Assembly (NCBI GenBank): GCA_963716525.1 | Contig: OY970315.1 | Location: forward strand, 3,238,154-3,302,153 | Length of the DNA stretch: 64,000 nt | Direction: 5' to 3' | Source of the DNA: an uncultured Actinomycetes bacterium | GTDB lineage: Bacteria; Actinomycetota; Acidimicrobiia; IMCC26256; PALSA-610 | Shown here: piece by piece, positions 1 to 64,000 of the stretch | How the letters are laid out: each line of letters opens with the position of its first letter | How positions within the stretch are numbered: the stretch's first letter is position 1 | Made by a program: the position numbers and the translations under genes | Notes under the pieces: model-generated | The model's input: the letters and a program-made list of their open reading frames with translations, nothing else | The model's database searches: none | Told to the model about the DNA's origin: nothing

Positions 1-1
1 G

Positions 2-109
2 ATCGTGAACGCTCCGGGCAGCCGCGGCGGCGCGCTCGATGCGCTGCGCGCCATCGAGCCGGCGGTGGCGCACGCCCTCGATCTGCTTGCCGGCGGCCGC
101 CCGCACTGA
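2..109 (+). CDS. 3' end of an upstream CDS cut by the window edge (product not assignable)
   Basis: Frame 2 reads [35 protein letters not shown] followed by TGA at 107-109. The composition is protein-like but too short for a family call. Confidence 0.3.
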
Positions 110-121
110 AATAGAACCTGT

Positions 122-150
122 TTCAATTTTTGCGCCCTGCCTGGTAATCT
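122..150 (+). promoter_or_regulatory. Candidate promoter for a leaderless ribD transcript
   Basis: The only AT-rich stretch in the 47-nt gap before ribD. TAATCT (145-150) fits the actinobacterial TANNNT -10 pattern and lies 6 nt before GTG 157. A weak -35-like TTCAAT is at 122-127. Confidence 0.25.
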
Positions 151-156
151 GGGCCG

Positions 157-1308
157 GTGAGAGACGACGAGGCCATGGCGCTGGCGATCGAGGCGGCCGC
201 CCGGTCCCGCCGCATCACCGCGCCGAACCCGTGGGTGGGCTGCACCATCGTGCGTGACGGTCAGCTGCTCGCGGTGGGGGCCACGGCCGGCGGCCCGGGC
301 GCGGCGCACGCCGAGCGGGTGGCGCTGGCGGCGTTGCCGGCCGGTGCCGGAGCCCGTGGTGCCACCGTCTACACGACGCTCGAGCCCTGCGACCACGAGG
401 GCAGCACCCCACCGTGCGTCGATGCGCTCCTCGACGCGGGGGTGGCGCGGGCCGTCGTCGGTATCGAGGACCCCGATCCCCGCGTGTCGGGCAAGGGCAT
501 CGCCCGGCTGCGCGCTGCGGGCATCGACGTGGTGTGCGGTGTCGGCGCCGCCGCGGTGGGGCGCCAGCTCGCGCCGTACCTCGTGCACCGGCGCACCGGC
601 CGGGCGAGCTGCGTGGTGAAGACCGCGAACTCGATCGACGGTCTCGTTGCCGCGGCGGACGGGTCGTCGCGCTGGATCACCGGGCCCGACGCGCGCGCCG
701 ACGTGCACACGCTGCGCGCCGACGCGCAGGCCGTGATCGTCGGGGCCGGCACCGCGGTGGCCGACCGCCCGCAGCTCACGGTGCGCGCGCTCCCCGAGGG
801 CGACGATGCGCCGCTCGGTCCACCGCCGCTGCGTGTGGTGCTCGACGCGCACGGGCGCGTCGACGCCGACGGCCCCCTGTTCGACGTGAGACTCGCGCCG
901 ACGCTCGTGGTCACCACGGACCAGGCCGACCAACAGCGGATCGACCTCTGGGCGAAGGCGGGCGCCGACGTGTCCATCGTCGAGACCGCCAGCGCGTCCA
1001 CGGGCCGGGGCGTCGACCTCGGCGCGGTGCTCGAGCTGCTCGGCCGGCGCGGCGTGCTCGCCGCGCTCGTGGAAGGCGGTCCGGAGCTGCACGGGGCCCT
1101 GGTCCAGTCGCACCTCGTCGACCGGCTCGTGGTCTACATGGGCAACACGATGCTCGGTGTGCACGGCATCCCCGCGCTTGCCCACGACGGCCCCGCCACG
1201 ATCGAGGGTGCGCCGCGCTGGAGGCTCGACGCGGTGCAACGCTTCGGCGACGACGTCCGCCTCGACTACGTGCCGGTCACGCACGCCGGCGCGGAAGGTC
1301 AGGTCTGA
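157..1308 (+). CDS. ribD: Bifunctional riboflavin biosynthesis protein RibD (pyrimidine deaminase / uracil reductase)
   Basis: The N-terminal deaminase has the HAE...PCxxC zinc motif (AAHAERVALAAL, TLEPCDHEGSTPPC). A C-terminal reductase domain follows. The gene sits in a rib operon. The start could be GTG 157 or ATG 175. Confidence 0.9.
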   Translation: MRDDEAMALAIEAAARSRRITAPNPWVGCTIVRDGQLLAVGATAGGPGAAHAERVALAALPAGAGARGATVYTTLEPCDHEGSTPPCVDALLDAGVARAVVGIEDPDPRVSGKGIARLRAAGIDVVCGVGAAAVGRQLAPYLVHRRTGRASCVVKTANSIDGLVAAADGSSRWITGPDARADVHTLRADAQAVIVGAGTAVADRPQLTVRALPEGDDAPLGPPPLRVVLDAHGRVDADGPLFDVRLAPTLVVTTDQADQQRIDLWAKAGADVSIVETASASTGRGVDLGAVLELLGRRGVLAALVEGGPELHGALVQSHLVDRLVVYMGNTMLGVHGIPALAHDGPATIEGAPRWRLDAVQRFGDDVRLDYVPVTHAGAEGQV

Positions 1309-1310
1309 CC

Positions 1311-1916
1311 GTGTTCACCGGGATCGTCGAGGAGCTCGGGACGGTGCGGTCGATCGTGCCGAACGAGGGTGGCGCGCGCATCGAGATCGGAGCGCGCACG
1401 GTGCTCGACGACGTGGAGCTCGGTGCGTCGATCGCCGTCAACGGTGTGTGCCTCACGGTCGTGGCCTTCGACACGGCGGCGGGCTGGTGGGGGGCCGACG
1501 CGGTCGTCGAGACCATCACGCGCACGAACCTCGGCGGCCTCGCACCCGGCGACCCGGTGAACCTCGAACGGCCGATGCGCCTCGGTGACCGCCTCGGCGG
1601 TCATCTCGTGCAAGGTCACGTGGACGGCACGGGTGTGGTGCGCGGTGTCGAGCCGCTCGCCGACGGCTCGGTGCTGCTGTCGGTCACCGCCGCACCCGAG
1701 GTGTTGCGGTACGTGGTCGCGAAGGGTTCGATCACGGTTGACGGTGTGAGCCTCACCGTCACCGAGGTGGCGCCCACGCACTTCTCGGTCGCGCTCATCC
1801 CGCACACACAGGCGGCGACGACGCTCGGCCGGGCCGAGCCGGGCACCGTCATGAACCTCGAGAACGACGTCGTCGCCAAGTACGTGGAACGTTTGGTTTC
1901 ACAGGGAGATCAATGA
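1311..1916 (+). CDS. ribE: Riboflavin synthase alpha chain
   Basis: [15 protein letters not shown]... and the duplicated lumazine-binding repeat ([13 protein letters not shown] / [13 protein letters not shown]). GTG 1311 lies 3 nt after the ribD stop. It lies in the tail of track ORF 414..1916. Confidence 0.9.
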
Positions 1917-3163
1917 TGCCCTTCGCACCGATCGAGGATGCCATCGCCGCAATCGCCCGCGGCGAGATCGTGATCGCCGTCGACGACGAGGACCGCGAGA
2001 ACGAGGGCGATCTGATCATCGCCGCCGAGAACATGACGCCCGAGAAGATGGCGTTCATGATCCGCTACACGAGCGGCGTCATCTGCATGCCGATGGAAGG
2101 CAGCCGGCTCGACGATCTCAACATCCCGCTGATGGTCGTCAACAACGAGAACACCGAGGTGCAGCGCACCGCGTTCACTGTGTCGGTCGACTACCGGCAC
2201 GGCACCACCACCGGCATCAGCGCGGCCGACCGCTGCAGCACCGTGCACGCGCTGCTCGACCCGATGGCGCGCGCCGGCGACTTCGCTCGCCCCGGGCACA
2301 TCTTCCCGTTGCGCTACCGCGACGGCGGCGTGCTGAAGCGCGCCGGCCACACCGAGGCATCGGTCGACCTCGCGCGACTTGCCGGCCTCTACCCGGCCGG
2401 CGTGCTCGCCGAGGTGGTCAACGACGACGGCACGATGGCGCGGTTACCGCAGCTCGAGGCGTTCGCCGCGGAGCACAAGCTCGTGCTGATCTCCATCGCC
2501 GACCTCGTGCGGCACCGGCGGCGCAGCGAGAAGCTCGTGCGGCGCGTGGCCGACGCGCGGATCCCCACCGACTTCGGTGACTTCACCGCGCACGTCTTCG
2601 AGTCGCTGATCGACGACACCGAGCACGTCGCATTCGTGATGGGCGACGTCGCCGGCAAGGACAACGTGCTCGTGCGCGTGCACAGCGAATGCCTCACCGG
2701 CGACGTGTTCAACTCGCTGCGTTGCGACTGCGGCCCGCAGCTGAATCTCGCCATGGCGCGGGTGGCGGCCGAAGGTCAGGGCGTCGTGGTGTACCTGCGC
2801 GGCCACGAAGGTCGCGGGATCGGCCTCGGGCACAAGCTGCGCGCGTACGCGCTGCAGGAACAGGGGCGCGACACCGTGCAGGCGAACCTCGACCTCGGGT
2901 TCCCGGTCGACTCGCGCGAGTACGGCATCGGCGCGCAGATCCTGGTCGATCTCGGTGTCACCACGATGCGGCTCATGACGAACAACATGAGCAAGTACGG
3001 GGGCCTCGAGGGCTACGGGCTCGAGATCGTCGAACGGGTGCCGCTGCTGCCGAAGCCGAACGTGGAGAACATCGCGTACCTGCGCACGAAGCAGCAGAAG
3101 CTCGGTCACCTGCTGCACATCGACGACGTCGAGGACCACGAGCTCGGCGGTGGCGATGGGTGA
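1913..3163 (+). CDS. ribBA: Bifunctional 3,4-dihydroxy-2-butanone-4-phosphate synthase / GTP cyclohydrolase II
   Basis: 416-aa ORF with an N-terminal DHBP synthase ([11 protein letters not shown]) and a C-terminal GCH II ([21 protein letters not shown]). ATGA overlap with ribE. Confidence 0.93.
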
Positions 3164-3626
3164 GTACGCCGCGTACGAGGGCGACCTCGACGCCAAGGGC
3201 CTGCGGGTCGCGATTGCCGTCGCCCGTTTCAACCGTGACGTCACCGAGCCGCTGCTCGACGGTGCGCTGCGCGCGCTCACGGCGGCCGGCGCGGCCGACG
3301 ACGACGTCAGCGTGTGGTGGGTTCCGGGCGCGTTCGAGCTGCCGGTGGTGGCCAAGCGCCTCGCCGACAGCGGCCGGGTCGACGCGGTGATCTGCCTCGG
3401 CGCGGTCATCAGGGGCGACACGGCCCACTTCGAGTACGTGGCCGGCGGCGCCACGCAGGGACTCATCCAGGCCGCGGTCACCACGGGCGTGCCGGTGATC
3501 TTCGGCGTGCTGACGGTCGACACGCGCGAGCAGGCCCTCGCGCGCGTCGGCGGCAGCGAGGGCCACAAGGGCGAAGAGGCCGCGCAGACCGCGATCGAGA
3601 CGGCGCGCCTGTTGCAGCAGCTCTGA
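3150..3626 (+). CDS. ribH: 6,7-dimethyl-8-ribityllumazine synthase
   Basis: 158-aa ORF with [10 protein letters not shown]...WVPGAFELP...[14 protein letters not shown], a typical RibH. The alternative start ATG 3156 is possible. Confidence 0.93.
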
Positions 3627-3633
3627 TGTACCG

Positions 3634-4385
3634 ATGACCGACTACGCGCGGATCGGTGTCGGATACGCGGCCCGGCGGGTCGCCGACCGGCGCATCGAGG
3701 CGCAGCTGCATGGGGCGCTCGGCGACGCGCGCACCGTCGTGAACGTGGGCGCCGGCACCGGCAACTACGAGCCGGATGATCGGGTGGTGGTCGCGGTCGA
3801 GCCGTCGCCGACGATGCTGGCGCAGCGGACGGCGGGCGCCGCGCCGGCGGTCCGCGGGCGTGCCGAGGCACTGCCGTTCGGCGACGATGCGTTCGATGTC
3901 GCGCTCGCGGTGCTCACCGTGCACCACTGGTCGGACCGCGAGCGGGGCGTGCAGGAGATGGCGCGCGTGGCGCGCCGCATCGTCGTGCTGTTCTTCGAGC
4001 CGTCGATGGCCGAGCGCTTGTGGATGTACGACTACTGGCCCGAGGTCCGGCACCTGCCGAGCGAGTCCGATCCGCCCGGCGAGGCGTTCTTCCGGGCGCG
4101 GCTCGACGTCGAATCGGTGGACGTGGTCCCGGTACCGGGCGACTGCACCGACCATTTCGGCGCCGCGTACTGGCGCCGGCCCGAGGCGTATCTCGACGTC
4201 GACCTTGTGCAGGGCATGTCGTCGTTCGTGCAGCTCGACGCGGTTACGTTCCGCGCGGCGCCGAGCGCCTGCGGGCCGAGCTCGACTCGGGCACGTGGGA
4301 CGAGCGGTTCGGGCACCTGCGGGCCCTCGACGAGGTCGACCTCGGCTACCGAATCGTCACGGGCCGCGCGCCCGGGCCGCAGTAG
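3634..4385 (+). pseudogene. Class I SAM-dependent methyltransferase, frameshifted as sequenced (about 4252)
   Basis: The N-terminal part has the SAM motif VVNVGAGTGNYEP in the 3634 frame. The conserved C-terminal tail ERLRAELDSGTWDERFGHLRALDEVDLGYRIV is in the frame of track ORF 4020..4385. The 3634 frame turns into Arg/Ser-rich nonsense after about 4255. Confidence 0.7.
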
Positions 4386-4396
4386 CGTCGCCCGCC

Positions 4397-5272
4397 GTGC
4401 TGCGCCTCGTCCTGCCCAAAGGCTCGCTGGAACGCGCCACGTTGCAGCTGTTCGACGACGCTGATCTCGGCGTGAGCCGCGCGTCCGACGTCGACTACAA
4501 GGCGTCGATCGACGACCCGCGGGTGCGCGAGGTGCGCATCCTGCGCCCGCAGGAGATCGCCGCCTACGTGGAGCAGGGGATGTTCGACCTCGGCATCACC
4601 GCGCGCGACTGGATCGAGGAGACCGAATCCGACGTCGTCAGCCTCACGCAGCTGCGCTACTCGAAGGTGTCGGCCCAGCCGACGCGCATCGTGGTGGCCG
4701 TCGCCGCCGACTCCCCCTGGGCGTCGGCCACCGACATGCCGAACGGTGTGCGCGTGCACACCGAGTACGTGCGGTTGACGAAGCGGTTCTTCGCGGAGCG
4801 GGGCATCGACGCCGACGTCACGCTCTCGTACGGCGCCACCGAGGCGAAGATCCCCGAGATCGCCGACGCGATCGTGGAGCTCACCGAGACGGGCCGGGCG
4901 CTGCGGGCCGCGGGGCTGAAGGTGCTCGACACGATCGTCGTGTCGTACACGGAGCTGATCGCGAACCGGGCCGCGTACGACGATCCCGACAAGCGCCGGG
5001 CCATGGAGCAGCTCCAGGTGCTGCTCACCGGCGCGCTCGAGGCGCGCGGCCGGGTGCTCGTGAAGCTGAACATCGACGGGGCGAACCTGCAGCGCGCCAT
5101 CGCGTTGCTGCCGGCGTTGAAGTCGCCCACCGTCAGCAAGCTCTACGGCGAGGACGGTTACGCGATCGAGACGGTGGTGGCCAAGACCGACATCAACACG
5201 CTGATCCCGGCGCTGAAGGACGCGGGCGCCACCGGCATCCTCGAGCTGCCGATCAGCAAGATCGTGGCCTGA
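4397..5272 (+). CDS. hisG: ATP phosphoribosyltransferase (long form)
   Basis: VLRLVLPKGSLERATLQLF...YGATEAKIPEIADAIVELTETG plus the C-terminal regulatory domain. GTG 4397 is in frame with track ORF 3776..5272. Confidence 0.9.
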   Translation: MLRLVLPKGSLERATLQLFDDADLGVSRASDVDYKASIDDPRVREVRILRPQEIAAYVEQGMFDLGITARDWIEETESDVVSLTQLRYSKVSAQPTRIVVAVAADSPWASATDMPNGVRVHTEYVRLTKRFFAERGIDADVTLSYGATEAKIPEIADAIVELTETGRALRAAGLKVLDTIVVSYTELIANRAAYDDPDKRRAMEQLQVLLTGALEARGRVLVKLNIDGANLQRAIALLPALKSPTVSKLYGEDGYAIETVVAKTDINTLIPALKDAGATGILELPISKIVA

Positions 5273-5279
5273 CGCCGCC

Positions 5280-5474
5280 GTGGAAGGCGTGGTCACCGCG
5301 TTCGACGGGCACGTGGGGCGCGGGGTGGTGCGCGCTGGCGGGGCCGACTACGGCTTCCATTGCGTGCAGATCGCCGACGGCACGCGCACGATCGCGGTGG
5401 GCACCGCAGTCGAGTTCGACCTCGTTCCGGGCCCGCTCGGGCGCTGGGAAGCGGGCGCCATCCGCCCTTGCTAG
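5280..5474 (+). CDS. Small cold-shock-domain-like protein
   Basis: 64-aa ORF. GVVTAFDGHVGRGVVRAGGADYGFHCVQI...VEFDLVPGPLG follows the CspA-type OB-fold pattern only loosely. Confidence 0.45.
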   Translation: MEGVVTAFDGHVGRGVVRAGGADYGFHCVQIADGTRTIAVGTAVEFDLVPGPLGRWEAGAIRPC

Positions 5475-5896
5475 ACGCCGGGTGCGGCGTCGGCCACCTG
5501 CACATAGAGCATCTGGATCTGGCTGAGCGCTTCGTGCAGCGTGGGCTCGTGCTCGCCGAGGCGGGGCCCGAAGCCGTCGACGAGGGCGGCCATGGCGTCG
5601 ATGGCCACGCCGGCCTGGGCGAGGTCGGGCGCCGGCATCCGGCCCTGCTCGTCGGGTGGCGCGGCCACACCGAGGTACACCAGCGCGAGCTCGAACAGCT
5701 GCACGGCGTGGTTCGCTACGACGTCGATCGCGGGCGTCGCCCGGATCTGGGCCTGCACCTCGCGGATCGCCTCGAGCTCCTCGGGCGTCACCGGCACGGC
5801 GGGCGCGGTGGCGGCGCCGGGCGCTTCGAAGCCGGCCTCGGCCGGCTGCTCCTCGGGCGGGCGGTGCTCACCGCCGGGCGTCCACAGGCTGCTCAT
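5471..5896 (-). CDS. DUF1844-like conserved hypothetical protein
   Basis: ATG at 5896 (MSSLWTPGGEH...). The acidic N-terminus is followed by HAVQLFELALVYLG...DLAQAGVAIDAMAALV. The upstream part of track ORF 5471..6145 is not protein-like. Confidence 0.5.
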   Translation of the reverse strand: MSSLWTPGGEHRPPEEQPAEAGFEAPGAATAPAVPVTPEELEAIREVQAQIRATPAIDVVANHAVQLFELALVYLGVAAPPDEQGRMPAPDLAQAGVAIDAMAALVDGFGPRLGEHEPTLHEALSQIQMLYVQVADAAPGV

Positions 5897-6144
5897 CGCC
5901 GCAAGCCTAGTGACGGCCGTCTCCCTGGTAGCCTGCCTGCACTGACAATCAACAGGGAAAGCGGGTCGCGTCCCACTCAGGTGTCGACGTCCCCACCCGG
6001 CCGGTAACCACCGCGCCGGGTCTGCCCGGGCGAAGCACCGAGCGACGCGACAGTCGCGCGGTGCACCTCGACGACGGTGGGCTTTGCCGACGAGCCCGCC
6101 GTCGTGTCGCGCCGGCGGCCAGACACCAAGGGAGTGATGCCGCA

Positions 6145-6759
6145 ATCGCTGCAGAGGATGCCCGGATCAACGAACGGATTCGTGCCCGTTCGGTCCGTCT
6201 GATCGGCAGTGCCGGTGAACAGCTCGGCGTGGTCGACACGCCGAAGGCGCTGTCGATAGCCCGTGAGGCCGGCCTCGATCTCGTCGAGGTCGCCGCCAAC
6301 GCCGAACCACCGGTCGCCCGGATCATGGACTTCGGCAAGTACCGCTACGAGCAGGACCAGAAGCGCAAGGAGAGCCGCAAGAAGACCTCGAACGTCATCA
6401 TCAAGGAGATGAAGTTCCGGCCCAAGATCGACGAGCACGACTACACCACCAAGATGAAGCACGTCGAGCGCTTCCTCCAGGAGGGGTCGAAGGTCAAGCT
6501 CACGATCATGTTCCACGGTCGGGAGATGGCCCACCCCGAGCTCGGCCGCCGCATCCTCGAGCGGGTCGCGGATCAGGTGAAGGAGTTCGCGGTCATCGAG
6601 TCCCACCCCCGCCAGGACGGCCGCAACATGACGATGGTCCTCAACGCCATCCGCAAGCCCAACGTCCGGCGCCCGAAGGCGCCGGCGGCAGCACCCCAAG
6701 CGGCAGCACCCCAAGCGGCAGCACCCCAAACGGCACCGCCCGCAGCCGCGACCGGCTGA
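6145..6759 (+). CDS. infC: Translation initiation factor IF-3, probable ATC start
   Basis: INERIRARSVRLIGSAGEQLGVV...LDLVEVAANAEPPVARIMDFGKYRYE is canonical IF-3. There is no in-frame ATG/GTG/TTG near the conserved N-terminus. ATC 6145 is preceded by AAGGGAG (6128-6134). The N-terminus IAAEDARINERIR matches the I-x-A-E-x-R-I-N-x-R-I-R pattern I recall for other actinobacterial IF-3s. Confidence 0.85.
   Translation: MAAEDARINERIRARSVRLIGSAGEQLGVVDTPKALSIAREAGLDLVEVAANAEPPVARIMDFGKYRYEQDQKRKESRKKTSNVIIKEMKFRPKIDEHDYTTKMKHVERFLQEGSKVKLTIMFHGREMAHPELGRRILERVADQVKEFAVIESHPRQDGRNMTMVLNAIRKPNVRRPKAPAAAPQAAAPQAAAPQTAPPAAATG
6685..6729 (+). repeat. Perfect 15-bp x3 in-frame tandem repeat in the IF-3 C-terminal tail
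   Basis: gcggcagcaccccaa is repeated three times head to tail and encodes (AAAPQ)3. Confidence 0.95.
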
Positions 6760-6809
6760 CGCACCACACCCCACACACCCCGCACAACCGACGACGGAGA
6801 GCGCCGTCC

Positions 6810-7004
6810 ATGGCCAAGATGAAGACGAACCGCAGCGCCGCCAAGCGCTTCAAGATCACCGGCACCGGTCTGATCCGGCGCCGCCAGGTGAACCGCCACC
6901 ATTTGATGGAGCACAAGCCCACGAAGCGCACGCGCCGGCTCGACGGCGAACGCACCGTCGAGGGCAAGCACCGGCGGCACGTCCACAAGCTGCTCGGCAA
7001 CTAG
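6810..7004 (+). CDS. rpmI: 50S ribosomal protein L35
   Basis: [20 protein letters not shown]..., 64 aa, between infC and rplT. Confidence 0.95.
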
Positions 7005-7077
7005 CCCGGTCCGCACTCCGTCGCAATCGCGCCATCCCCGCCGCGCAAGGTCGCGGCTTCGAAGGAGACCGATTTCC

Positions 7078-7441
7078 ATGGCACGCGTCAAGCGTTCCGT
7101 CAACAGCAAGAAGGGCCGCCGCAAGATCCTGGCTGCCGCGAAGGGTTACAACGGGTCGCGTAGCCGTCACCTGCGGGCGGCGAACGAGCAGGTGATGCAC
7201 TCGGGCAAGTATGCCTTCCGCGACCGCCGGGCGCGCAAGGGCGACATGCGCAAGCTCTGGATCGTGCGGATCAACGCGGCGTGCCGCGAGCACGACCTCA
7301 GCTACTCGCGGTTCATCGCGGGCCTGCCGCGCGGCCGAGGTCGACGTCGACCGCAAGATGCTCGCCGACCTTGCAGTGCGCGACCCGCAGGTGTTCGAGC
7401 AGCTCGTCGGATTGGCCCGCGGAGCGCTGACCGCAGCTTGA
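7078..7441 (+). pseudogene. rplT: 50S ribosomal protein L20, interrupted by a 1-nt insertion near 7327 (probably a sequence error)
   Basis: [30 protein letters not shown]...[10 protein letters not shown] is in the 7078 frame. The conserved end [37 protein letters not shown] is in the +1 frame (track ORF 7211..7441). Skipping one base at about 7327 restores a full-length L20. Confidence 0.9.
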
Positions 7442-8229
7442 CCGGGCCGGCGCTCGGGGCTCGCCACCGTGAGCTGACCCGCCTGCGTGTGCTCGCACGC
7501 GACCGTTCGGCGCGCGATGCCGCGGCGCTCGTGGTGATCGACGGTCCACGCGCCGTCGACGGCGTGCTCGCCCGCGGCGCGACGATCGAGGCGGTCTACG
7601 TCGACGGCACCGCGCGGGGCGCCGCGGCCCGCGTCGCGGGCCACGCCCGCGAGCGCGGTGTCACGGTCCGTGAGGTTGTGCCGGGGGCGCTCGCGCGGGC
7701 CGGCGAGGTGCGCACGAATGCCGGTGTGATCGCGCTCGCGCGCCGGCCGCCGGTACCCGGTCGCGACACGCTCGCGAGGGGCGCGTGCTGGCTCGTGTGC
7801 ACCGAGATCGGCGATCCCGGCAACCTCGGTGCCCTCGTACGTTCGGCCGAGGCGGCCGGCGCGGCGGGAATCGTCGTGGGGCGCGGTTCGGCCGATGTTT
7901 ACAATCCGAAGTCGGTCCACACGTCGGCCGGGGCCGTGTTCGGGATCACCGTGCTGGAGGACGACATCGTGACCGTGCTGAGCGACCTCGCAACGCGCGG
8001 TGTGCGGCGCGTCGGTGCCGTCGCCCACGGTGGTGTCGCTCCGTGGGATTGTGCCTTCGGCCCTCGGTTGGCGCTCGTGCTCGGTCACGAGACCCGTGGC
8101 ATCGAAGGGCTCGACGTCGACGAGCGGGTCTCGATCCCCATGGCGGGCGCGGCGGAGTCGTTGAACGTCGCCGCCGCCGCGACGGTGCTGCTGTTCGAGG
8201 TGGCGCGCCGCGCCGGGGTGGCGTCGTGA
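7438..8229 (+). CDS. TrmH/SpoU-family RNA 2'-O-methyltransferase
   Basis: TTG 7438 overlaps the L20 stop (TTGA). It carries SpoU motifs [30 protein letters not shown] and [22 protein letters not shown]. In the track it appears fused to L20 only because of the rplT frameshift. Confidence 0.8.
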
Positions 8230-9281
8230 CCGGCACCGGAGCCGCTACGGCCGACGAGCTCGTCGCGCGCGCGAACCAGGCCGCCGCCGGCGGCGAGACC
8301 GCGGCCTCTGCGGCCGCCGAGCTCGCCGCGCTCGCCGACGTCGACCGCGCGTTCGTGAGGGGCACGCTCGCCGAGATCAAGAAGGCGATCAAGGACGTCG
8401 ACCCCGCCGACCGGTCGCGCGTCGGCCAGGCGCTCACCGCGGCCGAGCGGCGGGTGCGTGCCGCGATCGAGGTGCGGCGGTCCGACCTCGCCGAGGGCGA
8501 ACGCGCCGCCGCGGCACGCGACCGCGTCGACCTCACCGCGCTCGGGTCTTCGTACGAGCGCGGGCACCTGCACCCGCTCACGCAGGCCTGGCGCGAGCTC
8601 GAGGACATTTTCTGCGGCCTCGGCTACGAGGTGTATTACGGCCCCGAGGTGGAGGACGACTGGCACAACTTCGAGGCGCTGAACTTCCCGCCCGACCATC
8701 CGGCGCGGGCGATGCAGGACACGCTCTACGTCGACCTCGGCCAGCCCGAGCAGGTGATGCTGCGCACCCACACGAGCCCGTGCCAGATCCGCCTGATGGA
8801 GACGCAGGCGCCGCCCATCTACGCGGTGATGCCCGGCCGCACGTACCGCCGCGAGACGCCCGACGCGCGCCACTCGCCGGTGTTCCACCAGATCGAGGCG
8901 CTCGTGGTCGACAAGGGCATCACGATGGGCGACCTCATGGGCACGATCGACGTGTTCTTCCACGCGCTGTTCGGCGACGTCGAGGCGCGCTTTCTGCCGA
9001 GCTTCTTCCCGTTCACCGAGCCGTCGGCGGAGCTCGCCACGTCGTGCCCGTTCTGCAACAAGGCCGGCTGCCGCACCTGCTCGCACACCGGGTGGATCGA
9101 GCTCGGCGGCTGCGGCATGGTCGACCCCAACGTGTTCGAGGCCGTAGGCATCGACCCCGAGGTGTGGAGCGGCTTCGCGTTCGGCTTCGGCATCGACCGC
9201 ATCCCGCTGCTCCGCAACGAGATCGACACGTTGCACACGTTGCTGTGGGACAACGACATCCGCTTCCTCTCGCAATTCTGA
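8226..9281 (+). CDS. pheS: Phenylalanine--tRNA ligase alpha subunit
   Basis: GTG 8226 with a GTGA overlap. Class II motifs are present: [46 protein letters not shown] and FPFTEPSAE. Confidence 0.93.
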
Positions 9282-9296
9282 CCCTGAGCAGATCGC

Positions 9297-11708
9297 ATGC
9301 GCGCACCGCTCTCCTGGATCCGTGACTTCACACCGCTCGACGGCTCGGTCGCCGGCGCGGCCGCGATCGCCGACGCGCTGAACCAGCTCGGCCTGGAGGT
9401 CGAGGCGATCGAGGAACCCGGCGCCGAGATCCGTGGGGTGGTGGCGGCACGGATCCTCGAGGTGTTGCCGCATCCCGACGCCGACAAGGTTCGGCTGGCC
9501 GACGTCGACTACGGCGAGGGTCAGCTCCGCGTGGTCTGCGGCGCACCGAACATCGAGGCGGGCATGGTCGTGCCCTTCGCTCGCGTCGGCGCGAGCCTGC
9601 CGGGCGGTTTCGAGATCAGCCGGCGCAAGATCCGTGGGATCGTGAGCGAAGGCATGCTGTGCTCGGCGCGCGAGCTCGGCCTCGGCGACGGCCACGACGG
9701 CATCCTCGCGCTCGACGCGGCGGCGGAGCTCGGTCGTGACGTGCGCGACGTGCTCGGTCTCGACGACACCATCTTCGACCTGTCGATCACCACGAACCGT
9801 CCCGACGCCATGAGCGTGATCGGCGTGGCGCGCGAGCTCGCCGCGCACTTCGGGCTGCCGTTCGAGGTGCCCGAAGCGCCGGCTCCGGCGCGCACCGCTC
9901 CACACGACGCCGACGGCATCACCGCGGTCGTGGAAGCCACCGAGCGTTGCCCGCGGCTCGTGCTGCGCGCCGCGCGCATCACGATGGGCCCCTCGCCCGA
10001 GTGGTTGCAGCGCCGGCTCGTGCTCGCGGGGATGCGTCCCATCAGCAACGTCGTCGACGTCACCAACTACGTGATGCTCGAGCGCTGCCGCCCGCTGCAC
10101 GCGTTCGACCTCGGCCGCCTCGCGGGTCGCGGGCTCGTGGTGCGGCTCGCCGCGGAAGGCGAACGCATGACCACCCTCGACGGTGTCGAGCGCGCCCTCA
10201 CGAGCAACGAGCTGCTGATCTGCGACGGCGAACGGCGCCCGCAGGCGATCGCCGGGATCATGGGCGGGCGCCACAGCGAGGTTCACGACGGCACCGGCGA
10301 GATCCTGCTGGAGTCGGCGTACTTCTCGCCCGGTGGCATCTCACGGTCGAGCAAGCGCCTCGGCCTGCGCTCGGAGGCGAGCGCGCGCTTCGAGCGCGGC
10401 GTCGACCCGAACGGCTGCGGCACCGGCGCCGACCGGGCCATCGAGCTGCTGGTCGAGGTCGCGGCGGCCGCGCCCTCCGACACTGCGATCGACGTGTATC
10501 CGGTGCCGGTCGAGCGGCCGCGCGTCACCGTGCGCACCGCACGGGTCAACGCGATCCTCGGCACGGAGCTCGACACGCCCACTGTGCGGCAACTGCTCGC
10601 GCCACTCGGTATCGAGGTGGAGCCGGGACCTGCGCCCGACACCACGGTTGCGCGCTGTCCCACGTGGCGGCCCGACCTCGAGCGCGAGATCGACCTCGTG
10701 GAGGAGGTGGCCCGCCGCCACGGGCTCGACAAGATCGCGCGCACCGTCGCGTCGGCGCCGCCGGGAAGCGTCGGGCGGCTCACGCCCCGCCAGCGCGAGC
10801 GGCGGCTCGTCGCCGACGTGCTCGTCGGCGCGGGCTACGCCGAGGCGGTCACGATGCCGCTCGTGGCACCGGCCGACGTCGTCGCGGTCGGCACACCACC
10901 CGAGCGCGCGGTACGCGTCGCCAACCCGCTGCGCGCCGAGGAGTCGGTGCTGCGCGTGAGCCTGCGGCCCGGCCTGCTCGCGGCCGTCGCCCGCAACACC
11001 GCCCGCGGCAACCCCGATCTCGCGCTGTTCGAGATGGGTGCGGTGTTCCTCGCACCGCAACCAGGCACGCTCCTGCCCACCGAGCGCACGACGGTGGCGG
11101 GCCTGCGCGCCGGGCAGCTGCGCGTGCCGCCCCGGCCCGATGCCCGGCCCGTGGAGGTCGCCGACGCCGTCGACGCGGTGCACGCGATCGCGGGCTCGCT
11201 CGGTCTGTGTTCCGTGCGCATCGTGCCCGACCCGACGCTCCCGGGGCTGCATCCGGCGCGCGGGGCGCGTGTCGTGGTCGACGGCGCGCCGGCCGGGGTG
11301 GTGGGGGAGTACGACCCGCACGTGCTGCGCCCGCTCGGCATCGGCGGTACCGTCGTCGGCTTCGAGCTCGATCTCGATTCGCTGCGCGCCGCGGCACGCA
11401 GCGCCGCGATCTTCCGGCCGGTGTCCACGTTCCCGCCGGCGAACATCGATCTCGCGTTCGTGGTGTCCACCGACGTCGTCGCCGCCGACGTCGCGGACAC
11501 GCTGCGAGCCGCGGGCGGCGAGCTGCTCGAGTCGGTCCGCGTGTTCGACGTGTACCGCTCCGACGAGCTCGGCCCGGATCGCGTGAGCCTCGCGTTCACG
11601 TTGCGGTTCCGTGCACCCGACCGCACGCTCACCGACGCCGAGATCGCCGAGCTGCGCGCCGCGTGCATCGCCGCGGCCGAACGTGACCACGGAGCCGGGC
11701 TCAGGTGA
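9297..11708 (+). CDS. pheT: Phenylalanine--tRNA ligase beta subunit
   Basis: 803-aa ORF with an N-terminal tRNA-binding domain (VVAARILEVLPHPDADKVRLADVDYG) followed by B3/4, B5 and FDX-ACB domains. Confidence 0.93.
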   Translation: MRAPLSWIRDFTPLDGSVAGAAAIADALNQLGLEVEAIEEPGAEIRGVVAARILEVLPHPDADKVRLADVDYGEGQLRVVCGAPNIEAGMVVPFARVGASLPGGFEISRRKIRGIVSEGMLCSARELGLGDGHDGILALDAAAELGRDVRDVLGLDDTIFDLSITTNRPDAMSVIGVARELAAHFGLPFEVPEAPAPARTAPHDADGITAVVEATERCPRLVLRAARITMGPSPEWLQRRLVLAGMRPISNVVDVTNYVMLERCRPLHAFDLGRLAGRGLVVRLAAEGERMTTLDGVERALTSNELLICDGERRPQAIAGIMGGRHSEVHDGTGEILLESAYFSPGGISRSSKRLGLRSEASARFERGVDPNGCGTGADRAIELLVEVAAAAPSDTAIDVYPVPVERPRVTVRTARVNAILGTELDTPTVRQLLAPLGIEVEPGPAPDTTVARCPTWRPDLEREIDLVEEVARRHGLDKIARTVASAPPGSVGRLTPRQRERRLVADVLVGAGYAEAVTMPLVAPADVVAVGTPPERAVRVANPLRAEESVLRVSLRPGLLAAVARNTARGNPDLALFEMGAVFLAPQPGTLLPTERTTVAGLRAGQLRVPPRPDARPVEVADAVDAVHAIAGSLGLCSVRIVPDPTLPGLHPARGARVVVDGAPAGVVGEYDPHVLRPLGIGGTVVGFELDLDSLRAAARSAAIFRPVSTFPPANIDLAFVVSTDVVAADVADTLRAAGGELLESVRVFDVYRSDELGPDRVSLAFTLRFRAPDRTLTDAEIAELRAACIAAAERDHGAGLR

Positions 11709-12504
11709 GCGCGTAGGCGGCGATCGCGGCCGCGACCGCCACGTTCAGCGAGTCGGCGCCGGGGGCCATCGGGATGCGCACCCGCTCGTCGGCAGCGGCG
11801 AGCGAGGCCTGGCTCAGGCCCGGTCCCTCGGCGCCGAGCAGCAGCGCGATGCGCTCTCCGGCGCGCCGCGGCCGCGCGCGCAGGGGCGTCTCGCCGTCCG
11901 GCGCGAGCGCGAGCATCGTGAAGCCCGCGGCGCGCACGGCGGCGAGCGCGCCCGGCCAGGGTGGGGTGACCGCCCACGGGACCGTGAGCACGTGCCCCAT
12001 CGACACGCGCACGCACCGCCGGTAGAGCGGGTCGCTGCACTGCGGGCAGAGCAGCACGCCGCCCGCGCCGAGCGCGGCGGCACTGCGGAAGATGCTGCCG
12101 AGGTTCTCGTGGTCGTTCACCCGCTCGAGCGCGAGCACGGTACGGGTCGCCGGCGCGCCGAGGATCGTGTCGACGCCGGGATCGGCGGGCCGGTTCGCGG
12201 CCGCCACGACTCCCCGGTGCAGGTCGAAGCCGACCGTCGTGCGCAGCACGTCGCGCGATGCGAGGTACACGGGCGCGGTCACGGTCGCGAGATCAGTGGC
12301 GAGCTGGTCGAGGAGCGGCGGCGTGAGCAGGACCGACCGCAGGTCGGCGCCGATCGCGATCATCCGGCGGACCACGTTGACGCCTTCACCCACGAAGAGC
12401 TGCCCGGTGCGTTCGACGTTGACGCGCCGGTGAGGGTCGCGCAGTGCGACGTAGTCGACGATCCGCGGGTCGCCGGGATCGTCGATCGGTATCGCGCGGA
12501 TCAC
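11701..12504 (-). CDS. SpoU/TrmH-family RNA methyltransferase
   Basis: GTG 12504 overlaps the stop of the upstream J-domain gene (GTGA). Motifs: LERVNDHENLGSIFRSAAALGA, LLLGAEGPGLS and IPMAPGADSLNVAVAAAIAAY. Confidence 0.8.
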   Translation of the reverse strand: MIRAIPIDDPGDPRIVDYVALRDPHRRVNVERTGQLFVGEGVNVVRRMIAIGADLRSVLLTPPLLDQLATDLATVTAPVYLASRDVLRTTVGFDLHRGVVAAANRPADPGVDTILGAPATRTVLALERVNDHENLGSIFRSAAALGAGGVLLCPQCSDPLYRRCVRVSMGHVLTVPWAVTPPWPGALAAVRAAGFTMLALAPDGETPLRARPRRAGERIALLLGAEGPGLSQASLAAADERVRIPMAPGADSLNVAVAAAIAAYALT

Positions 12505-13250
12505 GCCTTCGTGGCGCTCGCCCGGAGGGCGCGGGCGCGGCGCCGGCCGACCACGAAGATGAACGGCGCTCCGAACAGGAGCTTCGCGGCGACGAACCAC
12601 AGCGTGAAGTCACGCGCGAAGTGGGACTCGTCGGAGATCACGTTGCTCGGATCGGTGCGCAGGTAGCGGACGGTGAGCGTCTCGCCGGGCGTGAGCACGC
12701 CGGGGTTGATCCGGTGCGGCGGCGGCGTGACCACCGTGTGGTGCTCGGCGGTGTTGAACGTGATGACCGGTTGACCGCCCGTGCCCTCCTCCACGATCGC
12801 GGTCACCTTCACCCTGCCGGTGTTCGCATTGACCTCACGCTGGTGCAGGCCGATCATGAACACCGACATGGCGACGCCGCCGAGGAGGCACAGGACGCCG
12901 AGCGTCATCGCGGCGCGGGCCTTGAATGGGGTCCAGCGGATGAGCGGTGTGCTCGGCGGGCGCGGCACACGACCCATCGGCTCGGGCCGGGCCCGCACGC
13001 GGCTCGGCTCGTCGTCGTGCACATTGTCGTAGTCGCGCCGCAGGCGCGGGTTCGACAGCACCTCGTAGGCCGCGATGATCTGCTTGAAGCGGTGCTGCTC
13101 CTCGGTGGTGCGCGAGCCGATGCGGTCGGGGTGGAGCTGCTTCGCGATGGCGCGGAACGCCCGCGCGATCTGCTCGTCGCTGGCGTCGGGCGCCACGCCG
13201 AGCAGCGCGTAGTAATCGACGTCGGCCCAGTCGCGAACGGTCGCAGGCAC
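12501..13250 (-). CDS. J-domain (DnaJ-like) membrane protein
   Basis: The N-terminal J domain is DYYALLGVAPDASDEQIARAFRAIAKQLHPDR. One predicted TM segment (AAMTLGVLCLLGGVAMSVFMIGL) is followed by a C-terminal beta-rich domain. Confidence 0.7.
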   Translation of the reverse strand: MPATVRDWADVDYYALLGVAPDASDEQIARAFRAIAKQLHPDRIGSRTTEEQHRFKQIIAAYEVLSNPRLRRDYDNVHDDEPSRVRARPEPMGRVPRPPSTPLIRWTPFKARAAMTLGVLCLLGGVAMSVFMIGLHQREVNANTGRVKVTAIVEEGTGGQPVITFNTAEHHTVVTPPPHRINPGVLTPGETLTVRYLRTDPSNVISDESHFARDFTLWFVAAKLLFGAPFIFVVGRRRARALRASATKA

Positions 13251-13273
13251 GACTCGATCCTAGGAGGGGCCGT

Positions 13274-14368
13274 TCACAGCACCACGACGCTGCGGAGGAC
13301 CTCGCCCCGTTTCATCTTGGCGAACGCGTCCTCCACGCCGTCGAGCGGGATCCGCTCGGACACGAACTTGTCGAGCGGGAATCGGCCTTGCTGGAACAGC
13401 TCGACGAGCAACGGGAAGTCGCGGCTCGGCAGGCAGTCGCCGTACCAGCTCGGCTTGAGCGCGCCGCCGCGGCCGAAGAACTCGATCATCGGGATCGCGG
13501 GGAACTGCATGTCGGGAGTGGGCACGCCGACCTGCACCACCGTGCCCGCGAGGTCGCGGGCGAAGAATGCTTGCTCGAGCACGGCGGGGTTGCCGACCGC
13601 CTCCACGCAGATATCGGCGCCGTTGCCGTCGGTGAGCGCCCGGATGCGCTCGACCGCGTGCTCGTTCGTGGCATCGACGGTGTGGGTGGCGCCGAAGTCC
13701 TTCGCCCACTCGAGCTTGCGGCGGTCGAGGTCGACCCCGATGATCGTCGTCGCGCCCGCGAGGCGGGCGGCCGCGATCGCGGCGTTGCCGACGCCACCGC
13801 AACCGAAAACAGCGATGCTGTCGCCGCGTCCGATGCCGCCCGTGTAGGTGGCCGCGCCGAAGCCGGCCATCACGCCGCAGCCGAGCAGTCCCGCGGCCGC
13901 GGGATCGGCCTGCGGCACCTTCGTGCACTGGCCCGCGGCCACGAGCGTCTTCTCGGCGAACGCGCCGAGGCCGAGCGCCGGTGCAAGCTCGGTTCCGTCG
14001 TCGAGCGTCATGCGCTGGCTCGCATTGTGCGTGGCGAAGCAGTACCACGGCTTGCCCCACGCGCAGGCCCGGCACACACCGCACACAGCCCGCCAGTTCA
14101 ACACCACGAAGTCGCCCTCGGCGACGCCCCGGACCCCGTCACCGACGCGTTCGACGACACCCGCGGCCTCGTGGCCCAAGAGGAACGGGAAGTCGTCGGT
14201 GATCCCGCCCTCGCGGTAGTGGAGGTCGGTGTGGCACACACCGCACGCCTGCACCGCCACGACCGCCTCGCCGGGTAGGGGATCGGGCACCACAATCGTC
14301 TCGATCGTCACGGGCGCGCCCTTCGCACGCGCCACCACACCGCGCACCCGTTCAGCCAAAGTACTCAC
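13274..14368 (-). CDS. Zinc-dependent alcohol dehydrogenase, class III / S-(hydroxymethyl)mycothiol dehydrogenase-like
   Basis: [13 protein letters not shown]...[17 protein letters not shown], the structural-zinc cysteines CGVCRAC...C, and the NAD fold [12 protein letters not shown]. Confidence 0.85.
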
Positions 14369-15146
14369 CGCCGTTCACGTCGAGCGTCTGGCCTGTGATC
14401 ACGCGGCTCCACGGCGATGCGAAGAACACCACCGCGTTGGCGATGTCGTCCTGGGGCGGGATCTCGCGCAGCGGGATCTCGGCCTCGCGCTCGGCCACGA
14501 CGACACTCACATCGACGCCTCGTTCCTGGGCCATCCAGCCGAGGTACATCTCCACCGACGGCCCGCCGATCCACCCCGGAGCAACGGCGTTCACGCGAAT
14601 GTGCGCGGGACCGAGCTGGTACGCGAGGCCCTGCATCGCGGTGCGCAATGCGCCCTTCGACGACGAGTAGTCGATCTCGTCGGCCCGGATCTTGCGCTGG
14701 CTCATCGACAGGATGAACACGATCGACGCGTCGCCGTGCGCAGCCGCGGTCTGCTTGAGTGCCGGCACGCACGCCTGCGTGAGCTCGAGCGTGCCCCATA
14801 CGTTCACGTCGTGGATCTTGCGCCACTTCGCGAGGTCGGCGGCCTCGAAGCTGCGGAACTGGCTCGCACGGAACGCGTTGTTCACGACCACGTCGAGGCG
14901 GCCGAAATCGTCGATGCACCGCTGCGCGAGCGCGTCGCACTGGTCGCGGTCGGTGATGTTCGTGGGCACTGCGAGCGCGTTGCCGCCCGAGGCCACGATC
15001 TCGTCGGCGGTTTCCGCGAGATAGTCGGCGGACCGGGCCGCGAGCACCACGGTGGCGCCTTCCCGGGCGAGGGCCTTGGCATTCGCCTGGCCCAGGCCCG
15101 GACCCACACCCGACACGATCGCGACGCGTCCATCCAGCAGCGGCAT
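14352..15146 (-). CDS. Short-chain dehydrogenase/reductase (SDR)
   Basis: ATG 15146 ([20 protein letters not shown]...). The NNA motif and the YSSSK catalytic motif are present. The upstream part of track ORF 14352..15452 is non-coding-like. Confidence 0.85.
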
Positions 15147-15157
15147 GGGATTGATGC

Positions 15158-16204
15158 TTAGCAGGGCTGCCGGGCCGCGGTCGCCACGGGGAGGAACTGG
15201 CGGTGCCAGGCCTCGATCGTCTGCGACGTGGCGAACGTGCTCACCCCGTACTGGTCGCCGGGACTCCGCACGCGACCGTTCGACAGCTGCTGCGATCGCA
15301 GCCACGCGAGCGGCGAGTGGAAGGGACGGGCGCGCTTGGCCGGCGCCGCCTTGTCGCGCCAGCACCGGTTGCCCGGGTCGTAGCCGGCGGCCGTGATCGC
15401 GAGCACCGCGCTCGCGGTCGAGTTCGGGTCGTTCGCGCCGAACGACTGCCATGCACCGGCCCAGTCGTGGAACTGCCCGGCGAGGAACACGAGGCCCTTG
15501 TGCTCGGTTGCGTCGGTCGGTCGCACGCCGGCGGCCACGAGCGCCTCGATCGCGGTCGACGTGGTGTCGACGTCCGCGTCGGTCGAGTGGGAGCTGCCGG
15601 TGTAATCCCAGCCGCCCTGCGCCTGCTGCGCGCGGCGCATCACGTTGACCGTCGCTGCCGAGATCGGCGCGCTCATGCTGCGCAGGGCAAGCGTCGCGTA
15701 GAGCGTGTCGTTGAACGTGCCGTACGTGCCGTTCGACTTCCGGCCGTGCACGACGAGACCGCGCAGGTTCACCCGGCCCCCGTCATGGTCGGGGTCGAAG
15801 TGCGACGGATTCAGGCCCAGGGGCTTCACCACGAGCACGATCACCTTCGCGGCCTGCCCGGCGCTGACGCCGCCGTCGACCAGATCGTCGATGTAATGCA
15901 GGGGCGAATGGCCGTGGGAGACGGTTGCGTTCACCGCCGCCAGCGCCTGCTTGGTGCTCCAGGCCGCTTGGCGCTGCGCGTTCTCGGCGATGGCCTCGAT
16001 CGCGTCGGGCGTCTCGAAGCCGGCGAAGCCGGCAAGCTCGAAGCCGCCGTTCGCCTGCTGCTTGGTGCGCAACCAGGTGGTGGCGCGCGCCGAGGCGCGC
16101 TTTGACGCCGTGTCGTGCCAGCCCGAGAAGCGGAACGCGCCGAGCCCCAGGACGAGCCCTCCGAGCGCCCCGATCGCCGCGGTCTTGCGGAGTCGACGTT
16201 GCAT
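15158..16204 (-). CDS. Exported prenyltransferase/squalene-oxidase-repeat (alpha/alpha toroid) protein
   Basis: ATG 16204 is preceded by AAGGA. An N-terminal signal/anchor (AAIGALGGLVLGLGAF) is present. Q-x-x-x-G-G-type repeats recur (KQQANGGFE, AQQAQGGWDY, SQQLSNGRV). It is the second gene behind a cobalamin riboswitch. Confidence 0.6.
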   Translation of the reverse strand: MQRRLRKTAAIGALGGLVLGLGAFRFSGWHDTASKRASARATTWLRTKQQANGGFELAGFAGFETPDAIEAIAENAQRQAAWSTKQALAAVNATVSHGHSPLHYIDDLVDGGVSAGQAAKVIVLVVKPLGLNPSHFDPDHDGGRVNLRGLVVHGRKSNGTYGTFNDTLYATLALRSMSAPISAATVNVMRRAQQAQGGWDYTGSSHSTDADVDTTSTAIEALVAAGVRPTDATEHKGLVFLAGQFHDWAGAWQSFGANDPNSTASAVLAITAAGYDPGNRCWRDKAAPAKRARPFHSPLAWLRSQQLSNGRVRSPGDQYGVSTFATSQTIEAWHRQFLPVATAARQPC

Positions 16205-16218
16205 GGTGTTCCTTTCGG

Positions 16219-17184
16219 TCAATCGCCCGCGACGCGCGCGCGGCGACGGTGCGCGGCGGCGATCGCGACGGCGAATGCCGCCACGATCATGCCGAACATG
16301 ATCCAGACGGTCGGCGATGTGCCGGACGCCGAGTGCACGGTGGGAGGGGCGGCCGCGAGGCGGCCCGTGCTCACGCCCGGTCCGGCGCGTGCCCCCGAAG
16401 AAGGTGGTGGCGCGCTCGTCGCGATCGTGGTCGCGCCGCGCCCGGCTGCGCTCGATGGCGACGCTGTGGACGTCGTCGCGCCGGACTTCTTGGAATGCGC
16501 GTTCGAGGAGAGCGCCGTCGACGACGGTGCCGGCGGCCGGCTCGTCCCGGTGCCTCCCGGCCGCGATCCCTCTCCGTGCACGAGCGGCGCGGTGGTCGGC
16601 GAACGGCCGGGCGTGGTGGTGCGCGGCGCGCTCGTGGGCGGTGCGGGCACCGTCGTCGTGGACAGTGGCGGCGGCGCGGGGAAGAATCGGGCGAGCGGCA
16701 CGTAGGTGGGTGTGCTGCCCGTGCCCCAGCGCCAGCCCTCGATGTCACCGTCGTGTACCTGCGTCGCGCCCGCGCCGGCACGCCAGGTGGTGAACGACGT
16801 GGTGCCCCTAGTGGCCCGGGAGTACGACCAGTAGTCGGGGTCCGCGCACGTGAGGCATGTGGCGTCGTCCGGGCAGCCGAAGTGCGTCCCGCCGATGTCG
16901 AGTGCGCACACCGCGCCGCCGATGCCGCCGAAGCTCCGCACCGTCGGTGCGAACCCGGCCGAACGCAGCGCGTCGATGCCCGTGATCGATCCGCTGAACG
17001 TGATCCCGACGCGCCTCACCGTGCCGTTGCCCTCGTCCACGACGACGCCGGCGCGGGCCGTCCCAGTCTGGGCCCTTGCAGCCTGGGCCGTTGCCGTCTG
17101 GGCCGGCGCCGCGTTCGCACCGGCCGCGGTCAGCGCGGTCAGGGCGAGCAACGCGACGATGCCGGCGAGGAGCCGTTGCACCAT
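16219..17184 (-). CDS. Exported DUF4430 (transcobalamin-like C-terminal domain)-like protein with a Pro/Thr/Ser linker and C-terminal membrane anchor
   Basis: ATG 17184 lies 8 nt after GGAGG. A signal peptide (LLAGIVALLALTALTAAGANA) is present. The domain pattern is VVVDEGNG...ITGIDALRSAG...DYWSYSRA...VHDGDIEGWRW. A long P/T/S-rich spacer and a terminal TM segment (IMFGMIVAAFAVAIAAA) follow. It lies directly downstream of a cobalamin riboswitch. Confidence 0.55.
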   Translation of the reverse strand: MVQRLLAGIVALLALTALTAAGANAAPAQTATAQAARAQTGTARAGVVVDEGNGTVRRVGITFSGSITGIDALRSAGFAPTVRSFGGIGGAVCALDIGGTHFGCPDDATCLTCADPDYWSYSRATRGTTSFTTWRAGAGATQVHDGDIEGWRWGTGSTPTYVPLARFFPAPPPLSTTTVPAPPTSAPRTTTPGRSPTTAPLVHGEGSRPGGTGTSRPPAPSSTALSSNAHSKKSGATTSTASPSSAAGRGATTIATSAPPPSSGARAGPGVSTGRLAAAPPTVHSASGTSPTVWIMFGMIVAAFAVAIAAAHRRRARVAGD

Positions 17185-17194
17185 GCCCATCACC

Positions 17195-17400
17195 TCCGTC
17201 GGACCCCGTCTCCTCGAGGGTCCTGGCCGAGCCGCCTCACGGCGGCGTGTACGGCAGCGGCGCATGCACTGGCGCCGCCGAGAGGATGGGCATCCTGGCT
17301 CGCGTTCCCGGGGCCGTGCCTCGGTGACGCTTACAGTTGCGGGTCAGCGCCGGACTCGCACCGGCTTCCCCCGGCCCGTCGTGCGACGGACCCACACCAG
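17195..17400 (-). promoter_or_regulatory. Cobalamin (B12) riboswitch
   Basis: The minus strand reads GGGAAGCCGGTGCGAGTCCGGCGCTGACCCGCAACTGTAA (17370-17331), which is the conserved GGGAA..GGTG..TCC..GC.G.CCCGC.ACTGT core. A B12-box-like AGCCAGGATGCCC is at 17300-17288. GCCAGTG is at 17273-17267. A CCTCT anti-SD (17286-17282) could pair with the GGAGG SD (17197-17193). Confidence 0.8.
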
Positions 17401-17555
17401 GCCTCCGAGCCTGGCGTGATCACTCCGGCCCGGACACTACCGTGCCGCCGCCCGCGGTGCGTCACCGTCGACCTCCGTTGATCGGGATAGCGTGCGCGGC
17501 GCGACGCCGATCACGGCGCCGCCGGCGCGTCTGCGCCACGGGCAAGGGGGCATTC

Positions 17556-20309
17556 ATGGTGGGCCTGCGACCTTCGGGTCACCGTTGGTGCTGCGCGCTC
17601 GGCGCCGCCGCCCTCACCCTCGCCGGCATGCTCACCACGGCGGCGACCACCGCGCAACCCGCGTCGGGCGCGCCTGGGGCGACGCCGGCTCTCGCGACCG
17701 GTCCGTTCACCGTCGACATGACGAACCGAGAGGACGTGCGCCAGCTCTTCGATGTCATGCAGGCCGACACGGCCGGCGTCACCGACGGTTGGAGCGGCGG
17801 CAGCTTCGCGCCGGGATGCGTACCCGGCAGCGACACGCCGCAGTTCCTCGCCGCGGCCCTGACGCGCCTGAACTACTACCGGGCGATGGCGGGCGTGCAG
17901 CCCGTCACGTTCAAGGGCACCGACAACCTGCATCCCGACGCGGGCACGTCGGCCGACACGAACAACGCGCTGGCCCAGGCCGGGGTGCTCATGGAGTCGG
18001 CGAACCCCGTGCTCGTGGCGGGCACGGGTGGCACGCACGGGCCGCCGCAGATCTTCAACGGCCAGCCGTTGGACTGCTGGACCCAGCAGGCTTCCGACAC
18101 GACGTTCAACTCGAACCTCGCGGGTGGCTCGCCGATCGGCGCCGGTACGTCGTTCGACGCGCACCAGATCGACAACTGGATCAACGACGGCGAGTGCTCG
18201 ATCGCGGGCGGCTGCGGATCCGACAGCAGCGCGGTGCTCGGCCACCGGCGGAACATGCTCGATCCGACGAAGTTCGAGATGGGGCTGGGCGCGGCCGTCG
18301 GTCCGGTGGGTGGCGCGTCGAACGCGGCGCTGTTCTTCCCCTCTGACCGATCGGTGCAACCCGCGCGTGACGGCTTCTGGGCCTGGCCGCCGAAGGGATT
18401 CGTGCCCTATCAGGTGGTGTTCAAGCGTTGGTCGTTCAGCATGACCGGTGCCGACTTCACCAACGCCACCGTCACCATGCAGCGCAACGGCGTGGCCATT
18501 GGCGCGACGATCGACTGCGGAGCTGCCTGCCCCAACTTCTCCGGTCCGGGGATCACGTGGAGTGTGGCCGGTTTCCCGCTCGACGGCACCGACTGGCCGA
18601 AGCCCACCGCGGACGACACGTACCACGTGACGGTGGCCAACGTGGTCGTGAACGGCGGCGCACCACAGAATTTCACGTACGACGTGACGGTGATCGACCC
18701 GTCAAAGGGTGACGCGGCGCATGCGCCGAGCGGTACGGCGAGCCCTCCGGTGGGCCAGAACAGCACGTATACGGTGCCGGCGATCCCGAACGCCACGGGC
18801 TACCAGTGGCGCACCACGCCGCTCTCGAACTCCACGTTCAACGACGGGGCCGAGAACGGCACGGGAAGCTGGACCTTCGCAGGCGGCGCCTATGACCCGA
18901 TTCAGACCACCGACGTCGCGAGCGGCACGCATGCGTTCCAGCTCGCGCAGTCGGACTTCAACATCCCCGACACGCTCGCGTTGCATCGCACGCTGCTCCC
19001 GAACGCGAACAGTCAGCTCAGCTTCGACAGCAAGGTTGTGAGCTTCACGCATCTCCACGCGAACGTGCAGGTGTCGACCGACGGTGGGAATACGTGGGGC
19101 GCGCCGCTCTACGAGCAGCATGACGGGGACGAGGCATCGTTCTCGCACAAGACGCTGTCGCTGGCGGCGTATGCCGGCCAGCAGATCATGCTCCGGTTCG
19201 CGGTCGGCTACGACTTCAACGGCGGCGTGTGCGAGTGCGTGTCGAGCGCCTGGCACTTCGACAACGTGGCGCTGAGCAACATCCAGGAGGTCGGCACGCC
19301 GGTGCTGAGCGGGGTAGGCGCGAACCCGTCGTTCGCGTTCAATCCGCCGTCGGCGGGCACGTACGCGATCGAGGTGCGGCCGCAATACTCCGGTCCGGAA
19401 TTCGGGGTGTTCAGTGCCACCACGCAGGTGACGGCCACGGGTGCCGCGGCGGTGCCGACGGTGGTCGGCCTGGTGGACGCGGCGCAGAACGCGTACGTGA
19501 AGTCGGGCACGCTCGCGAGCCCGTATGCGAAGGTCGCGGCGAACGCCACCGCGATCTCCGTGGGTGCTGATGCCACGAACGGCGCAGTGGTGGGGGTGAT
19601 CGCGAACGGCGGCAGCGCCTACGTGCGTGTGGGCAACGGTGCGTTCAGCCGGATCGCGGCGGGCGCGACGGCGATCTCCGTGGGTGCTGATGCCACGAAC
19701 GGCGCAGTGGTGGGGGTGATCGCGAACGGCGGCAATGCCTACGTGCGGGTGGGCAACGGTGCGTTCGCGAGGATCGCGGCGAACGCCACGGCGATCTCCG
19801 TGGGTGCTGATGCCACGAACGGGCCGGTGGTGGGGGTGATCGCGAACGGTGGCAGTGCCTATGTGCGGGTGGGGAACGGCGCGTTCGTGCGGGAGTCGGG
19901 GAATGCCACGGCGGTGTCGGTGGGTACCGACGCGACGCACGGCATGATTCTCGGTCTGGTCGCGAACGGCGGGATTGCGTACGTGAAGCAGGGCACGCCG
20001 GCGAGTGCGTGGGTGAAGGAGGCGTCGAACGCCACGGCGATCTCGGTGGCGTCGGATGCCACGCACAACGCGCTCGTTGGGGTGGTGGCGAACGGCGGCA
20101 CGTTGTATGTGAAGCAGGGCACGCTTGCGAGTGCGTGGGTGAAGGAGGCGTCGAACTCCTCGATCGTGAGCGTGGCGTCCGACGCCACGAGCGGCGCGCT
20201 GCTGGGCGCGACCGCGAACGGAGCGAGCATCTACGTGAAGCAGGGTTCGCTCACCGGCGCGTTCTCCAAGCAGACCGGTTCGGGCACCGCGGTCTCGGTG
20301 GCCGGCTGA
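17556..20309 (+). CDS. Large secreted multidomain protein: CAP/SCP (PR-1-like) domain, central jelly-roll-like domains, C-terminal 7-repeat beta-propeller-like module
   Basis: ATG 17556 follows AAGGGGG. A signal peptide (ALGAAALTLAGMLTTAATTAQPASG) is present. CAP motifs are LNYYRAMAGV and LGHRRNMLDPTKFEMGLG. The C-terminus carries about 40-aa repeats ATAISVGADATNGAVVGVIANGGSAYVRVGNGAF... x6-7. Confidence 0.7.
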   Translation: MVGLRPSGHRWCCALGAAALTLAGMLTTAATTAQPASGAPGATPALATGPFTVDMTNREDVRQLFDVMQADTAGVTDGWSGGSFAPGCVPGSDTPQFLAAALTRLNYYRAMAGVQPVTFKGTDNLHPDAGTSADTNNALAQAGVLMESANPVLVAGTGGTHGPPQIFNGQPLDCWTQQASDTTFNSNLAGGSPIGAGTSFDAHQIDNWINDGECSIAGGCGSDSSAVLGHRRNMLDPTKFEMGLGAAVGPVGGASNAALFFPSDRSVQPARDGFWAWPPKGFVPYQVVFKRWSFSMTGADFTNATVTMQRNGVAIGATIDCGAACPNFSGPGITWSVAGFPLDGTDWPKPTADDTYHVTVANVVVNGGAPQNFTYDVTVIDPSKGDAAHAPSGTASPPVGQNSTYTVPAIPNATGYQWRTTPLSNSTFNDGAENGTGSWTFAGGAYDPIQTTDVASGTHAFQLAQSDFNIPDTLALHRTLLPNANSQLSFDSKVVSFTHLHANVQVSTDGGNTWGAPLYEQHDGDEASFSHKTLSLAAYAGQQIMLRFAVGYDFNGGVCECVSSAWHFDNVALSNIQEVGTPVLSGVGANPSFAFNPPSAGTYAIEVRPQYSGPEFGVFSATTQVTATGAAAVPTVVGLVDAAQNAYVKSGTLASPYAKVAANATAISVGADATNGAVVGVIANGGSAYVRVGNGAFSRIAAGATAISVGADATNGAVVGVIANGGNAYVRVGNGAFARIAANATAISVGADATNGPVVGVIANGGSAYVRVGNGAFVRESGNATAVSVGTDATHGMILGLVANGGIAYVKQGTPASAWVKEASNATAISVASDATHNALVGVVANGGTLYVKQGTLASAWVKEASNSSIVSVASDATSGALLGATANGASIYVKQGSLTGAFSKQTGSGTAVSVAG
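19551..19910 (+). repeat. Three near-identical 120-bp tandem units inside the propeller-repeat coding region
   Basis: The units start at 19551, 19671 and 19791 with gcgatctccgtgggtgctgatgccacgaac.... Units 1 and 2 are identical over their first 64 nt. Further diverged units of 120-129 bp continue to about 20300. Confidence 0.9.
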
Positions 20310-21016
20310 CGGGTCAGGCCAGGCCGCTCAGCTGGTACTGACCCGCGCGGGCCGTGGGCGAGGAAGGCGTGCGCCGCCACCACCGGGTCGGGCGTGGCGA
20401 CGAGCGCCGTGTAGGGGAGCGCGGCACCCCAACTCTGGTTCCAGAACGGGTCGTCGCGCCCTTCCATCGTCCACGGACCCACGTAGAGGTAGGGCTCGGC
20501 GACCGCGGCGTCGCCGGGCGACGCGCCGTAGTTCGCACGCGCGCCGGCGGCAACGTCGCCGAGGTCGACCGCGACGTCGAAGTGCTCGGGCCACAGCTGC
20601 AGCAGCGACGGGCCATCAGCGCGGTGCTCGGCGCGCCACGCGACGAGGACCTCGTGCGCGAACGCGAACCAGGCCGCAAGCGCGTGTGCCGCCGCGTCGT
20701 CGACGGTCAGGGGCGCGTCGGGCGCGCCGGACGTGGTCGGCGTGTACACGCCGGCGGGCGCACCGAGCGGCGTGTCGAGCAGCGCAGCCGCATCGCCGAG
20801 CGTGGTGACCGGCGCAACCGTGCGCTCGCCGTACTGCTCGCGCACCAGGCCCGCCGCGGTGAGCAGCCCGCGCCGGTCGTCGCCGTAGTACGGCGTCGCG
20901 ACGCCTTCGGGGTCGGCCCGCAGGCCGATCTTGCCGGTCGCCTCCCAGCGGGCGCGGGCGAGCACGTGCTCAGCGAGCGCATGCCAGCTCGTGCGCGTCG
21001 TCACGAACGCGTCCAT
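20231..21016 (-). CDS. Conserved hypothetical protein (3' end uncertain)
   Basis: ATG 21016 (MDAFVTTRTSWHALAEHVLARARWEATGKIGL...WPEHFDVAVD...YLYVGPW). As sequenced it overlaps the convergent secreted-protein gene by 79 nt. A +1 correction near 20340 would end it at 20314 instead. Confidence 0.5.
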   Translation of the reverse strand: MDAFVTTRTSWHALAEHVLARARWEATGKIGLRADPEGVATPYYGDDRRGLLTAAGLVREQYGERTVAPVTTLGDAAALLDTPLGAPAGVYTPTTSGAPDAPLTVDDAAAHALAAWFAFAHEVLVAWRAEHRADGPSLLQLWPEHFDVAVDLGDVAAGARANYGASPGDAAVAEPYLYVGPWTMEGRDDPFWNQSWGAALPYTALVATPDPVVAAHAFLAHGPRGSVPAERPGLTRQPATETAVPEPVCLENAPVSEPCFT

Positions 21017-21193
21017 GTCGGGGATCGCCGTGAGTGCCACGGGCCGCAGTCTGGCGGCCGTTCGGGCCCGCGTTCCACCCGTCGGTACCCTCGTTGGCGA
21101 TGCGCGTGACCGACCCGCTGCCCCGGCGAGCGCACCGACGACCCAGTCGCCGGCGACCGCGACACCACGCGCGCCGCTCGCATCGTCGCCGTC

Positions 21194-22087
21194 GTGATGG
21201 TGGTGATGCTGTGCACGATCATCGTCAGCGGCGCCATCGTGCGGCTGTCGAACTCCGGCCTCGGCTGCTCCGACTGGCCGCGCTGCGAGCCCGGGCACTT
21301 CACGAGCCTCGGCACCATCAACCAGCGCATCGAGCAGTTCAACCGCTTCTACTCGGGCCTCATCGTCGTGCCGATCGTGATCGCGCTCGCCGTCGCCTAC
21401 CGCAACCGCCCGCGCCGGCGCGACCTCGTGGCGCTCGCCTGGGTGCTCGTGGTGCTCTACCTCTTCGAGGCGGTGCTCGGCGGCATCGCGGTGAAGGTCG
21501 ACCTGCAGTGGGTGAGCGTGATGAGCCACTTCCTGCTCGCGATCCTCCTGCTCGGCGTGGCGCTCGTGAACCTCGACCGGGCGCGGCCGCACACGGCGCC
21601 CTCGGTGGCGCCGTCCACCGTCACCCGCCGGCTCGTGGCGGCGGTGTGGATCGGTGTGGTGACCATCATCGTGCTCGGCACGCTCGTGACCGCGGCCGGA
21701 CCGCACGGTGGCGATCGCCTCCATGCCGAACGGCTCGCCTGGCCGATCGAGGACGCGGCGCGCACGCACGGTGTCGTGGTCAACGTCACGCTCGCGCTCT
21801 TGGTGTACGTGATCTGGCGCCTGCGCCGTGAGCGGCACGCCGCGGGTGTGCAGGCCGCCGGTGTGCTGCTCGTCGCCATGTTCGTGCAGGCCGGCATCGG
21901 CTATGTGCAGTGGTGGGAGCACATCCCGCCGGTGCTCGTCGGTTTCCACGTGGCCGGCGCCACGCTCGTGTTCGTCGCGGCCACGCAGATGCTCCTCGCC
22001 CTCGCCGCGCGGCGGGAGGGTGCGGCCGTGCCCGGCACCGTCCGCTCGCCGGGCGCGGTGCCGGCGTGGCAGATTTCGGCGGGATGA
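21194..22087 (+). CDS. ctaA: Heme A synthase (COX15/CtaA family)
   Basis: IVRLSNSGLGCSDWPRC, multiple TM helices, and the paired His motifs (SHFLLA, GFHVAGA). The N-terminus looks truncated. In-frame upstream residues RAARIVAVV continue TM1 without a start codon. ATG 21100 is in another frame, so another 1-nt indel near 21121 is possible. Confidence 0.8.
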   Translation: MMVVMLCTIIVSGAIVRLSNSGLGCSDWPRCEPGHFTSLGTINQRIEQFNRFYSGLIVVPIVIALAVAYRNRPRRRDLVALAWVLVVLYLFEAVLGGIAVKVDLQWVSVMSHFLLAILLLGVALVNLDRARPHTAPSVAPSTVTRRLVAAVWIGVVTIIVLGTLVTAAGPHGGDRLHAERLAWPIEDAARTHGVVVNVTLALLVYVIWRLRRERHAAGVQAAGVLLVAMFVQAGIGYVQWWEHIPPVLVGFHVAGATLVFVAATQMLLALAARREGAAVPGTVRSPGAVPAWQISAG

Positions 22088-22962
22088 TCGTCCATCTGAT
22101 CGACGGCACCTACGAGCTGTTCCGCCAGTTCTACGGGTCGCAGTCGCGCCACGCGCCCGGCACGCGGCCGCTCGACGCGGCACGCGGTGTCGTGGAGGAC
22201 TGTCTCCGCATGCTCGAAGCCGGCGCCACCCACATCGGTGTGGCGACCGACCACGTGATCGAGTCGTTCCGCAACGACCTGTGGGCCGGCTACAAGACCG
22301 GTGAAGGCGTCGACCCGGCGCTGAGGTCGCAGTTCGAGCCACTCGAGCAGGCGCTGGCGGCGCTCGGCGTCACCGTGTGGCCGCTCGTGGAGTTCGAGGC
22401 CGACGACGGGCTCGCCGCGGCCGCGGCCGTCGCCGCGGCCGACGAGCGGGTCGACAAGGTGGTCATCTGGACCGTCGACAAGGATCTCGGCCAGTGCGTG
22501 GGCGGCAAGGTCGTGCAGCACGACCGCAAGAGCGGCCGGATGCTCGACCCCGAGGCGATCCAGGAGAAGTTCGGCGTGGCGCCCGCGTCGATCGCCGACT
22601 ACCTCGCGCTCGTCGGCGACAGCGCCGACGGCTTCCCCGGCCTGCCGGGCTGGGGTGCCAAGTCGGCGGCCGCGGTGCTGCGCCGCTACGGCACGATCGA
22701 GGCGATCCCCGACGACGTGGGCGCCTGGGACGTCGAGGGGGTGCGCGGCGGGCCGAAGCTCGCCGCGACGCTCGCCGCCGGCCGCGACGTCGCCGAGCGC
22801 TTCAAGGTGCTGGCCACGCTGCGCACCGACGTGCCGGTGGGCACCGTCGACGACTGGGAGTGGCGCGGCCCCACGCCCGAGCTCGAGCAGTGGGCCGACC
22901 GCTTCGGCGTGCCGCGGATCGCCGAACGTGCGCAGCAGCTCGCCGTGGCGCGAGCCTCCTGA
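22084..22962 (+). CDS. 5'-3' exonuclease (FEN / Pol I N-terminal domain family)
   Basis: ATG 22084 with an ATGA overlap on ctaA. MIVHLIDGTYELFR..., EADDGLAAAA, DKDLGQCV, and the H3TH motif DYLALVGDSADGFPGLPGWGAKSAA. Confidence 0.85.
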   Translation: MIVHLIDGTYELFRQFYGSQSRHAPGTRPLDAARGVVEDCLRMLEAGATHIGVATDHVIESFRNDLWAGYKTGEGVDPALRSQFEPLEQALAALGVTVWPLVEFEADDGLAAAAAVAAADERVDKVVIWTVDKDLGQCVGGKVVQHDRKSGRMLDPEAIQEKFGVAPASIADYLALVGDSADGFPGLPGWGAKSAAAVLRRYGTIEAIPDDVGAWDVEGVRGGPKLAATLAAGRDVAERFKVLATLRTDVPVGTVDDWEWRGPTPELEQWADRFGVPRIAERAQQLAVARAS

Positions 22963-22966
22963 GCCG

Positions 22967-23726
22967 ATGGACCTCGAAGGACGCACTGCACTGGTCACCG
23001 GCGGAGGGCGCGGCATCGGCCGGGCCATCGCGCTCGCGCTCGCCGGCGACGGCGCCGACGTGGCCGTCAACTACCGCCGCGACGACGCGGCCGCGGAGGA
23101 GACCGCCGCCGCGATCCAGGCGCTCGGCCGGCGGGCGCGCGGCGTACCGCGCCGACGTCGCCGACTTCGAGCAGTGCGACACGATGGTGGGCGCCACGAT
23201 CGCCGAGCTCGGTCCGATCGACATCCTCGTGAACAATGCCGGTGTGGCGAGCCGCGGCGGCTCGGTGAAGAACACCGAGCCCGCCGAGGTGCACCGGCTG
23301 TTCGACACACACGCGTACGGCGCGTGGACGCTGTCGAAGCTGGTGATCCCGGGCATGCGCACGAAGCCGCGCGGCGACATCGTGATGATCTCGTCGGCGG
23401 CCACGCTCCACATGGCCGCGAACAGCGCGCCGTACAACATGGCCAAGGCCGCGCTCGAGGCGCTTGCGTGGACGCTCGCCAAGGAGGAGCGCAAGCACGG
23501 GATCCACGTGAACGTGGTCGCGCCCGGCCTCGTCGACACGGAGATGGGCCGGCGGCTCGTGAAGGGCGCGCTCGGCGTGGACGACATCCGCACCATGGAC
23601 GAGCGCGCCTCGTTCGGCCACGTGTGCACGCCCGAGGAGGTCGCCGAGGTGGTGCGCTGGGTCGTCTCGCCCGGCGCCTCCTACGTCACCGGCCAGCGCA
23701 TCGGCGTCGACGGCGGCAGCTTCTGA
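22967..23726 (+). pseudogene. FabG-like SDR oxidoreductase, 1-nt insertion near 23138
   Basis: MDLEGRTALVTGGGRGIGRAIALALAGDGADVAVNYRRDDAAAEETAAAIQALGRRA is in one frame. AAYRADVADFEQ...NNAGV...YNMAKAALEAL...VNVVAPGLVDTEM...VTGQRIGVDGGSF is in the +1 frame (tail of track ORF 22377..23726). Confidence 0.85.
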
Positions 23727-23731
23727 CCCCT

Positions 23732-23775
23732 CATGCGTCGTTTGGGTACCAAATAGCGGTCCCAAACGACGCATG
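23732..23775. repeat. 44-bp palindromic element, copy 1 (intergenic)
   Basis: CATGCGTCGTTTGGG (23732-23746), a 14-nt loop TACCAAATAGCGGT, then CCCAAACGACGCATG (23761-23775). The inverted repeat is a perfect 15 bp. A second copy is at 54919-54962. Confidence 0.95.
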
Positions 23776-23793
23776 TGGTGGGCTTAGCCTGAG

Positions 23794-24210
23794 GTGATGC
23801 TGCTGCTCGTGCTGCTGTTCATCGCGGTGCCGATCGCCGAGACCTATGTGATCGTGCAGGTCGCCGGCGCCATCGGCGGGTGGGACACGATCGGCCTGCT
23901 CGTGGCGATCTCGATCGCCGGCGCCTTCCTCGTGCGGCACGAGGGCTTCATCGTGCTGCGCCGCGTGCAGGAACAGCTCGACCGGGGCCGCATGCCGGGC
24001 CGCGAGCTCGTCGACGGCGCGCTCGTGCTCGTGGGCGGCGTGATGATGCTGGTTCCCGGGTTCCTCACTGACGGCACGGGGCTGCTGCTGCTGTTCCCGC
24101 CGACGCGCGCGGTTGCGCGCTCGTTGCTGATCCGCCGCTTCCACAACCGGGTCGAGGTGTACGGGCCTCGCCGCGGCCCTGGCGGTCCCGACGACGTCAT
24201 CGACATCTGA
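23794..24210 (+). CDS. fxsA: FxsA-family (UPF0716) cytoplasmic membrane protein
   Basis: 138-aa ORF with IAVPIAETYVIVQVAG...MLVPGFLTDGTGLLLLFPPTR, the FxsA signature. Confidence 0.8.
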   Translation: MMLLLVLLFIAVPIAETYVIVQVAGAIGGWDTIGLLVAISIAGAFLVRHEGFIVLRRVQEQLDRGRMPGRELVDGALVLVGGVMMLVPGFLTDGTGLLLLFPPTRAVARSLLIRRFHNRVEVYGPRRGPGGPDDVIDI

Positions 24211-24220
24211 CGACGCACGG

Positions 24221-24997
24221 TCACATGTCGAGGGGGCGGAGAAGCTCGGCGGGGATCGGGCAGTCGACGCGGCTCGCGAGGTCGGCGACGGTGTCGACCG
24301 CGACCCAGTCGACGACGCGCGCGACTCGCCCGAGCTCGGCCACGGTCAGCTCGTCGTCGCTGCGGTTCGCCTCGATCACCGCGTCGAGGAGTCGATCGGG
24401 CAGCAGGCGGCCGAGCGGCAGCACGGCCCAGATCGCTACGTCGCGCGCCTCCGCGAGCACATCACTTGCCCCCGCGGGCACGAGCATGCGGCTGGGCGCG
24501 GCCGCGTCGGGGACGAGCAGCACCGTGCGCACACCGAGGTCGGCAAGCTCGTAGGCCTCCACCAGCTCGGCGCGCTGCGCCACGGCACGCGCCGCGGCGC
24601 GGTCGTCAGCGTCGACCACGGCCACAACGTCGAGATCGAACCGCTCGTCGAGTGCCCGCGCCACCGGCGCGGGCCAGCCGACCACGCCGAGCCGCTCACC
24701 CTCCTCCTGGAGCCCGAGCGCGTCGCGCAGCCGCCCGCTCGTGGGATCATCGTCGAACGCGCGCGCATACCGCCGTGCCGCGCCGCCGATGTCGTCGGTC
24801 GACAGCAGCTGCGCGCACAGCCACCACAGCGCGCCGTTGGAACGGTGGTGGGCGAGCACGCGCCGGCAGGCCACGACGAGGCCCGCCGGGTCGCCGTCGA
24901 GCAGGCCGAGCGCACGCGCCGCGTCGGGCGCGAGCTCGGCGTCGTCGCCGCGGCGGCGGGCGAGCGATCGCAGCGCCTCGAACGGATTGAACGACAC
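24221..24997 (-). CDS. Hypothetical protein
   Basis: GTG 24997 lies 15 nt after the stop of the upstream acyl-CoA dehydrogenase. The translation is protein-like (VSFNPFEALRSLARRR...ALWWLCAQLL...). I recognise no family. Confidence 0.45.
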   Translation of the reverse strand: MSFNPFEALRSLARRRGDDAELAPDAARALGLLDGDPAGLVVACRRVLAHHRSNGALWWLCAQLLSTDDIGGAARRYARAFDDDPTSGRLRDALGLQEEGERLGVVGWPAPVARALDERFDLDVVAVVDADDRAAARAVAQRAELVEAYELADLGVRTVLLVPDAAAPSRMLVPAGASDVLAEARDVAIWAVLPLGRLLPDRLLDAVIEANRSDDELTVAELGRVARVVDWVAVDTVADLASRVDCPIPAELLRPLDM

Positions 24998-25011
24998 CCG
25001 ATCCGCGCTGA

Positions 25012-26242
25012 TCAGCGCTGGTGGCTCGGGTCCTTGGGCAGGCCCAGCACCCGTTCGCCCAGGATGTTGCGCATCACCTCGTCGGTGCCGCCGGCGACAC
25101 GGCCGCCGGGGAGGCCGAGGATCATCTCCGACCACGCGTAGGTGCCCCACTCGCCGCCGTCGGCGACGAGCCTCGGCCCGAGGAGGTCGCTCACGAGCTG
25201 GCCGAGCCGCTGGCCGTTGTTCGTGCCCGCGAGCTTGGCGATCGACAGCTCGGGGCCCGGCGTCTGACCGGCCTTGATCTTGCCGAGGGCACGCTGGTTC
25301 GTGAGCGACGCCGCCCGCGAGTGCACGTAGTAGCCCGCGATCTTCTGCCGCGCGACACGGTCATTGGCGAGGCCGTAGTGCTGGGCCATCTGCACGAGCC
25401 GGGCGATCGTTCGGTCACCGCCGCCCATACCTCCGCCGCCACCGGCACCGATCGCCATGCGCTCGTTCATGAGCGTCGTCGAGCGCGACACCCCAGCCCT
25501 CGTCGACGCCGCCGAGGCGGTGCGTGTCGGGCACCCGCACCTCGGTGAGGAACACCTCGTTGAACGACGCGCCGCCGGTCATCTGGCGCAGCGGACGCAC
25601 CTCGATGCCCGGGTCCTTCATGTCGATGAGGAACACCGTGAGGCCCTTGTGCTTGGGCTTGTCGGGCGACGTGCGGGTGATGATCTCGCCGATGTCGGAG
25701 AACTGCGCGCCCGACGTCCACACCTTCTGGCCGGTGAGCACCCATTCGTCGCCGTCGCGCACGGCGCGCGTCTGGATGCCCGCGAGGTCGGAGCCGGCGA
25801 CCGGCTCGGAGAACAGCTGGCAGCCGATGACGTCGCCGCGCCAGAGCGACCGGAGATAGCGCTCGCGCACTTCGGCGATGCCGTGCGCCAGGATCGTGGG
25901 CGCCACCATGCCGAGCCCGATGATGAACGGCGACTCGTCGGGCATCCGGTAGTGCGCCGTCAGCTCGCTGAACGCCCGCTGGAACTCCGGCGTGAGGCCG
26001 CGCCCGCCGTACTCGGTGGGCCCCGCGATCCAGCCGAAGCCCGCGTCGAACAGCGTGTTGCGCCACTGCTGGGCCCGCGCGACCAGGCTCTGCTCGGCCT
26101 CGTGGCTGCGCTCCTCGAACATGCCGACGCGGTCCGAGCCCTTGCCCCACTCGAACGCCGCCTCCTCGACCCGCCGCTCGCAGTGAGCGTCGAGGAAGTC
26201 GGTCGCCTCCTGGCGGAACGCTTCGAGCGTGATCGTGTTCAT
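25012..26242 (-). pseudogene. Acyl-CoA dehydrogenase, 1-nt insertion in a G-run near 25491-25494
   Basis: The N-terminal 250 aa from ATG 26242 (MNTITLEAF...CQLFSEPVAGSDLAGIQTRAVRDGDEWVLTGQKVWTSGA...GGVDEGWG) are in one frame. The C-terminal part VSRSTTLMNERMAIG...GTDEVMRNILGERVLGLP is in the next frame (track ORF 25012..25491). Confidence 0.85.
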
Positions 26243-26676
26243 ACCTGCTCCTCGCCGGCGGCTGCTCGTTGCGATCGTAGAGGTGGCTCGGCGGGCGGCA
26301 CCGAATCCATGGAAGCCAGCGCGGACGCGAGGGCCCGCAGCGCCGGCCGGGCCTGCGCCAGGGCGCCGAGGTCGCCACGCACGCTGAGCCGTCCGCCGTC
26401 GATCGCGCCGGGCACGTCGAGCGTGCCCGCGCGCAGGTCGGCCAGCGTGCGGTCGTCGATGCGCACGACGACCTCGGGTTCGGTCGCCGGGCCGCGCCCG
26501 GCACGACCACCGTGCTCGTCGAGCTGCACGAACCATGACGACCGCGTGCCCGCCGACTCCACGACGAGCTCCACGGTGATCGCCTCGCCGGCGGCCTCGG
26601 CCGGGTCGATCGACCGGGCGGCGGCGTCGATGCGGGCGAGCAGCCCGTTGAGGTGCTCGGGCTCGACCGGCGGCAT
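26239..26676 (-). CDS. SCP2 sterol-carrier-like domain protein
   Basis: ATG 26676. The stop overlaps the ACAD start (ATGA). ...TRSSWFVQLDEHGGRAGRGPATEPEVVVRIDDRTLADLRAGTLDVPGAIDGGRLSVRGDLGAL is the SCP2 pattern. Confidence 0.7.
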   Translation of the reverse strand: MPPVEPEHLNGLLARIDAAARSIDPAEAAGEAITVELVVESAGTRSSWFVQLDEHGGRAGRGPATEPEVVVRIDDRTLADLRAGTLDVPGAIDGGRLSVRGDLGALAQARPALRALASALASMDSVPPAEPPLRSQRAAAGEEQV

Positions 26677-26726
26677 CGCCGGCACGGTAGTGGGGGCGCT
26701 GGCCGGCGCCTCTAGCCTCTCGGGGC

Positions 26727-27804
26727 ATGGATCGCGGTGGCGCGCCCTTCCCCCCGGCGCTCGCGGCGGTCGCGAGCCGTGCCGAGGCGCATGTGGCCGC
26801 GCTCCTCGACGCCCAGCGCGCGGTGTGGACACCGATCGACGGCCGGCTGTCCGCGCCGATCGACGCGGTCGCCGCGCTCGTGGCCGCGGGCGGCAAGCGG
26901 ATCCGCCCCGCGCTCTGCGCCGTGGCCTACGCCGGGGTTGGCGGCGAGGGCGGTATCGCCGCACCCGAGGTGGTCGCGGCCGGTGCCGCGCTCGAGCTGC
27001 TGCACACGTTCGCGCTCGTGCACGACGACGTGATGGACGGCTCGGAGACGCGCCGCGGCGTCGATGCCGTGCACCGGGCGTTCGTGCGGCGCCACGAGGA
27101 GTCCGAGTGGCACGGCGAATCGCGCCGCTTCGGCGAGGGCATGGCGATTCTCGTGGGCGACATCGCCTACGTGCTCGCCGACGTGCTGCTGCGCGACGCT
27201 CCACCCGCGGTGCATGCGTTGTGGGACGAGCTGCGCCTCGAGCTGTGCATCGGTCAGTCGCTCGATCTCATCGGTGCGGCCGAGGCCACATTTGAGCTCG
27301 AGCTCGCGCAGCGCATCGTGTCGTACAAGTCGGCGAAGTACACGGTCGAGCGACCGCTGCATCTCGGCGCGATGCTGGCCGGCGCCGGACCGTCGGTGGT
27401 CGCGGCGCTGTCGCGCGTGGGGCTCCCGCTCGGGCAGGCGTTCCAGCTGCGCGACGACGAGCTCGGCGTCTTCGGCGACGAGGTGATCACCGGCAAGCCG
27501 GTCGGCGACGATCTGCGCGAGGGCAAGCCCACCCCGATGCTCGCGATGGCACACGAGCGTGCCGCGCGCGTGCCCGGAGCGCCGCGCGTCCTCGCGATGG
27601 TGGGCACGCGCGATCTCGGTGAGCGCGAGATCAAGGAGATCCAGGACGTGCTCATCGACACCGGCGCGCTCGCCGCGATCGAGGACGAGATCGAGCGGCT
27701 CGTCACCGAGGCGGTCGTGGCGATCGACCGAGCGCCACTCGAGCGGGGCGCGGCCGCGCTGCTCACCGACCTCGCCGCGCTACATCGCGTGGCGCGACCA
27801 CTAG
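26727..27804 (+). pseudogene. Polyprenyl (geranylgeranyl) diphosphate synthase, 1-nt insertion near 27780 removes its stop
   Basis: The first and second Asp-rich motifs are present (LLHTFALVHDDVMDGSETRRG, GQAFQLRDDELGVFGD). The expected C-terminus YIAWRDH* is in the +1 frame with TAG at 27802-27804. As sequenced, the ORF reads through into the ABC ATPase. Confidence 0.8.
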
Positions 27805-28803
27805 TGGTGGCGCCCCACGAATTAGCGCGCGAGAGGAACGCGGCGCCGGCCGCGTCGGGTGCGGGCACCGCCCGGGATGACGCCGCGGTGGTGGCCGACC
27901 GGCTCGAGAAGCGCTACGGCGGCACCCGTGCGGTCGACGGGATGCACTTCGACGTCGCCCGGGGCGAGATCTTCGCGCTCGTCGGCCCGAACGGCGCCGG
28001 CAAGACCACGACGGTGGAGATGCTCGAGGGCTACCGCCGTCCCGATGCCGGCACGGTGCGCGTGCTCGGTCTCGACCCGATCGACGACGGGCGGGCGTTA
28101 CGGCCGCGCATCGGCGTGATGCTGCAGGAGGGCGGGCTCTATCCAGGCCTGCGGCCGCTCGAGGTGCTGCGCCTGTTCGCCGCCTTCTACGAGAATCCCG
28201 AAGCGCCCGAGGCGCTGCTCGACCGGGTGGGCCTGCTCGAGGCCCGGCGCACGGTCGTACGGCGGCTTTCGGGCGGCCAGAAGCAGCGCCTCTCGCTCGC
28301 CTGCGCCCTCGTCGGCCGGCCCGAGCTCGTGTTCCTCGACGAGCCGACCGCGGGCATGGATCCGCACGCCCGCGCCACCACCTGGGACCTCGTGCGCGAG
28401 CTGCCGCGCCCGGGGCACCACGATCGTGGTCACCACGCACCTTCTCGCCGAGGCCGAGCAACTCTGCGACCGGGTCGCGATCGTCGTGGCCGGCCGGGTC
28501 GCCGCGCTCGGCACGCCGCGCGAGCTGATGCGAAGCGCCCGGGTGCATCGCGTCACGTTCACCGCGTCCGCGACGCTCGACACGCACGAGCTCGCCCGCG
28601 CGCTCGGTGTCGACGACACGGCCGTCGCGTCGACCGGTCGGGAAGGCGAATACGAGGTGCACACGCCGGGCACGCCGGCGCTCGTCGCCGCGCTCGCGAA
28701 CCATCTGTGTGCGATCGACGTGCGCCTCGGTTCCCTGCAGGCCAACGAGCAGTCGCTCGAGGCGGTGTTCCTGCAGATCACCGCGGAGGACGCAACGCAA
28801 TGA
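27804..28803 (+). pseudogene. ABC transporter ATP-binding protein (ABC-2/DrrA-like), 1-nt insertion near 28404
   Basis: Walker A GPNGAGKTT, signature LSGGQKQR and Walker B LVFLDEPTAGMD are in one frame. RARGTTIVVTTHLLAEAEQLCDRVAIV... is in the +1 frame (track ORF 28426..28803). The start is ambiguous (GTG 27804, 27807 or 27888). Confidence 0.85.
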
Positions 28804-29048
28804 GCCCCTCGGGGCGCGAGTGGCGGCCGGTGGGCCGCCCGATTGCGCACGCGGTCGCGGCCGCCGACGAGCGGGGGTGGACATGAGCCCCTCGGGGCGC
28901 GAGTGGCGGCCGGTGGGCCGCCCGATTGCGCACGCGGTCGCGGCCGCCGACGAGCGGGGGTGGACATGAGCCCCTCGGGGCGCGAGTGGCGGCCGGTGGG
29001 CCGCCCGATTGCGCACGCGGTCGCGGCCGCCGACGAGCGGGGGTGGAC
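28800..29048 (+). repeat. Three perfect 83-bp tandem units, each carrying a 28-codon mini-ORF (MIRU-like intercistronic element)
   Basis: The unit is ATGAGCCCCTCGGGGCGCGAGTGGCGGCCGGTGGGCCGCCCGATTGCGCACGCGGTCGCGGCCGCCGACGAGCGGGGGTGGAC, at 28800, 28883 and 28966. By my base-by-base comparison the three copies are identical. The mini-ORFs are 28800..28886, 28883..28969 and 28966..29052. Each encodes MSPSGREWRPVGRPIAHAVAAADERGWT and each is joined to its neighbour by an ATGA overlap. Confidence 0.95.
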
Positions 29049-29789
29049 ATGAACACCACCGCGGTCGCTGCGCAGGCCCGCACCGAGATCATGCTGTCGC
29101 TGCGCCGCGGCGAGAGCCTCGTGGTGACGCTCGCGATCCCGCTGGGTGTGCTGCTGTTCTTCTCCAAGATCGACACGTCGGTGCCCACCGGTTACAAGCA
29201 CGCGGTCGACTTCCTCGTGCCCGGTGTGCTCGCGCTCGCGATCATGTCGGCGGCGATGGTGTCGCTCGGCATCGCCACCGGTTTCGACCGGCGGTACGGC
29301 GTGCTCAAGCGCCTCGGCTCCACGCCGCTGTCGCGCGGGCAGCTGCTCGTTGCGAAGACGATCACGGTGCTCGTGCTGGAGGTGATCCAGTTCGTGCTGA
29401 TCATCCTTGTGGGGATCGCGCTCGGCTGGCACGCCACGCTCGGCATCGTCGGCGCGATCGGCCTCTCGCTGCTCGGCACGATCGCATTCGCGGGGCTCGG
29501 CATGCTGATGGCGGGCACGCTGCGTGCCGAAGCGACGCTCGCGCTCGCGAACGGGCTGTTCCTCGTGCTGTTGTTCCTCGGCGGCATGGCGTACCCGCTG
29601 GAGAAGCTGCCGTCGTTCCTGCGCGACCTCGCCCGCGCCCTCCCCGCCGCCGCGCTGTCCGAGACGCTGCACGGCGCGCTCGGCGGGCGGGCCGGCGCCG
29701 GTTTCCCCACCGGCAGCCTCGTGGTGCTCTGCGTGTGGGCCGTCGTGCTGCCCACGCTCGCGATCCGCTGGTTCCGCTGGGAGGAGTGA
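29049..29789 (+). CDS. ABC-2 type transporter permease
   Basis: The 246-aa product from ATG 29049 has six predicted TM helices and the typical ABC-2 layout. It follows the ATPase. Confidence 0.85.
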   Translation: MNTTAVAAQARTEIMLSLRRGESLVVTLAIPLGVLLFFSKIDTSVPTGYKHAVDFLVPGVLALAIMSAAMVSLGIATGFDRRYGVLKRLGSTPLSRGQLLVAKTITVLVLEVIQFVLIILVGIALGWHATLGIVGAIGLSLLGTIAFAGLGMLMAGTLRAEATLALANGLFLVLLFLGGMAYPLEKLPSFLRDLARALPAAALSETLHGALGGRAGAGFPTGSLVVLCVWAVVLPTLAIRWFRWEE

Positions 29790-29796
29790 GCGCGGG

Positions 29797-30345
29797 TCAG
29801 CGGCCGGCGCGCAACAGCGTCTGCAGCGGCGCGTCGACGAGGCTCTGGTGCGTGAGCCCGAAGCCGCGGGCGACGATCGTGCCGTCCGGCGCCACGAAGA
29901 ACGTCACCGGCAGCGTCGTCACGCCGTAGCGCGCCGCGACGGTGCCTTGCCGGTCGTCGCCCATCGCCCACGTGGCACCCGTCTCGCGCAGGGTCTGGCG
30001 CATGTCGCCGGGCAGGTCCTCGGGATCCACACCGACGACGTGCACCTCGGGGTGCTGGCGGGCGGCCTTGGCGAGCAGCGGGAACTCCTCGTGGCACGGA
30101 TGGCAGTACGACGCGCCGAACGTGAGGATCACCGGCGTGCCGCGGTACGCGGCGAGCGACACGGTGCCGCCGTTCACGCCGGGCAGCGAGAAGTCCGGCG
30201 CGCGCACGCCCACGCCGAGCGTGCCGGGCGGGACAGCCTGGTCCTTCGGATTGTGCGACGACAGCGTGAGTGCCAAGCCGACAGCGGTGCCGATCGCGAG
30301 CAGCGCAACGAAGACCGCGACGAAGATCTTGTGGCGGCGCTCCAT
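29797..30345 (-). CDS. TlpA/ResA-like membrane-anchored thiol:disulfide oxidoreductase
   Basis: An N-terminal TM anchor and a thioredoxin fold with the CHPC active site (TFGASYCHPCHEEFP). It sits adjacent to ctaB. Confidence 0.8.
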   Translation of the reverse strand: MERRHKIFVAVFVALLAIGTAVGLALTLSSHNPKDQAVPPGTLGVGVRAPDFSLPGVNGGTVSLAAYRGTPVILTFGASYCHPCHEEFPLLAKAARQHPEVHVVGVDPEDLPGDMRQTLRETGATWAMGDDRQGTVAARYGVTTLPVTFFVAPDGTIVARGFGLTHQSLVDAPLQTLLRAGR

Positions 30346-30360
30346 CGCGACGAACGCCGG

Positions 30361-31281
30361 CTACCGGCGTGCGAACACGTCGACCATGACCGCCGCGAAC
30401 ACGAGCATCAGGTAGACGTTCGACCAGGCGAAGAACTTGATGGCGCGCGTGCTGCTCGGATCGCGCACCAGGGCAAGCGCGCGGGCCACGAACACCAACC
30501 CGAGCAGCACCGCGCTCACGAGGTAGACGGGCCCGACCGGCGTCGCCGTGCCGAGCAGCAGCGTGACCGTGGCGGTGAGTGCGGCGTAGGTGGTGATCTG
30601 CAGCGCCGTCGTACGGGCCGACTTGTGCACCGGCAGCATCGGGTAGCCGGCTGTGGCGTAGTCGTCGCGGTAGCGCATCGCGAGCGCCCAGAAGTGGGCG
30701 GGCGTCCAGCAGAAGATCACCGCGAACAGCACCCACGCGGCCGCGGGTACGTGGTCGAGCACCGCCGCGAAGCCGACGAGCACCGGTACTGCACCGGCCG
30801 CGCCGCCGATCACGATGTTCTGGTCGGTGCGCGGCTTCAACCAGATCGTGTAGACGAACACGTAGAAGAGCGTCGCCGACAGCGTGAGCACGGCCGCGAG
30901 CACGTTGGCCGTCACCGTGAGCACCGCGAACACGATCACGTTGAGGCCGATGCCGAACGCGAGCCCGTGCCAGGCGGGGATCTCGCCGGTGACGAGCGGG
31001 CGGTGTGCGGTGCGGCGCATGAGCCGGTCGCGGTCGCGCTCGATCCAGCTGTTGATCGTGTTGGCGCCACCGGCCGCGAGCGCCCCGGCGATCACCACCG
31101 CGACGACGAGCCCGGTGCGCGGCCAGCCGCGTGCGGCGACCACCATGGCCGGCACCGTGGTGACGAGCAGCAGCTCGACCACCCGCGGCTTGGTGAGCCG
31201 TACATAGGCACGCACACGCCGTCCGAGCTCCCCGCCGAACGGCCGGGTCGCCGTCGTGGCCAGCGCTGGGTCGGAGGTCAC
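30361..31281 (-). CDS. ctaB: Protoheme IX farnesyltransferase (heme O synthase)
   Basis: GTG 31281 overlaps the cupredoxin stop (GTGA). UbiA-family motifs NSWIERDRDRLMRRT and WTPAHFWALA are present. The product is a multi-TM protein. Confidence 0.9.
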   Translation of the reverse strand: MTSDPALATTATRPFGGELGRRVRAYVRLTKPRVVELLLVTTVPAMVVAARGWPRTGLVVAVVIAGALAAGGANTINSWIERDRDRLMRRTAHRPLVTGEIPAWHGLAFGIGLNVIVFAVLTVTANVLAAVLTLSATLFYVFVYTIWLKPRTDQNIVIGGAAGAVPVLVGFAAVLDHVPAAAWVLFAVIFCWTPAHFWALAMRYRDDYATAGYPMLPVHKSARTTALQITTYAALTATVTLLLGTATPVGPVYLVSAVLLGLVFVARALALVRDPSSTRAIKFFAWSNVYLMLVFAAVMVDVFARR

Positions 31282-31676
31282 GAGACGGTGAGCGTGCCCT
31301 TCATGCCGGCGGCCTCGTGGCCGGGAACTCCGCAGTAGAACTTCCAGGCGCCCTTCGTGAGCGTGAACGTGCCGCACGCGGTGCTCCGGCCGCTCACCGT
31401 CACCTTGCCGCTCACGCCGTGGATCTCGAACGTGTGGCTCAGCGAGCCGTCGTCGATCAGCTTCACCACCACCTTGCCCGCTGTCGCGGTGAGCGTGTCG
31501 GGCACGAAGCGAAACGTGTCCTTCGCGTGGACGGTGAGGTCGACGTGGGCCGGGCAGGCCTCGTTCGTGCTGCCGCCACCGCTGCTCGAGCAGGCGCCGA
31601 CCGCGATGCCGGCCGTGAGGACGCAGAGCAGCGCGGCGAGCGCGGTGATCCGGCTGCGGGTCGTGACACGGCCCAA
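31278..31676 (-). CDS. Cupredoxin (plastocyanin/azurin-like blue copper) lipoprotein
   Basis: TTG 31676 follows GGAGGA. A lipobox LTAGIAVGAC is present. Type-1 Cu ligands are HTFEIH ... CGVPGHEAAGM. Confidence 0.75.
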   Translation of the reverse strand: MGRVTTRSRITALAALLCVLTAGIAVGACSSSGGGSTNEACPAHVDLTVHAKDTFRFVPDTLTATAGKVVVKLIDDGSLSHTFEIHGVSGKVTVSGRSTACGTFTLTKGAWKFYCGVPGHEAAGMKGTLTVS

Positions 31677-31768
31677 TTTGGAGTCCTCCGGCGTCAGGTT
31701 GGCCTCGTGAGCCTACTGACGGCATGGGCTCCGAACGGATCGGAGGGCACCAAGTATGGTGCCCGCAG

Positions 31769-32092
31769 ATGGCGACCGACGAGAAGCAGTCGATCCGCAT
31801 GACGGCCGATCGGCTGCTCGTGTTGCCGTCGAAGGAAGCAGGGGAGCGCAAGTCGCGGGCCGGGATCCTGATCCCCGCGACCGCGGCGGTGAACCGGCGG
31901 CTCGTGTGGGCCGAGGTCACCGCGGCCGGCCCGACGGTGCGCAACATCGAAGCGGGTGATTCGGTGCTGTTCTCGCCCGACAGCGGGTACGAGGTCGAGA
32001 TCGCCGGCGAGGACTACCTCATCCTGCGCGAGCGCGACGTGCACACGGTGGCGTCGAGCAAGGCCGAGGGCGGCACGGGGCTCTACCTGTGA
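31769..32092 (+). CDS. GroES/Cpn10-family co-chaperonin-like protein (orphan, no adjacent groEL)
   Basis: MATDEKQSIRMTADRLLVLPSKEAGERKSRAGILIP...GDSVLFSPDSGYEVEIAGEDYLILRERDV follows the Cpn10 pattern. ATG 31769 lies within track ORF 31724..32092. Confidence 0.65.
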   Translation: MATDEKQSIRMTADRLLVLPSKEAGERKSRAGILIPATAAVNRRLVWAEVTAAGPTVRNIEAGDSVLFSPDSGYEVEIAGEDYLILRERDVHTVASSKAEGGTGLYL

Positions 32093-32874
32093 TCGACTCC
32101 ACGGCGTTCCGCCTCGACGGCAAGGTCGCGCTGGTCACCGGCGGCACACGCGGTATCGGCCGCGGTATCTGTGAGGCGTTCGCGGCCGCGGGGGCCACCG
32201 TCGTGGTGAACGCGCGCAAGCCCGACGAGCTCGAGGAGACGGTCGGCGCGCTGTCGGCGGTCCCGGGAGTGGGCGGCGTCTCGTCGGTGCGCGGATCGGC
32301 AGCCGACCCCGACACGATCGCGGCGATGGTCACCCACTGCGTCACCGAGCACGGTCGCCTCGACGTGCTCGTGAACAACGCGGCCACGAACCCGCAGTTC
32401 GGCCCGCTCATCGAGGCCGACATGGCCACGGTGGCCAAGGTCTGGGAGGTGAACCTCGCCGGGCCGCTGCGGTTGATGCAGGAGGTCTGGCGCGGGTGGA
32501 TGCGCGAGCACGGCGGGGTGGTGCTGAACGTGGTGTCGGTCGGCGGTCTGCGACCCGGCCCGTTCATCGGTGCCTACAACGTCGGCAAGGCCGCGCTCAC
32601 GCACATGACCAAACAGCTCGCGATGGAGCTCGCCCCCGGCGTTCGGGTGAACGCGATCGCGCCGGGGCTCGTGAAGACCGACTTCGCACGCGCGCTGTGG
32701 GAGCCCAACGAGGACGCGTCGAACAAGATGCAGGCGCTCGGCCGCATCGGCGTGCCCGACGACATCGCCGCGGTTGCCCTGCTGCTCTGCAGCGACGCGT
32801 CGAGCTGGATGACGGGCGATGTCGTGGTGGTCGACGGCGGTGCCGCGGTCTCGATGCGGGGTGCCGCCGGCTGA
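32089..32874 (+). CDS. Short-chain dehydrogenase/reductase (SDR)
   Basis: GTG 32089 with a GTGA overlap. TGGTRGIG, NNAA, YNVGKAAL and the C-terminal TGDVVVVDGG. Confidence 0.85.
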   Translation: MIDSTAFRLDGKVALVTGGTRGIGRGICEAFAAAGATVVVNARKPDELEETVGALSAVPGVGGVSSVRGSAADPDTIAAMVTHCVTEHGRLDVLVNNAATNPQFGPLIEADMATVAKVWEVNLAGPLRLMQEVWRGWMREHGGVVLNVVSVGGLRPGPFIGAYNVGKAALTHMTKQLAMELAPGVRVNAIAPGLVKTDFARALWEPNEDASNKMQALGRIGVPDDIAAVALLLCSDASSWMTGDVVVVDGGAAVSMRGAAG

Positions 32875-32880
32875 GCGGGC

Positions 32881-33693
32881 CTATCGGCCGGAACGCTGCA
32901 GCGTGACGTGCTGGCCGCCGATGTCGAGATCGAGGCGGTCCTCGTGCCGCGCGATCGCCGTCACCAGCTCGTCCTCCTCGGCGTCGCCGTCGAAGCGCAC
33001 GTGGAGGCGCCCGTCGGCCGCGATGTGCCACTGCGCGTGCCGGCCGACGCCCTCGAGCGCGGCGCCGAGCGACAGCGTGCCGTCGGAGCGCACGTCGACG
33101 TCGAACAGCGGGCTGGTCCACCGGCCGACGAGGTCGGCGGCCGTGACCGGATCCGGCGCGGGCGCTCCCGATTCCGGCACCGCCGAGGTACCGGTCGCGG
33201 CATTGAGCACCGCGCTCGCCTGCGCGAGCAGCTCCGCCTTCTCGGCGCGGCCGCGCTTGGTGAACGCGGGGCGGAATGCCGCGGCGACCGTGTTCGCGAC
33301 CGCGCCCGCCACTGTTTCGCGCGTGGCTTCGACCGGCGGGTCGGGGAGGCGCTCGAGGTTGACCGCGGTACGGCTGCGGGGCAGGTAGTAGAGGCGCACG
33401 TATCCGGCGCTGGGCGCCGATTCCCACACCGAAGGGGACGGGACGCCGTAGGTCGTGCCCGCGACCTCGAGGAAGTAGTTCTTCATGTGTTGGCCCGCAC
33501 CGCCGGGTTCGCTGAAGGTCTTGCGGATCGGACCATCGACCGCATGCACCTCGTGTCGCCGCAGGTCGCCGGTGAGCGCGGGGATCAGGCGCCTCACCCA
33601 CGGGCCCTCGCGGAACATGTCGCGCTGGGCGTCGGTGAGACGGCCCGCCGCGTTCGCCTCGAGCGCCTCGGGCAGGAACGCGTAGCCGGCCAT
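32881..33693 (-). CDS. Hypothetical protein
   Basis: 270-aa ORF with protein-like composition. Its start overlaps the stop of the upstream Cys-rich gene (TGATG). I recognise no family. Confidence 0.45.
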   Translation of the reverse strand: MAGYAFLPEALEANAAGRLTDAQRDMFREGPWVRRLIPALTGDLRRHEVHAVDGPIRKTFSEPGGAGQHMKNYFLEVAGTTYGVPSPSVWESAPSAGYVRLYYLPRSRTAVNLERLPDPPVEATRETVAGAVANTVAAAFRPAFTKRGRAEKAELLAQASAVLNAATGTSAVPESGAPAPDPVTAADLVGRWTSPLFDVDVRSDGTLSLGAALEGVGRHAQWHIAADGRLHVRFDGDAEEDELVTAIARHEDRLDLDIGGQHVTLQRSGR

Positions 33694-34466
33694 CAGCCGA
33701 AGTTGTGGGGTAGGTCGCGCGTGCGGCGGCGGCCGAGCTTCACCGGTACCTCGGCCGGGTGCGACACCACGCTCGGCGAGCCGCTCCGTGGCGCGAGGTA
33801 CTTCACGAGCTCGTCGTAGACGAAATCACCGCAGATCGCGCGGATCTCCGCTTCCATCGACACGTACACCGGCACCTCGCCGGTGAACGCCTCGGGTGCC
33901 TCGGTGCACCACCACGCGAAGTCGTCGCCGCCCTCGCCCCAGCCGTCGCGGCCGAACTCGGTGAGCACCGTGGTCTCGCTGCCGTCGTCCTCGTCACGCG
34001 GGATCGCGCGCAGCGGTACCTGCCAGCAGACCGTGGGCTTGGTCTCGCTGAAGTGCACGCCCTTGCGCAACGCGAGCACGTGCAGCGCGCAGCCGGGACC
34101 GGCGCCGAAGCCGGGCCGGTTCAAGAAGATGCACGCGTCGTCGACGAGGCGGGTGCGCCAGGAGTCGGGGCCGAGGGTGGCCCACACGCCGCGCTTGTCG
34201 CCGACCGACTTGAACTGCCACTCGTCGCCGCGCAGTTGCTTGGCGACCGACTCGACGTGCCGGCGGTCGGCCGCGTCGTGCGCGTGCGCACCGTAGGAGC
34301 AGCAACCCTGCACCATGTCGGGTGCAGGCTCGGTGAGGATGCCCTGGCAGCCGCAACCGAAGATGCACTGGTAGCGCGACAGCATGAACGTGACGTCGAT
34401 CTGCCAGCGCTTGCGCTGCTTGCCCGGCGCGACGATCGTCACCCATTCCCGAACCGCTCCACTCAC
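33693..34466 (-). CDS. Cysteine-cluster protein (YkgJ/UPF0153-like metal-binding, tentative)
   Basis: GTG 34466. Cys-rich motifs: YQCIFGCGCQG, GCCSYGAH, ACIFLNRPGFGAGPGCALH and VCWQVP. The upstream part of track ORF 33693..34994 is not protein-like. Confidence 0.5.
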   Translation of the reverse strand: MSGAVREWVTIVAPGKQRKRWQIDVTFMLSRYQCIFGCGCQGILTEPAPDMVQGCCSYGAHAHDAADRRHVESVAKQLRGDEWQFKSVGDKRGVWATLGPDSWRTRLVDDACIFLNRPGFGAGPGCALHVLALRKGVHFSETKPTVCWQVPLRAIPRDEDDGSETTVLTEFGRDGWGEGGDDFAWWCTEAPEAFTGEVPVYVSMEAEIRAICGDFVYDELVKYLAPRSGSPSVVSHPAEVPVKLGRRRTRDLPHNFG

Positions 34467-34523
34467 GCCGACAAGGTATCCCGACGTGCTCGGTATCCTG
34501 CAGCAATCGGCACGATCGCGCAA

Positions 34524-35958
34524 CTGATTCACGATCTCGACACAGAGGTCGGTGCCGGCGCCGCGCGCGCCGAGCCGCTCGAGCTTGCGCTGTACGCCCG
34601 CGACGCTGGTGTCAGCTCGGGCGCGGCCGCGGCGGTGTGCTTCCCCCGTGACGCCCGCGAGGTCGCGGCGTGCGTGCGCGCGGCGCGCCGCCACGGTGTG
34701 CCGTTCGTGGCGCGCGGGAGCGGCACGGGCCTCGCCGGCGGCGCGACGCCGGTCGACGAGCCGCTCGTGATCGTGACCACCCGGATGAACCGGGTCCTCG
34801 CCGTCGACGCCGCCGCGCGCACCGCGGTCGTGGAGCCGGGCGTGCTGAACCTCGACCTCTCGCGGGCCGTCGCCGGGCTCGGCCTGCACTACGCGCCCGA
34901 TCCGTCGTCGCAGGCCGCCTGCACGATCGGGGGCAACGTCGCCACCAACGCCGGTGGGCCCCACTGCCTGGCGTCGGGCGTCACCAGCGCGCACGTGCTC
35001 GCGGTCGACGCGGTGCTCGCCGACGGCTCCGAGGCCCGTCTCGGCGGCGTGGTGCCCGACACGCCCGGCTACGACCTGCGCGGCGTGTTCGTGGGCAGCG
35101 AGGGAACCATGGGCATCGCCACCGCGGTCACGGTACGGCTGTTGCCCGCACCCCCGGCGGTGCGCACGCTCTTGTGCGACTTCACGAGCATCGAGGACGC
35201 GGCGGCCACGGTGAGCGGGATCATCGCGGCCGGGCTCGTGCCCGCGGCGCTGGAGATGATGGACGCGGAGATCACGAGAGCGGTGGAAGACTTCGTGGGC
35301 GCGGGCTTCCCTCGGGACGCCGCGGCGGTGCTGCTCGTGGAGGTCGACGGGCTTGCGGGCGGCGTCGCTTCCGAGGTCGACGTGGTCGACCGGGTGGCGC
35401 GCGCGACACGGCGCACGCGCGGTGCGCGTGGCCCGCGACGCGGCCGAGCGCGACCTGCTGTGGAAGGGGCGGAAGTCGGCCTTCGGCGCGATCGCCCGAA
35501 TCGCGCCCGACTACTACCTGCACGACGCGGTGGTGCCCCGCACCAAGCTCGTCGACGTGCTGCGAACGGTGTACGCGGTCGCGGCCGAGCAGCGGCTCAC
35601 GATGATGAACGTCTTCCATGCCGGCGACGGCAACCTCCACCCGCTGATCGTGTTCGACGGCCGCGAGCCCCACGTGTGGCCGCGCGTGCACGACGCCGGC
35701 TCGCGCATCCTCGCCGCGTGCATCGAGGCCGGGGGCGTGCTGTCGGGCGAGCACGGCGTGGGGCTGGAGAAGCGCGACCTCATGCCGCTGCAGTTCTCGG
35801 CCGACGACCTCGCCGCGCAGGGCCGGCTCGCCGACGCGTTCGATCCCGACGGTGTGGCGAACCCGCAGAAGGTGCTGCCGGCCGGCTCCCGGTGCGGGGA
35901 GGTCGTCCGAGGGCGGCAGCGGCGCGACGGCGCGGCCGCAGCCGGCGCATGGATCTGA
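34524..35958 (+). pseudogene. glcD: Glycolate oxidase FAD-linked subunit GlcD, 1-nt insertion near 35406; start unresolved
   Basis: The FAD-binding PCMH domain (VCFPRDAREVAACVRAARRHGVPFVARGSGTGLAGG) is in one frame. The C-terminal part HGARAVRVARDAAERDLLWKGRK...NVFHAGDGNLHPLI...GEHGVGLEK is in the +1 frame (track ORF 35353..35958). There is no in-frame ATG/GTG/TTG between 34467 and about 34630. Confidence 0.85.
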
Positions 35959-36987
35959 TGATCGCCAGCGCGCTGACCCGGGCCGCGGTGCCCGTGGTCG
36001 ACGCGCTGCGCGCCACCGGCGATGCCGTCGTGATGCGCGGCGCGGGTACGCACGCCGAGGTCGGCAACCCGGTCGTCGCCACGCGCACGCGCGAGGTGCG
36101 CATCCCTGCTGGTGTCGTCACGTACGACCCCGACGACATGACGGTGACGGTGCTCGCGGGAACCACGGTCGCGCGAGCTCGACGCGGTGCTCGCCGCGGC
36201 CGGCCAGGAGGTGCCGCTCGATCCGCGCGATCGGGTCGCCACGGTCGGCGGCGTGCTCGCGGCGGGTCTGTCGGGCATCCGCCGCCTGCGCCACGGACCT
36301 GTGCGCGACACGCTGCTCGAGGTCAGGTTCGTCGACGGCCGGGGCACGCTCGTGAAGAGCGGCGGCCCGGTGGTGAAGAACGTCACCGGCTACGACCTGC
36401 CGCGGCTGCTCGTGGGATCGCTCGGCACGCTCGGCGCGCTGGTGCAGGTGACGTTGCGCTGCCGGCCCCGTGCCGCGCACACGGCGTGGTACCGCGTCGA
36501 GCGCGACGACGCCGATGCGGTGCGCGCCGGGCTCTACCGCCCGTCGTCGGTGTTGTTCGACGGCCACGCCACGCACGTGCTGCTCGAAGGGCACACGCCC
36601 GACCTGGCCGATCAGGCCGCGGCCGCGCAGCTCGGTGCCTCGGCCGGCGGCGCCCCCGCGTTGCCCGACGGTCCGCACCGTGGTCGCATCAGTGTGCCGC
36701 CGGGTCATGTCGCCCCGGCCGGTCGCGCGCTGTCGGCCGTGGCGCCCGCGGTGCGCTGGTGCGCCGAGCTCGGCGTGGGCACGGTGCACGTCGCGTGCGA
36801 CGATGCCGGCGACCTCGAGCGCGCACGGGACGTGGCCACCGCGTGCGACGGCTGGCTGCTGCGCGAGGCCGGCGCCCCGGGCGTCGACGGCTTCGGCATC
36901 ATGCTGCCCAACTCCGGATTGACCGCCCGGGTGAAGGCCGCCTTCGACCCCGACGGCCGCTTCGCGCCAGGCCGGTTGCCGCAGTGA
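35949..36987 (+). pseudogene. glcE: Glycolate oxidase FAD-binding subunit GlcE, 1-nt insertion near 36174
   Basis: MDLMIASALT...VVMRGAGTHAEVG...YDPDDMTVTVLAGTTVA is in one frame. ELDAVLAAAGQEVPLDP...VKNVTGYDLPRLLVGSLGTLG... is in the +1 frame (track ORF 36187..36987). Confidence 0.8.
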
Positions 36988-38177
36988 GCGGCGCGCTGCA
37001 CCTCGACGAGGAACAGCTCGTCGCGTGCGTGGCCTGCGGCCTGTGCCTGCCGCACTGCCCCACGTATCGCGTCACCGGTCTCGAGATCGCGTCGCCGCGC
37101 GGTCGCATCGCCGCGATGCGCGCCGTCGAGCGCGGTACGGCGCCGGTCGACGCCGCGTTCACGGCGGCGATGCAGGAGTGTGTGCAGTGCCGCGGCTGCG
37201 AGGCCGCCTGCCCGTCGGGCGTGCCGTTCGGCGCGCTGATGCGAGACACCCGGGCTGCGCTCACCGAATCGCCGGTCACGCGCGTGGGGCGCGAACGCAC
37301 CGCGTTGCTGCGTACCGCGATGCGCGTGCTCGACCATCCGAAGTTGCTGCGTGCCCTCGGCTGGCCCCTGCTCGGCGCGCAACGGGCCCGTGCCGTCCCG
37401 AAGCGGTTCCGGTCGTCGTTGCCCCAGCTGTCGCGGGCTCGGCTGCGGGCGCATGACGACCTGCCGGCCGGCGGCACGCCCGACATCTGGATCTTCACGG
37501 GTTGCCTGATGGATGCCTGGATGGCTGACGTGCACCGCGCCGCGGCGCAGGTGCTGCGCGCCACCGGTGCCGTTGTTGCCCGCCCGCACGCCGGCGCCGC
37601 GTGCTGTGGCGCGCTGCACGAGCACGCGGGGCTCGCCACCGACGCGGCACGGCACGCGGAGCGGGTGATGGCGTCGATGCCCGGCGACGCACCGATCGCG
37701 GTCGACTCGGCCGGCTGCGGTGCGGCCATGAAGGGCTACGGCGAGCTGCTCGGGACGGACGCGGCGCGCGCCTTCTCGGCGCGGGTGCGCGACATCGCGG
37801 AGCTCGTGGTGGAGCGGGGACTGCCGCCCGTGCGTGCAATGCAGCAGACCGTCGTGATCCAGGATCCGTGCCACCTCCGCCACGTGCAGCGCAGCCACGG
37901 CGCGGTCCGCACGCTGCTCGCGCCGGCCTACGACCTGGTCGAAACCGACGACGACGGCCTGTGCTGCGGGGCTGGAGGCGCCTACGCGGCGCTCGAACCG
38001 GAGCTGGCCGCGCAGATCCGCGATCGCAAGCTCGCGGCCCTGCGGCGCGCCGGCGCCGGCCCCGGCCGCGTCGTCGCGAGCGCCAATCCCGGGTGCACGA
38101 TGCACCTCGCCGCCGCCGGGCTCACCGTGGCCCACCCCGTCGTGCTGTTCGCGGCCGCGCTCGACACTGCGAGCTGA
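36984..38177 (+). CDS. glcF: Glycolate oxidase iron-sulfur subunit GlcF
   Basis: GTG 36984 with a GTGA overlap. Two ferredoxin-type clusters (CVACGLCLPHCP, CVQCRGCEAACP) and two CCG domains (CCGA.., PGCTMH). Confidence 0.85.
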   Translation: MSGALHLDEEQLVACVACGLCLPHCPTYRVTGLEIASPRGRIAAMRAVERGTAPVDAAFTAAMQECVQCRGCEAACPSGVPFGALMRDTRAALTESPVTRVGRERTALLRTAMRVLDHPKLLRALGWPLLGAQRARAVPKRFRSSLPQLSRARLRAHDDLPAGGTPDIWIFTGCLMDAWMADVHRAAAQVLRATGAVVARPHAGAACCGALHEHAGLATDAARHAERVMASMPGDAPIAVDSAGCGAAMKGYGELLGTDAARAFSARVRDIAELVVERGLPPVRAMQQTVVIQDPCHLRHVQRSHGAVRTLLAPAYDLVETDDDGLCCGAGGAYAALEPELAAQIRDRKLAALRRAGAGPGRVVASANPGCTMHLAAAGLTVAHPVVLFAAALDTAS

Positions 38178-38209
38178 ACCCGCACGGGCGCGATCGCGTC
38201 CGGTCACGG

Positions 38210-39889
38210 TCACACCGCCGGCGCGGCTAGGTGTGGAACGGCGCCGGCATGTGTGCGAGCGTGGGCGAGCGCGGCGCCGAGGTCGCTGAACACGTGACGC
38301 TCGTGGGCAAGCTCTTCGAGCGCGCCGACCACGCGCAGGATGCGAAGGTGGTCGGCACGCAGACCCTTCAGCAGCACGGTGATGTGGCGTGCCTCGAGCT
38401 CGGACACGATCTCACCGAGTGCCTGCGCGCCGGTCGCGTCGAGCACCTGCAGCTCGGGCAGTCGCAGGATCATCACGCGGACGTCGGTGACCGCGGTGAG
38501 CTCGGTCAGGAAACGCTGCGCGGCGCCGAAGAACAGGGCGCCGTCGAGGCGGTACACCACGATGTGCTCGCGGAGTAAGGCCGCTTCCCGCTCGTCGTCG
38601 ATGAGTTCGCCGGCCGAGAACGGCTCGATCGTCACCGAAGCCGACTGGGCGACGGCGCGGAGCGCAAGGATCGCCGCGATCGCAATGCCGAGCTCGACTG
38701 CCACGATGAGATCGAACGCAATCGTCGCGGTGGCGGTCAGCGCGAGGACGGCGGCGTCGGCGCGCGTCGAGCGCACCACCGCCCGCACGTTGTGGACCTC
38801 GACCATGCGGACTGCGGTGAACATGAGCACGCCCGCGAGGGCCGCGAGGGGGATGCGGGCCACGAGCGGACCGAGCACGAGCACTACGAGCACGAGCACG
38901 AGCGAGTGAACGACGGCGGACACACGCGTGCGCGCACCCGCCCGCACGTTCACCGCCGTCCTGGCGATTGCGCCGGTGGAGGGCATCCCGCCGAACAACG
39001 GCGACGCGATGTTCGCGAGACCCTGGCCGAACAGCTCACGGTCGGGGTCGTGGCGCGAGGCGTCGCTCATGCCGTCGGCGACCTTCGCGGAGAGCAGGCT
39101 CTCGATCGACGCCAGCAGTGCCACCGCGACCGCGGCGCCGACGAGATGTTGCATCTCGCCCGCCGAGACGTCGGGAAGCGAAGGCATCGGTATCGAGCGC
39201 GGAAGGGCACCGATCGTGGCGACGTCCGATCCAAAGGCCTGCGCGACGAGCGTGGTCACCACCACCGCGAACAACGAGCCGGGAAGCGTCCGGTGGATGC
39301 GCGGCGCGATCGCCATCACCGCGACGGCGAGGCCCACAAGTGCCGTCGCCTCGAAGTTGACGTGCCCACCGAACGACCGCGCCACTGCCCGCGCGGCCAC
39401 CGCCGCAGCGTTTTCGCCGACCGGCTTGGCGACACCGAGCGCGCTCGGCACCTGTTGCAGGAAGATGATGATCGCGATCCCGATCGTGAAGCCTTCGACG
39501 ACCGGCCACGGGATGAACGCGAGGAAGCGTCCCGCCCGTGCCACCGCGGCGACGATGATCAGTGCACCTGCCAGCATTGAGACGACGTACACCGCGCTCG
39601 TGCCGTATTGCGCGACGATCGGCACGAGTACGACGGTCATCGCGCCGGTGGGACCCGAGACCTGTACGTTCGAACCGCCGAAGACGGCGGCCACGACACC
39701 CGCGACGATCGCGGTGACGATGCCGGCTGTCGCGCCGAGGCCGCTGGTGATGCCGAACGCGAGGGCGAGTGGCAGCGCAACCACACCCACCGTCGCTCCC
39801 GCGATGACGTCACCTCGCCACGACTTTCCCAGCCCGGCATAGTCCTGCCGGCGGGGCAGCAGGCGACCGGCTCGGTGCAGCACGCTCAC
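38210..39889 (-). CDS. SulP-family anion (sulfate) permease with C-terminal STAS domain
   Basis: 559-aa ORF with DVIAGATVGVVALPLALAFGITSGL, many TM helices, and a STAS-like C-terminus (IVVYRLDGALFFGAAQRF). Confidence 0.9.
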   Translation of the reverse strand: MSVLHRAGRLLPRRQDYAGLGKSWRGDVIAGATVGVVALPLALAFGITSGLGATAGIVTAIVAGVVAAVFGGSNVQVSGPTGAMTVVLVPIVAQYGTSAVYVVSMLAGALIIVAAVARAGRFLAFIPWPVVEGFTIGIAIIIFLQQVPSALGVAKPVGENAAAVAARAVARSFGGHVNFEATALVGLAVAVMAIAPRIHRTLPGSLFAVVVTTLVAQAFGSDVATIGALPRSIPMPSLPDVSAGEMQHLVGAAVAVALLASIESLLSAKVADGMSDASRHDPDRELFGQGLANIASPLFGGMPSTGAIARTAVNVRAGARTRVSAVVHSLVLVLVVLVLGPLVARIPLAALAGVLMFTAVRMVEVHNVRAVVRSTRADAAVLALTATATIAFDLIVAVELGIAIAAILALRAVAQSASVTIEPFSAGELIDDEREAALLREHIVVYRLDGALFFGAAQRFLTELTAVTDVRVMILRLPELQVLDATGAQALGEIVSELEARHITVLLKGLRADHLRILRVVGALEELAHERHVFSDLGAALAHARTHAGAVPHLAAPAV

Positions 39890-40239
39890 GTGGAACGCAG
39901 CTCGGCGAGGAGGTCCTGGGTCTCGGTGAGGGAGTTGATCAACAGGCGCTTGGCCACCGCGAGGAGGTCGACCAGCGCGCGGTCACGAATCGCGTAGACG
40001 ACGCGCGTGCCGTCCTTGCGCGCGGTGACGAGCCGGGCCCGCCGGAGGATGCCGAGCTGCTGCGACAGGTGCGACGCCTCCAGGCCGACCAGTGGCGCCA
40101 TCTCCCCGACCGTGTGCTCGCGGTCGACGAGCAGCTCCAGGATGCGGACGCGTGCCGGGTGCGCGAGTGCCTTGAACAGCTCGGCCTTGATCTCCGAGAG
40201 CGGGCGGTCCAGCGCGGGCACCGGATCATGTTCGGGCAC
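39886..40239 (-). CDS. ArsR/SmtB-family transcriptional regulator
   Basis: Winged HTH: LFKALAHPARVRILELLVDREHTVGEMAPLVGLEASHLSQQLGILRRARLV. The stop overlaps the SulP start. The start is ambiguous (GTG 40239, GTG 40263 or TTG 40272). Confidence 0.8.
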   Translation of the reverse strand: MPEHDPVPALDRPLSEIKAELFKALAHPARVRILELLVDREHTVGEMAPLVGLEASHLSQQLGILRRARLVTARKDGTRVVYAIRDRALVDLLAVAKRLLINSLTETQDLLAELRST

Positions 40240-40264
40240 GGCGCACCCATCTCCGACAATCACA

Positions 40265-40297
40265 CATATCAATCACTTTACAATCTTGTCAGATATG
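40265..40297. promoter_or_regulatory. Candidate ArsR operator / divergent promoter region
   Basis: The most AT-rich stretch in the region. CATATC (40265-40270) and GATATG (40292-40297) form an inverted repeat. The flanks are imperfectly extended (ATATCAATCA / TGTCAGATAT). Confidence 0.25.
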
Positions 40298-40353
40298 CGG
40301 GCAATGGCTCGAACCGTGCCGCGGCGGCGCCGCGTGTGGTATCCCGCACTCCG

Positions 40354-40578
40354 ATGACGGCTGGCGGCGCCCACTACGACGCGCTCATCGAGCGCCTGGA
40401 AGCGATCGCGGAGGATCTCGGCGATCTCGCCTACGAGCGCCTACGCGAGCTGGCGTCGGATCCCGACGGCGACGGCGCGGCGCGCGCCAAGGCCGAGGAG
40501 CGCACGCTGCTGTCGGCCCGGCGCGCGATCGCGAAGTCGATCGAGTCGCTGCGGTCGCTCACCGCTAGAGCCGATTGA
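40354..40578 (+). CDS. Small hypothetical helical protein
   Basis: ATG 40354. The 74-aa product MTAGGAHYDALIERLEAIAEDLGDLAYERLRELASD... looks coiled-coil-like. No family is recognised. Confidence 0.35.
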   Translation: MTAGGAHYDALIERLEAIAEDLGDLAYERLRELASDPDGDGAARAKAEERTLLSARRAIAKSIESLRSLTARAD

Positions 40579-41599
40579 GCGCGTTCACGAGGTGCCGCAG
40601 GCGCGCGTAGTTGCGCCGGTCGAAACGGAAGCGCAACCGCGGGAGCTGCGGCACGTCGTGCTCGGCGACCTCGGCCTTCGCCGCCGCCACGACCTCGATC
40701 TTGCCCTTGGCCACGATGTCGGCGAACTGCTCGTTCAACTGCTCGAGCGCCGCCGAGTCGGGCGCCCGCTGGACGCGCAGCACGAGGTCGCCTTCCACGT
40801 AACGCTGCGAGTGGTAGTTCCGGAAGAACGTGGTGAGCTCCTCAACGGCCTCCTCGCAGTCGTCGGTGACCTTCACGAGGTCGATGTCCTCGTTCGTGAT
40901 GTAGCGGCGGCTGCCGAGCTCGCGGTGCACGAAGTCGAGCCAGGAGCGCCAGTACGTGCCGCCGGGCACGTCGAGCAGCACGATCGGTCCGGGCTGGGCC
41001 TTGCCGGTCTGCACGAGCGTGAGCAGCTCGAAGGCCTCGTCGAGCGTGCCGAAGCCGCCGGGCAGCAGCACGAAGCCGTCGGCCTCCTTGATGAACGTGA
41101 GCTTGCGCGTGAAGAAGTAGCGGAACACCACCAGCTTCGGATCGCCGTCGAGGAACTGCGTGGTGGCCGCCTCGAATGGGAGCTTGATGCCCACACCGAA
41201 GCTGTTGTCGGGACCGGCGCCTTCGATGCCGGCCTCCATGATCCCCGGCCCCGCACCGGTGATCACCATCCAATCGTGCTCGGCGAGCCGCCGGGCGACG
41301 CGTACCGTCTGGTCGTACAGCGGGTCGACCGAACGGGTGCGCGCCGAGCCGAAGATCGCGGCCTTGTGCGTGGAGCGGTAGGGCGCGAACACGTTGAACG
41401 AGTGGCGCATCTCCTTCAGCGCCGCGTTGGCGATCTTGAGGTCGCCGCGGTTCGCAGGCTCCGACGCGAGTCGCAACGCCGACACGATCATCTCGAAGAT
41501 CAGATCGGAGTCGGGGATGCGGCCGAGTGAGTCGACGAGCTCGACGACCCGCTCGTCGAGGGCTTCGTCGCCGGTGCGGTAGCGCGGCAGCCGCTGCAT
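40565..41599 (-). CDS. LOG-family protein (TIGR00730; cytokinin riboside 5'-monophosphate phosphoribohydrolase-like), long form
   Basis: IFGSAR, ITGAGPGIMEA and the LLPGGFGTLDEAFE motifs. N- and C-terminal extensions are present. Confidence 0.8.
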   Translation of the reverse strand: MQRLPRYRTGDEALDERVVELVDSLGRIPDSDLIFEMIVSALRLASEPANRGDLKIANAALKEMRHSFNVFAPYRSTHKAAIFGSARTRSVDPLYDQTVRVARRLAEHDWMVITGAGPGIMEAGIEGAGPDNSFGVGIKLPFEAATTQFLDGDPKLVVFRYFFTRKLTFIKEADGFVLLPGGFGTLDEAFELLTLVQTGKAQPGPIVLLDVPGGTYWRSWLDFVHRELGSRRYITNEDIDLVKVTDDCEEAVEELTTFFRNYHSQRYVEGDLVLRVQRAPDSAALEQLNEQFADIVAKGKIEVVAAAKAEVAEHDVPQLPRLRFRFDRRNYARLRHLVNALNRL

Positions 41600-41611
41600 G
41601 TCGGTTGCAGG

Positions 41612-42601
41612 CTAGAGCAACGTCGCGGCCTGCTCCGCGAGGTTGGTCTCGGGCCGCGCGCCCACGTGCGAGATCACCTCGGCGGCCGCCAGGCTCGCCA
41701 GCGCGCCGCACGCCGGCAGGTCGTGACCGTGGGTGAGCCCGTAGAGGAAGCCCGCGGCGTAGAGGTCGCCAGCACCGGTGGTGTCGACCACGTGCGCTAC
41801 CGGATGTGCGGCGATCTCGTGCACCGCGCCCTGGGTCACGATCGTGGAACCGGTCTCGCCGTGCGTGAGCGCGGCGATCTCGCAGTGGTCCGACACGCGC
41901 GGGATCGCTTCGGCGAGCGTGCCCACCTCGTAGAGCGCGGTGATCTCGGGCTCGTTCGCGAACAGCACGTCGACCGAGCTCTCGATCAACCCGAGGAACG
42001 TCTCGCGGTGGCGCAACACGCAGAACGAGTCGGACAATGTGAGCGCCACCTTGCGTCCGGCAGCGTGGGCGGCGGCCGACGCGGCGCGGTAGGCCTCCAT
42101 TGCCGGCGGCTGGTCCCAGAGGTAGCCCTCGAGGTACAGCACCTGCGACCGGCCGATCAACGGGGCGTCGACGTACGACGGGTCGAGCGCGCTGCCTGCA
42201 CCGAGGAACGTGCTCATCGTGCGCTGGGCATCGGGTGTGACGATCACGAGGCAGCGGCCGGTCGGTATCGCACCCGCCGGTGCCCGCGGCGCGTCGAAGT
42301 GCACGCCCATGCTGCGCAGGTCGTGCGTGTAGATGCGGCCGAAGTCGTCGTCGGCGACCCGGCCGATGAACGCGCCGGCGCCGCCGAAGCTCGCTACCCC
42401 CGCGATCGTGTTCGCGGCGCTCCCGCCCGAGATCTCGATCGTGGGACCGAGCTTTGTGTAGAGCTCGTCGACTCGGGCCGCGTCCACGAGCGTCATCGAT
42501 CCGGGCTCCAGCCCGAGCTCCTGCACGAGGTCGTGCGACTCGTGCGAGATCACGTCGACGAGCGCGTTCCCGATGGCAAGGACGTCGAAGGTGCTGGTCA
42601 C
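41612..42601 (-). CDS. PfkB-family carbohydrate/nucleoside kinase (adenosine kinase-like)
   Basis: DVLAIGNALVDV, GGSAANT, and the C-terminal DTTGAGDLYAAGFLYG anion-hole motif. Confidence 0.8.
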   Translation of the reverse strand: MTSTFDVLAIGNALVDVISHESHDLVQELGLEPGSMTLVDAARVDELYTKLGPTIEISGGSAANTIAGVASFGGAGAFIGRVADDDFGRIYTHDLRSMGVHFDAPRAPAGAIPTGRCLVIVTPDAQRTMSTFLGAGSALDPSYVDAPLIGRSQVLYLEGYLWDQPPAMEAYRAASAAAHAAGRKVALTLSDSFCVLRHRETFLGLIESSVDVLFANEPEITALYEVGTLAEAIPRVSDHCEIAALTHGETGSTIVTQGAVHEIAAHPVAHVVDTTGAGDLYAAGFLYGLTHGHDLPACGALASLAAAEVISHVGARPETNLAEQAATLL

Positions 42602-42613
42602 GAAGCGGAGACG

Positions 42614-45035
42614 CTACGGCAAAACCGGAAGCGCGGCCGGTTGGCGGCCGATCGTGACCGGCACCGGGCTCCCGGCGTCGCGGGCCAGCAGGCCGTCGTC
42701 GTCCACCGGGCGGAGGCGCCGGCCGACCGTCTGCGTGCGGCCGTACAGCGTGGTGCGCTGGGCGAGCGTGCGCCCGAGCGGCTCGACGATCGCCGCGAAC
42801 TGCGTGTCGTCGAGCTCCTGGCCGTGGTGCGCGCCAGCAGCGCGCGAGATGTTCTCGTCCATCAGCGTGCCACCGAGATCGTTGGCGCCGGCCCGCAGGA
42901 TCTGCTGCGCGCCGCGCACCCCGCACTTCACCCACGACGCCTGCACGTTGTCGATGAGGCCGCGATAGGCGATGCGGCCGACCGCATGCATCAGCAGCAC
43001 CTCACGGAACGTCGGCCCGGGACGCGCCTTGTGCTGCAAGAAGATCGGCGTGGCCATGTGCACGAAGGGCAGCGGCACGAACTCCGTGAACCCTCCGGTC
43101 TCCTTCTGCAGCGCCCGGGTCCGCAACAGATGGTTCGCGACGTGGTGCGGACGTTCGACCGAGCCGAACATGATCGTGATGTTCGAGCGCAGACCGATCG
43201 AGTGCGCCGCCCGATGGGCCTCGAGCCATTCCTCGGTGTTCACCTTGTCGGGGCAGAGGATCGCGCGCACGTCGTCGTCGAGAACCTCGGCGGCGGTGCC
43301 CGGCAGCGTGGCCAGGCCGGCCTCACGCAGCGTCGCGAGATAGTCGGGCAGCGGCATGCCGAGCCGGCGCGCGCCCTCGGTGACCTCGAGCGCGGTGAAG
43401 CCGTGCACGTGGATGGTGGGCGCCACCGCCTTGATCGCGACCACCACCTGCCGGTAGAAGTCGCCGTCGAAGTCGGGGTGGATGCCGCCCTGCAGGCACA
43501 CCTCGGTGGCGCCGCAGTCGACCGCCTCGACCACACGCCGCTGGATCTCGTCGAGGTCGAGCAGATACGGATTGCCGCGCAAGTTCAACGACAGCGGACC
43601 CTTGCTGAACGCGCAGAACTTGCACTTGAACGTGCACACGTTCGTGTAGTTGATGTTGCGGTTGCGGACGAACGTGACCTCGTCACCGACGGTCTCGGCG
43701 CGCAGCTCGTCGGCGAGCGCGCACACTGCCTGCACGTCGGTGCCGCGTGCCTCGAGCAGCGTGACGATCTCGCGATGGCCGACCTCCTGGCCGGCGCGCA
43801 CTCCGTCGACCACCTCGCGCACCCGCCCCGACACCGCACGCGGGCGCGAGCCGCGGGCGAGCGGCGGTGGACACGTCGATCACCGGCGGTGGCGGGTCGT
43901 CGCCGCCCGAGGCCCAATGGTCGTCGCGCGCGAGGCCCTCACTGTCGCTGCGCACCAGCACGCTGTTCGCGAGCTCGGGCTCGATCCAGTGCGCCGCGTC
44001 GCGCACGAACTCGGGGTGCACGGTGAGGCGGGGCGCGAGCACATGGCCGGCCGCCTCGGTGGCGGCGCGCAGCGTGTCGAGCGCCGGCCAGGGCCGTTCG
44101 GGATTGACGTGGTCGACGGTCACCGGCGACACGCCGCCCCAGTCGTCGATGCCGGCGGCGAGCAGCGCGGCGAGCTCGTCGACGTCGGACAGGTTCGGCG
44201 GGGCCTGGAGATGGATGTCGGGCGGCAGGATCAGGCGCGCGGCGGCGACCGACCAGAGGTACTCCTCGCGGTCGCACGGCGGCACGTCGCGCATCGCGGT
44301 GCCCAGCTTGGGCAGGAAGTTCTGGACGATCACCTCCTGCACGTGGCCGTACTCCGCGTGCGAGCGCGCGATCGCCACGAGCGCGTCGACGCGCTCGGCA
44401 CGTGTCTCGCCGATACCCACGAGGATGCCCGTGGTGAACGGCACGCGCGCGCGTCCGGCGGCGTCGAGCGTGGCGAGCCGGCGCGCCGCGGTCTTGTCGG
44501 GCGCGCGGTGGTGCGGACCGCCCGGCTCGTGGAGGCGGTCGGCGAGGCTCTCGAGCATCATGCCCTGGCTCGGCGACCAGCGGCGCAGGCGGCGCAGCTG
44601 GTGCTCGTCGAGCGCGCCGGGGTTGGCGTGGGGCAGGAGGCCGGTCTCCTCCACCACCAGGCGCGCCATCGCGACGAGGTAGTCGACGGTGTCGGCGTAA
44701 CCCCGGTCGGCGAGCCAATCGGCCGCCTGCGTGTAGCGCACCTCCGGGGCTTCGCCCAGCGTGAACAGCACCTCGTGGCAGCCCATCGCCGCGCCGCGCC
44801 GGGCGATCCCGAGCACGTCGTCGGGCGTGAGGTAGGGCGACTCGATGCGCGCCGGCGCCTTGGCGAAGGTGCAGTAGCCGCAGCGGTCGCGGCACAGCAT
44901 CGTGAGCGGCACGAAGACCTTGGGTGAGAACGTGACCCGTGCACCGAACGCGTGGTCGCGCACGGCGGCCGCCTCGGGCATCAGCACCGCGGCGGGATGG
45001 TCGACGAGCTCCCGGAACTGCGAAGCGGTGAGCAT
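42614..45035 (-). pseudogene. fbiC: FO synthase FbiC (fused CofG-CofH, F420 biosynthesis), frameshift in the interdomain linker (about 43840-43875)
   Basis: The CofG half starts at ATG 45035 (radical-SAM CRDRCGYCTF). The CofH half is in the next frame (CTFKCKFCAF). The CofG frame continues as an Arg-rich nonsense tail to 43683. The CofH frame has a TGA just upstream of GTG 43834. Confidence 0.85.
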
Positions 45036-45087
45036 CGACCCGAACCTACCCGCGGGCGGCTCCCGCGCTGCAGGCGTCATACAACGA

Positions 45088-46578
45088 TCAGGGATTGCGC
45101 CAGTGGTCGAAGCGGGCGTCGAGGATCGCGTCGGCGGTGGTCGGACCCCATGTTCCGGACGTGTAGGCGTGCACGGGGAGCGCGCCGGCGGAGATCGAGT
45201 CGAGGATCGGCTGCACGATCTGCCAGGCCACGTCGACCTCGTCCTCGCGGATGAAGAGCGTCGCGTCGCCGTGCAGCACGTCGAGGAGCAGCCGCTCGTA
45301 GGCCTCGGGCGCAACCTCGCGAAAGCCCTCCCGGTAGGAGAAGTCGAGCCCCACCGTGCGCACCGCGAAGCCGCTGCCCGGGACCTTGGCCCCGAACTCG
45401 AGCCGCACGCCCTCGTCGGGCTGGATGCGCATCACCAGCGTGTTCGGTTCGATCGAGTCGATCGCGGTGGTCGGCAGCGCGAGGTGCGGCACCGACTTGA
45501 ACCGCAGCGCGACCTCGGTGGTGCGCTTCGCGAGGCGTTTGCCGGCCCGCAGGTAGAACGGCACACCGGCCCAGCGCCAGTTGTCGATGCCGAAACGGAT
45601 CGCGATGTAGGTCTCGGTCGCGGAGTCTGGGGCGACGCCTTCCTCTTCGCGGTAGCCCGGCACCGGCACGCCGTCGACCGTGCCCGCGCCGTACTGCCCG
45701 CGCGCCACCGCGAGCGGCACGTCGATCTGGTTGAAGCGCTCCACCGCGCTGAGCACCTTCACCTTCTCGTCGCGCACGGGGTCGGCCGCGAACGACGCGG
45801 GCGGTTCCATCGTCACGAGCGACAGCACCTGCATCGCGTGGTTCTGCACGATGTCGCGCACGGTGCCGGCATGCTCGTAGAAGGTGCCTCGGTGCTCGAC
45901 GCCGATGGACTCCGCGATCGTGATCTGCACGTTGTCGATGTAGCGACGGTCCCAGATCGGTTCGAAGATCGCGTTCGCGAACCGCAGCGCGAGCAGGTTC
46001 TGCACGGTCTCCTTGCCGAGGTAGTGGTCGATCCGGAAGATCTGCCGCTCTTCGAACTGGTGGTGCAAGAAGTCGTTGAGCTCGCGCGCCGACGCGAGGT
46101 CGTGACCGAACGGCTTCTCGATCACGATGCGCGTGGACCCACCCTCGACGTCGTGGTTGAGCCCTGCGCCGCCGAGGGCGGACACGACCGTCTCGAAGAA
46201 CTGCGGCAGCGTCGACAGGTAGAAGATGCGATTGCCGCTGGCGCCGTGCTCGCGGTCGCATTCCTCGAGCGCGGTGCGCAAACCGGTCCACGTCGACTGC
46301 TCGTCGAAGGAGCCGGTGATGTACTTCGTGACCTTCGCGGCCTGCTCGAACGCGTCGAGGGCGTCCGGATGCGCCTTTTGCACCGCGACCTTGCATTCCT
46401 CCTTGAAGCCCTCGTCGGTCTGCTCGGTGCGGGCGACGCCGACGAGGCAGAAGTGGCCGGGGAGCTGACCACGCTGGGCGAGCGAGGCGATGGCCGGATA
46501 GAGCTTGCGCTGGGCCAGGTCGCCGGTGGCGCCGAGCACGACGAGGGCGGCGCCGTCGACGTGCTGCGCATCCGTCAC
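45088..46578 (-). CDS. zwf: Glucose-6-phosphate 1-dehydrogenase
   Basis: GTG 46578. LGATGDLAQRKLYPA, EKPFGHDL, RIDHYLGKE and the remaining full-length Zwf motifs. Confidence 0.93.
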   Translation of the reverse strand: MTDAQHVDGAALVVLGATGDLAQRKLYPAIASLAQRGQLPGHFCLVGVARTEQTDEGFKEECKVAVQKAHPDALDAFEQAAKVTKYITGSFDEQSTWTGLRTALEECDREHGASGNRIFYLSTLPQFFETVVSALGGAGLNHDVEGGSTRIVIEKPFGHDLASARELNDFLHHQFEERQIFRIDHYLGKETVQNLLALRFANAIFEPIWDRRYIDNVQITIAESIGVEHRGTFYEHAGTVRDIVQNHAMQVLSLVTMEPPASFAADPVRDEKVKVLSAVERFNQIDVPLAVARGQYGAGTVDGVPVPGYREEEGVAPDSATETYIAIRFGIDNWRWAGVPFYLRAGKRLAKRTTEVALRFKSVPHLALPTTAIDSIEPNTLVMRIQPDEGVRLEFGAKVPGSGFAVRTVGLDFSYREGFREVAPEAYERLLLDVLHGDATLFIREDEVDVAWQIVQPILDSISAGALPVHAYTSGTWGPTTADAILDARFDHWRNP

Positions 46579-46598
46579 ACCTCTGATAGTAGAAGGCG

Positions 46599-47654
46599 AT
46601 GGATCGCGCGACGGTCGATGTCTACGAGCACCGCGCGCTGGAGTGGGAGCAGGCCCGCAGCGCCGGTGCGCTCGACGCCGCTGCAGCATTCGCGCGCCGT
46701 GCGGCCATCGGCATGGCGCGCCTCGACCTTGCCTGCGGTCCGGGCTGGCACGGCGCCCACCTCGGTGCACCCTTGGTTGCCACCGATGCGGCGGTCGCGA
46801 TGCTCGAGCTCGTGCCCGGCCATGCTCCCGGCGCGCTGCGGGTGGCGCACGACCTCGAGGCGCTGCCGTTCCGGGGCGCGGCCTTCGGCGGTGTATGGGC
46901 ACACAAGTGCCTCATGCACGTGGCGAAGGAGCGGCTCCCGCTCGCGCTGGCCGACCTGCATCGAGCGTCGGCCGTGGGTGGTGCCCTGCACATCCGGGTG
47001 ACCTCGGACCGGCTCGATCCCGACTGGAAGGACGAGTTCCGCGGCCGCCACTTCAGCTACTGGAACCCCGAGCACCTCGTACGCGTGGTCGAGGGCGCGG
47101 GGTTTTCGGTCGACGACGTGCACGACGACAACGAGGAGTGGCTCGACGTCGAGGCCACCCGGCTGCGCACGCTGCCCGACATCGTCGGGCCCGGTATGCG
47201 GCTGCTCGTGGTGGGTCTGAACCCGTCGCTCTACTCGGCCGATGCCGGCATGGGCTTCGCGCGGCCCGGCAACCGGTTCTGGCCCGCCGCGCTCGCGGCC
47301 GGCGTCGTCACACGAGATCGCGACACGCGCCACGCGCTGCTCGCCCACGGCGTCGGCTTCACCGACCTCGTGAAGCGCGCGACGTCCGGCGCCAAGGAAA
47401 TCGCCGTCGCGGAGTACCGGGCGGGCGCCGATCGAGTGCGGGCGCTCGTGGAGTGGCTGCAACCGTCAACCGTCCTGTTCGCCGGCCTCGACGGCTACCG
47501 CAAGGTGATCGACCGCAACGCAGTCGCCGGCTGGCAGGCGAGCGGCTTCGGCGGGGCGCACGGCTACGTGATGCCGAACCCGAGTGGCATCAACGCGCAC
47601 ACGAACGTCGCCGAGCTTGCAGCACACTTGCGCGCCGCCGCGGAGGAGTGCTGA
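46599..47654 (+). CDS. Fusion protein: N-terminal SAM-methyltransferase-like domain + C-terminal Mug/TDG-family (family 2) mismatch uracil-DNA glycosylase
   Basis: Residues 1 to about 190 are methyltransferase-like (LDLACGPGWHG...VWAHKCLMHV...GGALHI). From LPDIVGPGMRLLVVGLNPSLYSADAGMGFARPGNRFW to YVMPNPSGINAH it is the Mug pattern (GINPG / NPSG motifs). It is one uninterrupted frame. Confidence 0.75.
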   Translation: MDRATVDVYEHRALEWEQARSAGALDAAAAFARRAAIGMARLDLACGPGWHGAHLGAPLVATDAAVAMLELVPGHAPGALRVAHDLEALPFRGAAFGGVWAHKCLMHVAKERLPLALADLHRASAVGGALHIRVTSDRLDPDWKDEFRGRHFSYWNPEHLVRVVEGAGFSVDDVHDDNEEWLDVEATRLRTLPDIVGPGMRLLVVGLNPSLYSADAGMGFARPGNRFWPAALAAGVVTRDRDTRHALLAHGVGFTDLVKRATSGAKEIAVAEYRAGADRVRALVEWLQPSTVLFAGLDGYRKVIDRNAVAGWQASGFGGAHGYVMPNPSGINAHTNVAELAAHLRAAAEEC

Positions 47655-47656
47655 CC

Positions 47657-48079
47657 GTGAAGACACTGGCCAACGTTCTCTGGTTCGTGTTGGCAGGGTT
47701 CTGGCTCGCGATCGCGTACCTCGTTGCCGCGGTGGTCATGGTGATCACGATCATCGGCATCCCGTTCGCGATCGCGGCGATGCGCATGGCATCACTTGTG
47801 ATCTGGCCGTTCGGCCGGACCGTCGTGAAGGACCCGAACCGTGGCGCGGTTGCCGCAGTGGGCAACCTGCTGTGGATCGTCCTCTGCGGCTGGTGGCTGG
47901 CCCTCGCGCACATCGTCAGCGGCATTCTGTTGTGCATCACGATCATCGGCATCCCGTACGGCGTCGTCAACTTGAAGTTGATCCCGCTCGCGTTCGCGCC
48001 CTGGGGTAAGCGCGTGGTGACCACCGCCGAGGCGGTTGCGGGCTCACTCACGCCGGTGGCGGTCGTACCCTCGAAGTGA
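47657..48079 (+). CDS. YccF-like inner membrane protein (DUF307 repeat)
   Basis: GTG 47657. Two copies of the motif are present (ITIIGIPFAIAAMRMA and ITIIGIPYGVVNLKL). Confidence 0.75.
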   Translation: MKTLANVLWFVLAGFWLAIAYLVAAVVMVITIIGIPFAIAAMRMASLVIWPFGRTVVKDPNRGAVAAVGNLLWIVLCGWWLALAHIVSGILLCITIIGIPYGVVNLKLIPLAFAPWGKRVVTTAEAVAGSLTPVAVVPSK

Positions 48080-48098
48080 CCGGCGTGCGTAACGCCGG
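48080..48098 (+). terminator. Stem-loop immediately after the yccF-like stop (no U-tract)
   Basis: CCGGCGT-gcgta-ACGCCGG, a 7-bp perfect stem starting 1 nt after TGA 48077-48079. Confidence 0.3.
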
Positions 48099-48099
48099 C

Positions 48100-48325
48100 T
48101 CAGCGGTTGTGATGGTGTGGTTGGCGCGGCGGGCTTGGTGGAGTTGGTGGATGATGATTCCGGTGGCGTCGTGCGGGATGGCCAGGCATGGATCCACGAC
48201 ATGATCTCCTCCCAGCTGATCGTGATGGTGACGTGGGGGGCAACGCCTGCTTCGAGGGGCAGGTCTTCGTGGTCGAGGAGGTGGTCGTAGGTTTTCGCCG
48301 ATGGCCGACCCGCCGGGCTCCTATG
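48100..48325 (-). pseudogene. Possible relic of a DUF222/HNH-endonuclease-type gene (fragment only)
   Basis: The segment is locally less GC-rich. One minus frame reads KTYDHLLDHEDLPLEAGVAPHVTITISWEEIMS... This resembles the LL..G.LP..GG.RPH..VT....L block as I recall it from DUF222 proteins. There is no start codon and the fragment is bounded by a TAG. Confidence 0.25.
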
Positions 48326-49035
48326 CGTTCCTCGAGTTCAACGCGCCGCTGTCCGGCGCGCGTGCCGACCGGCTCGCCGCCGCCCTCGCTGCGACCGGCC
48401 CCCGCTCGGTGCTCGACGTCGGGTGCGGATGGGGCGAGCTGCTGCTGCGCATCGCGAGTGCAGCGCCGCGAGCCGCCGCGGTGGGCGTCGACCTCAACGC
48501 CGCGCTGCTCGACCACGCGCGCCGCAACGCGGCCGACCGCGGGCTGGCGGATCGCGTTCAGTTCGTCGAGGCGAGCGCTCCACTCGACGGCGCACCGGTC
48601 GATCTCGCGGTGTGTATCGGGGCCGATCATGCCTATGGCCGGCAAGCCGACGCGTTGGCGGTGCTGCACCGGCTCGTCGCACCCGGCGGTCGTGTGCTGT
48701 TCGGGACGGGCTTCTGGGAAGCTCGCCCCACGGCCGAGCAGGCGGCGGTACTCGGCATGCAACCGGATTCACTCGAGGATCTCGACGGTCTCGTCGACCT
48801 CACGATCCACGCCGGGTTCCGGCCGTTGCGCATCGAGACGGCGAACCGCGACGAATGGGAGACGTTCGAGTCGGGCTACCTCGGCGACTGGGAGCATTGG
48901 CTGCACATGCATCCCGGAGATCCCGGCGCGCCCGAGATCGCACGGAAGGCCGACGAACATCGCAAGGGCTGGTTGGCGGGATACCGGGGCGTGCTCGGGT
49001 TCGCGTACCTGACGCTCGGCCGCGTGCGCACCTGA
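48301..49035 (+). CDS. Class I SAM-dependent methyltransferase
   Basis: 244-aa ORF with SVLDVGCGWGELLL (motif I), VDLNAALLDHARRNA and LVAPGGRVLF. Confidence 0.8.
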   Translation: MADPPGSYAFLEFNAPLSGARADRLAAALAATGPRSVLDVGCGWGELLLRIASAAPRAAAVGVDLNAALLDHARRNAADRGLADRVQFVEASAPLDGAPVDLAVCIGADHAYGRQADALAVLHRLVAPGGRVLFGTGFWEARPTAEQAAVLGMQPDSLEDLDGLVDLTIHAGFRPLRIETANRDEWETFESGYLGDWEHWLHMHPGDPGAPEIARKADEHRKGWLAGYRGVLGFAYLTLGRVRT

Positions 49036-49053
49036 CGACTCCAGTGTGCAGGA

Positions 49054-50139
49054 CTACAGCGCGCTGCGCTTGGCGCCCAACGTGGAGAGCGCGTCGTGGT
49101 AGCTCTTGGCGAAGCTGTCGACGCCCTCGCGCTCGAGCGTGCTGGTGACGTCGTCGAAGTCGGCGCCCGCATCGGCGAGGGCCGCGATCGCGGCGCGCGC
49201 GCCGTCGACGTCGCGGCACACGGTGTCGGCCTCCATACCCGGGTGCTGCTGCAGCGCGTCGATCGAGGGCTGCGCGAGCGTGTTCACGGTGTCGTGACCG
49301 ATCAGATCGTCGACGTAGAGCGTGGGGGAGTACGCAGGGTTCTTCGTGGACGTGCTCGCCCACAACGGGCGCTGTACCGGTGCGCCCTTCGCCGCGAGCT
49401 CCTGCCAGCGTGGCGACGCGATGTGCTCCAGGAACGCCTGGTACGCGAGCTTGGCGTTGGCCACCGCCGCCTTGCCGCGCAGCGCGTGCCCTTCGGGGAG
49501 GCGCTTGTCGGTTTCGGTGTCGACGCGGCTCACGAAGAACGACGCGACGCTGTGCACGGTGGACGGGTCGCCGCCGTTCGACGCGAGCTGCTCGAGGCCG
49601 GCGGTGTGCGCCTCCATCACCTGCGCGTAGCGGTCGAGCGCGAAGATCAGCGTGACGTTGACGTTGATACCGGCCGCGAGCACGTCGGTGATCGCGGGGA
49701 TGCCCTCGGCGGTCGCCGGGATCTTGATCATCAGGTTCGGTCGCTCGATGCGGCCCCAGAGCTCCTTGGCCTGCGTGATTGTGGCGTGCGTGTCGCGTGC
49801 GAGGTCGGGCGACACCTCCACCGACACGAAGCCGTCGCTTCCGTTCGTGTGGCTGTGCACACCGGCGAGGATCTCGCACGCGTCGCGCACGTCGTCGACG
49901 ACCATCGTCCAGTACGCGTCGTCGGTGGGCATGTCGCCGAGCGACCGCAGCTGCTCGTCGTAATCGGTGCCGGCGCCCATCGCCTTCTCGAAGATCGTGG
50001 GGTTCGAGGTGACGCCGCGGATGCCGTCGCGCTCGAGGAGCCGGCGCAGGCCACCGCGCGCGAGCGAGCGCGTGAGGTTGTCGTACCACGGGCTCTGGCC
50101 GAACTCGATCAGCTTCGCGACGTCGGATCGTTGGGTCAT
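49054..50139 (-). CDS. tal: Transaldolase (actinobacterial long type)
   Basis: ATG 50139 overlaps the tkt stop (ATGA). GQSPWYDNLTR, VTSNPTIF, FVSVEVSP and NLMIKIPAT. Confidence 0.93.
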   Translation of the reverse strand: MTQRSDVAKLIEFGQSPWYDNLTRSLARGGLRRLLERDGIRGVTSNPTIFEKAMGAGTDYDEQLRSLGDMPTDDAYWTMVVDDVRDACEILAGVHSHTNGSDGFVSVEVSPDLARDTHATITQAKELWGRIERPNLMIKIPATAEGIPAITDVLAAGINVNVTLIFALDRYAQVMEAHTAGLEQLASNGGDPSTVHSVASFFVSRVDTETDKRLPEGHALRGKAAVANAKLAYQAFLEHIASPRWQELAAKGAPVQRPLWASTSTKNPAYSPTLYVDDLIGHDTVNTLAQPSIDALQQHPGMEADTVCRDVDGARAAIAALADAGADFDDVTSTLEREGVDSFAKSYHDALSTLGAKRSAL

Positions 50140-52160
50140 GACTGGCTTCCTTTTGCCTCTGCCGCGCGGGCGAGCAGCCCGCGGGCACGCTCCACCACAT
50201 GGTCTTCGTTGATGCCGAGATTGCGCAGCGCCACGTCGCCTGGCGCCGAGGCGCCGAAGCGGTCGATGCCGACCGAATCGTCGGCGTAACGCTCCCAACC
50301 GAATGTGGCACCGGCTTCCACCGAGAGCGCCGGCACCCCGGGGGGCAGCACCGACAGCCGGTAGTCGTCGGGCTGTAGCTCGAAGCGGTCCCAGGACGGC
50401 ATCGACACCACACGCACGGACACTCCATCGGCGCGCAGTGTGGCGGCTGCACCCACGCAGACCGAGACCTCGGAGCCGGTGCCGACGAGCACGAGCTGTG
50501 GTGGGCCGGCGGGCGCCTCGTCCACGAGCACGTAGGCGCCGCGCGCCAGGCCCTCGGGGGCGCGCTCGGCCGTGCCCTCGAGCACCGGCAGGTTCTGGCG
50601 GCTGAGGACGATGGCGGTGGGGCCGTCGCCGTCGACGTGGCACTGCCACGCGAAGGCGGTCTCGTTGGCGTCGGCCGGACGGATCACCGACAGGCCCGGC
50701 ATCGCGCGGAGCGACGCGAGCTGCTCGATCGGCTGGTGCGTCGGGCCGTCCTCGCCGACGCCGACGGAGTCGTGCGTCCAGACGAACGCGACCTTGTAGC
50801 GCGCGAGCGCGGCGAGGCGCGCACTCGGCCGCATGTAGTCGGAGAACACGAAGAACGTGCCCACGAACGGCAACGTCGCCGAACAGGCCATCCCGTTCGC
50901 GATCGAGCCCATGCCGTGCTCGCGGATCCCGAAGTGCACGTTGCGCCCCGAGGCGTCGTGCTCGTCGACGATGCCCGCGTCCTTGATGAGCGTGCCGGTG
51001 TTGCCGGTGAGATCGGCGCCGCCGCCGACGAGCCCGGGCACCACGTCGAAGATCGCGGTGAGCACCTCTTTGCTCGCGTTGCGCGTTGCGATCTGGTCAC
51101 CGGCCGTCCATTGCGGAAGCTTTGCTGCCCAGCCGTCGAGGCCGCGGCCCTCGATGCACGCCTCGAGCTCCGCGCCCCGCGCGGGATCGGCCGCCATCCA
51201 GCGGATGCGCTGCTGCTCGCGCTCGGCCCTGAGCACCGCGCCACGCGCACCCGCCTCGCGGTACATCGCGAGCACGTCGTCGGGCACGAAGAACGTCTCG
51301 TCGGCCGGCAGCCCGAGGATCTCCTTGGTGACGCGAACCTCGTCCTCGCCGAGCGGGCTGCCGTGCGCGTGCGCGGTGTCGGTGTACTTCGGCGACGGCC
51401 AGCCGATGTGGCTGCGCAGGATCAACAGCGTCGGCCGTTCGGTCTCGGCCATGCCCGCGCGCAGGCCCTGCTCGAGCGCGTCGAGGTCGTTGGCCTCCTC
51501 GCCGAGCTGCACGACGTGCCAGCCGTAGGCCTCGAAGCGCTTCGCGGCGTCGTCGCTGTACGCGAGCTCGGTGCGGCCGTCGATCGTGATGTGGTTGTCG
51601 TCGTACACGTACACGATCCGGCCGAGCTTGAAGTGCCCGGCGAACGACGCGGCCTCGTGGCTGATGCCCTCCATGAGGCAGCCGTCGCCGGCGATGCCGA
51701 ACACGTGGTGATCGCACACCTCCGCGCCGAAGCGCTGGCGGAGGTGCTTCTCGGCGAGCGCGAAGCCCACGCCGTTGGCGACGCCCTGGCCGAGCGGCCC
51801 GGTGGTGACCTCCACACCGGCCGTGTGGCGGTACTCGGGGTGCCCCGGCGTGCGGGAGCCCCACTGGCGGAACTGGCGGAGGTCGTCGAGCTCGAGCCCG
51901 TAGCCGCAGAGGTAGAGCATCGAGTACAGGAGCATCGACGCGTGCCCGTTCGACAGCACGAAGCGGTCTCGGTCGAACCACTGCGGATCGGCGGCGTCGT
52001 AGCGCATGACGCGCGTGAACAGCACGTGCGCGAGCGGCGCGAGCGCCATCGGCGTGCCGGGGTGGCCGCTGTTGGCCTGCTGGACCGCGTCCATCGCGAG
52101 CCCGCGGATCACGTTGACGCCGCGCGCGTCGAGGTCGGGTGTCGTGCTCGTGGGACTCAT
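50136..52160 (-). CDS. tkt: Transketolase
   Basis: 674-aa ORF with SGHPGTPMALAP, LSNGHASMLLY, GDGCLMEG and the remaining full-length Tkt motifs. Confidence 0.95.
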   Translation of the reverse strand: MSPTSTTPDLDARGVNVIRGLAMDAVQQANSGHPGTPMALAPLAHVLFTRVMRYDAADPQWFDRDRFVLSNGHASMLLYSMLYLCGYGLELDDLRQFRQWGSRTPGHPEYRHTAGVEVTTGPLGQGVANGVGFALAEKHLRQRFGAEVCDHHVFGIAGDGCLMEGISHEAASFAGHFKLGRIVYVYDDNHITIDGRTELAYSDDAAKRFEAYGWHVVQLGEEANDLDALEQGLRAGMAETERPTLLILRSHIGWPSPKYTDTAHAHGSPLGEDEVRVTKEILGLPADETFFVPDDVLAMYREAGARGAVLRAEREQQRIRWMAADPARGAELEACIEGRGLDGWAAKLPQWTAGDQIATRNASKEVLTAIFDVVPGLVGGGADLTGNTGTLIKDAGIVDEHDASGRNVHFGIREHGMGSIANGMACSATLPFVGTFFVFSDYMRPSARLAALARYKVAFVWTHDSVGVGEDGPTHQPIEQLASLRAMPGLSVIRPADANETAFAWQCHVDGDGPTAIVLSRQNLPVLEGTAERAPEGLARGAYVLVDEAPAGPPQLVLVGTGSEVSVCVGAAATLRADGVSVRVVSMPSWDRFELQPDDYRLSVLPPGVPALSVEAGATFGWERYADDSVGIDRFGASAPGDVALRNLGINEDHVVERARGLLARAAEAKGSQS

Positions 52161-52205
52161 CGAACCACCCTCGGATTCGTCTCTCGGTGAGCTGGTGTAC
52201 CCAGC

Positions 52206-53396
52206 CTACGGGAGGGCGAGCGAGGATCCTCCGCCACCGAACAGCAGCGTGCTCGCAGTGAAGCCGTGCAAGAACGCGCGCCCGCCGACCGGACCGATCT
52301 CGCCTGCGCACGACATTCCGGCGAGCTCGAGCGAGTCGCCGCCCGCGTCTTCGAGCGTCGCGGCGTCCTGGTGTGGACGCCCGAACAGGTGGGTACCGCG
52401 GCCGTTGCACGTGAAGAGGAGCGCGGCCTGTGCGGTGTCGTCACCGCGGGAGATGGCGTGCGAGGCGACCAGCTGGAGATCCTCCTGCGCCGATCCCGCG
52501 TCGCGCACATGGAACTGGAGCGTCTGGCCCACCTCGACGAGCTCGCCGACGGCGATCGCCCCCGTGTCCGGATCGGCGCCGGTGACGTTGCGCACGAGGA
52601 AGTCGCCGCGGGCGAACTCGGCTCGATGCTCGTCGACCACGATCCCGACGTGCAGGCCGCCGCGTAGTAGCGCGCGCTCGTCGTCGCTTGCCCCCGCGGC
52701 GATCTCCTGCAGGCGGTTGAGGGGCGTGGTGCCGCCGAGCCCCCGGATCACGTTGCGCTCGGCCTCGGTGATCGTGAACGGCCGTCCGATCGGGCGGCAG
52801 CCCTGCGATACCGCGGGCCACGCCGGGACGGTCTTGTCGAGCAGCACGCCGACCGCGCCACGCGTGTGCGCCTCGCGGTCGACGAGCAGCACGTTGCCCC
52901 CCGGACCGGGGGCCGCCGACGCGAGCCCGCCGACGACGGTGAGGCCCGCGACCCGGCGGTTGCACAGCTCGAGGAAGTCGCCGGCCGGGAAGGTGAACGG
53001 ATCGGCGAGCAGCACCAACGTGCCCGACGCCATGAGGTCGTCGGGCCATCCCTCGAGCCGCAGACCGTCGCGGTCGGGGACCGCGTCGAGCCGCACGGTG
53101 CGGGCCCGCCCGCCGCCGAGGCATGCCGCCCACACCGACAGGGCCGGGCCGTCCTCGATCTCGCGGTCGTGGCCGGCGACCATGGCGGCGGTGGTGCCGA
53201 TCAGCGTCTCGGGCGTGATCAGCTCGTGGAGCACGCCGGCGATGTCGGCCGCGGCGGCGCCGTGATGGGGGCTGGCGAACACGACCACCACGTCGGGTTG
53301 CGTGCCGCCGAACCGTTCGAGCAGCGATCCGGTGCACTCGGCCACCGCTTCCACGGCCGACGGATGCTGCGACAGGGCGGCCGCGTAGCGATTCAT
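52206..53396 (-). CDS. FIST-domain (FIST_N + FIST_C) putative sensor protein
   Basis: 396-aa ORF. The layout and the C-terminal LFTCNGRG...GMSCAGEIGP motif are typical of FIST C domains. Confidence 0.7.
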   Translation of the reverse strand: MNRYAAALSQHPSAVEAVAECTGSLLERFGGTQPDVVVVFASPHHGAAAADIAGVLHELITPETLIGTTAAMVAGHDREIEDGPALSVWAACLGGGRARTVRLDAVPDRDGLRLEGWPDDLMASGTLVLLADPFTFPAGDFLELCNRRVAGLTVVGGLASAAPGPGGNVLLVDREAHTRGAVGVLLDKTVPAWPAVSQGCRPIGRPFTITEAERNVIRGLGGTTPLNRLQEIAAGASDDERALLRGGLHVGIVVDEHRAEFARGDFLVRNVTGADPDTGAIAVGELVEVGQTLQFHVRDAGSAQEDLQLVASHAISRGDDTAQAALLFTCNGRGTHLFGRPHQDAATLEDAGGDSLELAGMSCAGEIGPVGGRAFLHGFTASTLLFGGGGSSLALP

Positions 53397-53473
53397 GCTG
53401 GATCAGGCTTCGACGACCACAATGCGTGGCTGAAGGTGGAGTTCCCGCACGGGGGCGAGCCCTTCGTCACGCC

Positions 53474-53875
53474 TCAGGTAACCACGGTGAGTGGTGTGAC
53501 GACGCTGGATCCGGTTTCGGTGATCGTGCAGCGAGCCTCGACCGTGCCGGCCTCGGGGAACGTCAGCTCGGGCCGCACGAGCTGGTAGAAGAACTTGCCC
53601 GGCGGCTGGATCGTGACCGGTGCCCGATGATGGCCGATCTCCTCGCCGTCGGAGCCGGAATCGGCCTCGCGCACGAAGGCGACGTCGAGCGTTCCCGTGC
53701 GCGCCGCGTCAGCCTCGGCCCGCAGCAGCACGAGGAGGTGCGGCGTGACCAGCGCGGGGAACTCCTGGGCCGCCGTCGAGAAGTAGGCGCCGGTGATGTC
53801 GATCTTCGTCGGCCCACCCTCGTACTCGCGGCGGAACTCGACGTTGTCGATCCACAGTGCGGCGACGATCTGCAT
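53474..53875 (-). CDS. Hypothetical protein
   Basis: 133-aa ORF with protein-like composition. No family is recognised. Confidence 0.4.
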   Translation of the reverse strand: MQIVAALWIDNVEFRREYEGGPTKIDITGAYFSTAAQEFPALVTPHLLVLLRAEADAARTGTLDVAFVREADSGSDGEEIGHHRAPVTIQPPGKFFYQLVRPELTFPEAGTVEARCTITETGSSVVTPLTVVT

Positions 53876-53887
53876 CGGACGCGGACG

Positions 53888-55019
53888 CTACCGCGCGCCG
53901 CGTTCGCCACCCACCCAGACGCCCACGACCGGCGAACTGCCGTGCGCCCCCGTCGTGTCGATCGCGACGATGTCGGCGCGCCGCCCGGGTTCGATGCGAC
54001 CGCGCGTGCCGTCGCCCAGCAGATCGCAGGCGTAGCCCGACGTGAGCATCGCGACCCGCGCCGGGTCCACGCCGAGATCCAGCACGTTGCGTGCGGCGCC
54101 GGCGAGGGTGACCGCCGAGCCCGCGAGCGTGCCGTCGCGCAGGTACACCGCTCCGTCGCGTGCGACGATCTCGAGCCCACCCGACGTGCCCGCGCCCGGT
54201 GCGACCGCGTCACTCACGAGCACGACGTGCTCCGTTGCCGCGAGCGCGAGCTGTACCACCGGCGCGCCGACGTGGTGCAGGTCGGCGATCAGGCTCGGCG
54301 TGAGTCGCCCGTCGACGAGCGCGGCCTCCGCGAGACCGGGATCGCGATGGTGCATCGGGCGCATCCCGTTGAAGAGATGGGTGACGACGCGCGCGCCGGC
54401 GTCGGCGGCGGCGACTGCCTCGGCGAACGAACAGGTCGAGTGGCCGAGCGCGACGATCACGCCGCGTTCGGCGAGCAGGCGGGTGCCCACGAGACCGGGG
54501 TCGGCCTCGGGAGCGAGCGTCACCATGCGGACGAGGTCGCCGTGCCGGTCGAGCAGTCGCTCCAGCCACGCGAGGTCGACCGTTCGCAACAGATCGCGCG
54601 GGTGCGCGCCCGGCGCGCCGCCGAGAAACGGTCCCTCGAGGTGCACGCCGAGCAGTGCGCACGACCCATCGGGACGATCCGCGACGAGGTCGCGGCCGCG
54701 GCGAACGCGGTCGAGTATCTCGTCGTAGGCGTCGAGCGGCGCGGTGACGATCGTGGGCAGGCAGGCCGTCGTGCCGCACGACGCCAGCTCGTCGAGCGCC
54801 CGCGCGATCTCGTGCTCGTTGCGCGCGGGTCGCGAAGTCGATGTCGCCGGCACCGTTCACCTGCAGGTCGACGAACCCGGGGAGCAGCACCGCCCCCGAA
54901 AGGTCGACGAAATCGCCACATGCGTCGTTTGGGACCGCTATATGGGCCCCAAACGACGCATGCGCGATCGTGGGGCCGTCGAACTGGAGCCAGCCGTTGG
55001 CGCCGGCGACGGTGGTCAC
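53888..55019 (-). pseudogene. nagA: N-acetylglucosamine-6-phosphate deacetylase NagA, 1-nt insertion near 54828 plus an in-frame 45-nt palindromic-element insertion
   Basis: The N-terminus from GTG 55019 (VTTVAGANGWLQFDGPTIA[HASFGAHIAVPNDAC]GDFVDLSGAVLLPGFVDLQVNGAGDIDF) is in one frame. ARNEHEIARALDEL...GVHLEGPF...ALGHS...THLFNGM... is in the next frame (track ORF 53888..54853). Confidence 0.8.
54919..54962. repeat. 44-bp palindromic element, copy 2 (inside the nagA reading frame, inverted relative to copy 1)
   Basis: CATGCGTCGTTTGGG (54919-54933), the loop ACCGCTATATGGGC, then CCCAAACGACGCATG (54948-54962). The arms are identical to copy 1. The loop matches the reverse complement of the copy-1 loop at 11 of 14 positions. 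Confidence 0.95.
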
Positions 55020-55038
55020 GGCCACCTCCCCGACGGGC

Positions 55039-55773
55039 TCACGGCCGCCGCCGGTTGCCGAGCGCGCGACGCAGCCGCACGAGGCCCCAGAGTGTGCGCG
55101 GCACGCGGCCGAGCAGGGGCGAGCGGGCGGGGCGTCGCTCCACCACCGACACCGGGATCTCCTCGACGGCGAGGCCGGCCCGCTCGGCCCGCAGGATGAG
55201 CTCGGTGTCGAACAGGTCACGGCCGAGCGTGCACTCCTGCGCGCAGCCGAGCAGCGCCGCGCGCCGCATCGCCTTCATTCCGTGGGTGTCCGACGCCCGC
55301 AGGCCGAAGCCAGCGCGCAGGATCATCGAGAACATCCACGTCACCAGGCGCCGGGCCCAGCTCCGGCGGTCATCCGCGCCGGGTGCCCGCTTCGAGCCGA
55401 CCACCACCGCGGGCCCGTCCGCGGCGCGCAGCCGCGTGATCGCACGGTCGAGGAAGTCGGTGTCGTAGTAGTCGCAGTCGAAGTTCACGACGAGCTCGCC
55501 GCGTGCGTCCAGCAGCCCGGCGCGCAGTGCGCCGCCATAGTCGGCGACGGCACGGTGCAGCACCCGCACCTCGGGGATCGCACCGCCGAGGCGGCGCGCG
55601 ATCGCGAGCGTGTCGTCGGTGGAGCCGTTCTCGACGACGACGACCTCGAAGGCATCGCCCCGCGCCCGCAACTGTTCCGTGACGTGCTCCACCGATTCGG
55701 CGAGGATCTCCGACTCGTTGAAGGCTGGCATCACCACCGACAGCGCAACGCTCCCACCGGCGGCGCCTTGCAT
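55039..55773 (-). CDS. Family 2 glycosyltransferase (polyprenol-phosphate sugar transferase-like)
   Basis: ATG 55773. LSVVMPAFNESE, VVVVENGSTDDT and NFDCDYYD (the DxD region). It lies in the tail of track ORF 55039..57444. Confidence 0.8.
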   Translation of the reverse strand: MQGAAGGSVALSVVMPAFNESEILAESVEHVTEQLRARGDAFEVVVVENGSTDDTLAIARRLGGAIPEVRVLHRAVADYGGALRAGLLDARGELVVNFDCDYYDTDFLDRAITRLRAADGPAVVVGSKRAPGADDRRSWARRLVTWMFSMILRAGFGLRASDTHGMKAMRRAALLGCAQECTLGRDLFDTELILRAERAGLAVEEIPVSVVERRPARSPLLGRVPRTLWGLVRLRRALGNRRRP

Positions 55774-55827
55774 CGTGCGTACAGTACCGACCGGCCGTGA
55801 GCAGAGCGAACGAGGGGTAGGACGCAC

Positions 55828-57465
55828 ATGGCGGCAACCGATGTGCTCGCGTTGCACGCCCGCTCGATGCCCGACGCGGTCGCGGTCGTCGTCGACGCGA
55901 GCGGCGGCGGGCGCACGTCGACCACGACGTTCGCCGCATTGAACGACCTTGTGAACACGTGCGCGCACGGGTTGCTCGACGCCGGCGGGCGCGCGGGGGA
56001 GCGCCTCGTGTGGTGCGGGCCGAACTCGCTCGAGGTGCTCGTGACCATCCATGCGGCCCGCAAGCTGGGCATGGTGGCCGTGCCGCTCTCGTACCGGTTC
56101 ACCGCCGAGGAGATGGCGTACGTCGTCGAGAACTCCGACGCGACGCTGGTGGTCGCCGACGCCGATCAGGCCGAGACGGTGATCGCGGCCACGGCCGGGT
56201 CGGCGCGCGTCCGCGCGGTCGTGGTGTTCGGTGGCGAGGTGCCCGCCAGGACAGCGGGCGGGACATCGGGCGGGACACCGGGCGGGACATCGAGCGGGAC
56301 ATCGGGTGGGGCGCTCTCGTGGGACGGGCTGCTCGCGGGCCGGCCCACCACCGAACCGCCGGCGCCCGAGCATGCCTCGGAGGCCGGCGCGCAGATGATC
56401 TACACGAGCGGCACCACGGGAAAGCCGAAGGGCGCGCTGCGCACGCGCACCGACCGCTCGATCGTGTCGGCGCTGCTCGCCGAGCTCGGGCTCGGACAGG
56501 CCGACGACGTGCACCTCACCACGGGCCCGCTCTACCACTCGGGGCCGCTCGCCTTCGCCTCGATGAGCCACACGCTCGGCCGTCCAGTGGTCGTGCTGCG
56601 CCGCTTCGATCCGGTTGCGTGGTTGCGCCTCGTGGGGGAACACCGCGTCACCAACACGTTCAGCGCGCCCACGCAGCTGAAGCGCATCGTGTCGCTGCCG
56701 CCCGAGGAGCTCGCCGGCGCCGACATGTCGTCGATGCGCTGCCTCATCGCCAATGCCGCGCCCGTGCCGTATGCGCTCAAGTGCGAGGTCGTGGAGAAGC
56801 TCGGCGACGGCTTCCTCTACGAGGTGTACGGCTCCACGGAGCTCGGCGTCGACACGGTGCTGCGGCCCGAGGACCAGTTGCGCAAGCCCGGTTCGTGCGG
56901 CCGCCCCTACGGCGGCATCGAGGTGAAGGTGGTGCAGGACGACGGCACCGCCGCGCCGCGCGGCACCGCGGGCGAGCTGTTCGTGCGCACCGGCCTCGCG
57001 ATGGACGGCTACCACAAGACCGCGGAGCAGGTCACCGAGCTCGCGGGGAGTGGGGGTGGAGACCCATCCGGATGGAAGTCGGTCGGCGACGTGGCCTACG
57101 TCGACGACGAGGGCTACGTGTACATCTGCGACCGCAAGAAGGACATGATCATCTCCGGGGGCGTGAACATCTACCCGGCCGAGATCGAGGCGGTGCTCCA
57201 CGCGCACCCGGCGGTGCTCGACGCGGCCGTGTTCGGCGTGCCCGACGACGAGTGGGGCGAAGCGGTGCACGCGGTGGTGCAGGCGAAGCCCGGTATCACA
57301 CTCGATCTGGACGAGCTCGCCGCGTTCGCCAATGAACGGCTGGCCGGCTACAAGCGGCCGCGCACGTGGGAGCAACGCGACGAGCTGCCGCGCACCGAGA
57401 GCGGCAAGCTGCTGAAGCGCGTTCTGCGTGACGAGCACTGGCACGGTCGCACCACGCAGGTGTGA
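55828..57465 (+). CDS. AMP-forming acyl-CoA synthetase (FadD-like adenylate-forming enzyme)
   Basis: 545-aa ORF with the AMP-binding motifs IYTSGTTGKPKGA, EVYGSTE, GDVAYVDDEGYVYICDRKKDMII and a C-terminal lysine (SGKLLKR). Confidence 0.85.
   Translation: MAATDVLALHARSMPDAVAVVVDASGGGRTSTTTFAALNDLVNTCAHGLLDAGGRAGERLVWCGPNSLEVLVTIHAARKLGMVAVPLSYRFTAEEMAYVVENSDATLVVADADQAETVIAATAGSARVRAVVVFGGEVPARTAGGTSGGTPGGTSSGTSGGALSWDGLLAGRPTTEPPAPEHASEAGAQMIYTSGTTGKPKGALRTRTDRSIVSALLAELGLGQADDVHLTTGPLYHSGPLAFASMSHTLGRPVVVLRRFDPVAWLRLVGEHRVTNTFSAPTQLKRIVSLPPEELAGADMSSMRCLIANAAPVPYALKCEVVEKLGDGFLYEVYGSTELGVDTVLRPEDQLRKPGSCGRPYGGIEVKVVQDDGTAAPRGTAGELFVRTGLAMDGYHKTAEQVTELAGSGGGDPSGWKSVGDVAYVDDEGYVYICDRKKDMIISGGVNIYPAEIEAVLHAHPAVLDAAVFGVPDDEWGEAVHAVVQAKPGITLDLDELAAFANERLAGYKRPRTWEQRDELPRTESGKLLKRVLRDEHWHGRTTQV
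56255..56314 (+). repeat. Imperfect 12-bp x5 in-frame tandem repeat inside the acyl-CoA synthetase gene
   Basis: The units are gcgggcgggaca / tcgggcgggaca / ccgggcgggaca / tcgagcgggaca / tcgggtggggcg. They encode AGGTSGGTPGGTSSGTSGGA. Confidence 0.9.
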
Positions 57466-58136
57466 CGGCCATAGATTCCGCAGCCATGCCCACGTTGTCG
57501 GAAGCGGCCTCGAAGGCGTTGCTCGCGGCGCACGGGGTGCCGATGCCCACTGAGCGCACGGTGCCGGACGCCGACGGCGCGGTCGCGGCGGCGCGCGACC
57601 TCGGCTGGCCCGTGGTGGTGAAGCTCTGCGGCGACGCGATCGCGCACAAGACCGAGCGTGGCCTCGTTCGCCTCGACCTGCGCGACGACGCGGCTGTGCG
57701 CGACGCGGCGAGCGCGCTGCTCGCCGCGGCCACGACCGACGACGGCCCGGTGGAGCTGCTCGTTGCGCCGATGGTGCGCGGCACGCGCGAGCTCATCGCC
57801 GGCCTCGTGGACGACCCCCAGTTCGGCGCCTGCGTGATGCTCGGCGTCGGCGGTGTGCTCGCCGAGGCGATTGCCGACGTCTCGTTCCGGCTGGTGCCGA
57901 TCGGCGAGGCCGACGCCCGCGCGATGATCGACGATCTCGCGAGCCAGCCGCTGCTCGGCCCCTCACGCGGCGAGCCAGCGGTCGATCGTGACGCGCTCGT
58001 CGCGGTGTTGCTCGGGCTGTCGGCGGTCGCAGTGCGCGATCCGCGGGTGCGCGCGGTCGACCTGAACCCGCTCGTGGTCGCGCCGGCCGACGGCCGCCCG
58101 GTGGCGGTCGACGCGCTGGTGGAGATCCGCTCGTGA
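57462..58136 (+). CDS. ADP-forming acyl-CoA synthetase, ATP-grasp (beta) subunit
   Basis: The start overlaps the fadD-like stop. LSEAASKALLAAHGVPMP...WPVVVKL...HKTERGLVRL is the ATP-grasp_5 pattern of NDP-forming acetyl-CoA synthetases. Confidence 0.75.
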   Translation: MTAIDSAAMPTLSEAASKALLAAHGVPMPTERTVPDADGAVAAARDLGWPVVVKLCGDAIAHKTERGLVRLDLRDDAAVRDAASALLAAATTDDGPVELLVAPMVRGTRELIAGLVDDPQFGACVMLGVGGVLAEAIADVSFRLVPIGEADARAMIDDLASQPLLGPSRGEPAVDRDALVAVLLGLSAVAVRDPRVRAVDLNPLVVAPADGRPVAVDALVEIRS

Positions 58137-59611
58137 CCGGCGACGCGCCCACACGCCGGCAGTTCCAGGCGCTGTTCGAGCCGAGGGGCGTCGTGGTCGC
58201 GGGCGCGTCGAGCCACCCCGGAAAGTTCGGCTTCGTGGCGCTGCACAACATCCTCGCATGCGGCTACGAGGGCGCCGTCGCGGCCACGAACCGCGACGGC
58301 GGCACCGTGCTCGGCATCGACACCGTCACCGACGTCGACGCGCTCGCGAACGACACCTATGACCTCGTGTTCGTGTGCACTCCCCCGGGCGCGAACCCCG
58401 ACCTCCTGCGGGCCTGCGCGCGCAGGGGCATCCGGGCGGCGTTCGTCACGAGCGCCGGCTACGGCGAGGCGGGCGAGGCGGGCCGCCGCGCCGAGCGCGA
58501 GCTCGTCGCGCTGGCCGGCGAGCTCGGGATCCTGCTCGCGGGCCCGAACGGCCAGGGCGTGGTGAGCACGCCCGTGTCGCTGTGCGCGCAAATCGTGGCG
58601 CCCTACCCGCCCACAGGGCGCATCGGGATCGCCAGCCAGTCGGGCAACTTCGTATCGAGCTTCATGAACCTCGCGCACCAGACCGGCGTGGGTGTGAGCC
58701 GCGCGGTCAGCGCAGGGAACGCGGCCGCGGTCGGCGTGGCCGACTATCTCGACTTCTACGCCGACGACCCGAGCACGGCGGTAGGGCTCGCGTACCTCGA
58801 AGGTGTGATCGACGGCCGCGCGCTCTACGAACGCCTCACACGGATCACCGCGAAGCAACCGCTCGTGCTGCTGAAGGGCGGGGTGACGAGCGGCGGGCAA
58901 CGTGCCGCGGCGAGCCACACCGGCAGCCTGGCGTCGAACGACCGCATCTTCGACGGCATGCTCCGCCAAGCGGGGGTCACCCGTGCCGTCGACGTGGAGG
59001 ACGCGTTCGAAGCGGCCGCCACGTTCGCCACGCAGCCGATCCCGAAGGGTCCGCGCACGGTCGTGATCACCACGGCCGGCGGTTGGGGTGTCGTCACCGC
59101 CGATGCGATCGCACGCAGCGCGCTCGAGCTCGCGCCACTGCCCGACGACCTGCGCGCCTCCATCGACGCCAAGCTCCCGCCTCGATGGAGCCGCAACAAC
59201 CCGATCGATCTCGCCGGCGGGGAGACGCGCGACACGATCCCCGAGGTGCTCGACCTCGTGGCCGGCCACCCCGAGATCGACGCGATCGTGTATCTGGGGC
59301 TCGGCATCCAGTCGAACCAGGCTGCGCTGATGCGCCGCGGTCGCTTCTATCCCGACCACGGTCTCGAGCGCATCGTGGCGTATCACGAGCGTCAGGACGC
59401 GCGTTTCGCGCAAGCGGCGGCCGACGTGTCGGCTGCTACCGGCAAGCCGATCCTCACGGCTACGGAACTCGCGGTGGCCGACCCCGGCAATGCCGGCGTC
59501 GCGGCGGTCCGGGCGGCGGGTCGCGTGTGCTACCCGAGCGCGCATCGGGCGGTTCGCGCGCTCGAGCATCTCTGGCGGCACGCCCGCTATCGTGAGCAGC
59601 GAGAGGGGTAA
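58133..59611 (+). CDS. ADP-forming acyl-CoA synthetase, CoA-binding/ligase (alpha) subunit
   Basis: FEPRGVVVAGASSHPGKFG (CoA-binding), GPNGQGVVS, and the phospho-histidine loop AAASHTGSLAS. Confidence 0.8.
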   Translation: MTGDAPTRRQFQALFEPRGVVVAGASSHPGKFGFVALHNILACGYEGAVAATNRDGGTVLGIDTVTDVDALANDTYDLVFVCTPPGANPDLLRACARRGIRAAFVTSAGYGEAGEAGRRAERELVALAGELGILLAGPNGQGVVSTPVSLCAQIVAPYPPTGRIGIASQSGNFVSSFMNLAHQTGVGVSRAVSAGNAAAVGVADYLDFYADDPSTAVGLAYLEGVIDGRALYERLTRITAKQPLVLLKGGVTSGGQRAAASHTGSLASNDRIFDGMLRQAGVTRAVDVEDAFEAAATFATQPIPKGPRTVVITTAGGWGVVTADAIARSALELAPLPDDLRASIDAKLPPRWSRNNPIDLAGGETRDTIPEVLDLVAGHPEIDAIVYLGLGIQSNQAALMRRGRFYPDHGLERIVAYHERQDARFAQAAADVSAATGKPILTATELAVADPGNAGVAAVRAAGRVCYPSAHRAVRALEHLWRHARYREQREG

Positions 59612-59692
59612 GAACAGCAGGTCGATCGCGACCGGACGGCTGCCGAGACGCTCGCCGCGTCGCCGGAGGCGACGCAACGAACAGGAGTGCAC

Positions 59693-60034
59693 GTGCCCGA
59701 CAAGGCGCCCCGGCAACAGGTCGACGAGCTCAAGGACCTCGTCGTCGCGTACGCGCAACAGGAGACGATCGACCCCCTCAAGGCCCTCGGTCGCTACATC
59801 GCCTGGGCGATCAGCGGCGCGGTCCTCCTGGGTGTGGGTGTGGTGTTCGTGAGCATCGCATCGATCCGCCTCCTGCAGACCGAAGGACCCGACTGGCTGC
59901 ACAAGCGCGGCTGGTCGACGACGTACCCGTACCTGATCGTGCTCGTGCTGCTCCTCGTGGGTGCGGTGCTCACGCTGCGCCAGACGCGCAAGCGCCCGTC
60001 GCGCGACCGCCACTCGACCAAGGATGCCGCATGA
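59693..60034 (+). CDS. Small two-TM membrane protein (hypothetical)
   Basis: GTG 59693 lies 5 nt after AGGAG (GTG 59687 is also possible). Two hydrophobic helices are present. Confidence 0.5.
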   Translation: MPDKAPRQQVDELKDLVVAYAQQETIDPLKALGRYIAWAISGAVLLGVGVVFVSIASIRLLQTEGPDWLHKRGWSTTYPYLIVLVLLLVGAVLTLRQTRKRPSRDRHSTKDAA

Positions 60035-60552
60035 CGCCGTCTTCGAAGGAAGCCAAGCCGCGCATCACGCGTGACGACATCGAGGCGAAGCTGCGCGACA
60101 TCGCGGGGCCGGTCGAGGACAACGTCGAGCGCGCGCAATCGATGGCGGTCGCCGTAGGTGTCGCGGTGGGTGCGGTGCTCGTGATCACCGCGTACGTTCT
60201 CGGGCGGCGCCGGGGCCGGAAGCGCACGCCGGTCGTGGAGATCCGGCGCGTCGTAGGGCGCATCGGGCACCGCATGGAATCGATCGTCAATCGCATCTTT
60301 CGCGCCGGTGTGCGGCGCGGCGTCGGCGGCTCGCAGCCGTGGATGGTGGTCGCGGTCGTCGCCGGCACGGTGCGGGTGCTGCGGCGCGTCGCGAGCCCGA
60401 AGCCCGAGGTGGTGTGGCGCCAGGCGATGCGCCCCGGTGACCGCTTCGAGATCGCCGTGTCGGATGCGCCGCCCACGCGCCGGCAGCGCCGGCGGGCGAA
60501 GGGTCGCGCCGAGAAGGCGGCGCGCGAAGCGCAAGTAGCTTGCGCCCCATGA
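60031..60552 (+). CDS. Hypothetical membrane protein
   Basis: The ATG overlaps the previous stop (ATGA). One central TM helix is followed by basic tails. It could hide two adjacent small genes, since there is an internal ATG at 60274. Confidence 0.4.
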   Translation: MTPSSKEAKPRITRDDIEAKLRDIAGPVEDNVERAQSMAVAVGVAVGAVLVITAYVLGRRRGRKRTPVVEIRRVVGRIGHRMESIVNRIFRAGVRRGVGGSQPWMVVAVVAGTVRVLRRVASPKPEVVWRQAMRPGDRFEIAVSDAPPTRRQRRRAKGRAEKAAREAQVACAP

Positions 60553-60749
60553 AGGTGGTGCTGCGCAACCCACGGCGAGAGCTCGAGATCGCCGGTCCCA
60601 CCACCGTGCAGCGCCTGCTCGGCCAGCTCGACATCGTCGCCGAGTCGGTGCTCGTGATCCGCAACGACGAGCTCGTCACCCGCGACGCGCACCTCACCGA
60701 CGCCGACACCGTCGAGATCCGCCCGGTCGTCTCCGGCGGTGCTCAGTGA
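60549..60749 (+). CDS. ThiS/MoaD-fold sulfur-carrier protein, TtuB-like, ending GG-AQ
   Basis: MKVVLRNPRRELEIAGPTTVQRLLGQLDIVAESVLVIRNDELVTRDAHLTDADTVEIRPVVSGGAQ has the length and pattern of Thermus TtuB (MRVVLR...SAISGG as I recall it). It sits directly upstream of a TtuA-type gene. Confidence 0.65.
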   Translation: MKVVLRNPRRELEIAGPTTVQRLLGQLDIVAESVLVIRNDELVTRDAHLTDADTVEIRPVVSGGAQ

Positions 60750-60780
60750 GCCCGCCGGGCCGCCGGAGGCGGCACACGGC

Positions 60781-61728
60781 ATGAAATGCACCCGGTGCAA
60801 AGCCCCTGCGGTGCTCGACATCCGGCGGCACAACGCGGCGTTCTGCGCCGGCTGCTTCGTGCACCACTGCCGCGAGCAGGTGCGGCGCGCCGTCGACGAC
60901 TACGACATGCTCACGCCCGGCGACCGCGTGCTCGTGGCGGTGTCGGGCGGCAAGGACTCGCTCGCGGCCTGGGACATCCTCGCCGATCTCGGCTACCAGG
61001 CCGACGGGCTCTACGTCGGCCTCGGCATCGGCGACTACTCGCAGGCGTCCTGGCGCAGCGCACGCGCCTACGCCGACGGCCGCGGCCTCACCCTGCGCGA
61101 GGTCGACCTCCCGGGCGAGTACGGCTTCGACATCCCGACGGGCGCCCCGGCGGCGCGGCGCGCGCCGTGCAGCGCGTGCGGCCTGTCGAAGCGGCACCTG
61201 TTCAACCAGGCCGCCCTCGACGGCGGGTACGACGTGGTGGCCACGGGCCACAACCTCGACGACGAGGCCGCGGTGCTGCTCGGCAACGTGCTGCGGTGGG
61301 ACGCCACGTACCTCGCGCGCCAGTATCCGGTGCTGCCCGCGAGCGACGGCTTCGTGAAGAAGGTGAAGCCGCTCGTGCGGCTCGGTGAGCGGGAGATGGC
61401 CGCGTACTGCGTGGTACGGGGCATCGACTACATCGTCGAGGAGTGCCCGATGGCCGAAGGCAACCGGCATCTCGGCTACAAGGACGTCCTGAACCGCCTC
61501 GAGGAACAGTCGCCCGGAACCAAGACGGTGTTCGTCGCCGGCTTCCACGATCGCGCCCACGCCCGTTTCGCCGATGTCGCCGAAGCTGAGCGGGCCGAGC
61601 TCGTGCACTGCCGCGAGTGCGGCGCCCCCACCACGGGTGACGTGTGCGCGTTCTGCCGCCTCCGCGACCGCGCGTCGGGCGCGCCGGTGGCCTCGCCGCG
61701 CCGCCGCGGCAAGAGTGAGAAGTCGTGA
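60781..61728 (+). CDS. ttuA: TtuA/NcsA-type PP-loop tRNA 2-thiolation ATPase (Fe-S dependent)
   Basis: N-terminal zinc finger CTRC...CAGC, PP-loop VSGGKDS, cluster cysteines CSAC and ECP, and a C-terminal zinc finger CREC...CAFC. Confidence 0.8.
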   Translation: MKCTRCKAPAVLDIRRHNAAFCAGCFVHHCREQVRRAVDDYDMLTPGDRVLVAVSGGKDSLAAWDILADLGYQADGLYVGLGIGDYSQASWRSARAYADGRGLTLREVDLPGEYGFDIPTGAPAARRAPCSACGLSKRHLFNQAALDGGYDVVATGHNLDDEAAVLLGNVLRWDATYLARQYPVLPASDGFVKKVKPLVRLGEREMAAYCVVRGIDYIVEECPMAEGNRHLGYKDVLNRLEEQSPGTKTVFVAGFHDRAHARFADVAEAERAELVHCRECGAPTTGDVCAFCRLRDRASGAPVASPRRRGKSEKS

Positions 61729-62531
61729 GCCGTCCGTTGCAGGCCGGCGAGCAGGTGCTGCTCGTCGACAACAAGAAGCGGCGGCACCTGCTCACGCTCA
61801 CACCGGGTGCGTCGTTCCACACCCACGCCGGCGTGCTGCTGCACGATGCCGTGATCGGCGGTGAGGAGGGCGTCGTCGTGCGCACCTCGCTCGGGCAGCG
61901 GCTGCTCGTGCTGCGCCCCACCATGTCGGAATACATCCTGGAGATGCCGCGCGGCGCGCAGGTGATCTACCCGAAGGACCTCGGGCCCATCCTGGTGCTC
62001 GCCGACATCTTTCCCGGCGCCCGGGTGCTGGAGTCGGGCGTGGGCTCGGGCGCGCTCACGATGGCGTTGCTGCGCGCAGTCGGCCCCCACGGGCGCGTCG
62101 TCGGCTACGAGCTGCGCGACGACTTCGCGGCGCGCGCACGCACCAATGTCGAGCAGTATCTCGGGCCCGACGTGCCGCTCGACATCGAAGTCCGCGACGT
62201 CTACGAGGGCATCGACGAGCACGGAGTCGACCGAGTGCTGCTCGACCTCCCCGAGCCGTGGCGAGCGGTCGAGCACGTCGCCAAGGCGCTGCGACCGGGT
62301 GGCATCCTGCTGAGCTACCTCCCCACGATCACCCAGGTGGCCACGCTGCGCGCCGCGCTCGCCGAGTCGGCGCTCGGCATGGCGGACACGATCGAGGTGT
62401 TGCAGCGCGGCTGGCACATCGAGGGCCAGTCGGTGCGGCCCGACCATCGCATGGTGGCGCACACGGGCTTCCTCACGACGGCCCGCCTGCTCGCGCCCAC
62501 CGGCGACACTGCAAAGCTCAAAGACCCGTGA
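61725..62531 (+). CDS. trmI: tRNA (adenine58-N1)-methyltransferase TrmI
   Basis: GTG 61725 with a GTGA overlap. QVIYPKDLGPI, VLESGVGSGALT and DRVLLDLPEPW are the GCD14/TrmI family pattern. Confidence 0.85.
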   Translation: MSRPLQAGEQVLLVDNKKRRHLLTLTPGASFHTHAGVLLHDAVIGGEEGVVVRTSLGQRLLVLRPTMSEYILEMPRGAQVIYPKDLGPILVLADIFPGARVLESGVGSGALTMALLRAVGPHGRVVGYELRDDFAARARTNVEQYLGPDVPLDIEVRDVYEGIDEHGVDRVLLDLPEPWRAVEHVAKALRPGGILLSYLPTITQVATLRAALAESALGMADTIEVLQRGWHIEGQSVRPDHRMVAHTGFLTTARLLAPTGDTAKLKDP

Positions 62532-63385
62532 CCGGCGCGGCGGGCGACGTCGCAGCTCCCCCCGGACCCCCGCCGCGCCACGGCTGCCTGCGTGGCGGGA
62601 TTGTCGCGTTGCTCGCCGCCGCCGCCATCGCCGTTGCTGTCGCGGCGGCGATCGTGTTCTTCATCACCGACGGGCGCGTCGAGCGCCCCGCGCTCGTCGC
62701 CCGGCCGCCGATCATCGGCAACGCGCCGGTGCCGCGGGTGGGGTCGCCACCGACCGCGGTGCGGCTCGCCGCGTCGCTACAGCGGCGCGTGGCCGGCTCG
62801 GTCGTGCGCGTCACCGGCACTGCGTGCGAAGAGGTGCAGCAGGGGAGCGGGTTCGTGGTGCGTCCCGGCTACGTCGTGACCGACGCGCACGTCGTCGCCG
62901 GCGAGCGTGCCACAACCGTTGTCGACCATGCGGGGCGGCACGCCGCGGCCACCGTCGTCCGCTTCGATCCGGTGCGCGACCTCGCGCTGCTGAGGCTCGG
63001 TGCGGGCGTGAGCCGGCTTCCCTCGCTCACGCTCGCGACGCCGCGCGCGCCGGCCGACCTCGCGGTGTTCGGGCATCCGGGCGGCGGCGCGCTGCGCATC
63101 GCCGCGGCGCGCCTGTTGGCGTCGGGCTTCGTGGACGCCGCGGGCCGGGACATCTTCGGACACGCGGCGTCGGGCTCGCGGCGCGTCCTCGCGCTCGCGG
63201 CGCGGCTTGCGCCCGGCGACTCGGGCGCGCCGGTCGTCGACGCGGCCGGCCGCGTCGTGGCCGTGGCGTTCGCGATCGATCCCGCGGGCCGGCCCGTCGC
63301 GTACGCGCTCGCCGCCGCGGAGGTCGCCACCGTGGTCCGGCCGTCGGAGCTGCCCGTGCCCACCGGCGGGTGCATATCGCCCTGA
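62528..63385 (+). CDS. Membrane-anchored trypsin-like (S1C) serine protease
   Basis: GTG 62528 with a GTGA overlap. An N-terminal TM segment (IVALLAAAAIAVAVAAAIVFF) is present. The catalytic His (VTDAHVV), Asp (DLALLRL) and Ser (GDSGAPV) are all present. Confidence 0.8.
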   Translation: MTGAAGDVAAPPGPPPRHGCLRGGIVALLAAAAIAVAVAAAIVFFITDGRVERPALVARPPIIGNAPVPRVGSPPTAVRLAASLQRRVAGSVVRVTGTACEEVQQGSGFVVRPGYVVTDAHVVAGERATTVVDHAGRHAAATVVRFDPVRDLALLRLGAGVSRLPSLTLATPRAPADLAVFGHPGGGALRIAAARLLASGFVDAAGRDIFGHAASGSRRVLALAARLAPGDSGAPVVDAAGRVVAVAFAIDPAGRPVAYALAAAEVATVVRPSELPVPTGGCISP

Positions 63386-63394
63386 CGAGCGGGT

Positions 63395-63631
63395 CTACTC
63401 AGCTTCGATGAAGATGCACTCGCCGGGGCATTCCTCGGCGGACTCGATGACCGCGTCGAGCTGGCCGTCGGGGATGTTGGCGAGACCCTCGGCGCCGCCG
63501 GGGTTCGAGAAGACCTTGTCGCCTTCCTTCACGTACGCGAGGCCGTCGTCGAGGAGCGTGAACACATCGGGCGCGATCTCCTCACACAGGCCGTCGCCAG
63601 TGCACAGATCCTGGTCGATCCAGACCTTCAT
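63395..63631 (-). CDS. Small single-cluster ferredoxin
   Basis: MKVWIDQDLCTGDGLCEEIAPDVF...ECPGECIFIE is the CxxxxxC...CP pattern of actinobacterial 3Fe-4S/4Fe-4S ferredoxins. Confidence 0.85.
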   Translation of the reverse strand: MKVWIDQDLCTGDGLCEEIAPDVFTLLDDGLAYVKEGDKVFSNPGGAEGLANIPDGQLDAVIESAEECPGECIFIEAE

Positions 63632-63802
63632 GACGTTGATCCTCGCTTTTGCTCGCGTTCGGCGTTCGCCGTCGGAACCCCAAAGTCGATGGTGCGTGGG
63701 GCCGATGAGCGTACGGCTTCCCTAGCTCCATCCACGCTATCGGATGCCACTTGGGGCACCTGAACCGGAGATAGGGTCGCCCCGCGACGAGGAGGTGGTC
63801 GT

Positions 63803-64000
63803 ATGGCGAGCGAAGACGAGCAGGCAGCAGCCGATCAGGCGGCGCTCACCGAGCTACGCCTCGAGGTCTCCAACCTCGAGGAGGAGGTGCTCGTGCTGCG
63901 CCGGCGCCTCCAGGACGCACCCAAGCGCGTCCGCACGCTCGAGGAGCGGCTCCTCGAGACGAAGGGCCAGCTCCAGCAGGCCATGTCGCAGAACGAGAAG
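63803..64000 (+). CDS. arc: Proteasome-associated AAA ATPase ARC/Mpa, N-terminal coiled coil (truncated by the window end)
   Basis: ATG 63803 follows GGAGG. MASEDEQAAADQAALTELRLEVSNLEEEVLVLRRRLQDAPKRVRTLEERLLETKGQL is the typical Mpa/ARC coiled-coil start. trmI is upstream, as in other actinobacteria. Confidence 0.8.
   Translation, partial: MASEDEQAAADQAALTELRLEVSNLEEEVLVLRRRLQDAPKRVRTLEERLLETKGQLQQAMSQNEK

Follow-up and report, generated by a model that had tools for sequence, protein, structure and literature searches.

Assemblies made from long reads are known to carry indel loads comparable to, or higher than, the load described here, with the same splitting of genes (PMC11649196, PMC8692599, PMC8574707). 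In genomes of high G+C content, the classical errors of PacBio RSII are deletions in G/C homopolymers (PMC8574707), and those of ONT have also been described chiefly as homopolymer deletions (PMC11649196). The window that we analysed, a stretch of 64 kb of DNA from an uncultured bacterium, resembles the residual consensus indels of these platforms in that its frame breaks involve single bases, split, fuse or truncate genes, recur about once per few kilobases and very probably lie in a contig of megabase scale; they are also systematic, while affecting a minority of the susceptible sites (PMC8574707, PMC11649196, PMC8692599). They depart from the reported signature, mainly G/C homopolymer deletions, as they are insertions at CGCGC runs and none of the ten sites lies in a homopolymer of four or more. 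Errors produced at methylation motifs in nanopore sequencing share with them a short, partly palindromic motif (a CGCG/GCGC core) acting on either strand, but in the portion of that literature considered here they are mostly substitutions, whereas those of the window are indels. By analogy, one may speculate that the latter are linked to modification of the DNA.

Two biological systems also call for comparison. Decay of the Mycobacterium leprae type similarly leaves many genes frameshifted, but there a gene collects several lesions, along with stops and deletions, its codon bias is lost and essential genes are spared; none of this is seen here. Programmed +1 frameshifting of the prfB type likewise makes the full-length product dependent on reading past one extra nucleotide, but at a site of that type, which orthologues share, a slippery codon is paired with a rare codon or a stop in frame. 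The orthologues of the genes in the window are without the extra base, and the sites in the window show nothing comparable.

Ten genes with a displaced reading frame

Ten genes of the window had been noted in the first-pass annotation as broken by single-base shifts, and coding potential, Pfam analysis of repaired proteins and the alignment of orthologues bear this out. All ten change frame and, except in the acyl-CoA dehydrogenase (ACAD), they do so on the place first proposed or no more than a few bases away. A Viterbi path through codon usage changes frame, with no stop or start boundary, at 4255, 7333, 23126, 25474, 28402, 35404, 36172, 43860 and 54827. The orthologues of relatives align as two HSPs in adjacent frames, meeting at 4254/4254, 7326/7325, 25481/25479, 28415/28399, 35390/35407, 36170/36175 and 43863/43870. 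Removing or adding one base yields, at the ten sites, full-length proteins that align to their orthologues free of gaps (the site in fbiC being placed only within 28 nt), and a single Pfam domain match spans the junction in the repaired L20, SDR, GlcD, GlcE and NagA.

The reference assemblies are independent of the window: GCA_038202885.1 (loci L081, L084 and L087) and JGI metagenome contigs (L082, L083, L085 and L086), the sources of these relatives being three independent short-read assemblies. The orthologues are single intact ORFs, of 250 aa for the methyltransferase, 120 aa for L20, 408 aa for ACAD, 358 aa for the polyprenyl synthase (IDS), 308 aa for the ABC ATPase, 345 aa for GlcE, 794 aa for FbiC and 374 aa for NagA. 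Scanning GTDB representatives brought up distant relatives only, with at most 62% identity (polyprenyl synthase), which served for protein alignments and were too distant for comparison of DNA. Throughout the loci retained (L001-L087) all orthologues are uninterrupted at the shift sites; the comparison with orthologous loci that had been proposed at the outset finds every orthologue examined intact, with one base fewer at the +1 sites.

A single site lacks a base. It lies at 4252..4257 on the plus strand, TTC[CGCGCG]GCG, in a gene for a class I SAM methyltransferase (restored as 3634-4385, 250 aa) whose deposited ORF bears a 69-residue out-of-frame tail. The orthologue in L085 (250 aa) matches the window in two HSPs, one in frame 1 (residues 1-207, nucleotides 3634-4254) and one in frame 3 (residues 208-250, nucleotides 4254-4382), with nucleotide 4254 common to both; in the DNA alignment a 1-nt gap falls in the window, which has 5 nt where homologues have two codons. 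In rplT, which codes for ribosomal protein L20 (plus strand; restored gene 7078-7441, 120 aa), an extra C at 7327..7328, CTG[C]CGCGCGG, breaks the protein at residue 83 of 120, and the deposited ORF (7078-8229, 383 aa) continues into the SpoU/TrmH methylase gene that follows. Residues 1-83 of L20 from L085 match 7078-7326 with 100% identity (83/83 residues) and residues 83-120 match 7325-7438 in the next frame with 89%; the extra C is absent from the DNA of L085 and L087, and the repaired protein covers positions 1-107 of the 107 of the Pfam Ribosomal_L20 profile in a single stretch.

The FabG-like SDR (plus strand; restored gene 22967-23726, 252 aa) has one extra base within 23137..23144, GGGC[GCGCGGCG]TAC. 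There, the alignments of 12 distant homologous loci break frame at about 23130, with ungapped junction columns; after repair adh_short and adh_short_C2 each cross the junction in a single stretch, and the proteins of L002 and L061 align in one HSP over residues 1-252 or 3-252, at 74-76%. The ACAD gene (minus strand; restored gene 25012-26242, 409 aa) has its extra base at 25480..25481, GCGCTC[G]ACG on the minus strand. Its frameshift, as first proposed, is real, but the position given for it, a G-run at 25491-25494, has to be abandoned: in orthologues DEGWGVAL still belongs to the upstream frame, which places the shift outside the run, 10-14 nt away from it, and this disposes of the run as its cause. 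The orthologue in L081 (408 aa) pairs with 26239-25481 over its residues 3-255 and, in the next frame, with 25479-25015 over residues 256-408, so that precisely one nucleotide, 25480, stays unpaired; the shift was also examined by alignment of the DNA. Homologues read DEGWGVALTTLMNER at this junction, which falls on the boundary between the middle and C-terminal domains in the Pfam analysis of the repaired protein.

The extra base of the IDS gene (plus strand, 27776..27780, CTCGC[CGCGC]TAC; restored gene 26727-27804, 358 aa) sits eight codons ahead of the stop, and the ORF as deposited is fused to that of the ABC ATPase (26727-28886, 719 aa), overshooting the end of the orthologue by 361 codons. 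The C-terminus of the relatives reads ...LA.Y[VI]AWRD(H)*, tblastn matches extend to residues 357-358 of the repaired protein (358 aa), and the DNA of L081 has GACCT-GGCGCGCTACATCGCCTGGCGCGACCACTAG where the window has GACCTCGCCGCGCTACATCGCGTGGCGCGACCACTAG. The ABC transporter ATPase itself (plus strand; restored gene about 27891-28803) carries one extra C at 28404..28405, CTG[C]CGCGCC, a shift also examined by DNA alignment with relatives. Its orthologue in L081 (308 aa) is matched in frame 3 over residues 1-171 and in frame 1 over residues 166-299, the two parts joining at 28399-28415; the alignments of 53 homologous ORFs break at this site, the junction columns are gap-free (VRELRARGTT versus VRDLRARGVT) and an AAA_21 match spans the junction of the repaired protein.

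In glcD (plus strand; restored gene 34506-35958) the extra base falls in 35402..35406, GGCGCG[CGCGA]CAC: residues 10-260 of the L081 protein match 34638-35390 and residues 266-435 match 35407-35916 in the next frame, the DNA alignment has one gap each in L081, L082 and L083, and the repaired protein covers positions 2-248 of the 248 of the FAD-oxidase_C profile in a single stretch. The seemingly missing start of this gene, once counted as a possible frameshift, loses that interpretation, several relatives likewise having ATC or ATT there. Its neighbour glcE (plus strand; restored gene 35949-36987, 345 aa) has one extra base at 36170..36174, GGT[CGCGC]GAG; the L081 protein covers 35958-36170 with its residues 1-71 and, in the next frame, 36175-36984 with residues 73-345, and four nucleotides remain for one residue. 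After repair, the FAD_binding_4 match is unbroken, and the DNA of L083 reads GTCGC-CGAG.

The fbiC gene (minus strand; restored gene 42614-45035) has a net +1 in the linker between its CofG-like and CofH-like parts, at 43835..43862, an interval which includes CTCGCGCC. FbiC of L081 is one ORF; its first part (residues 1-391) aligns in frame -3 and ends at 43863, its second (residues 381-794) in frame -1, beginning at 43870; the window has 28 nt in place of three codons of the orthologue, in a linker of variable length. Translation of a CofH-like protein of its own could begin at a GTG, 43834, in which case this lesion could be real and tolerated. Finally, nagA (minus strand; restored gene 53888-55025, 378 aa) has one extra base at 54827..54829, GCGACC[C]GCGCGC on the minus strand. 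The orthologue search recovered a single HSP, the one that begins at 54826 and lies downstream; the junction is gap-free against P0122-P0125 (DFATARNEHEIA versus DFATATDEHAIA), the DNA of L084 shows one gap, and the repaired protein covers positions 1-343 of the 345 of the Amidohydro_1 profile in a single stretch.

Overall, nine sites carry an extra base (+1) and one, at 4252-4257, lacks a base (-1), a 9:1 bias (binomial P = 0.02) in keeping with what had been noted, mostly 1-nt insertions with a sole deletion near 4252. The description of each break as a clean switch of frame also holds: every affected gene has exactly one single-base lesion, with no stops and no larger deletions, frame-specific codon bias and coding potential persist in the shifted frame beyond the lesions, and identity downstream and upstream of the shift is similar at most junctions (88.5 versus 85.8% in ACAD, 89 versus 90% in GlcD, 79 versus 86% in FbiC), the exception being the ABC ATPase, which falls from 84% upstream to 68% downstream. 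Broken genes number 10 of roughly 60 in the 64 kb, about one gene in six. Over roughly 0-11, 16.7-38 and 40-64 kb, comparison with orthologues brought up no other recurrent break of frame; the ORFs checked in 11.7-15.5 kb have complete Pfam domains, and 15.2-20.3 kb gave no homologue and no convincing Pfam match. At 32090, antisense ORFs suggested a change of frame that proved to be an ordinary GTGA gene overlap, and a premature stop in glcF, hinted at by BLAST extension, turned out to be a chance similarity in a variable tail.

Further candidate sites and sequence context

Other places may belong to the same family. At the N-terminus of ctaA (haem A synthase; 21100..21146, plus strand), the frame that contains the first transmembrane segment (TM1) has no ATG, GTG or TTG before 21194, itself within TM1; ATG 21100 falls in the adjacent frame, and homologues begin about 20 residues ahead of TM1, in a region that is not conserved. 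A further +1 shift is plausible there. Equally plausible is an indel at the 3' end of a conserved hypothetical gene, 20231-21016 (minus strand, candidate interval 20335..20353). Its only complete homologue, in L061, ends exactly at the limit of similarity, position 20351, where the window reads GGCCCGCGCGGG, followed by 40 extra codons into the convergent gene; both alternative frames stop after 8-12 more codons. Lastly, two small genes, separate in a relative (79 and 86 aa), appear merged in a 173-aa ORF, 60031-60552 (plus strand, candidate interval 60240..60253). The orthologue of the first ends ...EIRRI*, the window reads EIRRVVGRIGHRMESIV..., and a TAG in the adjacent frame lies two codons on, within CCGGCGCGTCGTAG; this hints faintly at an additional frameshift near 60245, in intergenic DNA highly divergent from that of the relative.

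Whether indels cluster in particular contexts, a check put forward with the initial reading, could be addressed within the window, where the sites are enriched at CGCGC/GCGCG. Eight of the nine localised sites overlap or touch such a run (0.96 expected, P = 1.2e-7, the motif having been chosen post hoc), and six of the nine overlap CCGCGC/GCGCGG (0.37 expected, P = 3.6e-7, again for a motif chosen post hoc); as the motif was noticed in the same data as those on which it was tested, these P-values are exploratory. Sites 7327 and 28404 share the identical string CTGCCGCGC. Only about 1% of the runs of this type in the window are affected, so that the error would be favoured by its context and not determined by it. 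Homopolymers of three or more coincide with one site in ten; with none of the ten in a run of four or more, a homopolymer explanation was rejected, and in the absence of this classical association the error mode is not a textbook one. Local G+C in 51-nt windows at the sites ranges from the 25th to the 98th percentile and is not consistently extreme, so that drop-out of short-read polishing in patches of extreme G+C is unsupported. Insertions adjoining alternating CG runs form an atypical signature, and this is a counter-point to a reading in terms of sequencing error.

Origin of the extra bases

From the pattern of the sequence, the frame breaks are in all likelihood context-specific errors of consensus building or base calling, foreign to the DNA of the organism. 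Starting from the lesions as observed, with their direction, their context and the intact genes of relatives, we infer a technical cause. Very probably the window belongs to a single-contig, long-read assembly of 4.59 Mb, from an uncultured member of the Acidimicrobiia with 72% G+C. Base calling, consensus building or polishing would add a base (at least nine times) or drop one (once) in or next to short stretches of alternating CGCGC/GCGCG, most commonly by duplicating the C before CGCGC into CCGCGC (GCGCGG on the other strand). Two public proteins, P0121 and P0241, are identical to broken ORFs of the window, each being found on a single contig of 4,594,535 bp (NCBI/ENA), and it is the size of this contig that points to long reads; P0121, of 321 aa, represents the truncated nagA ORF downstream of the break. 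Extrapolation from the window would give several hundred broken genes genome-wide. L20 is essential in Escherichia coli. The preference for systematic indel error, such as an assembly from unpolished long reads or at low coverage would contain, over mass pseudogenisation, already voiced in the first-pass annotation, is favoured by the single lesions, the hit in L20, the 9:1 bias and the CGCGC context.

It is improbable that the breaks are of mixed origin, errors for the most part, with the fbiC shift, and possibly the deletion in the methyltransferase, genuine. Many non-actinobacterial organisms have CofG and CofH as two proteins, the linker of FbiC differs in length by 19 nt from that of the orthologue, and the conserved VSG... 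is exactly where GTG 43834 opens the frame of the CofH-like part. But FbiC is fused in the closest relative (794 aa), the 28-nt interval has the same CGCGC context as the other sites, and a genuine split would leave the CofG-like ORF with about 60 out-of-frame codons.

Genuine and very recent pseudogenisation, in a hypermutator or decaying lineage where the extra bases would be genomic and the genes dead, is more improbable still. The deposited sequence does carry the bases, recent events would not yet display downstream decay, and the 1-nt deletion and the shift in the fbiC linker could individually be tolerated. Against this, the broken genes, about one in six, include rplT; each has one lesion and no stops or larger deletions, and all relatives have these genes intact. 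The bias toward insertion does not fit either, nor does the context: homopolymer runs are the main seat of spontaneous +/-1 indels, but none of the ten sites lies in a run of four or more and eight of nine lie at CGCGC runs.

That the extra bases be real and bypassed by programmed +1 frameshifting, quadruplet decoding or correction at the level of RNA is hardly credible: the lesions have a common context (even an identical string at 7327 and 28404) and all sites but one require the same +1 correction, but the shift is not conserved, the orthologues examined being uninterrupted with one base fewer, no shifty codon occupies the P-site (after CUG or CUC, +1 re-pairing is impossible), several 0-frames lack a nearby stop (that of rplT is open for some 300 codons into the next gene), no single quadruplet codon or slippery site fits all sites, one of which requires -1, and transcriptional slippage would meet G+C-only contexts, with no A/T runs. 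There is next to no chance, in particular, that motif-directed +1 recoding acts on many housekeeping genes in this lineage of the Acidimicrobiia, with the bases beside the CGCGC runs genuine.

Consequences for annotation and for the organism

With consensus error as the preferred reading, the earlier warning that automated annotation would be misled stands, as witnessed by the fusion of L20 to a methylase, that of the polyprenyl synthase to the ABC ATPase and the truncation of NagA. About one gene in six of the window is mis-annotated, and at least two artefactual proteins (P0121 and P0241) have already entered public protein collections. Other oddities from the same contig should be checked first against indel error at CGCGC runs, and insertions at CCGCGC/GCGCGG offer a concrete target for polishing. 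If the context holds genome-wide, it would point to an error specific to a platform, a model or a modification in very GC-rich genomes. For the organism itself, the biological weight of these frame breaks is small, because its genes are almost certainly intact.

Frame breaks in ten genes

The frame breaks listed by the first-pass annotation, which had read them as systematic indel error, were confirmed by coding potential, by Pfam matches to the repaired proteins and by orthologue alignments. The window has a G+C content of 72% and carries dense genes on both strands; a seven-state Viterbi path, based on codon log-odds trained on eleven long ORFs, switched frame away from any stop or start boundary at 4255, 7333, 23126, 25474, 28402, 35404, 36172, 43860 and 54827, essentially the positions noted before, which had not been used in the run. 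The switch at 4255 was −1 and all others +1. Ten proteins were then built by removing one base each (adding one at 4252) and submitted to a Pfam scan. Single matches crossed the junction for L20 (profile positions 1–107 of 107), FAD-oxidase_C (2–248 of 248) and Amidohydro_1 (1–343 of 345), as well as for adh_short, FAD_binding_4 and, in the ABC ATPase, AAA_21; the junction of the acyl-CoA dehydrogenase (ACAD) lies at the boundary of its middle and C-terminal domains. Those of the methyltransferase (MT), the polyprenyl synthase and fbiC fall outside Pfam domains, so that homologues were required.

The nearest relatives in genome collections are Acidimicrobiia MAGs, with a polyprenyl synthase only about 60% identical. 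Aligned with homologues from 80 loci of other genomes, the repaired short-chain dehydrogenase (SDR), ACAD, polyprenyl synthase, ABC ATPase, GlcD and GlcE each gave one HSP, at 60–78% identity and without gapped columns at any junction. A blind scan of the 6,982 ORFs of these loci against the unrepaired window returned recurrent two-frame matches at about 23130 (12 ORFs), 25470 (37), 28410 (53), 36180 (16) and 35400 (31, plus a few in adjacent bins), the remaining signals being singletons; a five-ORF signal at about 32100 was rejected as a normal GTGA gene overlap.

Protein search provided closer relatives: three loci from contigs JBBREP010000014 and JBBREP010000011 of the short-read MAG GCA_038202885.1, three from JGI metagenome contigs and one from a Logan contig, syntenic with 0–11 kb and 24–64 kb of the window at 63–100% protein identity. 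The syntenic region of GCA_038202885.1 lacks a SulP/STAS sulfate-permease gene (38210–39889, minus strand) and a 128-aa ORF that stand in the window between glcF and a LOG-family gene (38210–40272). Against orthologues from these closest relatives, the unrepaired window gave pairs of abutting HSPs: 3634–4254 then 4254–4382 for MT, where the one shared nucleotide implies a deletion; 7078–7326 (100% identity) then 7325–7438 (89%) for L20; 26239–25481 then 25479–25015 for ACAD; frame 3 to 28415 and frame 1 from 28399 for the ABC ATPase; to 35390 then from 35407 for GlcD; to 36170 then from 36175 for GlcE; down to 43863 then from 43870 for FbiC; and, for NagA, the downstream HSP only, from 54826. 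Nucleotide alignments with the relatives place a single gap opposite each insertion site, as in the polyprenyl synthase tail, which reads ...CTGGCGCGCTACATCGCCTGGCGCGACCACTAG in a relative, and in every relative these genes each form one ORF, as long as the repaired version.

No further break appeared in any other window gene with an orthologue, and the ORFs tested within 11.7–15.5 kb hold complete Pfam domains. Between 15.2 and 20.3 kb we found neither homologues nor convincing Pfam evidence: ORFs 16219–17265 (minus strand, 348 aa) and 17337–20309 (plus strand, 990 aa) matched nothing in Pfam and nothing in the fetched loci. Over 16185–16687 the antisense frame is favoured by the coding-potential path. 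The stretch 16185–20309 could conceal more errors, invisible to homology.

Sequence context and less certain sites

With each site delimited by the bases that can be removed to obtain an orthologue-consistent reading, eight of the nine localisable sites overlap a CGCGC/GCGCG pentamer, against 0.96 expected from the 6.9% of window bases that these pentamers cover (Poisson-binomial P = 1.2e-7), and six overlap CCGCGC/GCGCGG against 0.37 (P = 3.6e-7); both P-values are exploratory, the motif having first been noticed in the same data, and the enrichment in CG runs is nonetheless large. For ACAD the distance to a pentamer is 2 nt. In four to six cases (rplT, ABC, NagA, probably the polyprenyl synthase and SDR) a duplicated C immediately 5′ of CGCGC provides the extra base, and the sole deletion has the same CCGCGCGG context. 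None of the sites lies in a homopolymer of four or more, and one lies in a run of three. Insertions outnumber deletions 9:1 (P = 0.02). The window contains more than 1,200 such pentamers, only about 1% of them affected. With its extra C the rplT site (7322–7331) is GCCGCGCGGC, a perfect 10-nt palindrome.

The ACAD frameshift stands, while its proposed site, the G-run at 25491–25494, does not: the shift is at 25480–25481 (minus strand, GCGCTC[G]ACG), and the G-run is uninvolved since orthologues retain DEGWGVAL in the upstream frame. Nor is the missing glcD start, once counted as a possible frameshift, a lesion of this kind. The conserved N-terminus has no ATG, GTG or TTG; ATC stands at 34506, and several relatives (L081, near 9905–9925, L082, L083, L047 and L029) likewise have ATC or ATT there, directly following an in-frame stop; in one distant homologue the codon is ATG. 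Gene callers shortened GlcD of the three closest relatives to internal GTGs (429–451 aa). The start (window 34494–34520, also L081, L082, L083) may be non-canonical, perhaps leaderless. A conserved TA.CCT hexamer (TATCCT, 34494–34499) lies 6 nt upstream of the ATC.

The ctaA N-terminus and a gene's 3′ end at about 20340 are further possible indel sites, beyond proof because neither gene end is conserved; the latter coincides exactly with CCCGCGCGGG, likewise palindromic, where the sole complete homologue ends. A weaker candidate is about 60245, near CCGGCGCG: in GCA_038202885.1 two separate small genes, of 79 and 86 aa and each in its own frame, correspond to the 173-aa ORF at 60031–60552, which could reflect another indel or a real fusion.

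Origin of the breaks

Two of the broken ORFs have entered public databases as artefactual proteins in singleton clusters: P0121, a truncated NagA of 321 aa (53888–54853, minus strand), and P0241, an MT of 276 aa with a 69-residue out-of-frame tail (3634–4464, plus strand). Each is recorded (NCBI, ENA) on one contig of 4,594,535 bp, a single piece that suggests long-read assembly and that is absent from the GTDB representatives scanned.

Of all the lesions, only the shift in the fbiC linker could reflect a true separation of CofG-like from CofH-like proteins, the second frame being opened by a GTG at 43834, but FbiC is fused in the closest relative. Real, recent pseudogenisation is unlikely, as it would have struck an essential gene, left single lesions biased in context and direction, and would imply hundreds of dead genes. 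Recoding of real extra bases is all but excluded: orthologues do not conserve the shift, neither a slippery sequence nor a stop signal marks the sites, and they share no quadruplet that would fit.

The breaks are best explained as consensus errors, very probably an artefact of the deposited sequence, and the original reading is supported. Each gene carries one single-base lesion, with downstream conservation and codon bias mostly undiminished; about one-sixth of the genes are broken, a ribosomal protein among them; the insertion bias and the common non-homopolymer context point the same way, and the orthologues are intact in every relative, with one base fewer at the insertion sites. Published long-read assemblies show a like consequence for genes: in a high-GC 2.56-Mb genome 798 differences led to 292 added CDS (PMC11649196), and ORF fragmentation is widespread in nanopore soil MAGs, Acidimicrobiia included (PMC8692599). 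The signature nevertheless matches neither the G/C homopolymer deletions described for PacBio RSII in genomes of high GC (PMC8574707) nor the deletions in homopolymers commonly attributed to ONT, so that the platform cannot be named; a reasonable guess would be an error at CG-alternating motifs that depends on base modification or is specific to one model. The biological interest of these breaks is low, and their weight is practical, for the annotation of this contig.

Follow-up and report, generated by a model that had tools for sequence, protein, structure and literature searches.

The DNA analysed here, which will be referred to as the window, is a stretch of 64 kb of a 4.59-Mb chromosome, and the two copies of the palindromic element that are the focus of this work are those counted within it (table 1). 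Copy 1 lies at the junction between the gene of a FabG-like short-chain dehydrogenase (SDR) and fxsA, which are on the same strand, 5 nt past the SDR stop codon (TGA) and 18 nt ahead of the alternative GTG start of fxsA at position 23794. The gap of 67 bp reported in the preliminary description of this DNA holds if fxsA is read from this GTG, but becomes 70 bp if it is read from the ATG at 23797. The product of fxsA is recognized by the Pfam FxsA model with E = 2e-36, protein P0121 being identical to the window protein. Copy 2, which had initially been left unplaced, is not intergenic but intragenic, being found on the minus strand within nagA, the gene of N-acetylglucosamine-6-phosphate deacetylase.

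Table 1. Positions of the palindromes, neighbouring genes and other features, in the window and in the loci used for comparison.
Feature	Locus	Position	Strand	Remarks
Short tandem repeat	window	6685-6744		15-nt unit GCGGCAGCACCCCAA
Cobalamin riboswitch aptamer	window	17268-17410	-	Rfam RF00174, 49.3 bits, E = 2.6e-09
Diverged repeats	window	19491-20226		period 120-126 nt, 69-88% identity
SDR (FabG-like) gene	window	22967..23726	+	upstream of copy 1
Frame break, SDR	window	23120-23150		one extra base
Palindrome, copy 1	window	23732..23775		CATGCGTCGTTTGGG-TACCAAATAGCGGT-CCCAAACGACGCATG
Loop of copy 1	window	23747-23760	+	host-transcript sense
Counterpart of CCA at copy 1	window	23776-23778		TGG on + strand
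fxsA	window	23797..24210	+	downstream of copy 1
Frame break, acyl-CoA dehydrogenase (ACAD)	window	~25470-25500		apparent single extra base
Head-to-tail repeat	window	28800-29057		three 83-nt units
nagA	window	53888..55019	-	GTG start; host gene of copy 2
Frame break, nagA	window	54815-54839		one extra C, ACC(C)GCG
CCA directly 5' of copy 2	window	54916..54918	+
Palindrome, copy 2	window	54919..54962		CATGCGTCGTTTGGG-ACCGCTATATGGGC-CCCAAACGACGCATG; opposite to copy 1
Loop of copy 2	window	54934-54947	-	host-transcript sense
Tandem repeat	window	56233-56304		12-nt unit
wHTH (AbiEi_4) + Vsr-like (REase_MTES_1575) nuclease gene	L001	1711-2652
wHTH + Vsr-like nuclease gene	L042	4001-4933
wHTH + Vsr-like nuclease gene	L044	4001-4939
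wHTH + Vsr-like nuclease gene	L045	4001-4972
ABC-exporter gene	L018	971-2857	-
Sister-type palindrome in ABC-exporter gene	L018	1678-1727		in frame
DUF222 gene	L037	4730-6064	-
Hairpin with CGTCGTTTGGG/CCCAAACGACG arms	L017	1505-1536
Hairpin with CGTCGTTTGGG/CCCAAACGACG arms	L025	147-178
Hairpins with CGTCGTTTGGG/CCCAAACGACG arms	L004, L005, L006, L013, L014, L015, L022

Both copies share the layout CATGCGTCGTTTGGG-N14-CCCAAACGACGCATG (44 bp, with 15-bp perfect arms). The preliminary description, according to which two 44-bp palindromes with identical 15-bp arms and 14-nt loops occur in opposite orientations, is accurate for both copies, and so is the observation that the loop of copy 2 matches the reverse complement of that of copy 1 at 11 of 14 positions, the loops being the most AT-rich part of the element (approximately 43% GC versus 60% GC in the arms). 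A chance origin had also been judged unlikely, and indeed the window contains two instances of the reduced pattern GTTTGGG-N8-24-CCCAAAC, for which 100 dinucleotide shuffles give an expectation of 0.00. In the 64-kb window a search with a single arm, allowing for up to three mismatches, returned these four arms only, and the covariance model of the family revealed no extra copies. The sequences surrounding copies 1 and 2 are unrelated outside approximately 47 bp and do not align; therefore, the segmental duplication that had been envisaged as another origin of the pair does not account for it.

When folded as RNA, either strand of the element yields −37 to −43 kcal/mol (z approximately −7.5), and none of 200 shuffled sequences folds as well. 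Once the two copies are set in a common orientation, each is preceded by CCA, which, judging from these two copies only, may reflect a target preference or be the last bases of the element itself. The copies point the same way with respect to transcription, although they are opposed on the chromosome and with regard to the GC skew, which is positive; this agreement between two copies carries no statistical weight. When read in the sense of the host transcript, both loops end with ...A(A/T)ATAGCGGT.

Other features of the window are a cobalamin riboswitch aptamer, which is its only Rfam match, and several repeats of a different kind. The three head-to-tail units at 28800-29057 are 98-100% identical, each of them begins with ATGAGCCCCTCGGGG and, their period not being divisible by three, they represent either a recent tandem duplication at the start of a gene or an assembly artefact; the diverged repeats of longer period are probably a repetitive protein-coding segment, and the tandem repeat with the 12-nt unit, which lies inside an AMP-dependent ligase gene, encodes a Gly/Thr/Ser-rich stretch. 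The reading frames of the SDR and nagA genes are each broken by one extra base, in nagA approximately 100 nt downstream of copy 2, and the ACAD gene is also split. Base-level inspection of the former two identified the extra base as a C in a short C run, and with three breaks in approximately 32 kb, indels introduced by a (long-read) assembly seem a likelier cause than true pseudogenization. GC3 frame-tracking did not provide a count of frameshifts, which it could not separate from gene boundaries.

The junction that hosts copy 1 can be compared with its orthologous counterparts in two relatives (loci L041 and L040), which share with the window the gene order CtaA, 5'-3' exonuclease, SDR, FxsA, ACAD and SCP2, the SDR orthologues carrying the adh_short domain and the FxsA homologues being 73-76% identical to that of the window. 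In the alignment of the SDR-fxsA junctions the window is longer by exactly 44 nt, which equals the length of the palindrome, and neither flank is duplicated. The CATG found at both ends was considered as a duplicated target and ruled out, as it belongs to the 44 extra nt. Thus, the orthologous empty site demonstrates that copy 1 was gained as a discrete 44-bp block without target-site duplication. The scan of positions 23300-24300 returned neither a T-run nor a terminator-like site; a hairpin is present but the U-tract of an intrinsic (rho-independent) terminator is absent, which rules out a canonical terminator at copy 1.

Copy 2 extends from position 1 of codon 20 to position 2 of codon 34 of nagA, in frame and free of stop codons, and is translated as H-A-S-F-G-A-H-I-A-V-P-N-D-A in the context ...FDGPTIA-HASFGAHIAVPNDA-CGDFVDLSG.... 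The nearest NagA homologues (63-73% identity) are encoded in syntenic loci (AMP-ligase, GT2, NagA, small ORF, FIST), and the orthologues P0002 to P0005 have, in place of the palindrome, ordinary sequence of nearly the same length. As the loop of the orthologues is only approximately 2 codons shorter than that of the window protein, the element stands in place of a variable loop and has not lengthened the gene by 44 bp. Either sequence was deleted when the element inserted, with selection maintaining frame and length, or the ancestral loop was shorter. The right arm encodes P-N-D-A where the orthologues read P-P/H-D-A, a resemblance that may reflect microhomology at the site. The alignment with solved NagA structures begins only at the DFVDLSG strand, which places the residues contributed by the element in a variable N-terminal region, where they would form 15 residues of a surface loop. 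In one relative (locus L037) nagA is directly followed by a DUF222 gene instead of the small ORF and the FIST gene present in the window and the other relatives, a local difference in gene content; DUF222 proteins belong to the HNH-associated 13E12-type family. Across approximately 60 kb of orthologous DNA of the nearest relatives the covariance model of the family detected no copy of the element.

Related copies are found in other genomes, and the proposal that the palindromes belong to a dispersed repeat family, which had been made conditional on such conservation, is therefore supported by the unrelated flanks, by the 44-nt empty site and by copies in another Acidimicrobiia genome and, of a sister type, in Solirubrobacterales-like bacteria. 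The scan of a genome collection led to another Acidimicrobiia MAG with three copies. One copy in locus L002 and one in locus L007 have arms (G)ATGCGTCGTTTGGGG that enclose a 14-nt spacer, together with a CTAT motif, and L007 also contains a degenerate copy. The metagenome scan revealed a more abundant sister type, GCTGACTT-CGTCGTTTGGG-ATCCATATGGAT-CCCAAACGACG-AAGTCAGC, on approximately 18 contigs from soil metagenomes and also in L001, which belongs to a Solirubrobacterales MAG. This type measures 50 bp or more and is palindromic throughout, and nine of its copies have identical 50-mers in unrelated flanks. A third type of arm is present in L028. The variable outer stems of the sister type were examined as possible inverted target duplications and this origin was rejected, the flanks fitting the subfamily consensus sequences ATCC-GCTGACTT and CCCCC-GCTGACTT rather than random flanks.

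As the copies were selected by their core in the search, its invariance in the alignment of 22 copies is a product of that selection. In this alignment 90.8% of the cells are paired; 11 of 21 pairs have changed on both sides and none of the 21 on one side only, values that no one of 500 shuffles reaches. Thus, the complementarity of the arms has been kept perfect through paired changes. L001 harbours three copies within 8 kb, one of which exhibits compensating changes within the core itself, so that counts based on the exact pattern underestimate the family. Four features suggest that the window type and the sister type may form one superfamily: (i) the same 11-nt core, CGTCGTTTGGG, next to the spacer; (ii) a TA-rich spacer of 12-14 nt at the centre; (iii) an ATG at equal, fixed spacing from the right arm (ATG-NNN-CCC-AAA-CGA-CG); and (iv) a high-GC actinobacterial host for both, the proposed homology resting on a core that also served as the search criterion.

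Exact 11-nt arms CGTCGTTTGGG/CCCAAACGACG occur in other hairpins as well (in Acidobacteriota, Desulfovibrio and others), more often than chance predicts. These are probably unrelated, terminator-like hairpins, among which those of L014 and L015 could be distant relatives of the element family. The hairpins of L003-L006, L008, L013-L015, L017, L020, L022 and L025, which share the 11-nt arms but differ in spacers, flanks and taxa, were treated as unrelated.

With respect to genes, copies are found (i) between co-directional genes, usually touching the upstream stop codon, in about 10 loci; (ii) between convergent genes in two loci (L002, where the element exactly fills the gap between the two genes, and L029); (iii) in divergent intergenic regions in two loci (L012 and L026); and (iv) in frame within coding sequence in two loci, namely nagA of the window and the ABC-exporter gene of L018, the intragenic copies being only 2 of approximately 22. 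The TGA contained in GCTGACTT of the element terminates the reading frame of an adjacent gene in six or more loci. In L018 the palindrome is read through just upstream of the Walker A motif in the ATPase domain, adding about 22 residues with respect to the solved ABCB1 structures (PDB). Coding sequence can thus accommodate the element where the frame is kept, as in nagA and in the L018 ATPase domain, and the presence of copies in divergent and in coding regions is evidence against a purely terminator origin.

Several systems of short bacterial repeats offer terms of comparison. The REP/REPIN sequences of Pseudomonas and E. coli and their RAYT transposases (PMC3116915, PMC2817692, bioRxiv 10.1101/2022.05.22.493013) are similar in being short hairpin repeats, mostly intergenic and without target-site duplication, and, for the sister type, in the association with a single-copy, vertically inherited nuclease gene flanked by repeat copies (see below). 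The differences are that a long, perfect stem of 15-25 bp takes the place of the short and imperfect REP, or of the REP doublet; that the element lacks the unpaired GTAG tag and its hosts belong to the Actinomycetota; and that the gene flanked by the sister type, whose start and stop codons lie inside the repeats, encodes a wHTH domain and a Vsr-like PD-(D/E)xK-type nuclease and not an HUH/Y1 transposase. The mobile unit of REPINs is a doublet of inverted REPs that forms a long hairpin; the hairpin of the element is single and long, and its arms are not palindromic REP units in themselves. Tagged REPs carry an unpaired GTAG or CGTC at one end of the hairpin and measure 20-40 bp, with a stem of 5-13 bp (8-9 bp for CGTC) and a loop of 4-5 nt (PMC3733652), whereas in the element, 44 bp in length, a 14-nt spacer separates perfect arms of 15 bp, and CGTC is in all copies base-paired to GACG within the 15-bp stem. 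Tagged REPs are also numerous, with tens to hundreds of copies per genome; the 64 kb of the window contain two copies of the element. The CGTC-tagged REPs have been described, along with their CCA tails, in five phyla, Actinobacteria not being among them (Di Nocera et al. 2013, PMC3733652). They resemble the element in the presence of CGTC, an adjacent CCA, the donation of stop codons, the occurrence of some intra-ORF copies and the lack of a known dedicated transposase, but differ in that their CCA tail is at the opposite end and their tag is terminal and unpaired, whereas here CGTC is base-paired and the spacer is 12-14 nt long.

The Rickettsia palindromic elements (RPE; PMC3733652) provide a precedent for palindromes inserted in frame in genes for apparently functional proteins. 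The nagA and L018 ORFs likewise stay open across the palindrome, a behaviour shared without any sequence relationship. RPE-1 is about 100-150 bp long and unrelated in both lineage and sequence. With MITEs the element has in common its small size, the absence of coding capacity, the inverted repeats at its boundaries and the gain as a discrete block, but bacterial MITEs are usually 70-300 bp long (PMC3733652), whereas the element is 44-50 bp long and, at the single site for which an empty counterpart was aligned, is not accompanied by a target-site duplication. Neither the window nor the loci yielded a parent insertion sequence whose ends match those of the element. Rfam has no family that matches the element, the sister-type copies giving only sub-threshold microRNA-hairpin look-alikes, and in the literature the core motif was found only in unrelated PCR primers, with no such repeat described for these lineages.

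The search for enzymes that could mobilize the element returned no HUH/Y1 (IS200/RAYT-like) ORF in approximately 330 kb of DNA, in what was a weak screen, and no transposase of any kind in the window or beside the Acidimicrobiia-type copies. In L001 an ORF bracketed exactly by two palindromes encodes, according to Pfam, an AbiEi_4 wHTH domain and a REase_MTES_1575 nuclease domain of the Vsr family (for a description of the latter, PMC3710099). In all three homologues whose neighbourhood was looked up, the gene lies in the order uvrA, nuclease, thioredoxin-TPR and SnoaL, and such a conserved locus indicates that it is single-copy and vertically inherited. The possibility that the nuclease is a roaming, multi-copy transposase was discarded because of this fixed position between uvrA and the thioredoxin gene. 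Diverged palindromes are found at both ends of the nuclease gene in L001, L042/43, L044 and L045 (four or five species), the other intergenic regions of these loci being devoid of palindromes at E<0.05; as they come from orthologous loci, they do not represent independent events, and they could be the gene's own operator and terminator.

The ATG of the nuclease gene lies centrally in the upstream palindrome, whose right arm encodes the first residues of the protein, and the stop codon is in or next to the downstream palindrome in L001, L042 and L044, while in L045 the ORF runs through the downstream palindrome and stops 9 nt beyond it. The right-arm-like N-terminal motif is present in 61 of the 120 closest homologues (66-77% identical), many of which start with M-x-P-K-R-R-S-H, and the acidic and histidine residues (catalytic-type) of the nuclease domain are invariant among members that are 36-80% identical. 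The protein family is large (21,039 clusters at 50% identity). The window and the Acidimicrobiia-type loci contain no homologue of the nuclease, and the start predicted for a window-type member, M(G/A)PKRR(M/I), is absent among 270 members of the family.

Taken together, the window copies are probably best explained as a small non-autonomous mobile palindrome, REP/REPIN-like in behaviour, of a so far undescribed family present in high-GC Actinomycetota. The preliminary description had proposed a REP/BIME-like repeat, a tiny MITE or a recognition hairpin; the REP-like behaviour is supported, but the element falls outside the formal definitions of tagged REPs and MITEs, so that 'REP-like' designates a behaviour and not family membership. 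Both window copies would be transcribed, within the SDR-fxsA and nagA mRNAs, and the transcribed copies would form hairpins of about −37 kcal/mol, of which the intergenic one would block 3'-exonucleases, be processed or bring about partial termination. The spread of the element would require a trans-acting protein capable of recognizing the conserved core.

By analogy with REPIN-RAYT systems, the best candidate for such a protein may be the wHTH and Vsr-like nuclease. The Actinomycetota palindromes would then be the repeat half of a REPIN-RAYT-like partnership, of which the resident enzyme is a wHTH-guided Vsr-like nuclease (PD-(D/E)xK, REase_MTES_1575) with its start and stop codons inside two repeats, and the window element would be the Acidimicrobiia branch. 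This extension is put forward tentatively and has to be regarded as doubtful.

The palindromes may, instead, be operators or decoys for a dimeric DNA-binding protein, e.g. the AbiEi-type wHTH protein of the Vsr-like nuclease itself, that have been kept for regulation, the copy at the nuclease start being autoregulatory. AbiEi-family proteins do autoregulate through inverted repeats, and symmetric arms of 11-15 bp around a TA-rich centre, a conserved core and the position of the upstream palindrome, which in 4-5 species spans the start codon and the likely ribosome-binding site of the wHTH-nuclease gene, are what such operators would look like. However, selection for a binding site conserves sequence and gives no compensatory changes in the arms, identical 50-mers recur in many unrelated flanks, coding regions included, and a precise gain of 44 bp took place at a site without regulatory logic. 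This explanation is, therefore, unlikely as a substitute for mobility, although binding and mobility are not mutually exclusive.

Less probable still, and by a clear measure, is that the hairpins are RNA elements that evolved locally, as terminators without U-tracts or as stabilizers of mRNA 3' ends, and came to resemble one another by convergent selection. The RNA hairpins are very stable, stop codons adjoin most intergenic copies, two of which separate convergent genes, and actinobacterial terminators often lack U-tracts. Convergence does not, however, account for the identity of 15 of 15 arm positions and 11 of 14 loop positions, with one loop reverse-complemented, in unrelated contexts, nor for copies within two coding sequences and in divergent intergenic regions, besides the absence of a T-tract and of the 44 nt from the orthologous junctions. 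Terminator activity may rather be a consequence of the insertion of the mobile palindrome.

Very little credence can be given to the idea that a site-specific recombinase flips the 31-kb segment between the two inverted copies by using them as its crossover sites: their inverted arrangement and their arms-plus-spacer layout do resemble recombinase core sites, but in the relatives the gene order matches across both sites (SDR then FxsA; continuous nagA), the GC skew keeps its sign from one copy to the other, neither copy was seen to have a recombinase gene next to it and the sister type has many copies per population. Finally, that the palindromes are artefacts of error-prone long-read assembly, as the at least three single-base frame breaks in the window (SDR, ACAD and nagA) might suggest, has a practically negligible probability in view of the presence of the element at two loci, of relatives in independent short-read assemblies (MEGAHIT-style k141 and JGI contigs) and of the fact that indel errors do not produce perfect palindromes of 44 bp.

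The mobile palindromes described here indicate that tiny elements of this kind spread in high-GC Actinomycetota, where they can sit in frame inside conserved enzymes such as NagA or an ABC ATPase domain. For the annotation of MAGs, it follows that such hairpins give rise to spurious ORFs, donate stop codons and add peptide loops. Work on REP-like repeats and on the transposases that reside with them has been confined almost entirely to Proteobacteria; if the link with the nuclease were causal, a second, independent route to a system made of a repeat and a resident enzyme would have been found, and the partnership, if true, would give a function to part of the orphan DUF559/very-short-patch-repair-like gene family, with its approximately 21,000 clusters at 50% identity.

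Follow-up and report, generated by a model that had tools for sequence, protein, structure and literature searches.

A three-copy 83-bp tandem repeat with MIRU-like architecture between the ATPase and permease genes of an actinobacterial ABC transporter

The stretch of DNA analyzed here (64 kb, referred to as the window; all coordinates are positions within it) carries two adjacent ABC-transporter genes separated by a short tandem array. The upstream gene matches the Pfam family ABC_tran and, weakly, DrrA1-3_C, while the downstream gene matches ABC2_membrane. The features of the locus are the following:

27804..28803, + strand: ABC-transporter ATPase (Pfam); stop TGA 28801-28803 in the corrected frame
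28784..28789, + strand: GGAGGA in the C-terminal codons of the ATPase, 10 nt ahead of ATG 28800
28800..28882, + strand: repeat unit 1, 83 bp; ATG 28800 in overlap with the ATPase stop TGA 28801-28803
28800-28886, + strand: mini-ORF 1 (from translation)
28873..28877, + strand: GGGGG at unit positions 74-78, 5 nt before the next ATG; candidate Shine-Dalgarno (SD) sequence
28883..28965, + strand: repeat unit 2, identical to unit 1 (TRF and string comparison)
28883-28969, + strand: mini-ORF 2 (from translation)
28966..29048, + strand: repeat unit 3, identical to unit 1; stop TGA 29050-29052 overlaps the permease ATG 29049
28966-29052, + strand: mini-ORF 3 (from translation)
29049..29052, + strand: right-hand ATGA, a 4-nt partial fourth copy (from sequence)
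29049..29789, + strand: ABC-2 permease, 246 aa, intact (Pfam; 91% identical to its closest homologues)

Using TRF, the region 28800-29052 was identified as the sole perfect long-period array of the window, with a period of 83, 3.0 copies, 100% matches and 0 indels (score 506). Direct string comparison found the three units identical letter for letter, and both analyses bear out the three perfect tandem copies reported in an initial annotation of this DNA. The repeat extends 0 nt beyond the units on the left and 4 nt (ATGA) on the right. ATGA occurs at 28800, 28883, 28966 and 29049, and the outermost copies (28800-28803 and 29049-29052) form a tetranucleotide direct repeat around a 3 x 79-nt insert. 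It had also been proposed that taking out 249 bp would restore a normal overlap, and in-silico removal indeed yielded the joined sequence ...GACGCAACGCAATGAACACC..., with a clean ATGA overlap of ATPase and permease. The permease start then reads ATGAACAC, which is the same as in the related sequence L012. The flanking 4-nt ATGA can be read either as a target-site duplication or as slippage microhomology.

Both flanking genes were compared with their relatives. The GTG start of the ATPase (27804) lies in a TAGTG overlap with the stop codon of a polyprenyl synthase gene, and the ATPase itself is broken by a +1 frameshift (1-bp insertion) near 28395-28415. Its N-terminal part lies in the frame of an ORF at 26727..28886, its C-terminal part in the frame that stops at 28801-28803. 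The earlier assignment of TGA 28801-28803 as the ATPase stop is thus correct for the corrected frame, but not for the sequence as written, in which the 719-codon ORF 26727..28886 runs to TGA 28884-28886 of unit 2. The permease start at 29049 is backed by relatives that align over its full length (residues 1-246). Unnamed MAG proteins with 88-91% identity are the best homologues of the permease, and the named matches belong to Acidimicrobiia or Actinomycetota.

Within 9 kb, no fewer than four conserved genes are disrupted by 1-bp frameshifts, namely the polyprenyl synthase gene (near 27775), the ATPase (near 28400), a GlcD-like gene (near 35395) and a GlcE-like gene (near 36170), and the frameshift load of the window amounts to ~4 in ~18 syntenic genes. 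The latter two are the only real frameshifts of the Glc region, one in each gene; a reading with four frameshifts in one giant FAD-oxidase fusion ORF was discarded, as relatives show three separate genes (GlcD-, GlcE- and GlcF-like). A GCCGCGC heptamer common to two frameshift sites was also dismissed as an error motif, since it is not significant in this composition. Overall, the frameshifts suggest an indel-prone assembly and an uncertain copy number. Because of the ATPase frameshift and the window-wide indels, which the initial annotation had overlooked, both the "perfect identity" and the "three copies" of the array are less secure than the string comparison alone implies.

All three mini-ORFs (28 codons each) translate to MSPSGREWRPVGRPIAHAVAAADERGWT, followed by the stop codon. 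Each TGA stop has an A in front and forms ATGA with the next ATG; three copies put an ATG-overlapped TGA into all three reading frames. Translations and ATGA positions agree with one another and with the chain of identical, ATGA-coupled mini-ORFs that had been described as leading from the ATPase stop into the permease start. Such a unit is statistically cheap: stop-free windows of 27 codons make up 76.5% here, and multiplied by 1/3 for the period, this gives a chance of ~0.25, i.e. given an ATGA-bounded duplication, a stop-free 3n-1 unit is expected by chance in ~25% of cases. The coupling-preserving geometry alone is therefore no proof of selection.

The coding properties of the mini-ORF were mixed. 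Its frame outscores the other two + frames of the unit, and its GC3 of 0.96 is like that of real genes in the window. However, 98.9% of true in-frame windows exceed its codon score of 0.08, which 10% of off-frame windows also attain, and GC2 is 0.70 compared to ~0.48 in real genes. No homologue of the 28-aa peptide was found at E <= 0.001 among ~5.8 billion clusters or 1.84 billion representatives; the peptide had no Pfam match, and a search with all six frames of the unit revealed nothing similar among the called proteins of two protein databases. A real peptide gene was rejected based on the absent homologues, the missing Pfam match and a codon score in the off-frame range, and the 28-aa peptide probably has no function of its own.

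At the RNA level, the initial annotation had pointed to GC hairpins. The three palindromes it named are all present in the unit, but folding was no better than that of shuffled sequences, with a minimum free energy of -45.9 kcal/mol for the unit compared to a shuffle mean of -44.1 (z = -0.55); the complete array folds to -196 kcal/mol over 331 nt (z = -1.49 against shuffles). Rfam gave no match at E <= 1 in 28500-29300. With these unremarkable z-scores and no Rfam match, a structured-RNA reading was rejected. Promoter-like or terminator-like sites were not found in 28300-29500, and the repeat was consequently dismissed as a terminator or promoter; this result holds nothing against a single transcript across the locus. 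Regarding translation signals, GGGGG recurs at 28956-28960 and 29039-29043, each time 5 nt ahead of the downstream ATG. By its letters and spacing, it is a candidate SD sequence through which the unit would serve the following cistron as well as the permease. The GGAGGA in the ATPase is likely the native SD sequence of the permease, which would now serve mini-ORF 1.

Next, we compared the ATPase-permease junction across relatives. The unit was absent from all six relative lineages carrying the same operon, and ATPase and permease were adjacent or overlapping in all of them. Three of the six lineages (L001/2, L009-11 and L014/15) show an NTGA stop/start overlap of -4, among them the closest relatives, whose permeases are 91% and 82% identical, and one relative at 73%, while spacers of 7-28 nt (+7, +10 and +28 nt) were found in the other three. 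Using nhmmer, no unit-like sequence was detected in 116 kb of the relatives' DNA. Judged from these sequences, the array is a filled site specific to one lineage, with ATGA on either flank.

Further copies were sought at several levels. Within the 64-kb window, half-unit searches allowing 3 mismatches recovered the three known copies only, and blastn-short and nhmmer searches of the repeat-masked window yielded nothing above chance level: 30/100 codon-block shuffles reached the 30.2 bits of the best partial match. A 33/38 match at 43835-43872 was rejected as a further copy, as its 28.2 bits were reached by 74/100 shuffles. Exact searches with the 5' 24-mer and an internal 25-mer of the unit gave 0 matches in 185,579 species-representative genomes other than that of the source organism. 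The single metagenome match to the 3' 21-mer (L008) lies on an AT-rich unrelated contig and was attributed to chance, and a distant BLASTN search against plasmids and phages returned nothing. At MIRU density (MIRUs being the mycobacterial interspersed repetitive units), a figure that assumes a 4.4-Mb genome, ~0.6 further loci would be expected in 64 kb, so the absence of additional copies there is uninformative. Neither a donor nor a further copy of the 79-nt sequence turned up in any of these searches, a point against the explanation favoured below.

Based on these results, we favour, with moderate confidence, the view that the array is a lineage-specific intercistronic minisatellite operating as proposed for MIRU loci. 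Its sequence anatomy, the empty sites of the relatives and a host outside the mycobacteria are shown directly; the succession of events, the coupling and the neutrality are what we infer. Originally, the stop of the ATPase gene and the start of the permease gene would have shared an NTGA overlap. A 79-nt sequence may then have come to lie between two copies of the overlap tetranucleotide, through either an insertion that duplicated a 4-bp target or an event mediated by microhomology. Slippage during replication or unequal recombination would have raised the resulting 83-bp block (79 nt plus ATGA) to three copies. Each unit could act as a self-contained translational relay, with an ATG on the upstream TGA, 28 stop-free codons, a 3n-1 length that would set its TGA onto the next ATG, and an SD-like G-run 5 nt before it. 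Given the ATG/TGA overlaps, the stop-free frame, the 3n-1 length and the SD-like run, it is possible that ribosomes ending the ATPase reinitiate through three throw-away mini-cistrons and reach the permease start. Their passage might also keep the very GC-rich RNA unfolded. The net effect is likely near-neutral, or else a modest drop in permease translation that would grow with copy number.

Another reading extends the minisatellite explanation rather than excluding it: the array would be one locus of a dispersed, mobile, MIRU-analogous element present at tens of genome sites, which inserts at NTGA overlaps with duplication of 4 bp and differs between strains in its copy number. We regard this as a tentative possibility on the unlikely side. 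It would account for the filled and empty sites with their flanking tetranucleotide repeat, as known for MIRUs, and for an architecture identical to that of the senX3-regX3 MIRU locus; the window, where only ~0.6 further loci are expected, says nothing against it. However, two exact patterns found no related sequence in the 185,579 species genomes, the metagenome scan gave a chance match only, neither plasmids nor phages produced a match, and none of the unit's frames has a counterpart among called proteins. In addition, nothing similar was present in the 116 kb of relatives, and the insert has no terminal inverted repeats.

Without any insertion or mobility, the unit could also derive from duplication of an ancestral 79-nt spacer between ATPase and permease, with the ATGA motifs at its ends providing the microhomology for slippage. 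Microhomology of 4 nt at duplication boundaries is typical of slippage, and the ATGA boundary fits it; junction spacing varies in evolution (-4, +7, +10 and +28 nt), and no donor copy was found. This origin appears unlikely, however, as the relatives at 91%, 82% and 73% permease identity all show the -4 overlap, and no relative has a spacer of more than 28 nt or any detectable similarity to the unit.

An assembly artefact, in which the true copies would be fewer, different in number or non-identical, is improbable in our view. The 1-bp frameshifts described above are typical of an unpolished consensus, and the copy number of tandem repeats is a classic weak point of assemblers. On the other hand, 79 novel bases absent from all relatives are beyond an assembler's power to invent, and the junction …GGTGGACATGAGCCCC… is needed in the reads for any tandem, so that at least two copies are implied. 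With ~1 indel per 5 kb, an error-free stretch of 249 bp is to be expected, and the perfect identity of the units is therefore not suspicious.

Finally, a functional 28-aa peptide or a structured regulatory repeat RNA (attenuator, stabiliser or processing site) would be in line with the gene-like GC3 of 0.96, the best score among the three + frames and the -196 kcal/mol of the array, but it is weakly refuted and very improbable given the missing homologues (E <= 0.001) and Pfam match, the GC2 of 0.70 with an off-frame codon score, the shuffle-like folding (z = -0.55 and -1.49), and the absence of any Rfam match (E <= 1) or terminator-like site.

MIRUs are regarded as a mycobacterial peculiarity, and to our knowledge it has never been resolved how they move and why operons tolerate them. 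An unrelated sequence with the same coupling-preserving geometry in another actinobacterial class would leave two options: intercistronic insertions might be filtered repeatedly by selection for "translational transparency", or mini-elements that target start codons might form a wider class. In its strongest form, which we consider rather doubtful, the array would represent an undescribed family of mobile mini-elements in Acidimicrobiia-like actinobacteria that arrived independently at the MIRU strategy with an unrelated sequence, inserting into NTGA overlaps with a 4-bp duplication, carrying an SD sequence, an ATG and a 3n-1 frame, being translationally "transparent" and expanding as a VNTR. 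If this were true, ribosomes would be passed to the permease from any frame, including that of the frameshifted ATPase. Such an element would also provide a natural series in which the decay of reinitiation efficiency over chained -4 overlaps could be measured. At present, the array is one orphan locus known from an imperfect assembly, and its value is that of a lead, not of a finding in itself.

Compared to known systems, the array shares with generic VNTRs or minisatellites the perfect head-to-tail copies, the short boundary microhomology and the intergenic position. Such repeats are, however, mostly unphased with the flanking stop and start codons, whereas here the ATGA coupling is recreated at every unit boundary. 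MITEs and REP/BIME elements are likewise small, GC-rich intergenic repeats with palindromes, and a 4-bp target duplication is a possible further likeness to MITEs. Yet the array is tandem rather than dispersed, and no other copies were found. Identity with a MITE was rejected as terminal inverted repeats are absent: the 79-nt insert shows no pairing between its ends, and its palindromes are internal only. In contrast to REP/BIME elements, the unit shows no folding beyond shuffles (-45.9 vs -44.1 kcal/mol, z = -0.55).

Termination-reinitiation at NTGA overlaps, "delivery" uORFs and bicistronic-design cassettes have been reviewed (PMC12548453). Like these, each mini-ORF is a short ORF with ribosome hand-over at a -4 overlap as its sole plausible role, and a candidate SD sequence is embedded in the ORF upstream of the next start. 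The difference is that three relay ORFs are arranged in a chain here, born of repeat amplification, and that their coupling is predicted.

The closest parallel is provided by the MIRUs, which reportedly go back to Supply et al. 1997, and among them by the senX3-regX3 intercistronic locus. The host here is a non-mycobacterial actinobacterium, probably belonging to the Acidimicrobiia, a single locus is known, and the unit sequence is an orphan, set apart from MIRUs by its host and by the absence of its 24- and 25-mer in exact matching only. The initial annotation's description of a MIRU-like element is therefore supported for the architecture (size, orientation, 4-nt overlaps and empty sites), but not for the host or, in exact matching, for the sequence; the VNTR locus it suggested is conjectural, no second strain with the unit having been found. 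Its remark that it was not aware of such elements outside mycobacteria agrees with our literature searches of the accessible library, in which no published description was found. MIRU units measure 40-100 bp, occur at ~40-50 loci per genome and show filled and empty sites with tetranucleotide direct repeats (PMC3184786). According to the published model, they insert at start codons and carry an ORF coupled at -4 nt with minimal impact on expression (PMC12548453). In M. tuberculosis H37Rv, three identical 77-bp MIRUs lie between senX3 and regX3 (PMC4213456). The array described here corresponds to this pattern in that its tandem units fall within 40-100 bp, are intercistronic in an operon and oriented like the flanking genes, and contain a small ORF with a 4-nt overlap at each end, with the stop before it and the start after it. 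Its site is filled here and empty in relatives, with the tetranucleotide ATGA at each end; its copies are identical, like the 3 x 77 bp of H37Rv, and its 83-bp unit shares with the 77- and 53-bp MIRUs a length of 2 mod 3 (3n-1).

Tandem Repeats Finder placed an array at 28800-29052 (period 83, 3.0 copies, 100% matches, no indels, score 506) between the ABC ATPase and ABC-2 permease genes; no other long-period array in the 64-kb window is perfect. Direct comparison confirmed the three units as identical, and the repeat extends beyond the array by exactly 4 nt (ATGA) rightward and not at all leftward. Every unit begins with ATGA and encodes the same peptide, MSPSGREWRPVGRPIAHAVAAADERGWT*, in a 28-codon mini-ORF:

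28800-28886, mini-ORF 1
28883-28969, mini-ORF 2
28966-29052, mini-ORF 3

As described in the initial annotation, each stop overlaps the next ATG, up to the TGA of mini-ORF 3, which overlaps the permease ATG at 29049, and removal of the 249 bp in silico indeed gave ...CGCAATGAACACC..., an ordinary ATGA stop/start overlap. Because 83 equals 3n-1 and three copies are present, the TGAs at 28801, 28884 and 28967, each overlapped by an ATG, occupy all three frames, and one of them is the first stop for any + strand frame entering the array. A GGGGG run lies 5 nt 5' of each downstream ATG, including that of the permease, and the native GGAGGA lies 10 nt 5' of the ATG at 28800, where, judging from sequence and spacing, it would now be used by mini-ORF 1. 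This arrangement is consistent with a relay function.

Elsewhere in the window, the sole Rfam match above the gathering score was a cobalamin riboswitch (RF00174, 17268-17410, - strand, 49.3 bits, E = 2.6e-9) in a 1.5-kb stretch without coding-phase signal (16192-17704). Imperfect 120-126-bp tandem repeats at 19527-20221 (+; 77-86% identity, 1.8-3.5 copies) fall inside a long + strand ORF (17328-20309), presumably encoding a repeat-domain protein. A 12-bp tandem repeat (GGACATCGGGCG, 5.2 copies, 88% matches) at 56249-56310 lies under a + strand coding segment (55742-57484) in a crude coding-phase model; should this gene prove real, the repeat, with a period divisible by 3, would translate into repeated tetrapeptides. 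In this otherwise densely coding genome, 6679-8251 and 48037-49052 (1.0-1.6 kb) are devoid of GC3 coding periodicity and of tRNA or Rfam matches; the former opens with a near-perfect 15-bp repeat (6685-6735, unit GCGGCAGCACCCCAA, 3.4 copies).

The host is an actinobacterium and not a mycobacterium, since the best permease homologues (88-91% identical) come from metagenome assemblies, the named ones further down the list from Acidimicrobiia or Actinomycetota MAGs, and the window G+C is 71.6%. We compared this operon across six relative lineages, and the repeat was absent from all of them (6/6). ATPase/permease junctions in these loci:

L001/2, L009-11 and L014/15, -4 NTGA overlap (GTGA, GTGA, TTGA)
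L003-5, 7-nt spacer
L012/13, 10-nt spacer
L006/7, 28-nt spacer

Neither unit-like sequence (nhmmer, 116 kb) nor comparable tandem arrays (TRF) were found in the relatives' DNA. The 249 bp, with the tetranucleotide ATGA on both flanks, are therefore a lineage-specific filled site, and the ancestral junction was most likely an NTGA overlap. Gene order is conserved over ~20 kb (window ~21000-41600) with the L012 and L014 relatives (73-78% permease identity), running COX15/CtaA, 5'-3' exonuclease, SDR, FxsA, SCP2, polyprenyl synthase, ABC ATPase, permease, redoxin, UbiA, cupredoxin, Cpn10, Rv0495c-like, GlcD/E/F-like genes and a LOG-like gene; respiratory and quinone-related genes surround the ABC pair.

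The best explanation overall, which we regard as reasonably probable, is an insert in an NTGA overlap that was amplified and tolerated as a translational relay. A 79-nt sequence would have come into the ancestral overlap, with ATGA on either side, and the 83-bp block would then have multiplied via slippage or unequal recombination. The array could be tolerated because each unit would act as a self-contained termination-reinitiation relay, handing ribosomes from the ATPase via three throw-away cistrons to the permease. The anatomy of the array and the empty sites in relatives are observed directly, whereas we infer the sequence of events, the coupling between cistrons and the near-neutral effect; for mycobacterial interspersed repetitive units (MIRUs), this explanation has already been published (PMC12548453; Supply et al. 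1997).

It is possible, if on the unlikely side, that the unit belongs to a dispersed mobile family, which would extend rather than exclude this explanation. The initial annotation had envisaged other loci, and no further copy turned up within the window or the relatives' 116 kb; at MIRU density (about 40-50 loci per genome, PMC3184786), only about 0.6 further loci would be expected in 64 kb. Partial matches in the window did not rise above chance level (best 30.2 bits, a score reached by 30/100 shuffles). Two exact pieces of the unit were absent from 185,579 species-representative genomes, among which the source genome is not included, and plasmids and phages gave no match (distant BLASTN). 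The third piece, the 3' 21-mer, had a single match in the metagenome collection (L008, 713-733), rejected as a real copy: this 1.5-kb AT-rich contig (ERZ1034375 NODE-29625) is unrelated and shares no other similarity, so 21-nt exact matches arise by chance in that collection. Since three units read through visit all three frames, read-through translations were also searched, with no match for either strand among about 5.8 billion protein clusters or for the + strand among 1.84 billion representatives (exhaustive search).

Alternatively, a pre-existing 79-nt spacer may have been duplicated through ATGA microhomology, an unlikely course that is disfavoured by the -4 overlaps of the closest relatives.

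The quality of the assembly bears on a further reading. By Pfam, the neighbouring genes encode a polyprenyl synthetase, an ABC ATPase (ABC_tran, with a weak match to a DrrA-type C-terminal domain) and an ABC-2 permease. As GC3 phase, the translated frames and alignment with the proteins of relatives show, the ATPase ORF is broken by a 1-bp insertion near 28395-28415, written GAGCTGCCGCGCCCGG, where ...CTGCGCGCCCGG... would yield the conserved ...DLVRELRARGTTIVVTTH.... Thus, TGA 28801-28803, previously taken as the ATPase stop, serves as such in the corrected frame only; as written, the upstream frame continues to the unit 2 TGA. Due to two upstream frameshifts, the resulting ORF (26727-28886, +, 719 codons) joins polyprenyl synthase and the N-terminal portion of the ATPase in a chimera that a gene caller would probably report. 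The polyprenyl synthase carries a 1-bp insertion near 27775, about ten codons ahead of its stop, and the genes for a GlcD-like FAD oxidase (about 35387-35404) and a GlcE-like subunit (about 36167-36172) are each divided between two frames. In total, four conserved + strand genes (~4 of ~18 syntenic genes in 20 kb) are frameshifted against intact orthologues in relatives, and all minus-strand genes checked (7/7) are intact. This suggests consensus indel error of the assembly, possibly long-read, and not biology or pseudogenes; therefore, the cell probably has an intact ATPase, and the exact copy number of the assembled tandem repeat should not be accepted unchecked. We consider it quite improbable that the array is an assembly artefact or has the wrong copy number; the 79 new bases and the joint between units have to be genuine, but the count of three may not be.

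A functional peptide or structured RNA is very improbable. The three GC palindromes proposed as hairpins are present, but the unit (80.7% G+C) folds no better than dinucleotide shuffles (-45.9 vs. a mean of -44.1 kcal/mol, z = -0.55; array with flanks, z = -1.49), and it has no Rfam match, promoter-like or terminator-like sites, or terminal inverted repeats. GC3 of the mini-ORF frame is gene-like (0.96), GC2 is 0.70 vs. about 0.48 in real genes, and 98.9% of true in-frame windows of 27 codons exceed the codon-usage score (0.08), which 10% of off-frame windows attain. Given GC2, codon usage and absent homologues, the peptide is not conserved and its coding status is unconvincing. Statistically, the ORF chain comes cheaply: of the 27-codon windows in this DNA, 76.5% are stop-free and the required period of 2 mod 3 has a probability of 1/3, so that an ATGA-bounded duplication yields the coupling geometry by chance at about 0.25.

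MIRU hallmarks comprise 40-100 bp units located between cistrons, an ORF that overlaps the gene on either side, and a direct repeat of a tetranucleotide at filled vs. empty sites (Delihas 2011, PMC3184786). The MIRU-like architecture recognised initially stands, as the array shares unit size, position, overlapping ORF and the tetranucleotide repeat at filled vs. empty sites; membership in the family proper is not established, since the array lies outside Mycobacterium, its sequence is an orphan, and the interspersion and copy-number polymorphism to which the family owes its name and use are hypothetical here. By analogy, the array, known from a single locus, would work like a MIRU locus but cannot be filed as one. 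The searchable literature, whose coverage is incomplete, yielded no account of elements of this type from beyond the mycobacteria. Overall, the observation of the initial annotation is confirmed, with the frameshift as a caveat, and its interpretation is borne out in part. On present evidence, the array is not very surprising and cannot securely be taken for more than a single duplication in an imperfect assembly; it makes a fair lead, since the reads and the remaining genome can be checked cheaply. It is best called a new single-locus intercistronic minisatellite preserving translational coupling, of a known kind, from a host lineage new for it. A close parallel is the senX3-regX3 locus of M. 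tuberculosis H37Rv with its "three identical 77-bp MIRU" (PMC4213456), and the MIRU lengths of 77 and 53 are both 2 mod 3, as is 83.

Follow-up and report, generated by a model that had tools for sequence, protein, structure and literature searches.

Does the long palindrome near the 5′ end of nagA in this Acidimicrobiia genome represent a dispersed repeat that is read through as part of the enzyme, a regulatory hairpin of the gene, a leader element ahead of its real start, or a lesion in a gene that is decaying? The palindrome lies in a 64,000-nucleotide stretch of DNA (hereafter the window) with a G+C content of 71.6%. Its core (copy A; 54919..54962, minus strand, the sense strand of nagA) consists of two perfect 15-nt arms, CATGCGTCGTTTGGG and CCCAAACGACGCATG, enclosing a 14-nt loop, GCCCATATAGCGGT, for a total of 44 bases. 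The arms can be stretched to 18 nt at 94% complementarity, leaving an 8-nt loop, and flanking pairs (ATCGC...GCGAT) extend the full hairpin predicted by RNA folding to about 54907..54971 on the same strand. A 72-nt segment containing copy A folds at -45.3 kcal/mol, compared with -22.9 ± 2.8 kcal/mol for shuffled sequences (z = -8.1), and none of 200 shuffles folded equally well. By our own estimate, not computed by a tool, about 0.001 perfect 15+15 inverted repeats would be expected in 64 kb. The arms have an identical match in the window only at 23732-23775. With up to three mismatches allowed, the arm 15-mer matches the window four times, a count that is by itself not above chance; all four matches are exact, and they make up two full palindromes. 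These data confirm a real hairpin repeat inside nagA, and the coordinates, translation and frame assigned to it in a preliminary description of this DNA are all correct.

Fifteen codons run through the element in the nagA frame (54918..54962, minus strand), CAT GCG TCG TTT GGG GCC CAT ATA GCG GTC CCA AAC GAC GCA TGT, and encode residues 20-34, HASFGAHIAVPNDAC. Upstream of these codons the protein reads ...FDGPTIA and downstream GDFVDLSGAVLLPGFVDLQVNG, in a single frame throughout. The preliminary description had claimed that the element sits in frame inside the coding sequence and that the frame is kept across it; both points hold, with one frame running from the GTG at 55019. This start codon lies 6 nt past a Shine-Dalgarno-like GGGAGG (55025..55030, minus strand; direct sequence reading) and 19 nt past the TGA stop codon of an upstream, co-directional glycosyltransferase gene (55039..55041, minus strand), which itself is 77 nt upstream of the palindrome. 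Copy A begins 57 nt into nagA. The 5′ part of the gene, in what we call frame A, extends from the GTG over 54831..55019 (minus strand) and holds a QVN motif equivalent to HxH, while the remainder, in frame B, occupies 53888..54820 (minus strand) through the stop codon.

Were the true start of nagA located downstream, for example at the GTG of codon 44, which follows GGGGG, the element would belong to the leader and the 19 codons ahead of it would be a remnant. An in-frame GTG with a G-rich stretch is indeed found just past the element, and REPs at annotated N-termini are often really extragenic (PMC3733652). However, the 19 codons upstream of the element are homologous to the N-termini of orthologues (MTTVxGANGWVRFD..I), and 12 of them are identical to the closest orthologue, a level in keeping with the rest of the protein. 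In addition, the GTG at 55019 has the good GGGAGG site, while initiation at codon 44 would cost three strands of the N-terminal β domain that are kept by 15 of 15 orthologues. We therefore regard a downstream start as very improbable. Because the orthologues share this N-terminus, the element is placed inside the coding sequence of the ancestral nagA and not, as the preliminary description had allowed, in a 5′ UTR.

Copy A belongs to a dispersed repeat family. Copy B (23732..23775, plus strand) has arms identical to those of copy A and a loop, TACCAAATAGCGGT, that differs from GCCCATATAGCGGT at 3 of 14 positions; on the nagA-sense strand the two copies share CATG...CATGTGG. It is intergenic, placed 5 nt past the stop codon of an SDR gene and ~20 nt ahead of the start of fxsA (gene identities from Pfam), with the element strand in the sense direction as in copy A. 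A third copy lies outside the window on the same 4,594,535-bp contig, where it forms the tail, ...SPHPHASFGYQIAVPNDACAIGGVG, of a DUF501 protein of 165 aa (P0122). The last 25 residues of this protein are element-derived and lie beyond the Pfam domain (residues 18-134), the stop codon follows 8 codons later, and strand and frame are as in the nagA copy. All three known copies thus carry the same element strand in the mRNA sense. The third copy was located by a protein-word search with the open frames of the element. Such peptide-word searches are insensitive, as a 15/15 match scores only 26 bits; the yield was P0122 plus two spurious short ORFs, and an in-frame copy in an ABC exporter gene of a soil contig (see below) was not recovered. 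The three source-genome copies are known from the 64-kb window and this search, and the family in the source genome could be very small. In a relaxed motif search, no degenerate copies came up in the window or in the 324 kb of loci fetched, and inverted pairs of units (REPIN, BIME) were absent, both window copies and all fetched loci holding single units. Rfam gave no relevant match at gathering or permissive thresholds, the best matches at the element being chance-level miRNA models. The only gathering-level Rfam match in the window is a cobalamin riboswitch (RF00174) at 17268-17410 on the minus strand (49.3 bits, E = 2.6e-9).

A second alternative, raised in the preliminary description, holds that selection has kept the hairpin here as a cis-regulatory RNA of nagA, acting in attenuation, processing or RNA stability. 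A very stable hairpin 57 nt into the coding sequence and 77 nt past the upstream stop could stabilise the 3′ end of the upstream transcript or act as a barrier, and the uniform orientation relative to the mRNA in three of three known copies would agree with a role in RNA. Yet the element is also present at unrelated loci and is missing from the syntenic nagA genes of four relatives, in which no hairpin occurs at the equivalent place (fold z -0.3 to +0.3). Moreover, it has no T-run, no terminator-like site was predicted in 53800-55300, copy B is likewise not followed by a T-run, and there is no Rfam match. Any RNA effect would be a by-product common to all copies rather than specific to nagA. 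The regulatory proposal is unsupported by these observations, and we consider it improbable.

For comparison with orthologues, the nagA protein was analysed after removal of one base, which yields 376 aa. This frameshift-corrected protein scores 195 bits against the TIGR00221 nagA profile, under the curated cut-off of 225.65, and solved NagA structures match it at E = 5e-40, the homology beginning at residue 36, right after the element. By homology, the gene is clearly NagA-like (N-acetylglucosamine-6-phosphate deacetylase family), the exact substrate assignment being a prediction. Its nearest orthologues show 72-73% (P0002, P0003), 66-68% (P0004) and 63-67% (P0005) identity, and their loci are syntenic with the window, in the order AMP-ligase / GT2 / nagA / 129-133-aa protein / FIST / transketolase. 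As a separate observation, an AMP-binding enzyme gene of the window (55828-57465) contains at ~56230-56300 (plus strand) a low-complexity, repeat-like protein stretch, GGTSGGTPGGTSSGTSGG (ARCPARCPARCP on the opposite strand), which looks like a short tandem repeat expansion.

All 15 aligned orthologues have a segment of 15-33 residues between a conserved Ile and a PGF motif. The segment measures 28 residues here and 23-26 in the three closest orthologues; without the 15 element residues it would measure 13, shorter than in all orthologues and lacking the x-A-x-G-x-[GD] turn motif. Because removal of the element leaves a linker below that of every orthologue, a simple 45-nt insertion is doubtful. 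The preliminary description had placed a 45-nt insert between FDGPTIA and GDFVDL, and of this proposal the in-frame copy stands while the simple insertion does not, given the 15-33-residue linker in 15 orthologues. The outcome that it had named as a refutation is partly seen in the orthologue alignment that it recommended: the orthologues lack the palindrome, yet have a segment at the same position and of similar length.

The right end of the element together with its flank (54918-54932) reads AAC GAC GCA TGT GGC (N-D-A-C-G), and the native motif of P0005 (L042:~10052-10066) reads ATC GAC GCG TGC GGC (I-D-A-C-G), a match at 12 of 15 nt. This match may be fortuitous, or it may hint that the element inserted at a site of microhomology. 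Two histories of the linker are compatible with these data. Either native codons gave way to the element, or a short-form linker of 15 residues gained a net 39 nt, with the insertion site at GACGCATGTGG and the N-D-A-C-G of the element coinciding with a native I-D-A-[AC]-G motif. No empty site was seen among the orthologous nagA loci compared, and because the closest orthologue is only 72-73% identical, the insertion boundaries and the displaced codons cannot be fixed.

In an AlphaFold2 model (pLDDT 89.1), residues 17-23 form a strand, residues 24-35 are coil with a local pLDDT of 77-81, and residues 36-40 form the next strand. The element, in frame, thus occupies a fold-compatible position, a strand extension plus coil of locally lower confidence in the predicted N-terminal β domain. 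In NagA structures, this small domain lies away from the active site of the barrel.

In the deposited sequence nagA is interrupted by a +1 frameshift in the run ACCCGCGCGC (54821..54830, minus strand), a probable assembly indel, and in the public record only a 321-aa 3′ ORF is called, from the GTG at 54853 (P0001, 100% identity). A tblastn comparison with 18 syntenic proteins of one related locus (L039) showed nagA to be the only split gene in that section. A whole-window, GC3-based Viterbi segmentation, used in place of a sliding GC3 plot that was too noisy, picked out additional places where the frame changes on one strand with no stop codon. Profile searches confirmed that domains are split in an SDR gene (~23140, plus strand; adh_short profile positions 2-50 in one frame and 54-190 in the other), a DrrA-like ABC ATPase gene (~28423, plus strand; TIGR01188 positions 1-173 and 177-301), a GlcD-like oxidase gene (~35406, plus strand; FAD-oxidase_C positions 2-72 and 91-248) and a GlcE-like oxidase gene (~36170, plus strand), with a possible sixth case in CofGH/FbiC (~43835, minus strand). 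The window therefore holds five or more +1 frameshifts, each of them in a CGCGC-rich run, and the one near 54828 is separate from the element, as previously stated. Because there are five or six in 64 kb, all in the same direction, we read them as assembly indels; systematic single-base insertions in the assembly are the most likely cause, the alternative being an unusual burst of pseudogene formation.

The element and the frameshift might nonetheless be two lesions in a decaying gene, the frame across the element being kept by coincidence. The deposited sequence is, after all, frameshifted and annotated only for its 3′ part. By our own reading of the sequence, just one of the element's six reading frames is closed, for a prior of roughly 0.3 that it would be stop-free and in frame. 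NagA also has slightly more lineage-specific substitutions than its sisters (29-39 versus 21-30 unique substitutions), an excess that is not significant in relative-rate tests for relaxed selection (chi-square 0.7-3.0), although always in the same direction, and that is not seen in the adjoining genes. On the other hand, at least four more genes in the 64 kb have +1 frameshifts in similar GC-rich runs, which argues for assembly error; all columns invariant in the 15 orthologues are kept, the sole deviation being the reconstructed frameshift site; and there are no in-frame stops except those due to the frameshift. We consider decay unlikely. In our judgement nagA is quite probably intact in the organism, and in that case the in-frame status of the element is biologically meaningful.

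Related palindromes occur in other genomes. A genome scan detected two, GATGCGTCGTTTGGGG...CCCCAAACGACGCATC, in the Acidimicrobiia MAG JBBREP01, which also carries the syntenic NagA orthologue P0005. One of them fills a 53-nt gap separating two convergent genes; the copy at L001 has a convergent stop codon on either side, at 10 and 9 nt. The other (L003:1907-2010) falls in codons 21-35, MRRLGPLYGPQTTHQ, of an ORF that opens with an ATG overlapping the stop codon of an ECF-sigma-like gene. It is a further intragenic copy near an N-terminus or, should translation really begin farther downstream, a leader element. A metagenome scan with the 11+11-nt core yielded 34 loci. About half of these look like unrelated chance hairpins, while 16 of the 34 represent one soil family, GCTGACTT-CGTCGTTTGGG-ATCCATATGGAT-CCCAAACGACG-AAGTCAGC, which shares the core and a CATATG centre. 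In its inner stem, compensatory double changes keep the pairing, and its covariation score of 0.094, compared with 0.057 for shuffles, was matched by 1 of 500 shuffles. The design of the search accounts in part for the core that the families have in common; their common (C)ATATG/TATAG loop centre suggests, but does not prove, that they are truly related. No copies were found in the viral contigs or plasmids searched, and tblastx revealed no orthologous overlap of the soil contigs with the window or its relatives.

Most soil-family copies are situated 4-30 nt from stop codons. The outer arm of this family, GCTGAC / GTCAGC, contains TGA on both strands, and for at least five copies the neighbouring gene ends on this TGA of the repeat. 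At six loci (L004, L007, L027, L034, L035 and L019), where the outer-arm TGA is the stop codon of the adjacent gene, the repeat appears to have replaced or supplied the gene end. One further copy (L018; contig Ga0209177_10001516, 1665-1740) lies in frame within an ABC exporter gene (971-2857, minus strand) that is apparently intact and encodes 628 aa. Relative to solved (PDB) homologues, the protein has an insert of 22 residues just before the Walker A strand, reading APPPPLTSSFGIHMDPKRRSQRGESEGKW where the solved homologues have ~6 residues. The analogy with the Rickettsia palindromic elements (RPEs), drawn in the preliminary description for nagA, holds; a sister family has a clear in-frame copy inside this exporter gene.

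How do these repeats relate to known systems? REPs have been surveyed in >80 species, where they show a stop-codon-proximal distribution with ends that provide stop codons; several species have REPs wholly within ORFs, and the CGTC repeats found inside R. conorii genes match RPE-4 and RPE-6 (Di Nocera et al. 2013, PMC3733652). Likewise, intragenic MITEs that make in-frame fusions are 'not unusual' (2024 MITE review, PMC10969869). The statement in the preliminary description that such insertions are unusual outside Rickettsia is thus not supported, as intragenic, frame-preserving REPs and MITEs are found in many species (PMC3733652, PMC10969869).

Like REPs and REPINs, the element is a short dispersed palindrome with a stable stem-loop, 44 nt compared with the classical 20-40 bp. 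The preferred site of REPs, within ~20 nt of the 3′ ends of ORFs and between unidirectional or convergent genes, is shared as well, with copy B located 5 nt and copy A 77 nt past a stop codon and the soil copies mostly 4-30 nt from one. In both cases the ends of the element at times supply a stop codon, compensatory changes keep the stems paired, and a minority of copies, located wholly inside ORFs, is translated in frame. Unlike the REP GTAG/CGTC super-families, however, the element has no unpaired tag at one end, its CGTC being base-paired inside the stem (CGTCG/CGACG). CGTC REPs, which also have a CCA tail, have a stem of 8-9 bp and a loop of 4-5 nt, compared with 15-18 bp and 8-14 nt here, and membership in that group on account of the CGTCG core was rejected given the paired tag and the different stem and loop dimensions. 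In further contrast, the window copies are singletons and not inverted pairs as in REPINs, and the survey in PMC3733652 does not list the phylum of the host, Actinomycetota (Acidimicrobiia), among those with tagged REPs. The number of copies amounts to two in 64 kb plus one elsewhere on the 4.59-Mb chromosome (P0122).

With RPEs, the element shares the condition of a palindromic selfish repeat in frame in a housekeeping enzyme gene, encoding a peptide that is not predicted to disturb the fold. RPE-1-type elements are larger (about 100-150 bp, 30-50 residues, compared with 44-47 nt and 15 residues), nearly half of the Rickettsia copies are intragenic, whereas most members of the present family are intergenic, and the phylum differs. 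Assignment to RPE-1 to RPE-10 was discarded in view of the size (44-47 nt) and the Acidimicrobiia-like host. MITEs (ERIC, Correia, Nezha) are similarly non-autonomous, have terminal inverted repeats, form RNA hairpins and give in-frame fusions when intragenic (PMC10969869), but the element lacks a target-site duplication and falls far under their usual 50-500 bp. It has the inverted arms of a MITE, but its flanks are not direct repeats. A strong hairpin directly past stop codons is also typical of rho-independent terminators and SPRITE-like repeats, yet the T-run that follows the stem in rho-independent terminators is absent at every copy examined. Readings as attC, dif, operator or CRISPR sequences were dropped, as there is no core-site match and no array and the arms are too long for an operator. 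The most fitting classification is a new REP-like family without a tag, belonging to an already known kind of intragenic repeat.

Based on these results, we suggest, with a probability of roughly 0.7, that the palindrome is a REP-like or mini-MITE-like selfish hairpin repeat, one copy of which is tolerated in a surface loop of NagA. The family would be a small, dispersed, non-coding hairpin repeat in this Acidimicrobiia genome, and related and other high-GC bacteria would carry diverged forms of it. Its members typically sit just past stop codons, between co-directional or convergent genes, where they would be transcribed and would fold into very stable 3′ or intercistronic hairpins. Copy A would have landed 77 nt past the glycosyltransferase stop, which, because the intergenic gap is short, would have placed it inside the next gene, within the first 35 codons of nagA. 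It may have been retained there because it is stop-free in the nagA frame and sits in a length-variable loop, occupying a β-hairpin turn and hypervariable linker in which it would replace or extend the segment of 15-33 residues. An effect at the RNA level, if any, would be generic to the family, stabilising the 3′ end of the upstream transcript or impeding transcription or translation into nagA. That the repeat is mobile is suggested by the dispersal of its copies only. Neither window copy has a target-site duplication (flanks GCG / TGG for copy A, CCT / TGG for copy B), and no transposase, the RAYT (Y1) type that REPs flank included, was noticed on general inspection of the 64-kb window. We know of no parent IS with matching ends.

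A more far-reaching interpretation is that the CGTCGTTTGGG...(C)ATATG/TATAG...CCCAAACGACG hairpin constitutes a conserved, functional module of high-GC Actinomycetota, more than mere junk, that is recognised by a protein, placed at stop codons and spread by a homology-guided mechanism. The mid-stem and loop centre would then be bound by an unknown transposase or by an RNA- or DNA-binding factor, and the module would target sequences resembling its own end and sometimes supply stop codons. The resemblance between the I-D-A-C-G of NagA and the ...N-D-A-C-G of the element would fit such behaviour, with a net insertion of 39 nt at a microhomologous site. If correct, this interpretation would imply a new super-family of REPs that inserts by a new mechanism and can rewrite protein loops; we hold it to be unlikely.

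On the reading that we prefer, a selfish repeat tolerated by NagA, the nagA palindrome is a neat but fairly ordinary example, intragenic repeats being known from several bacterial groups. It opens no new class of biology, and may be useful for work on repeats that remodel protein loops. It also has value for annotation, since nagA is truncated in the public record and probable assembly indels split several genes of the region. The locus would provide a clean case, outside the Proteobacteria, in which a selfish hairpin repeat is translated as part of a conserved enzyme. It also indicates that Acidimicrobiia and other high-GC soil bacteria have a REP-like family, so far undescribed, whose copies gather at stop codons.
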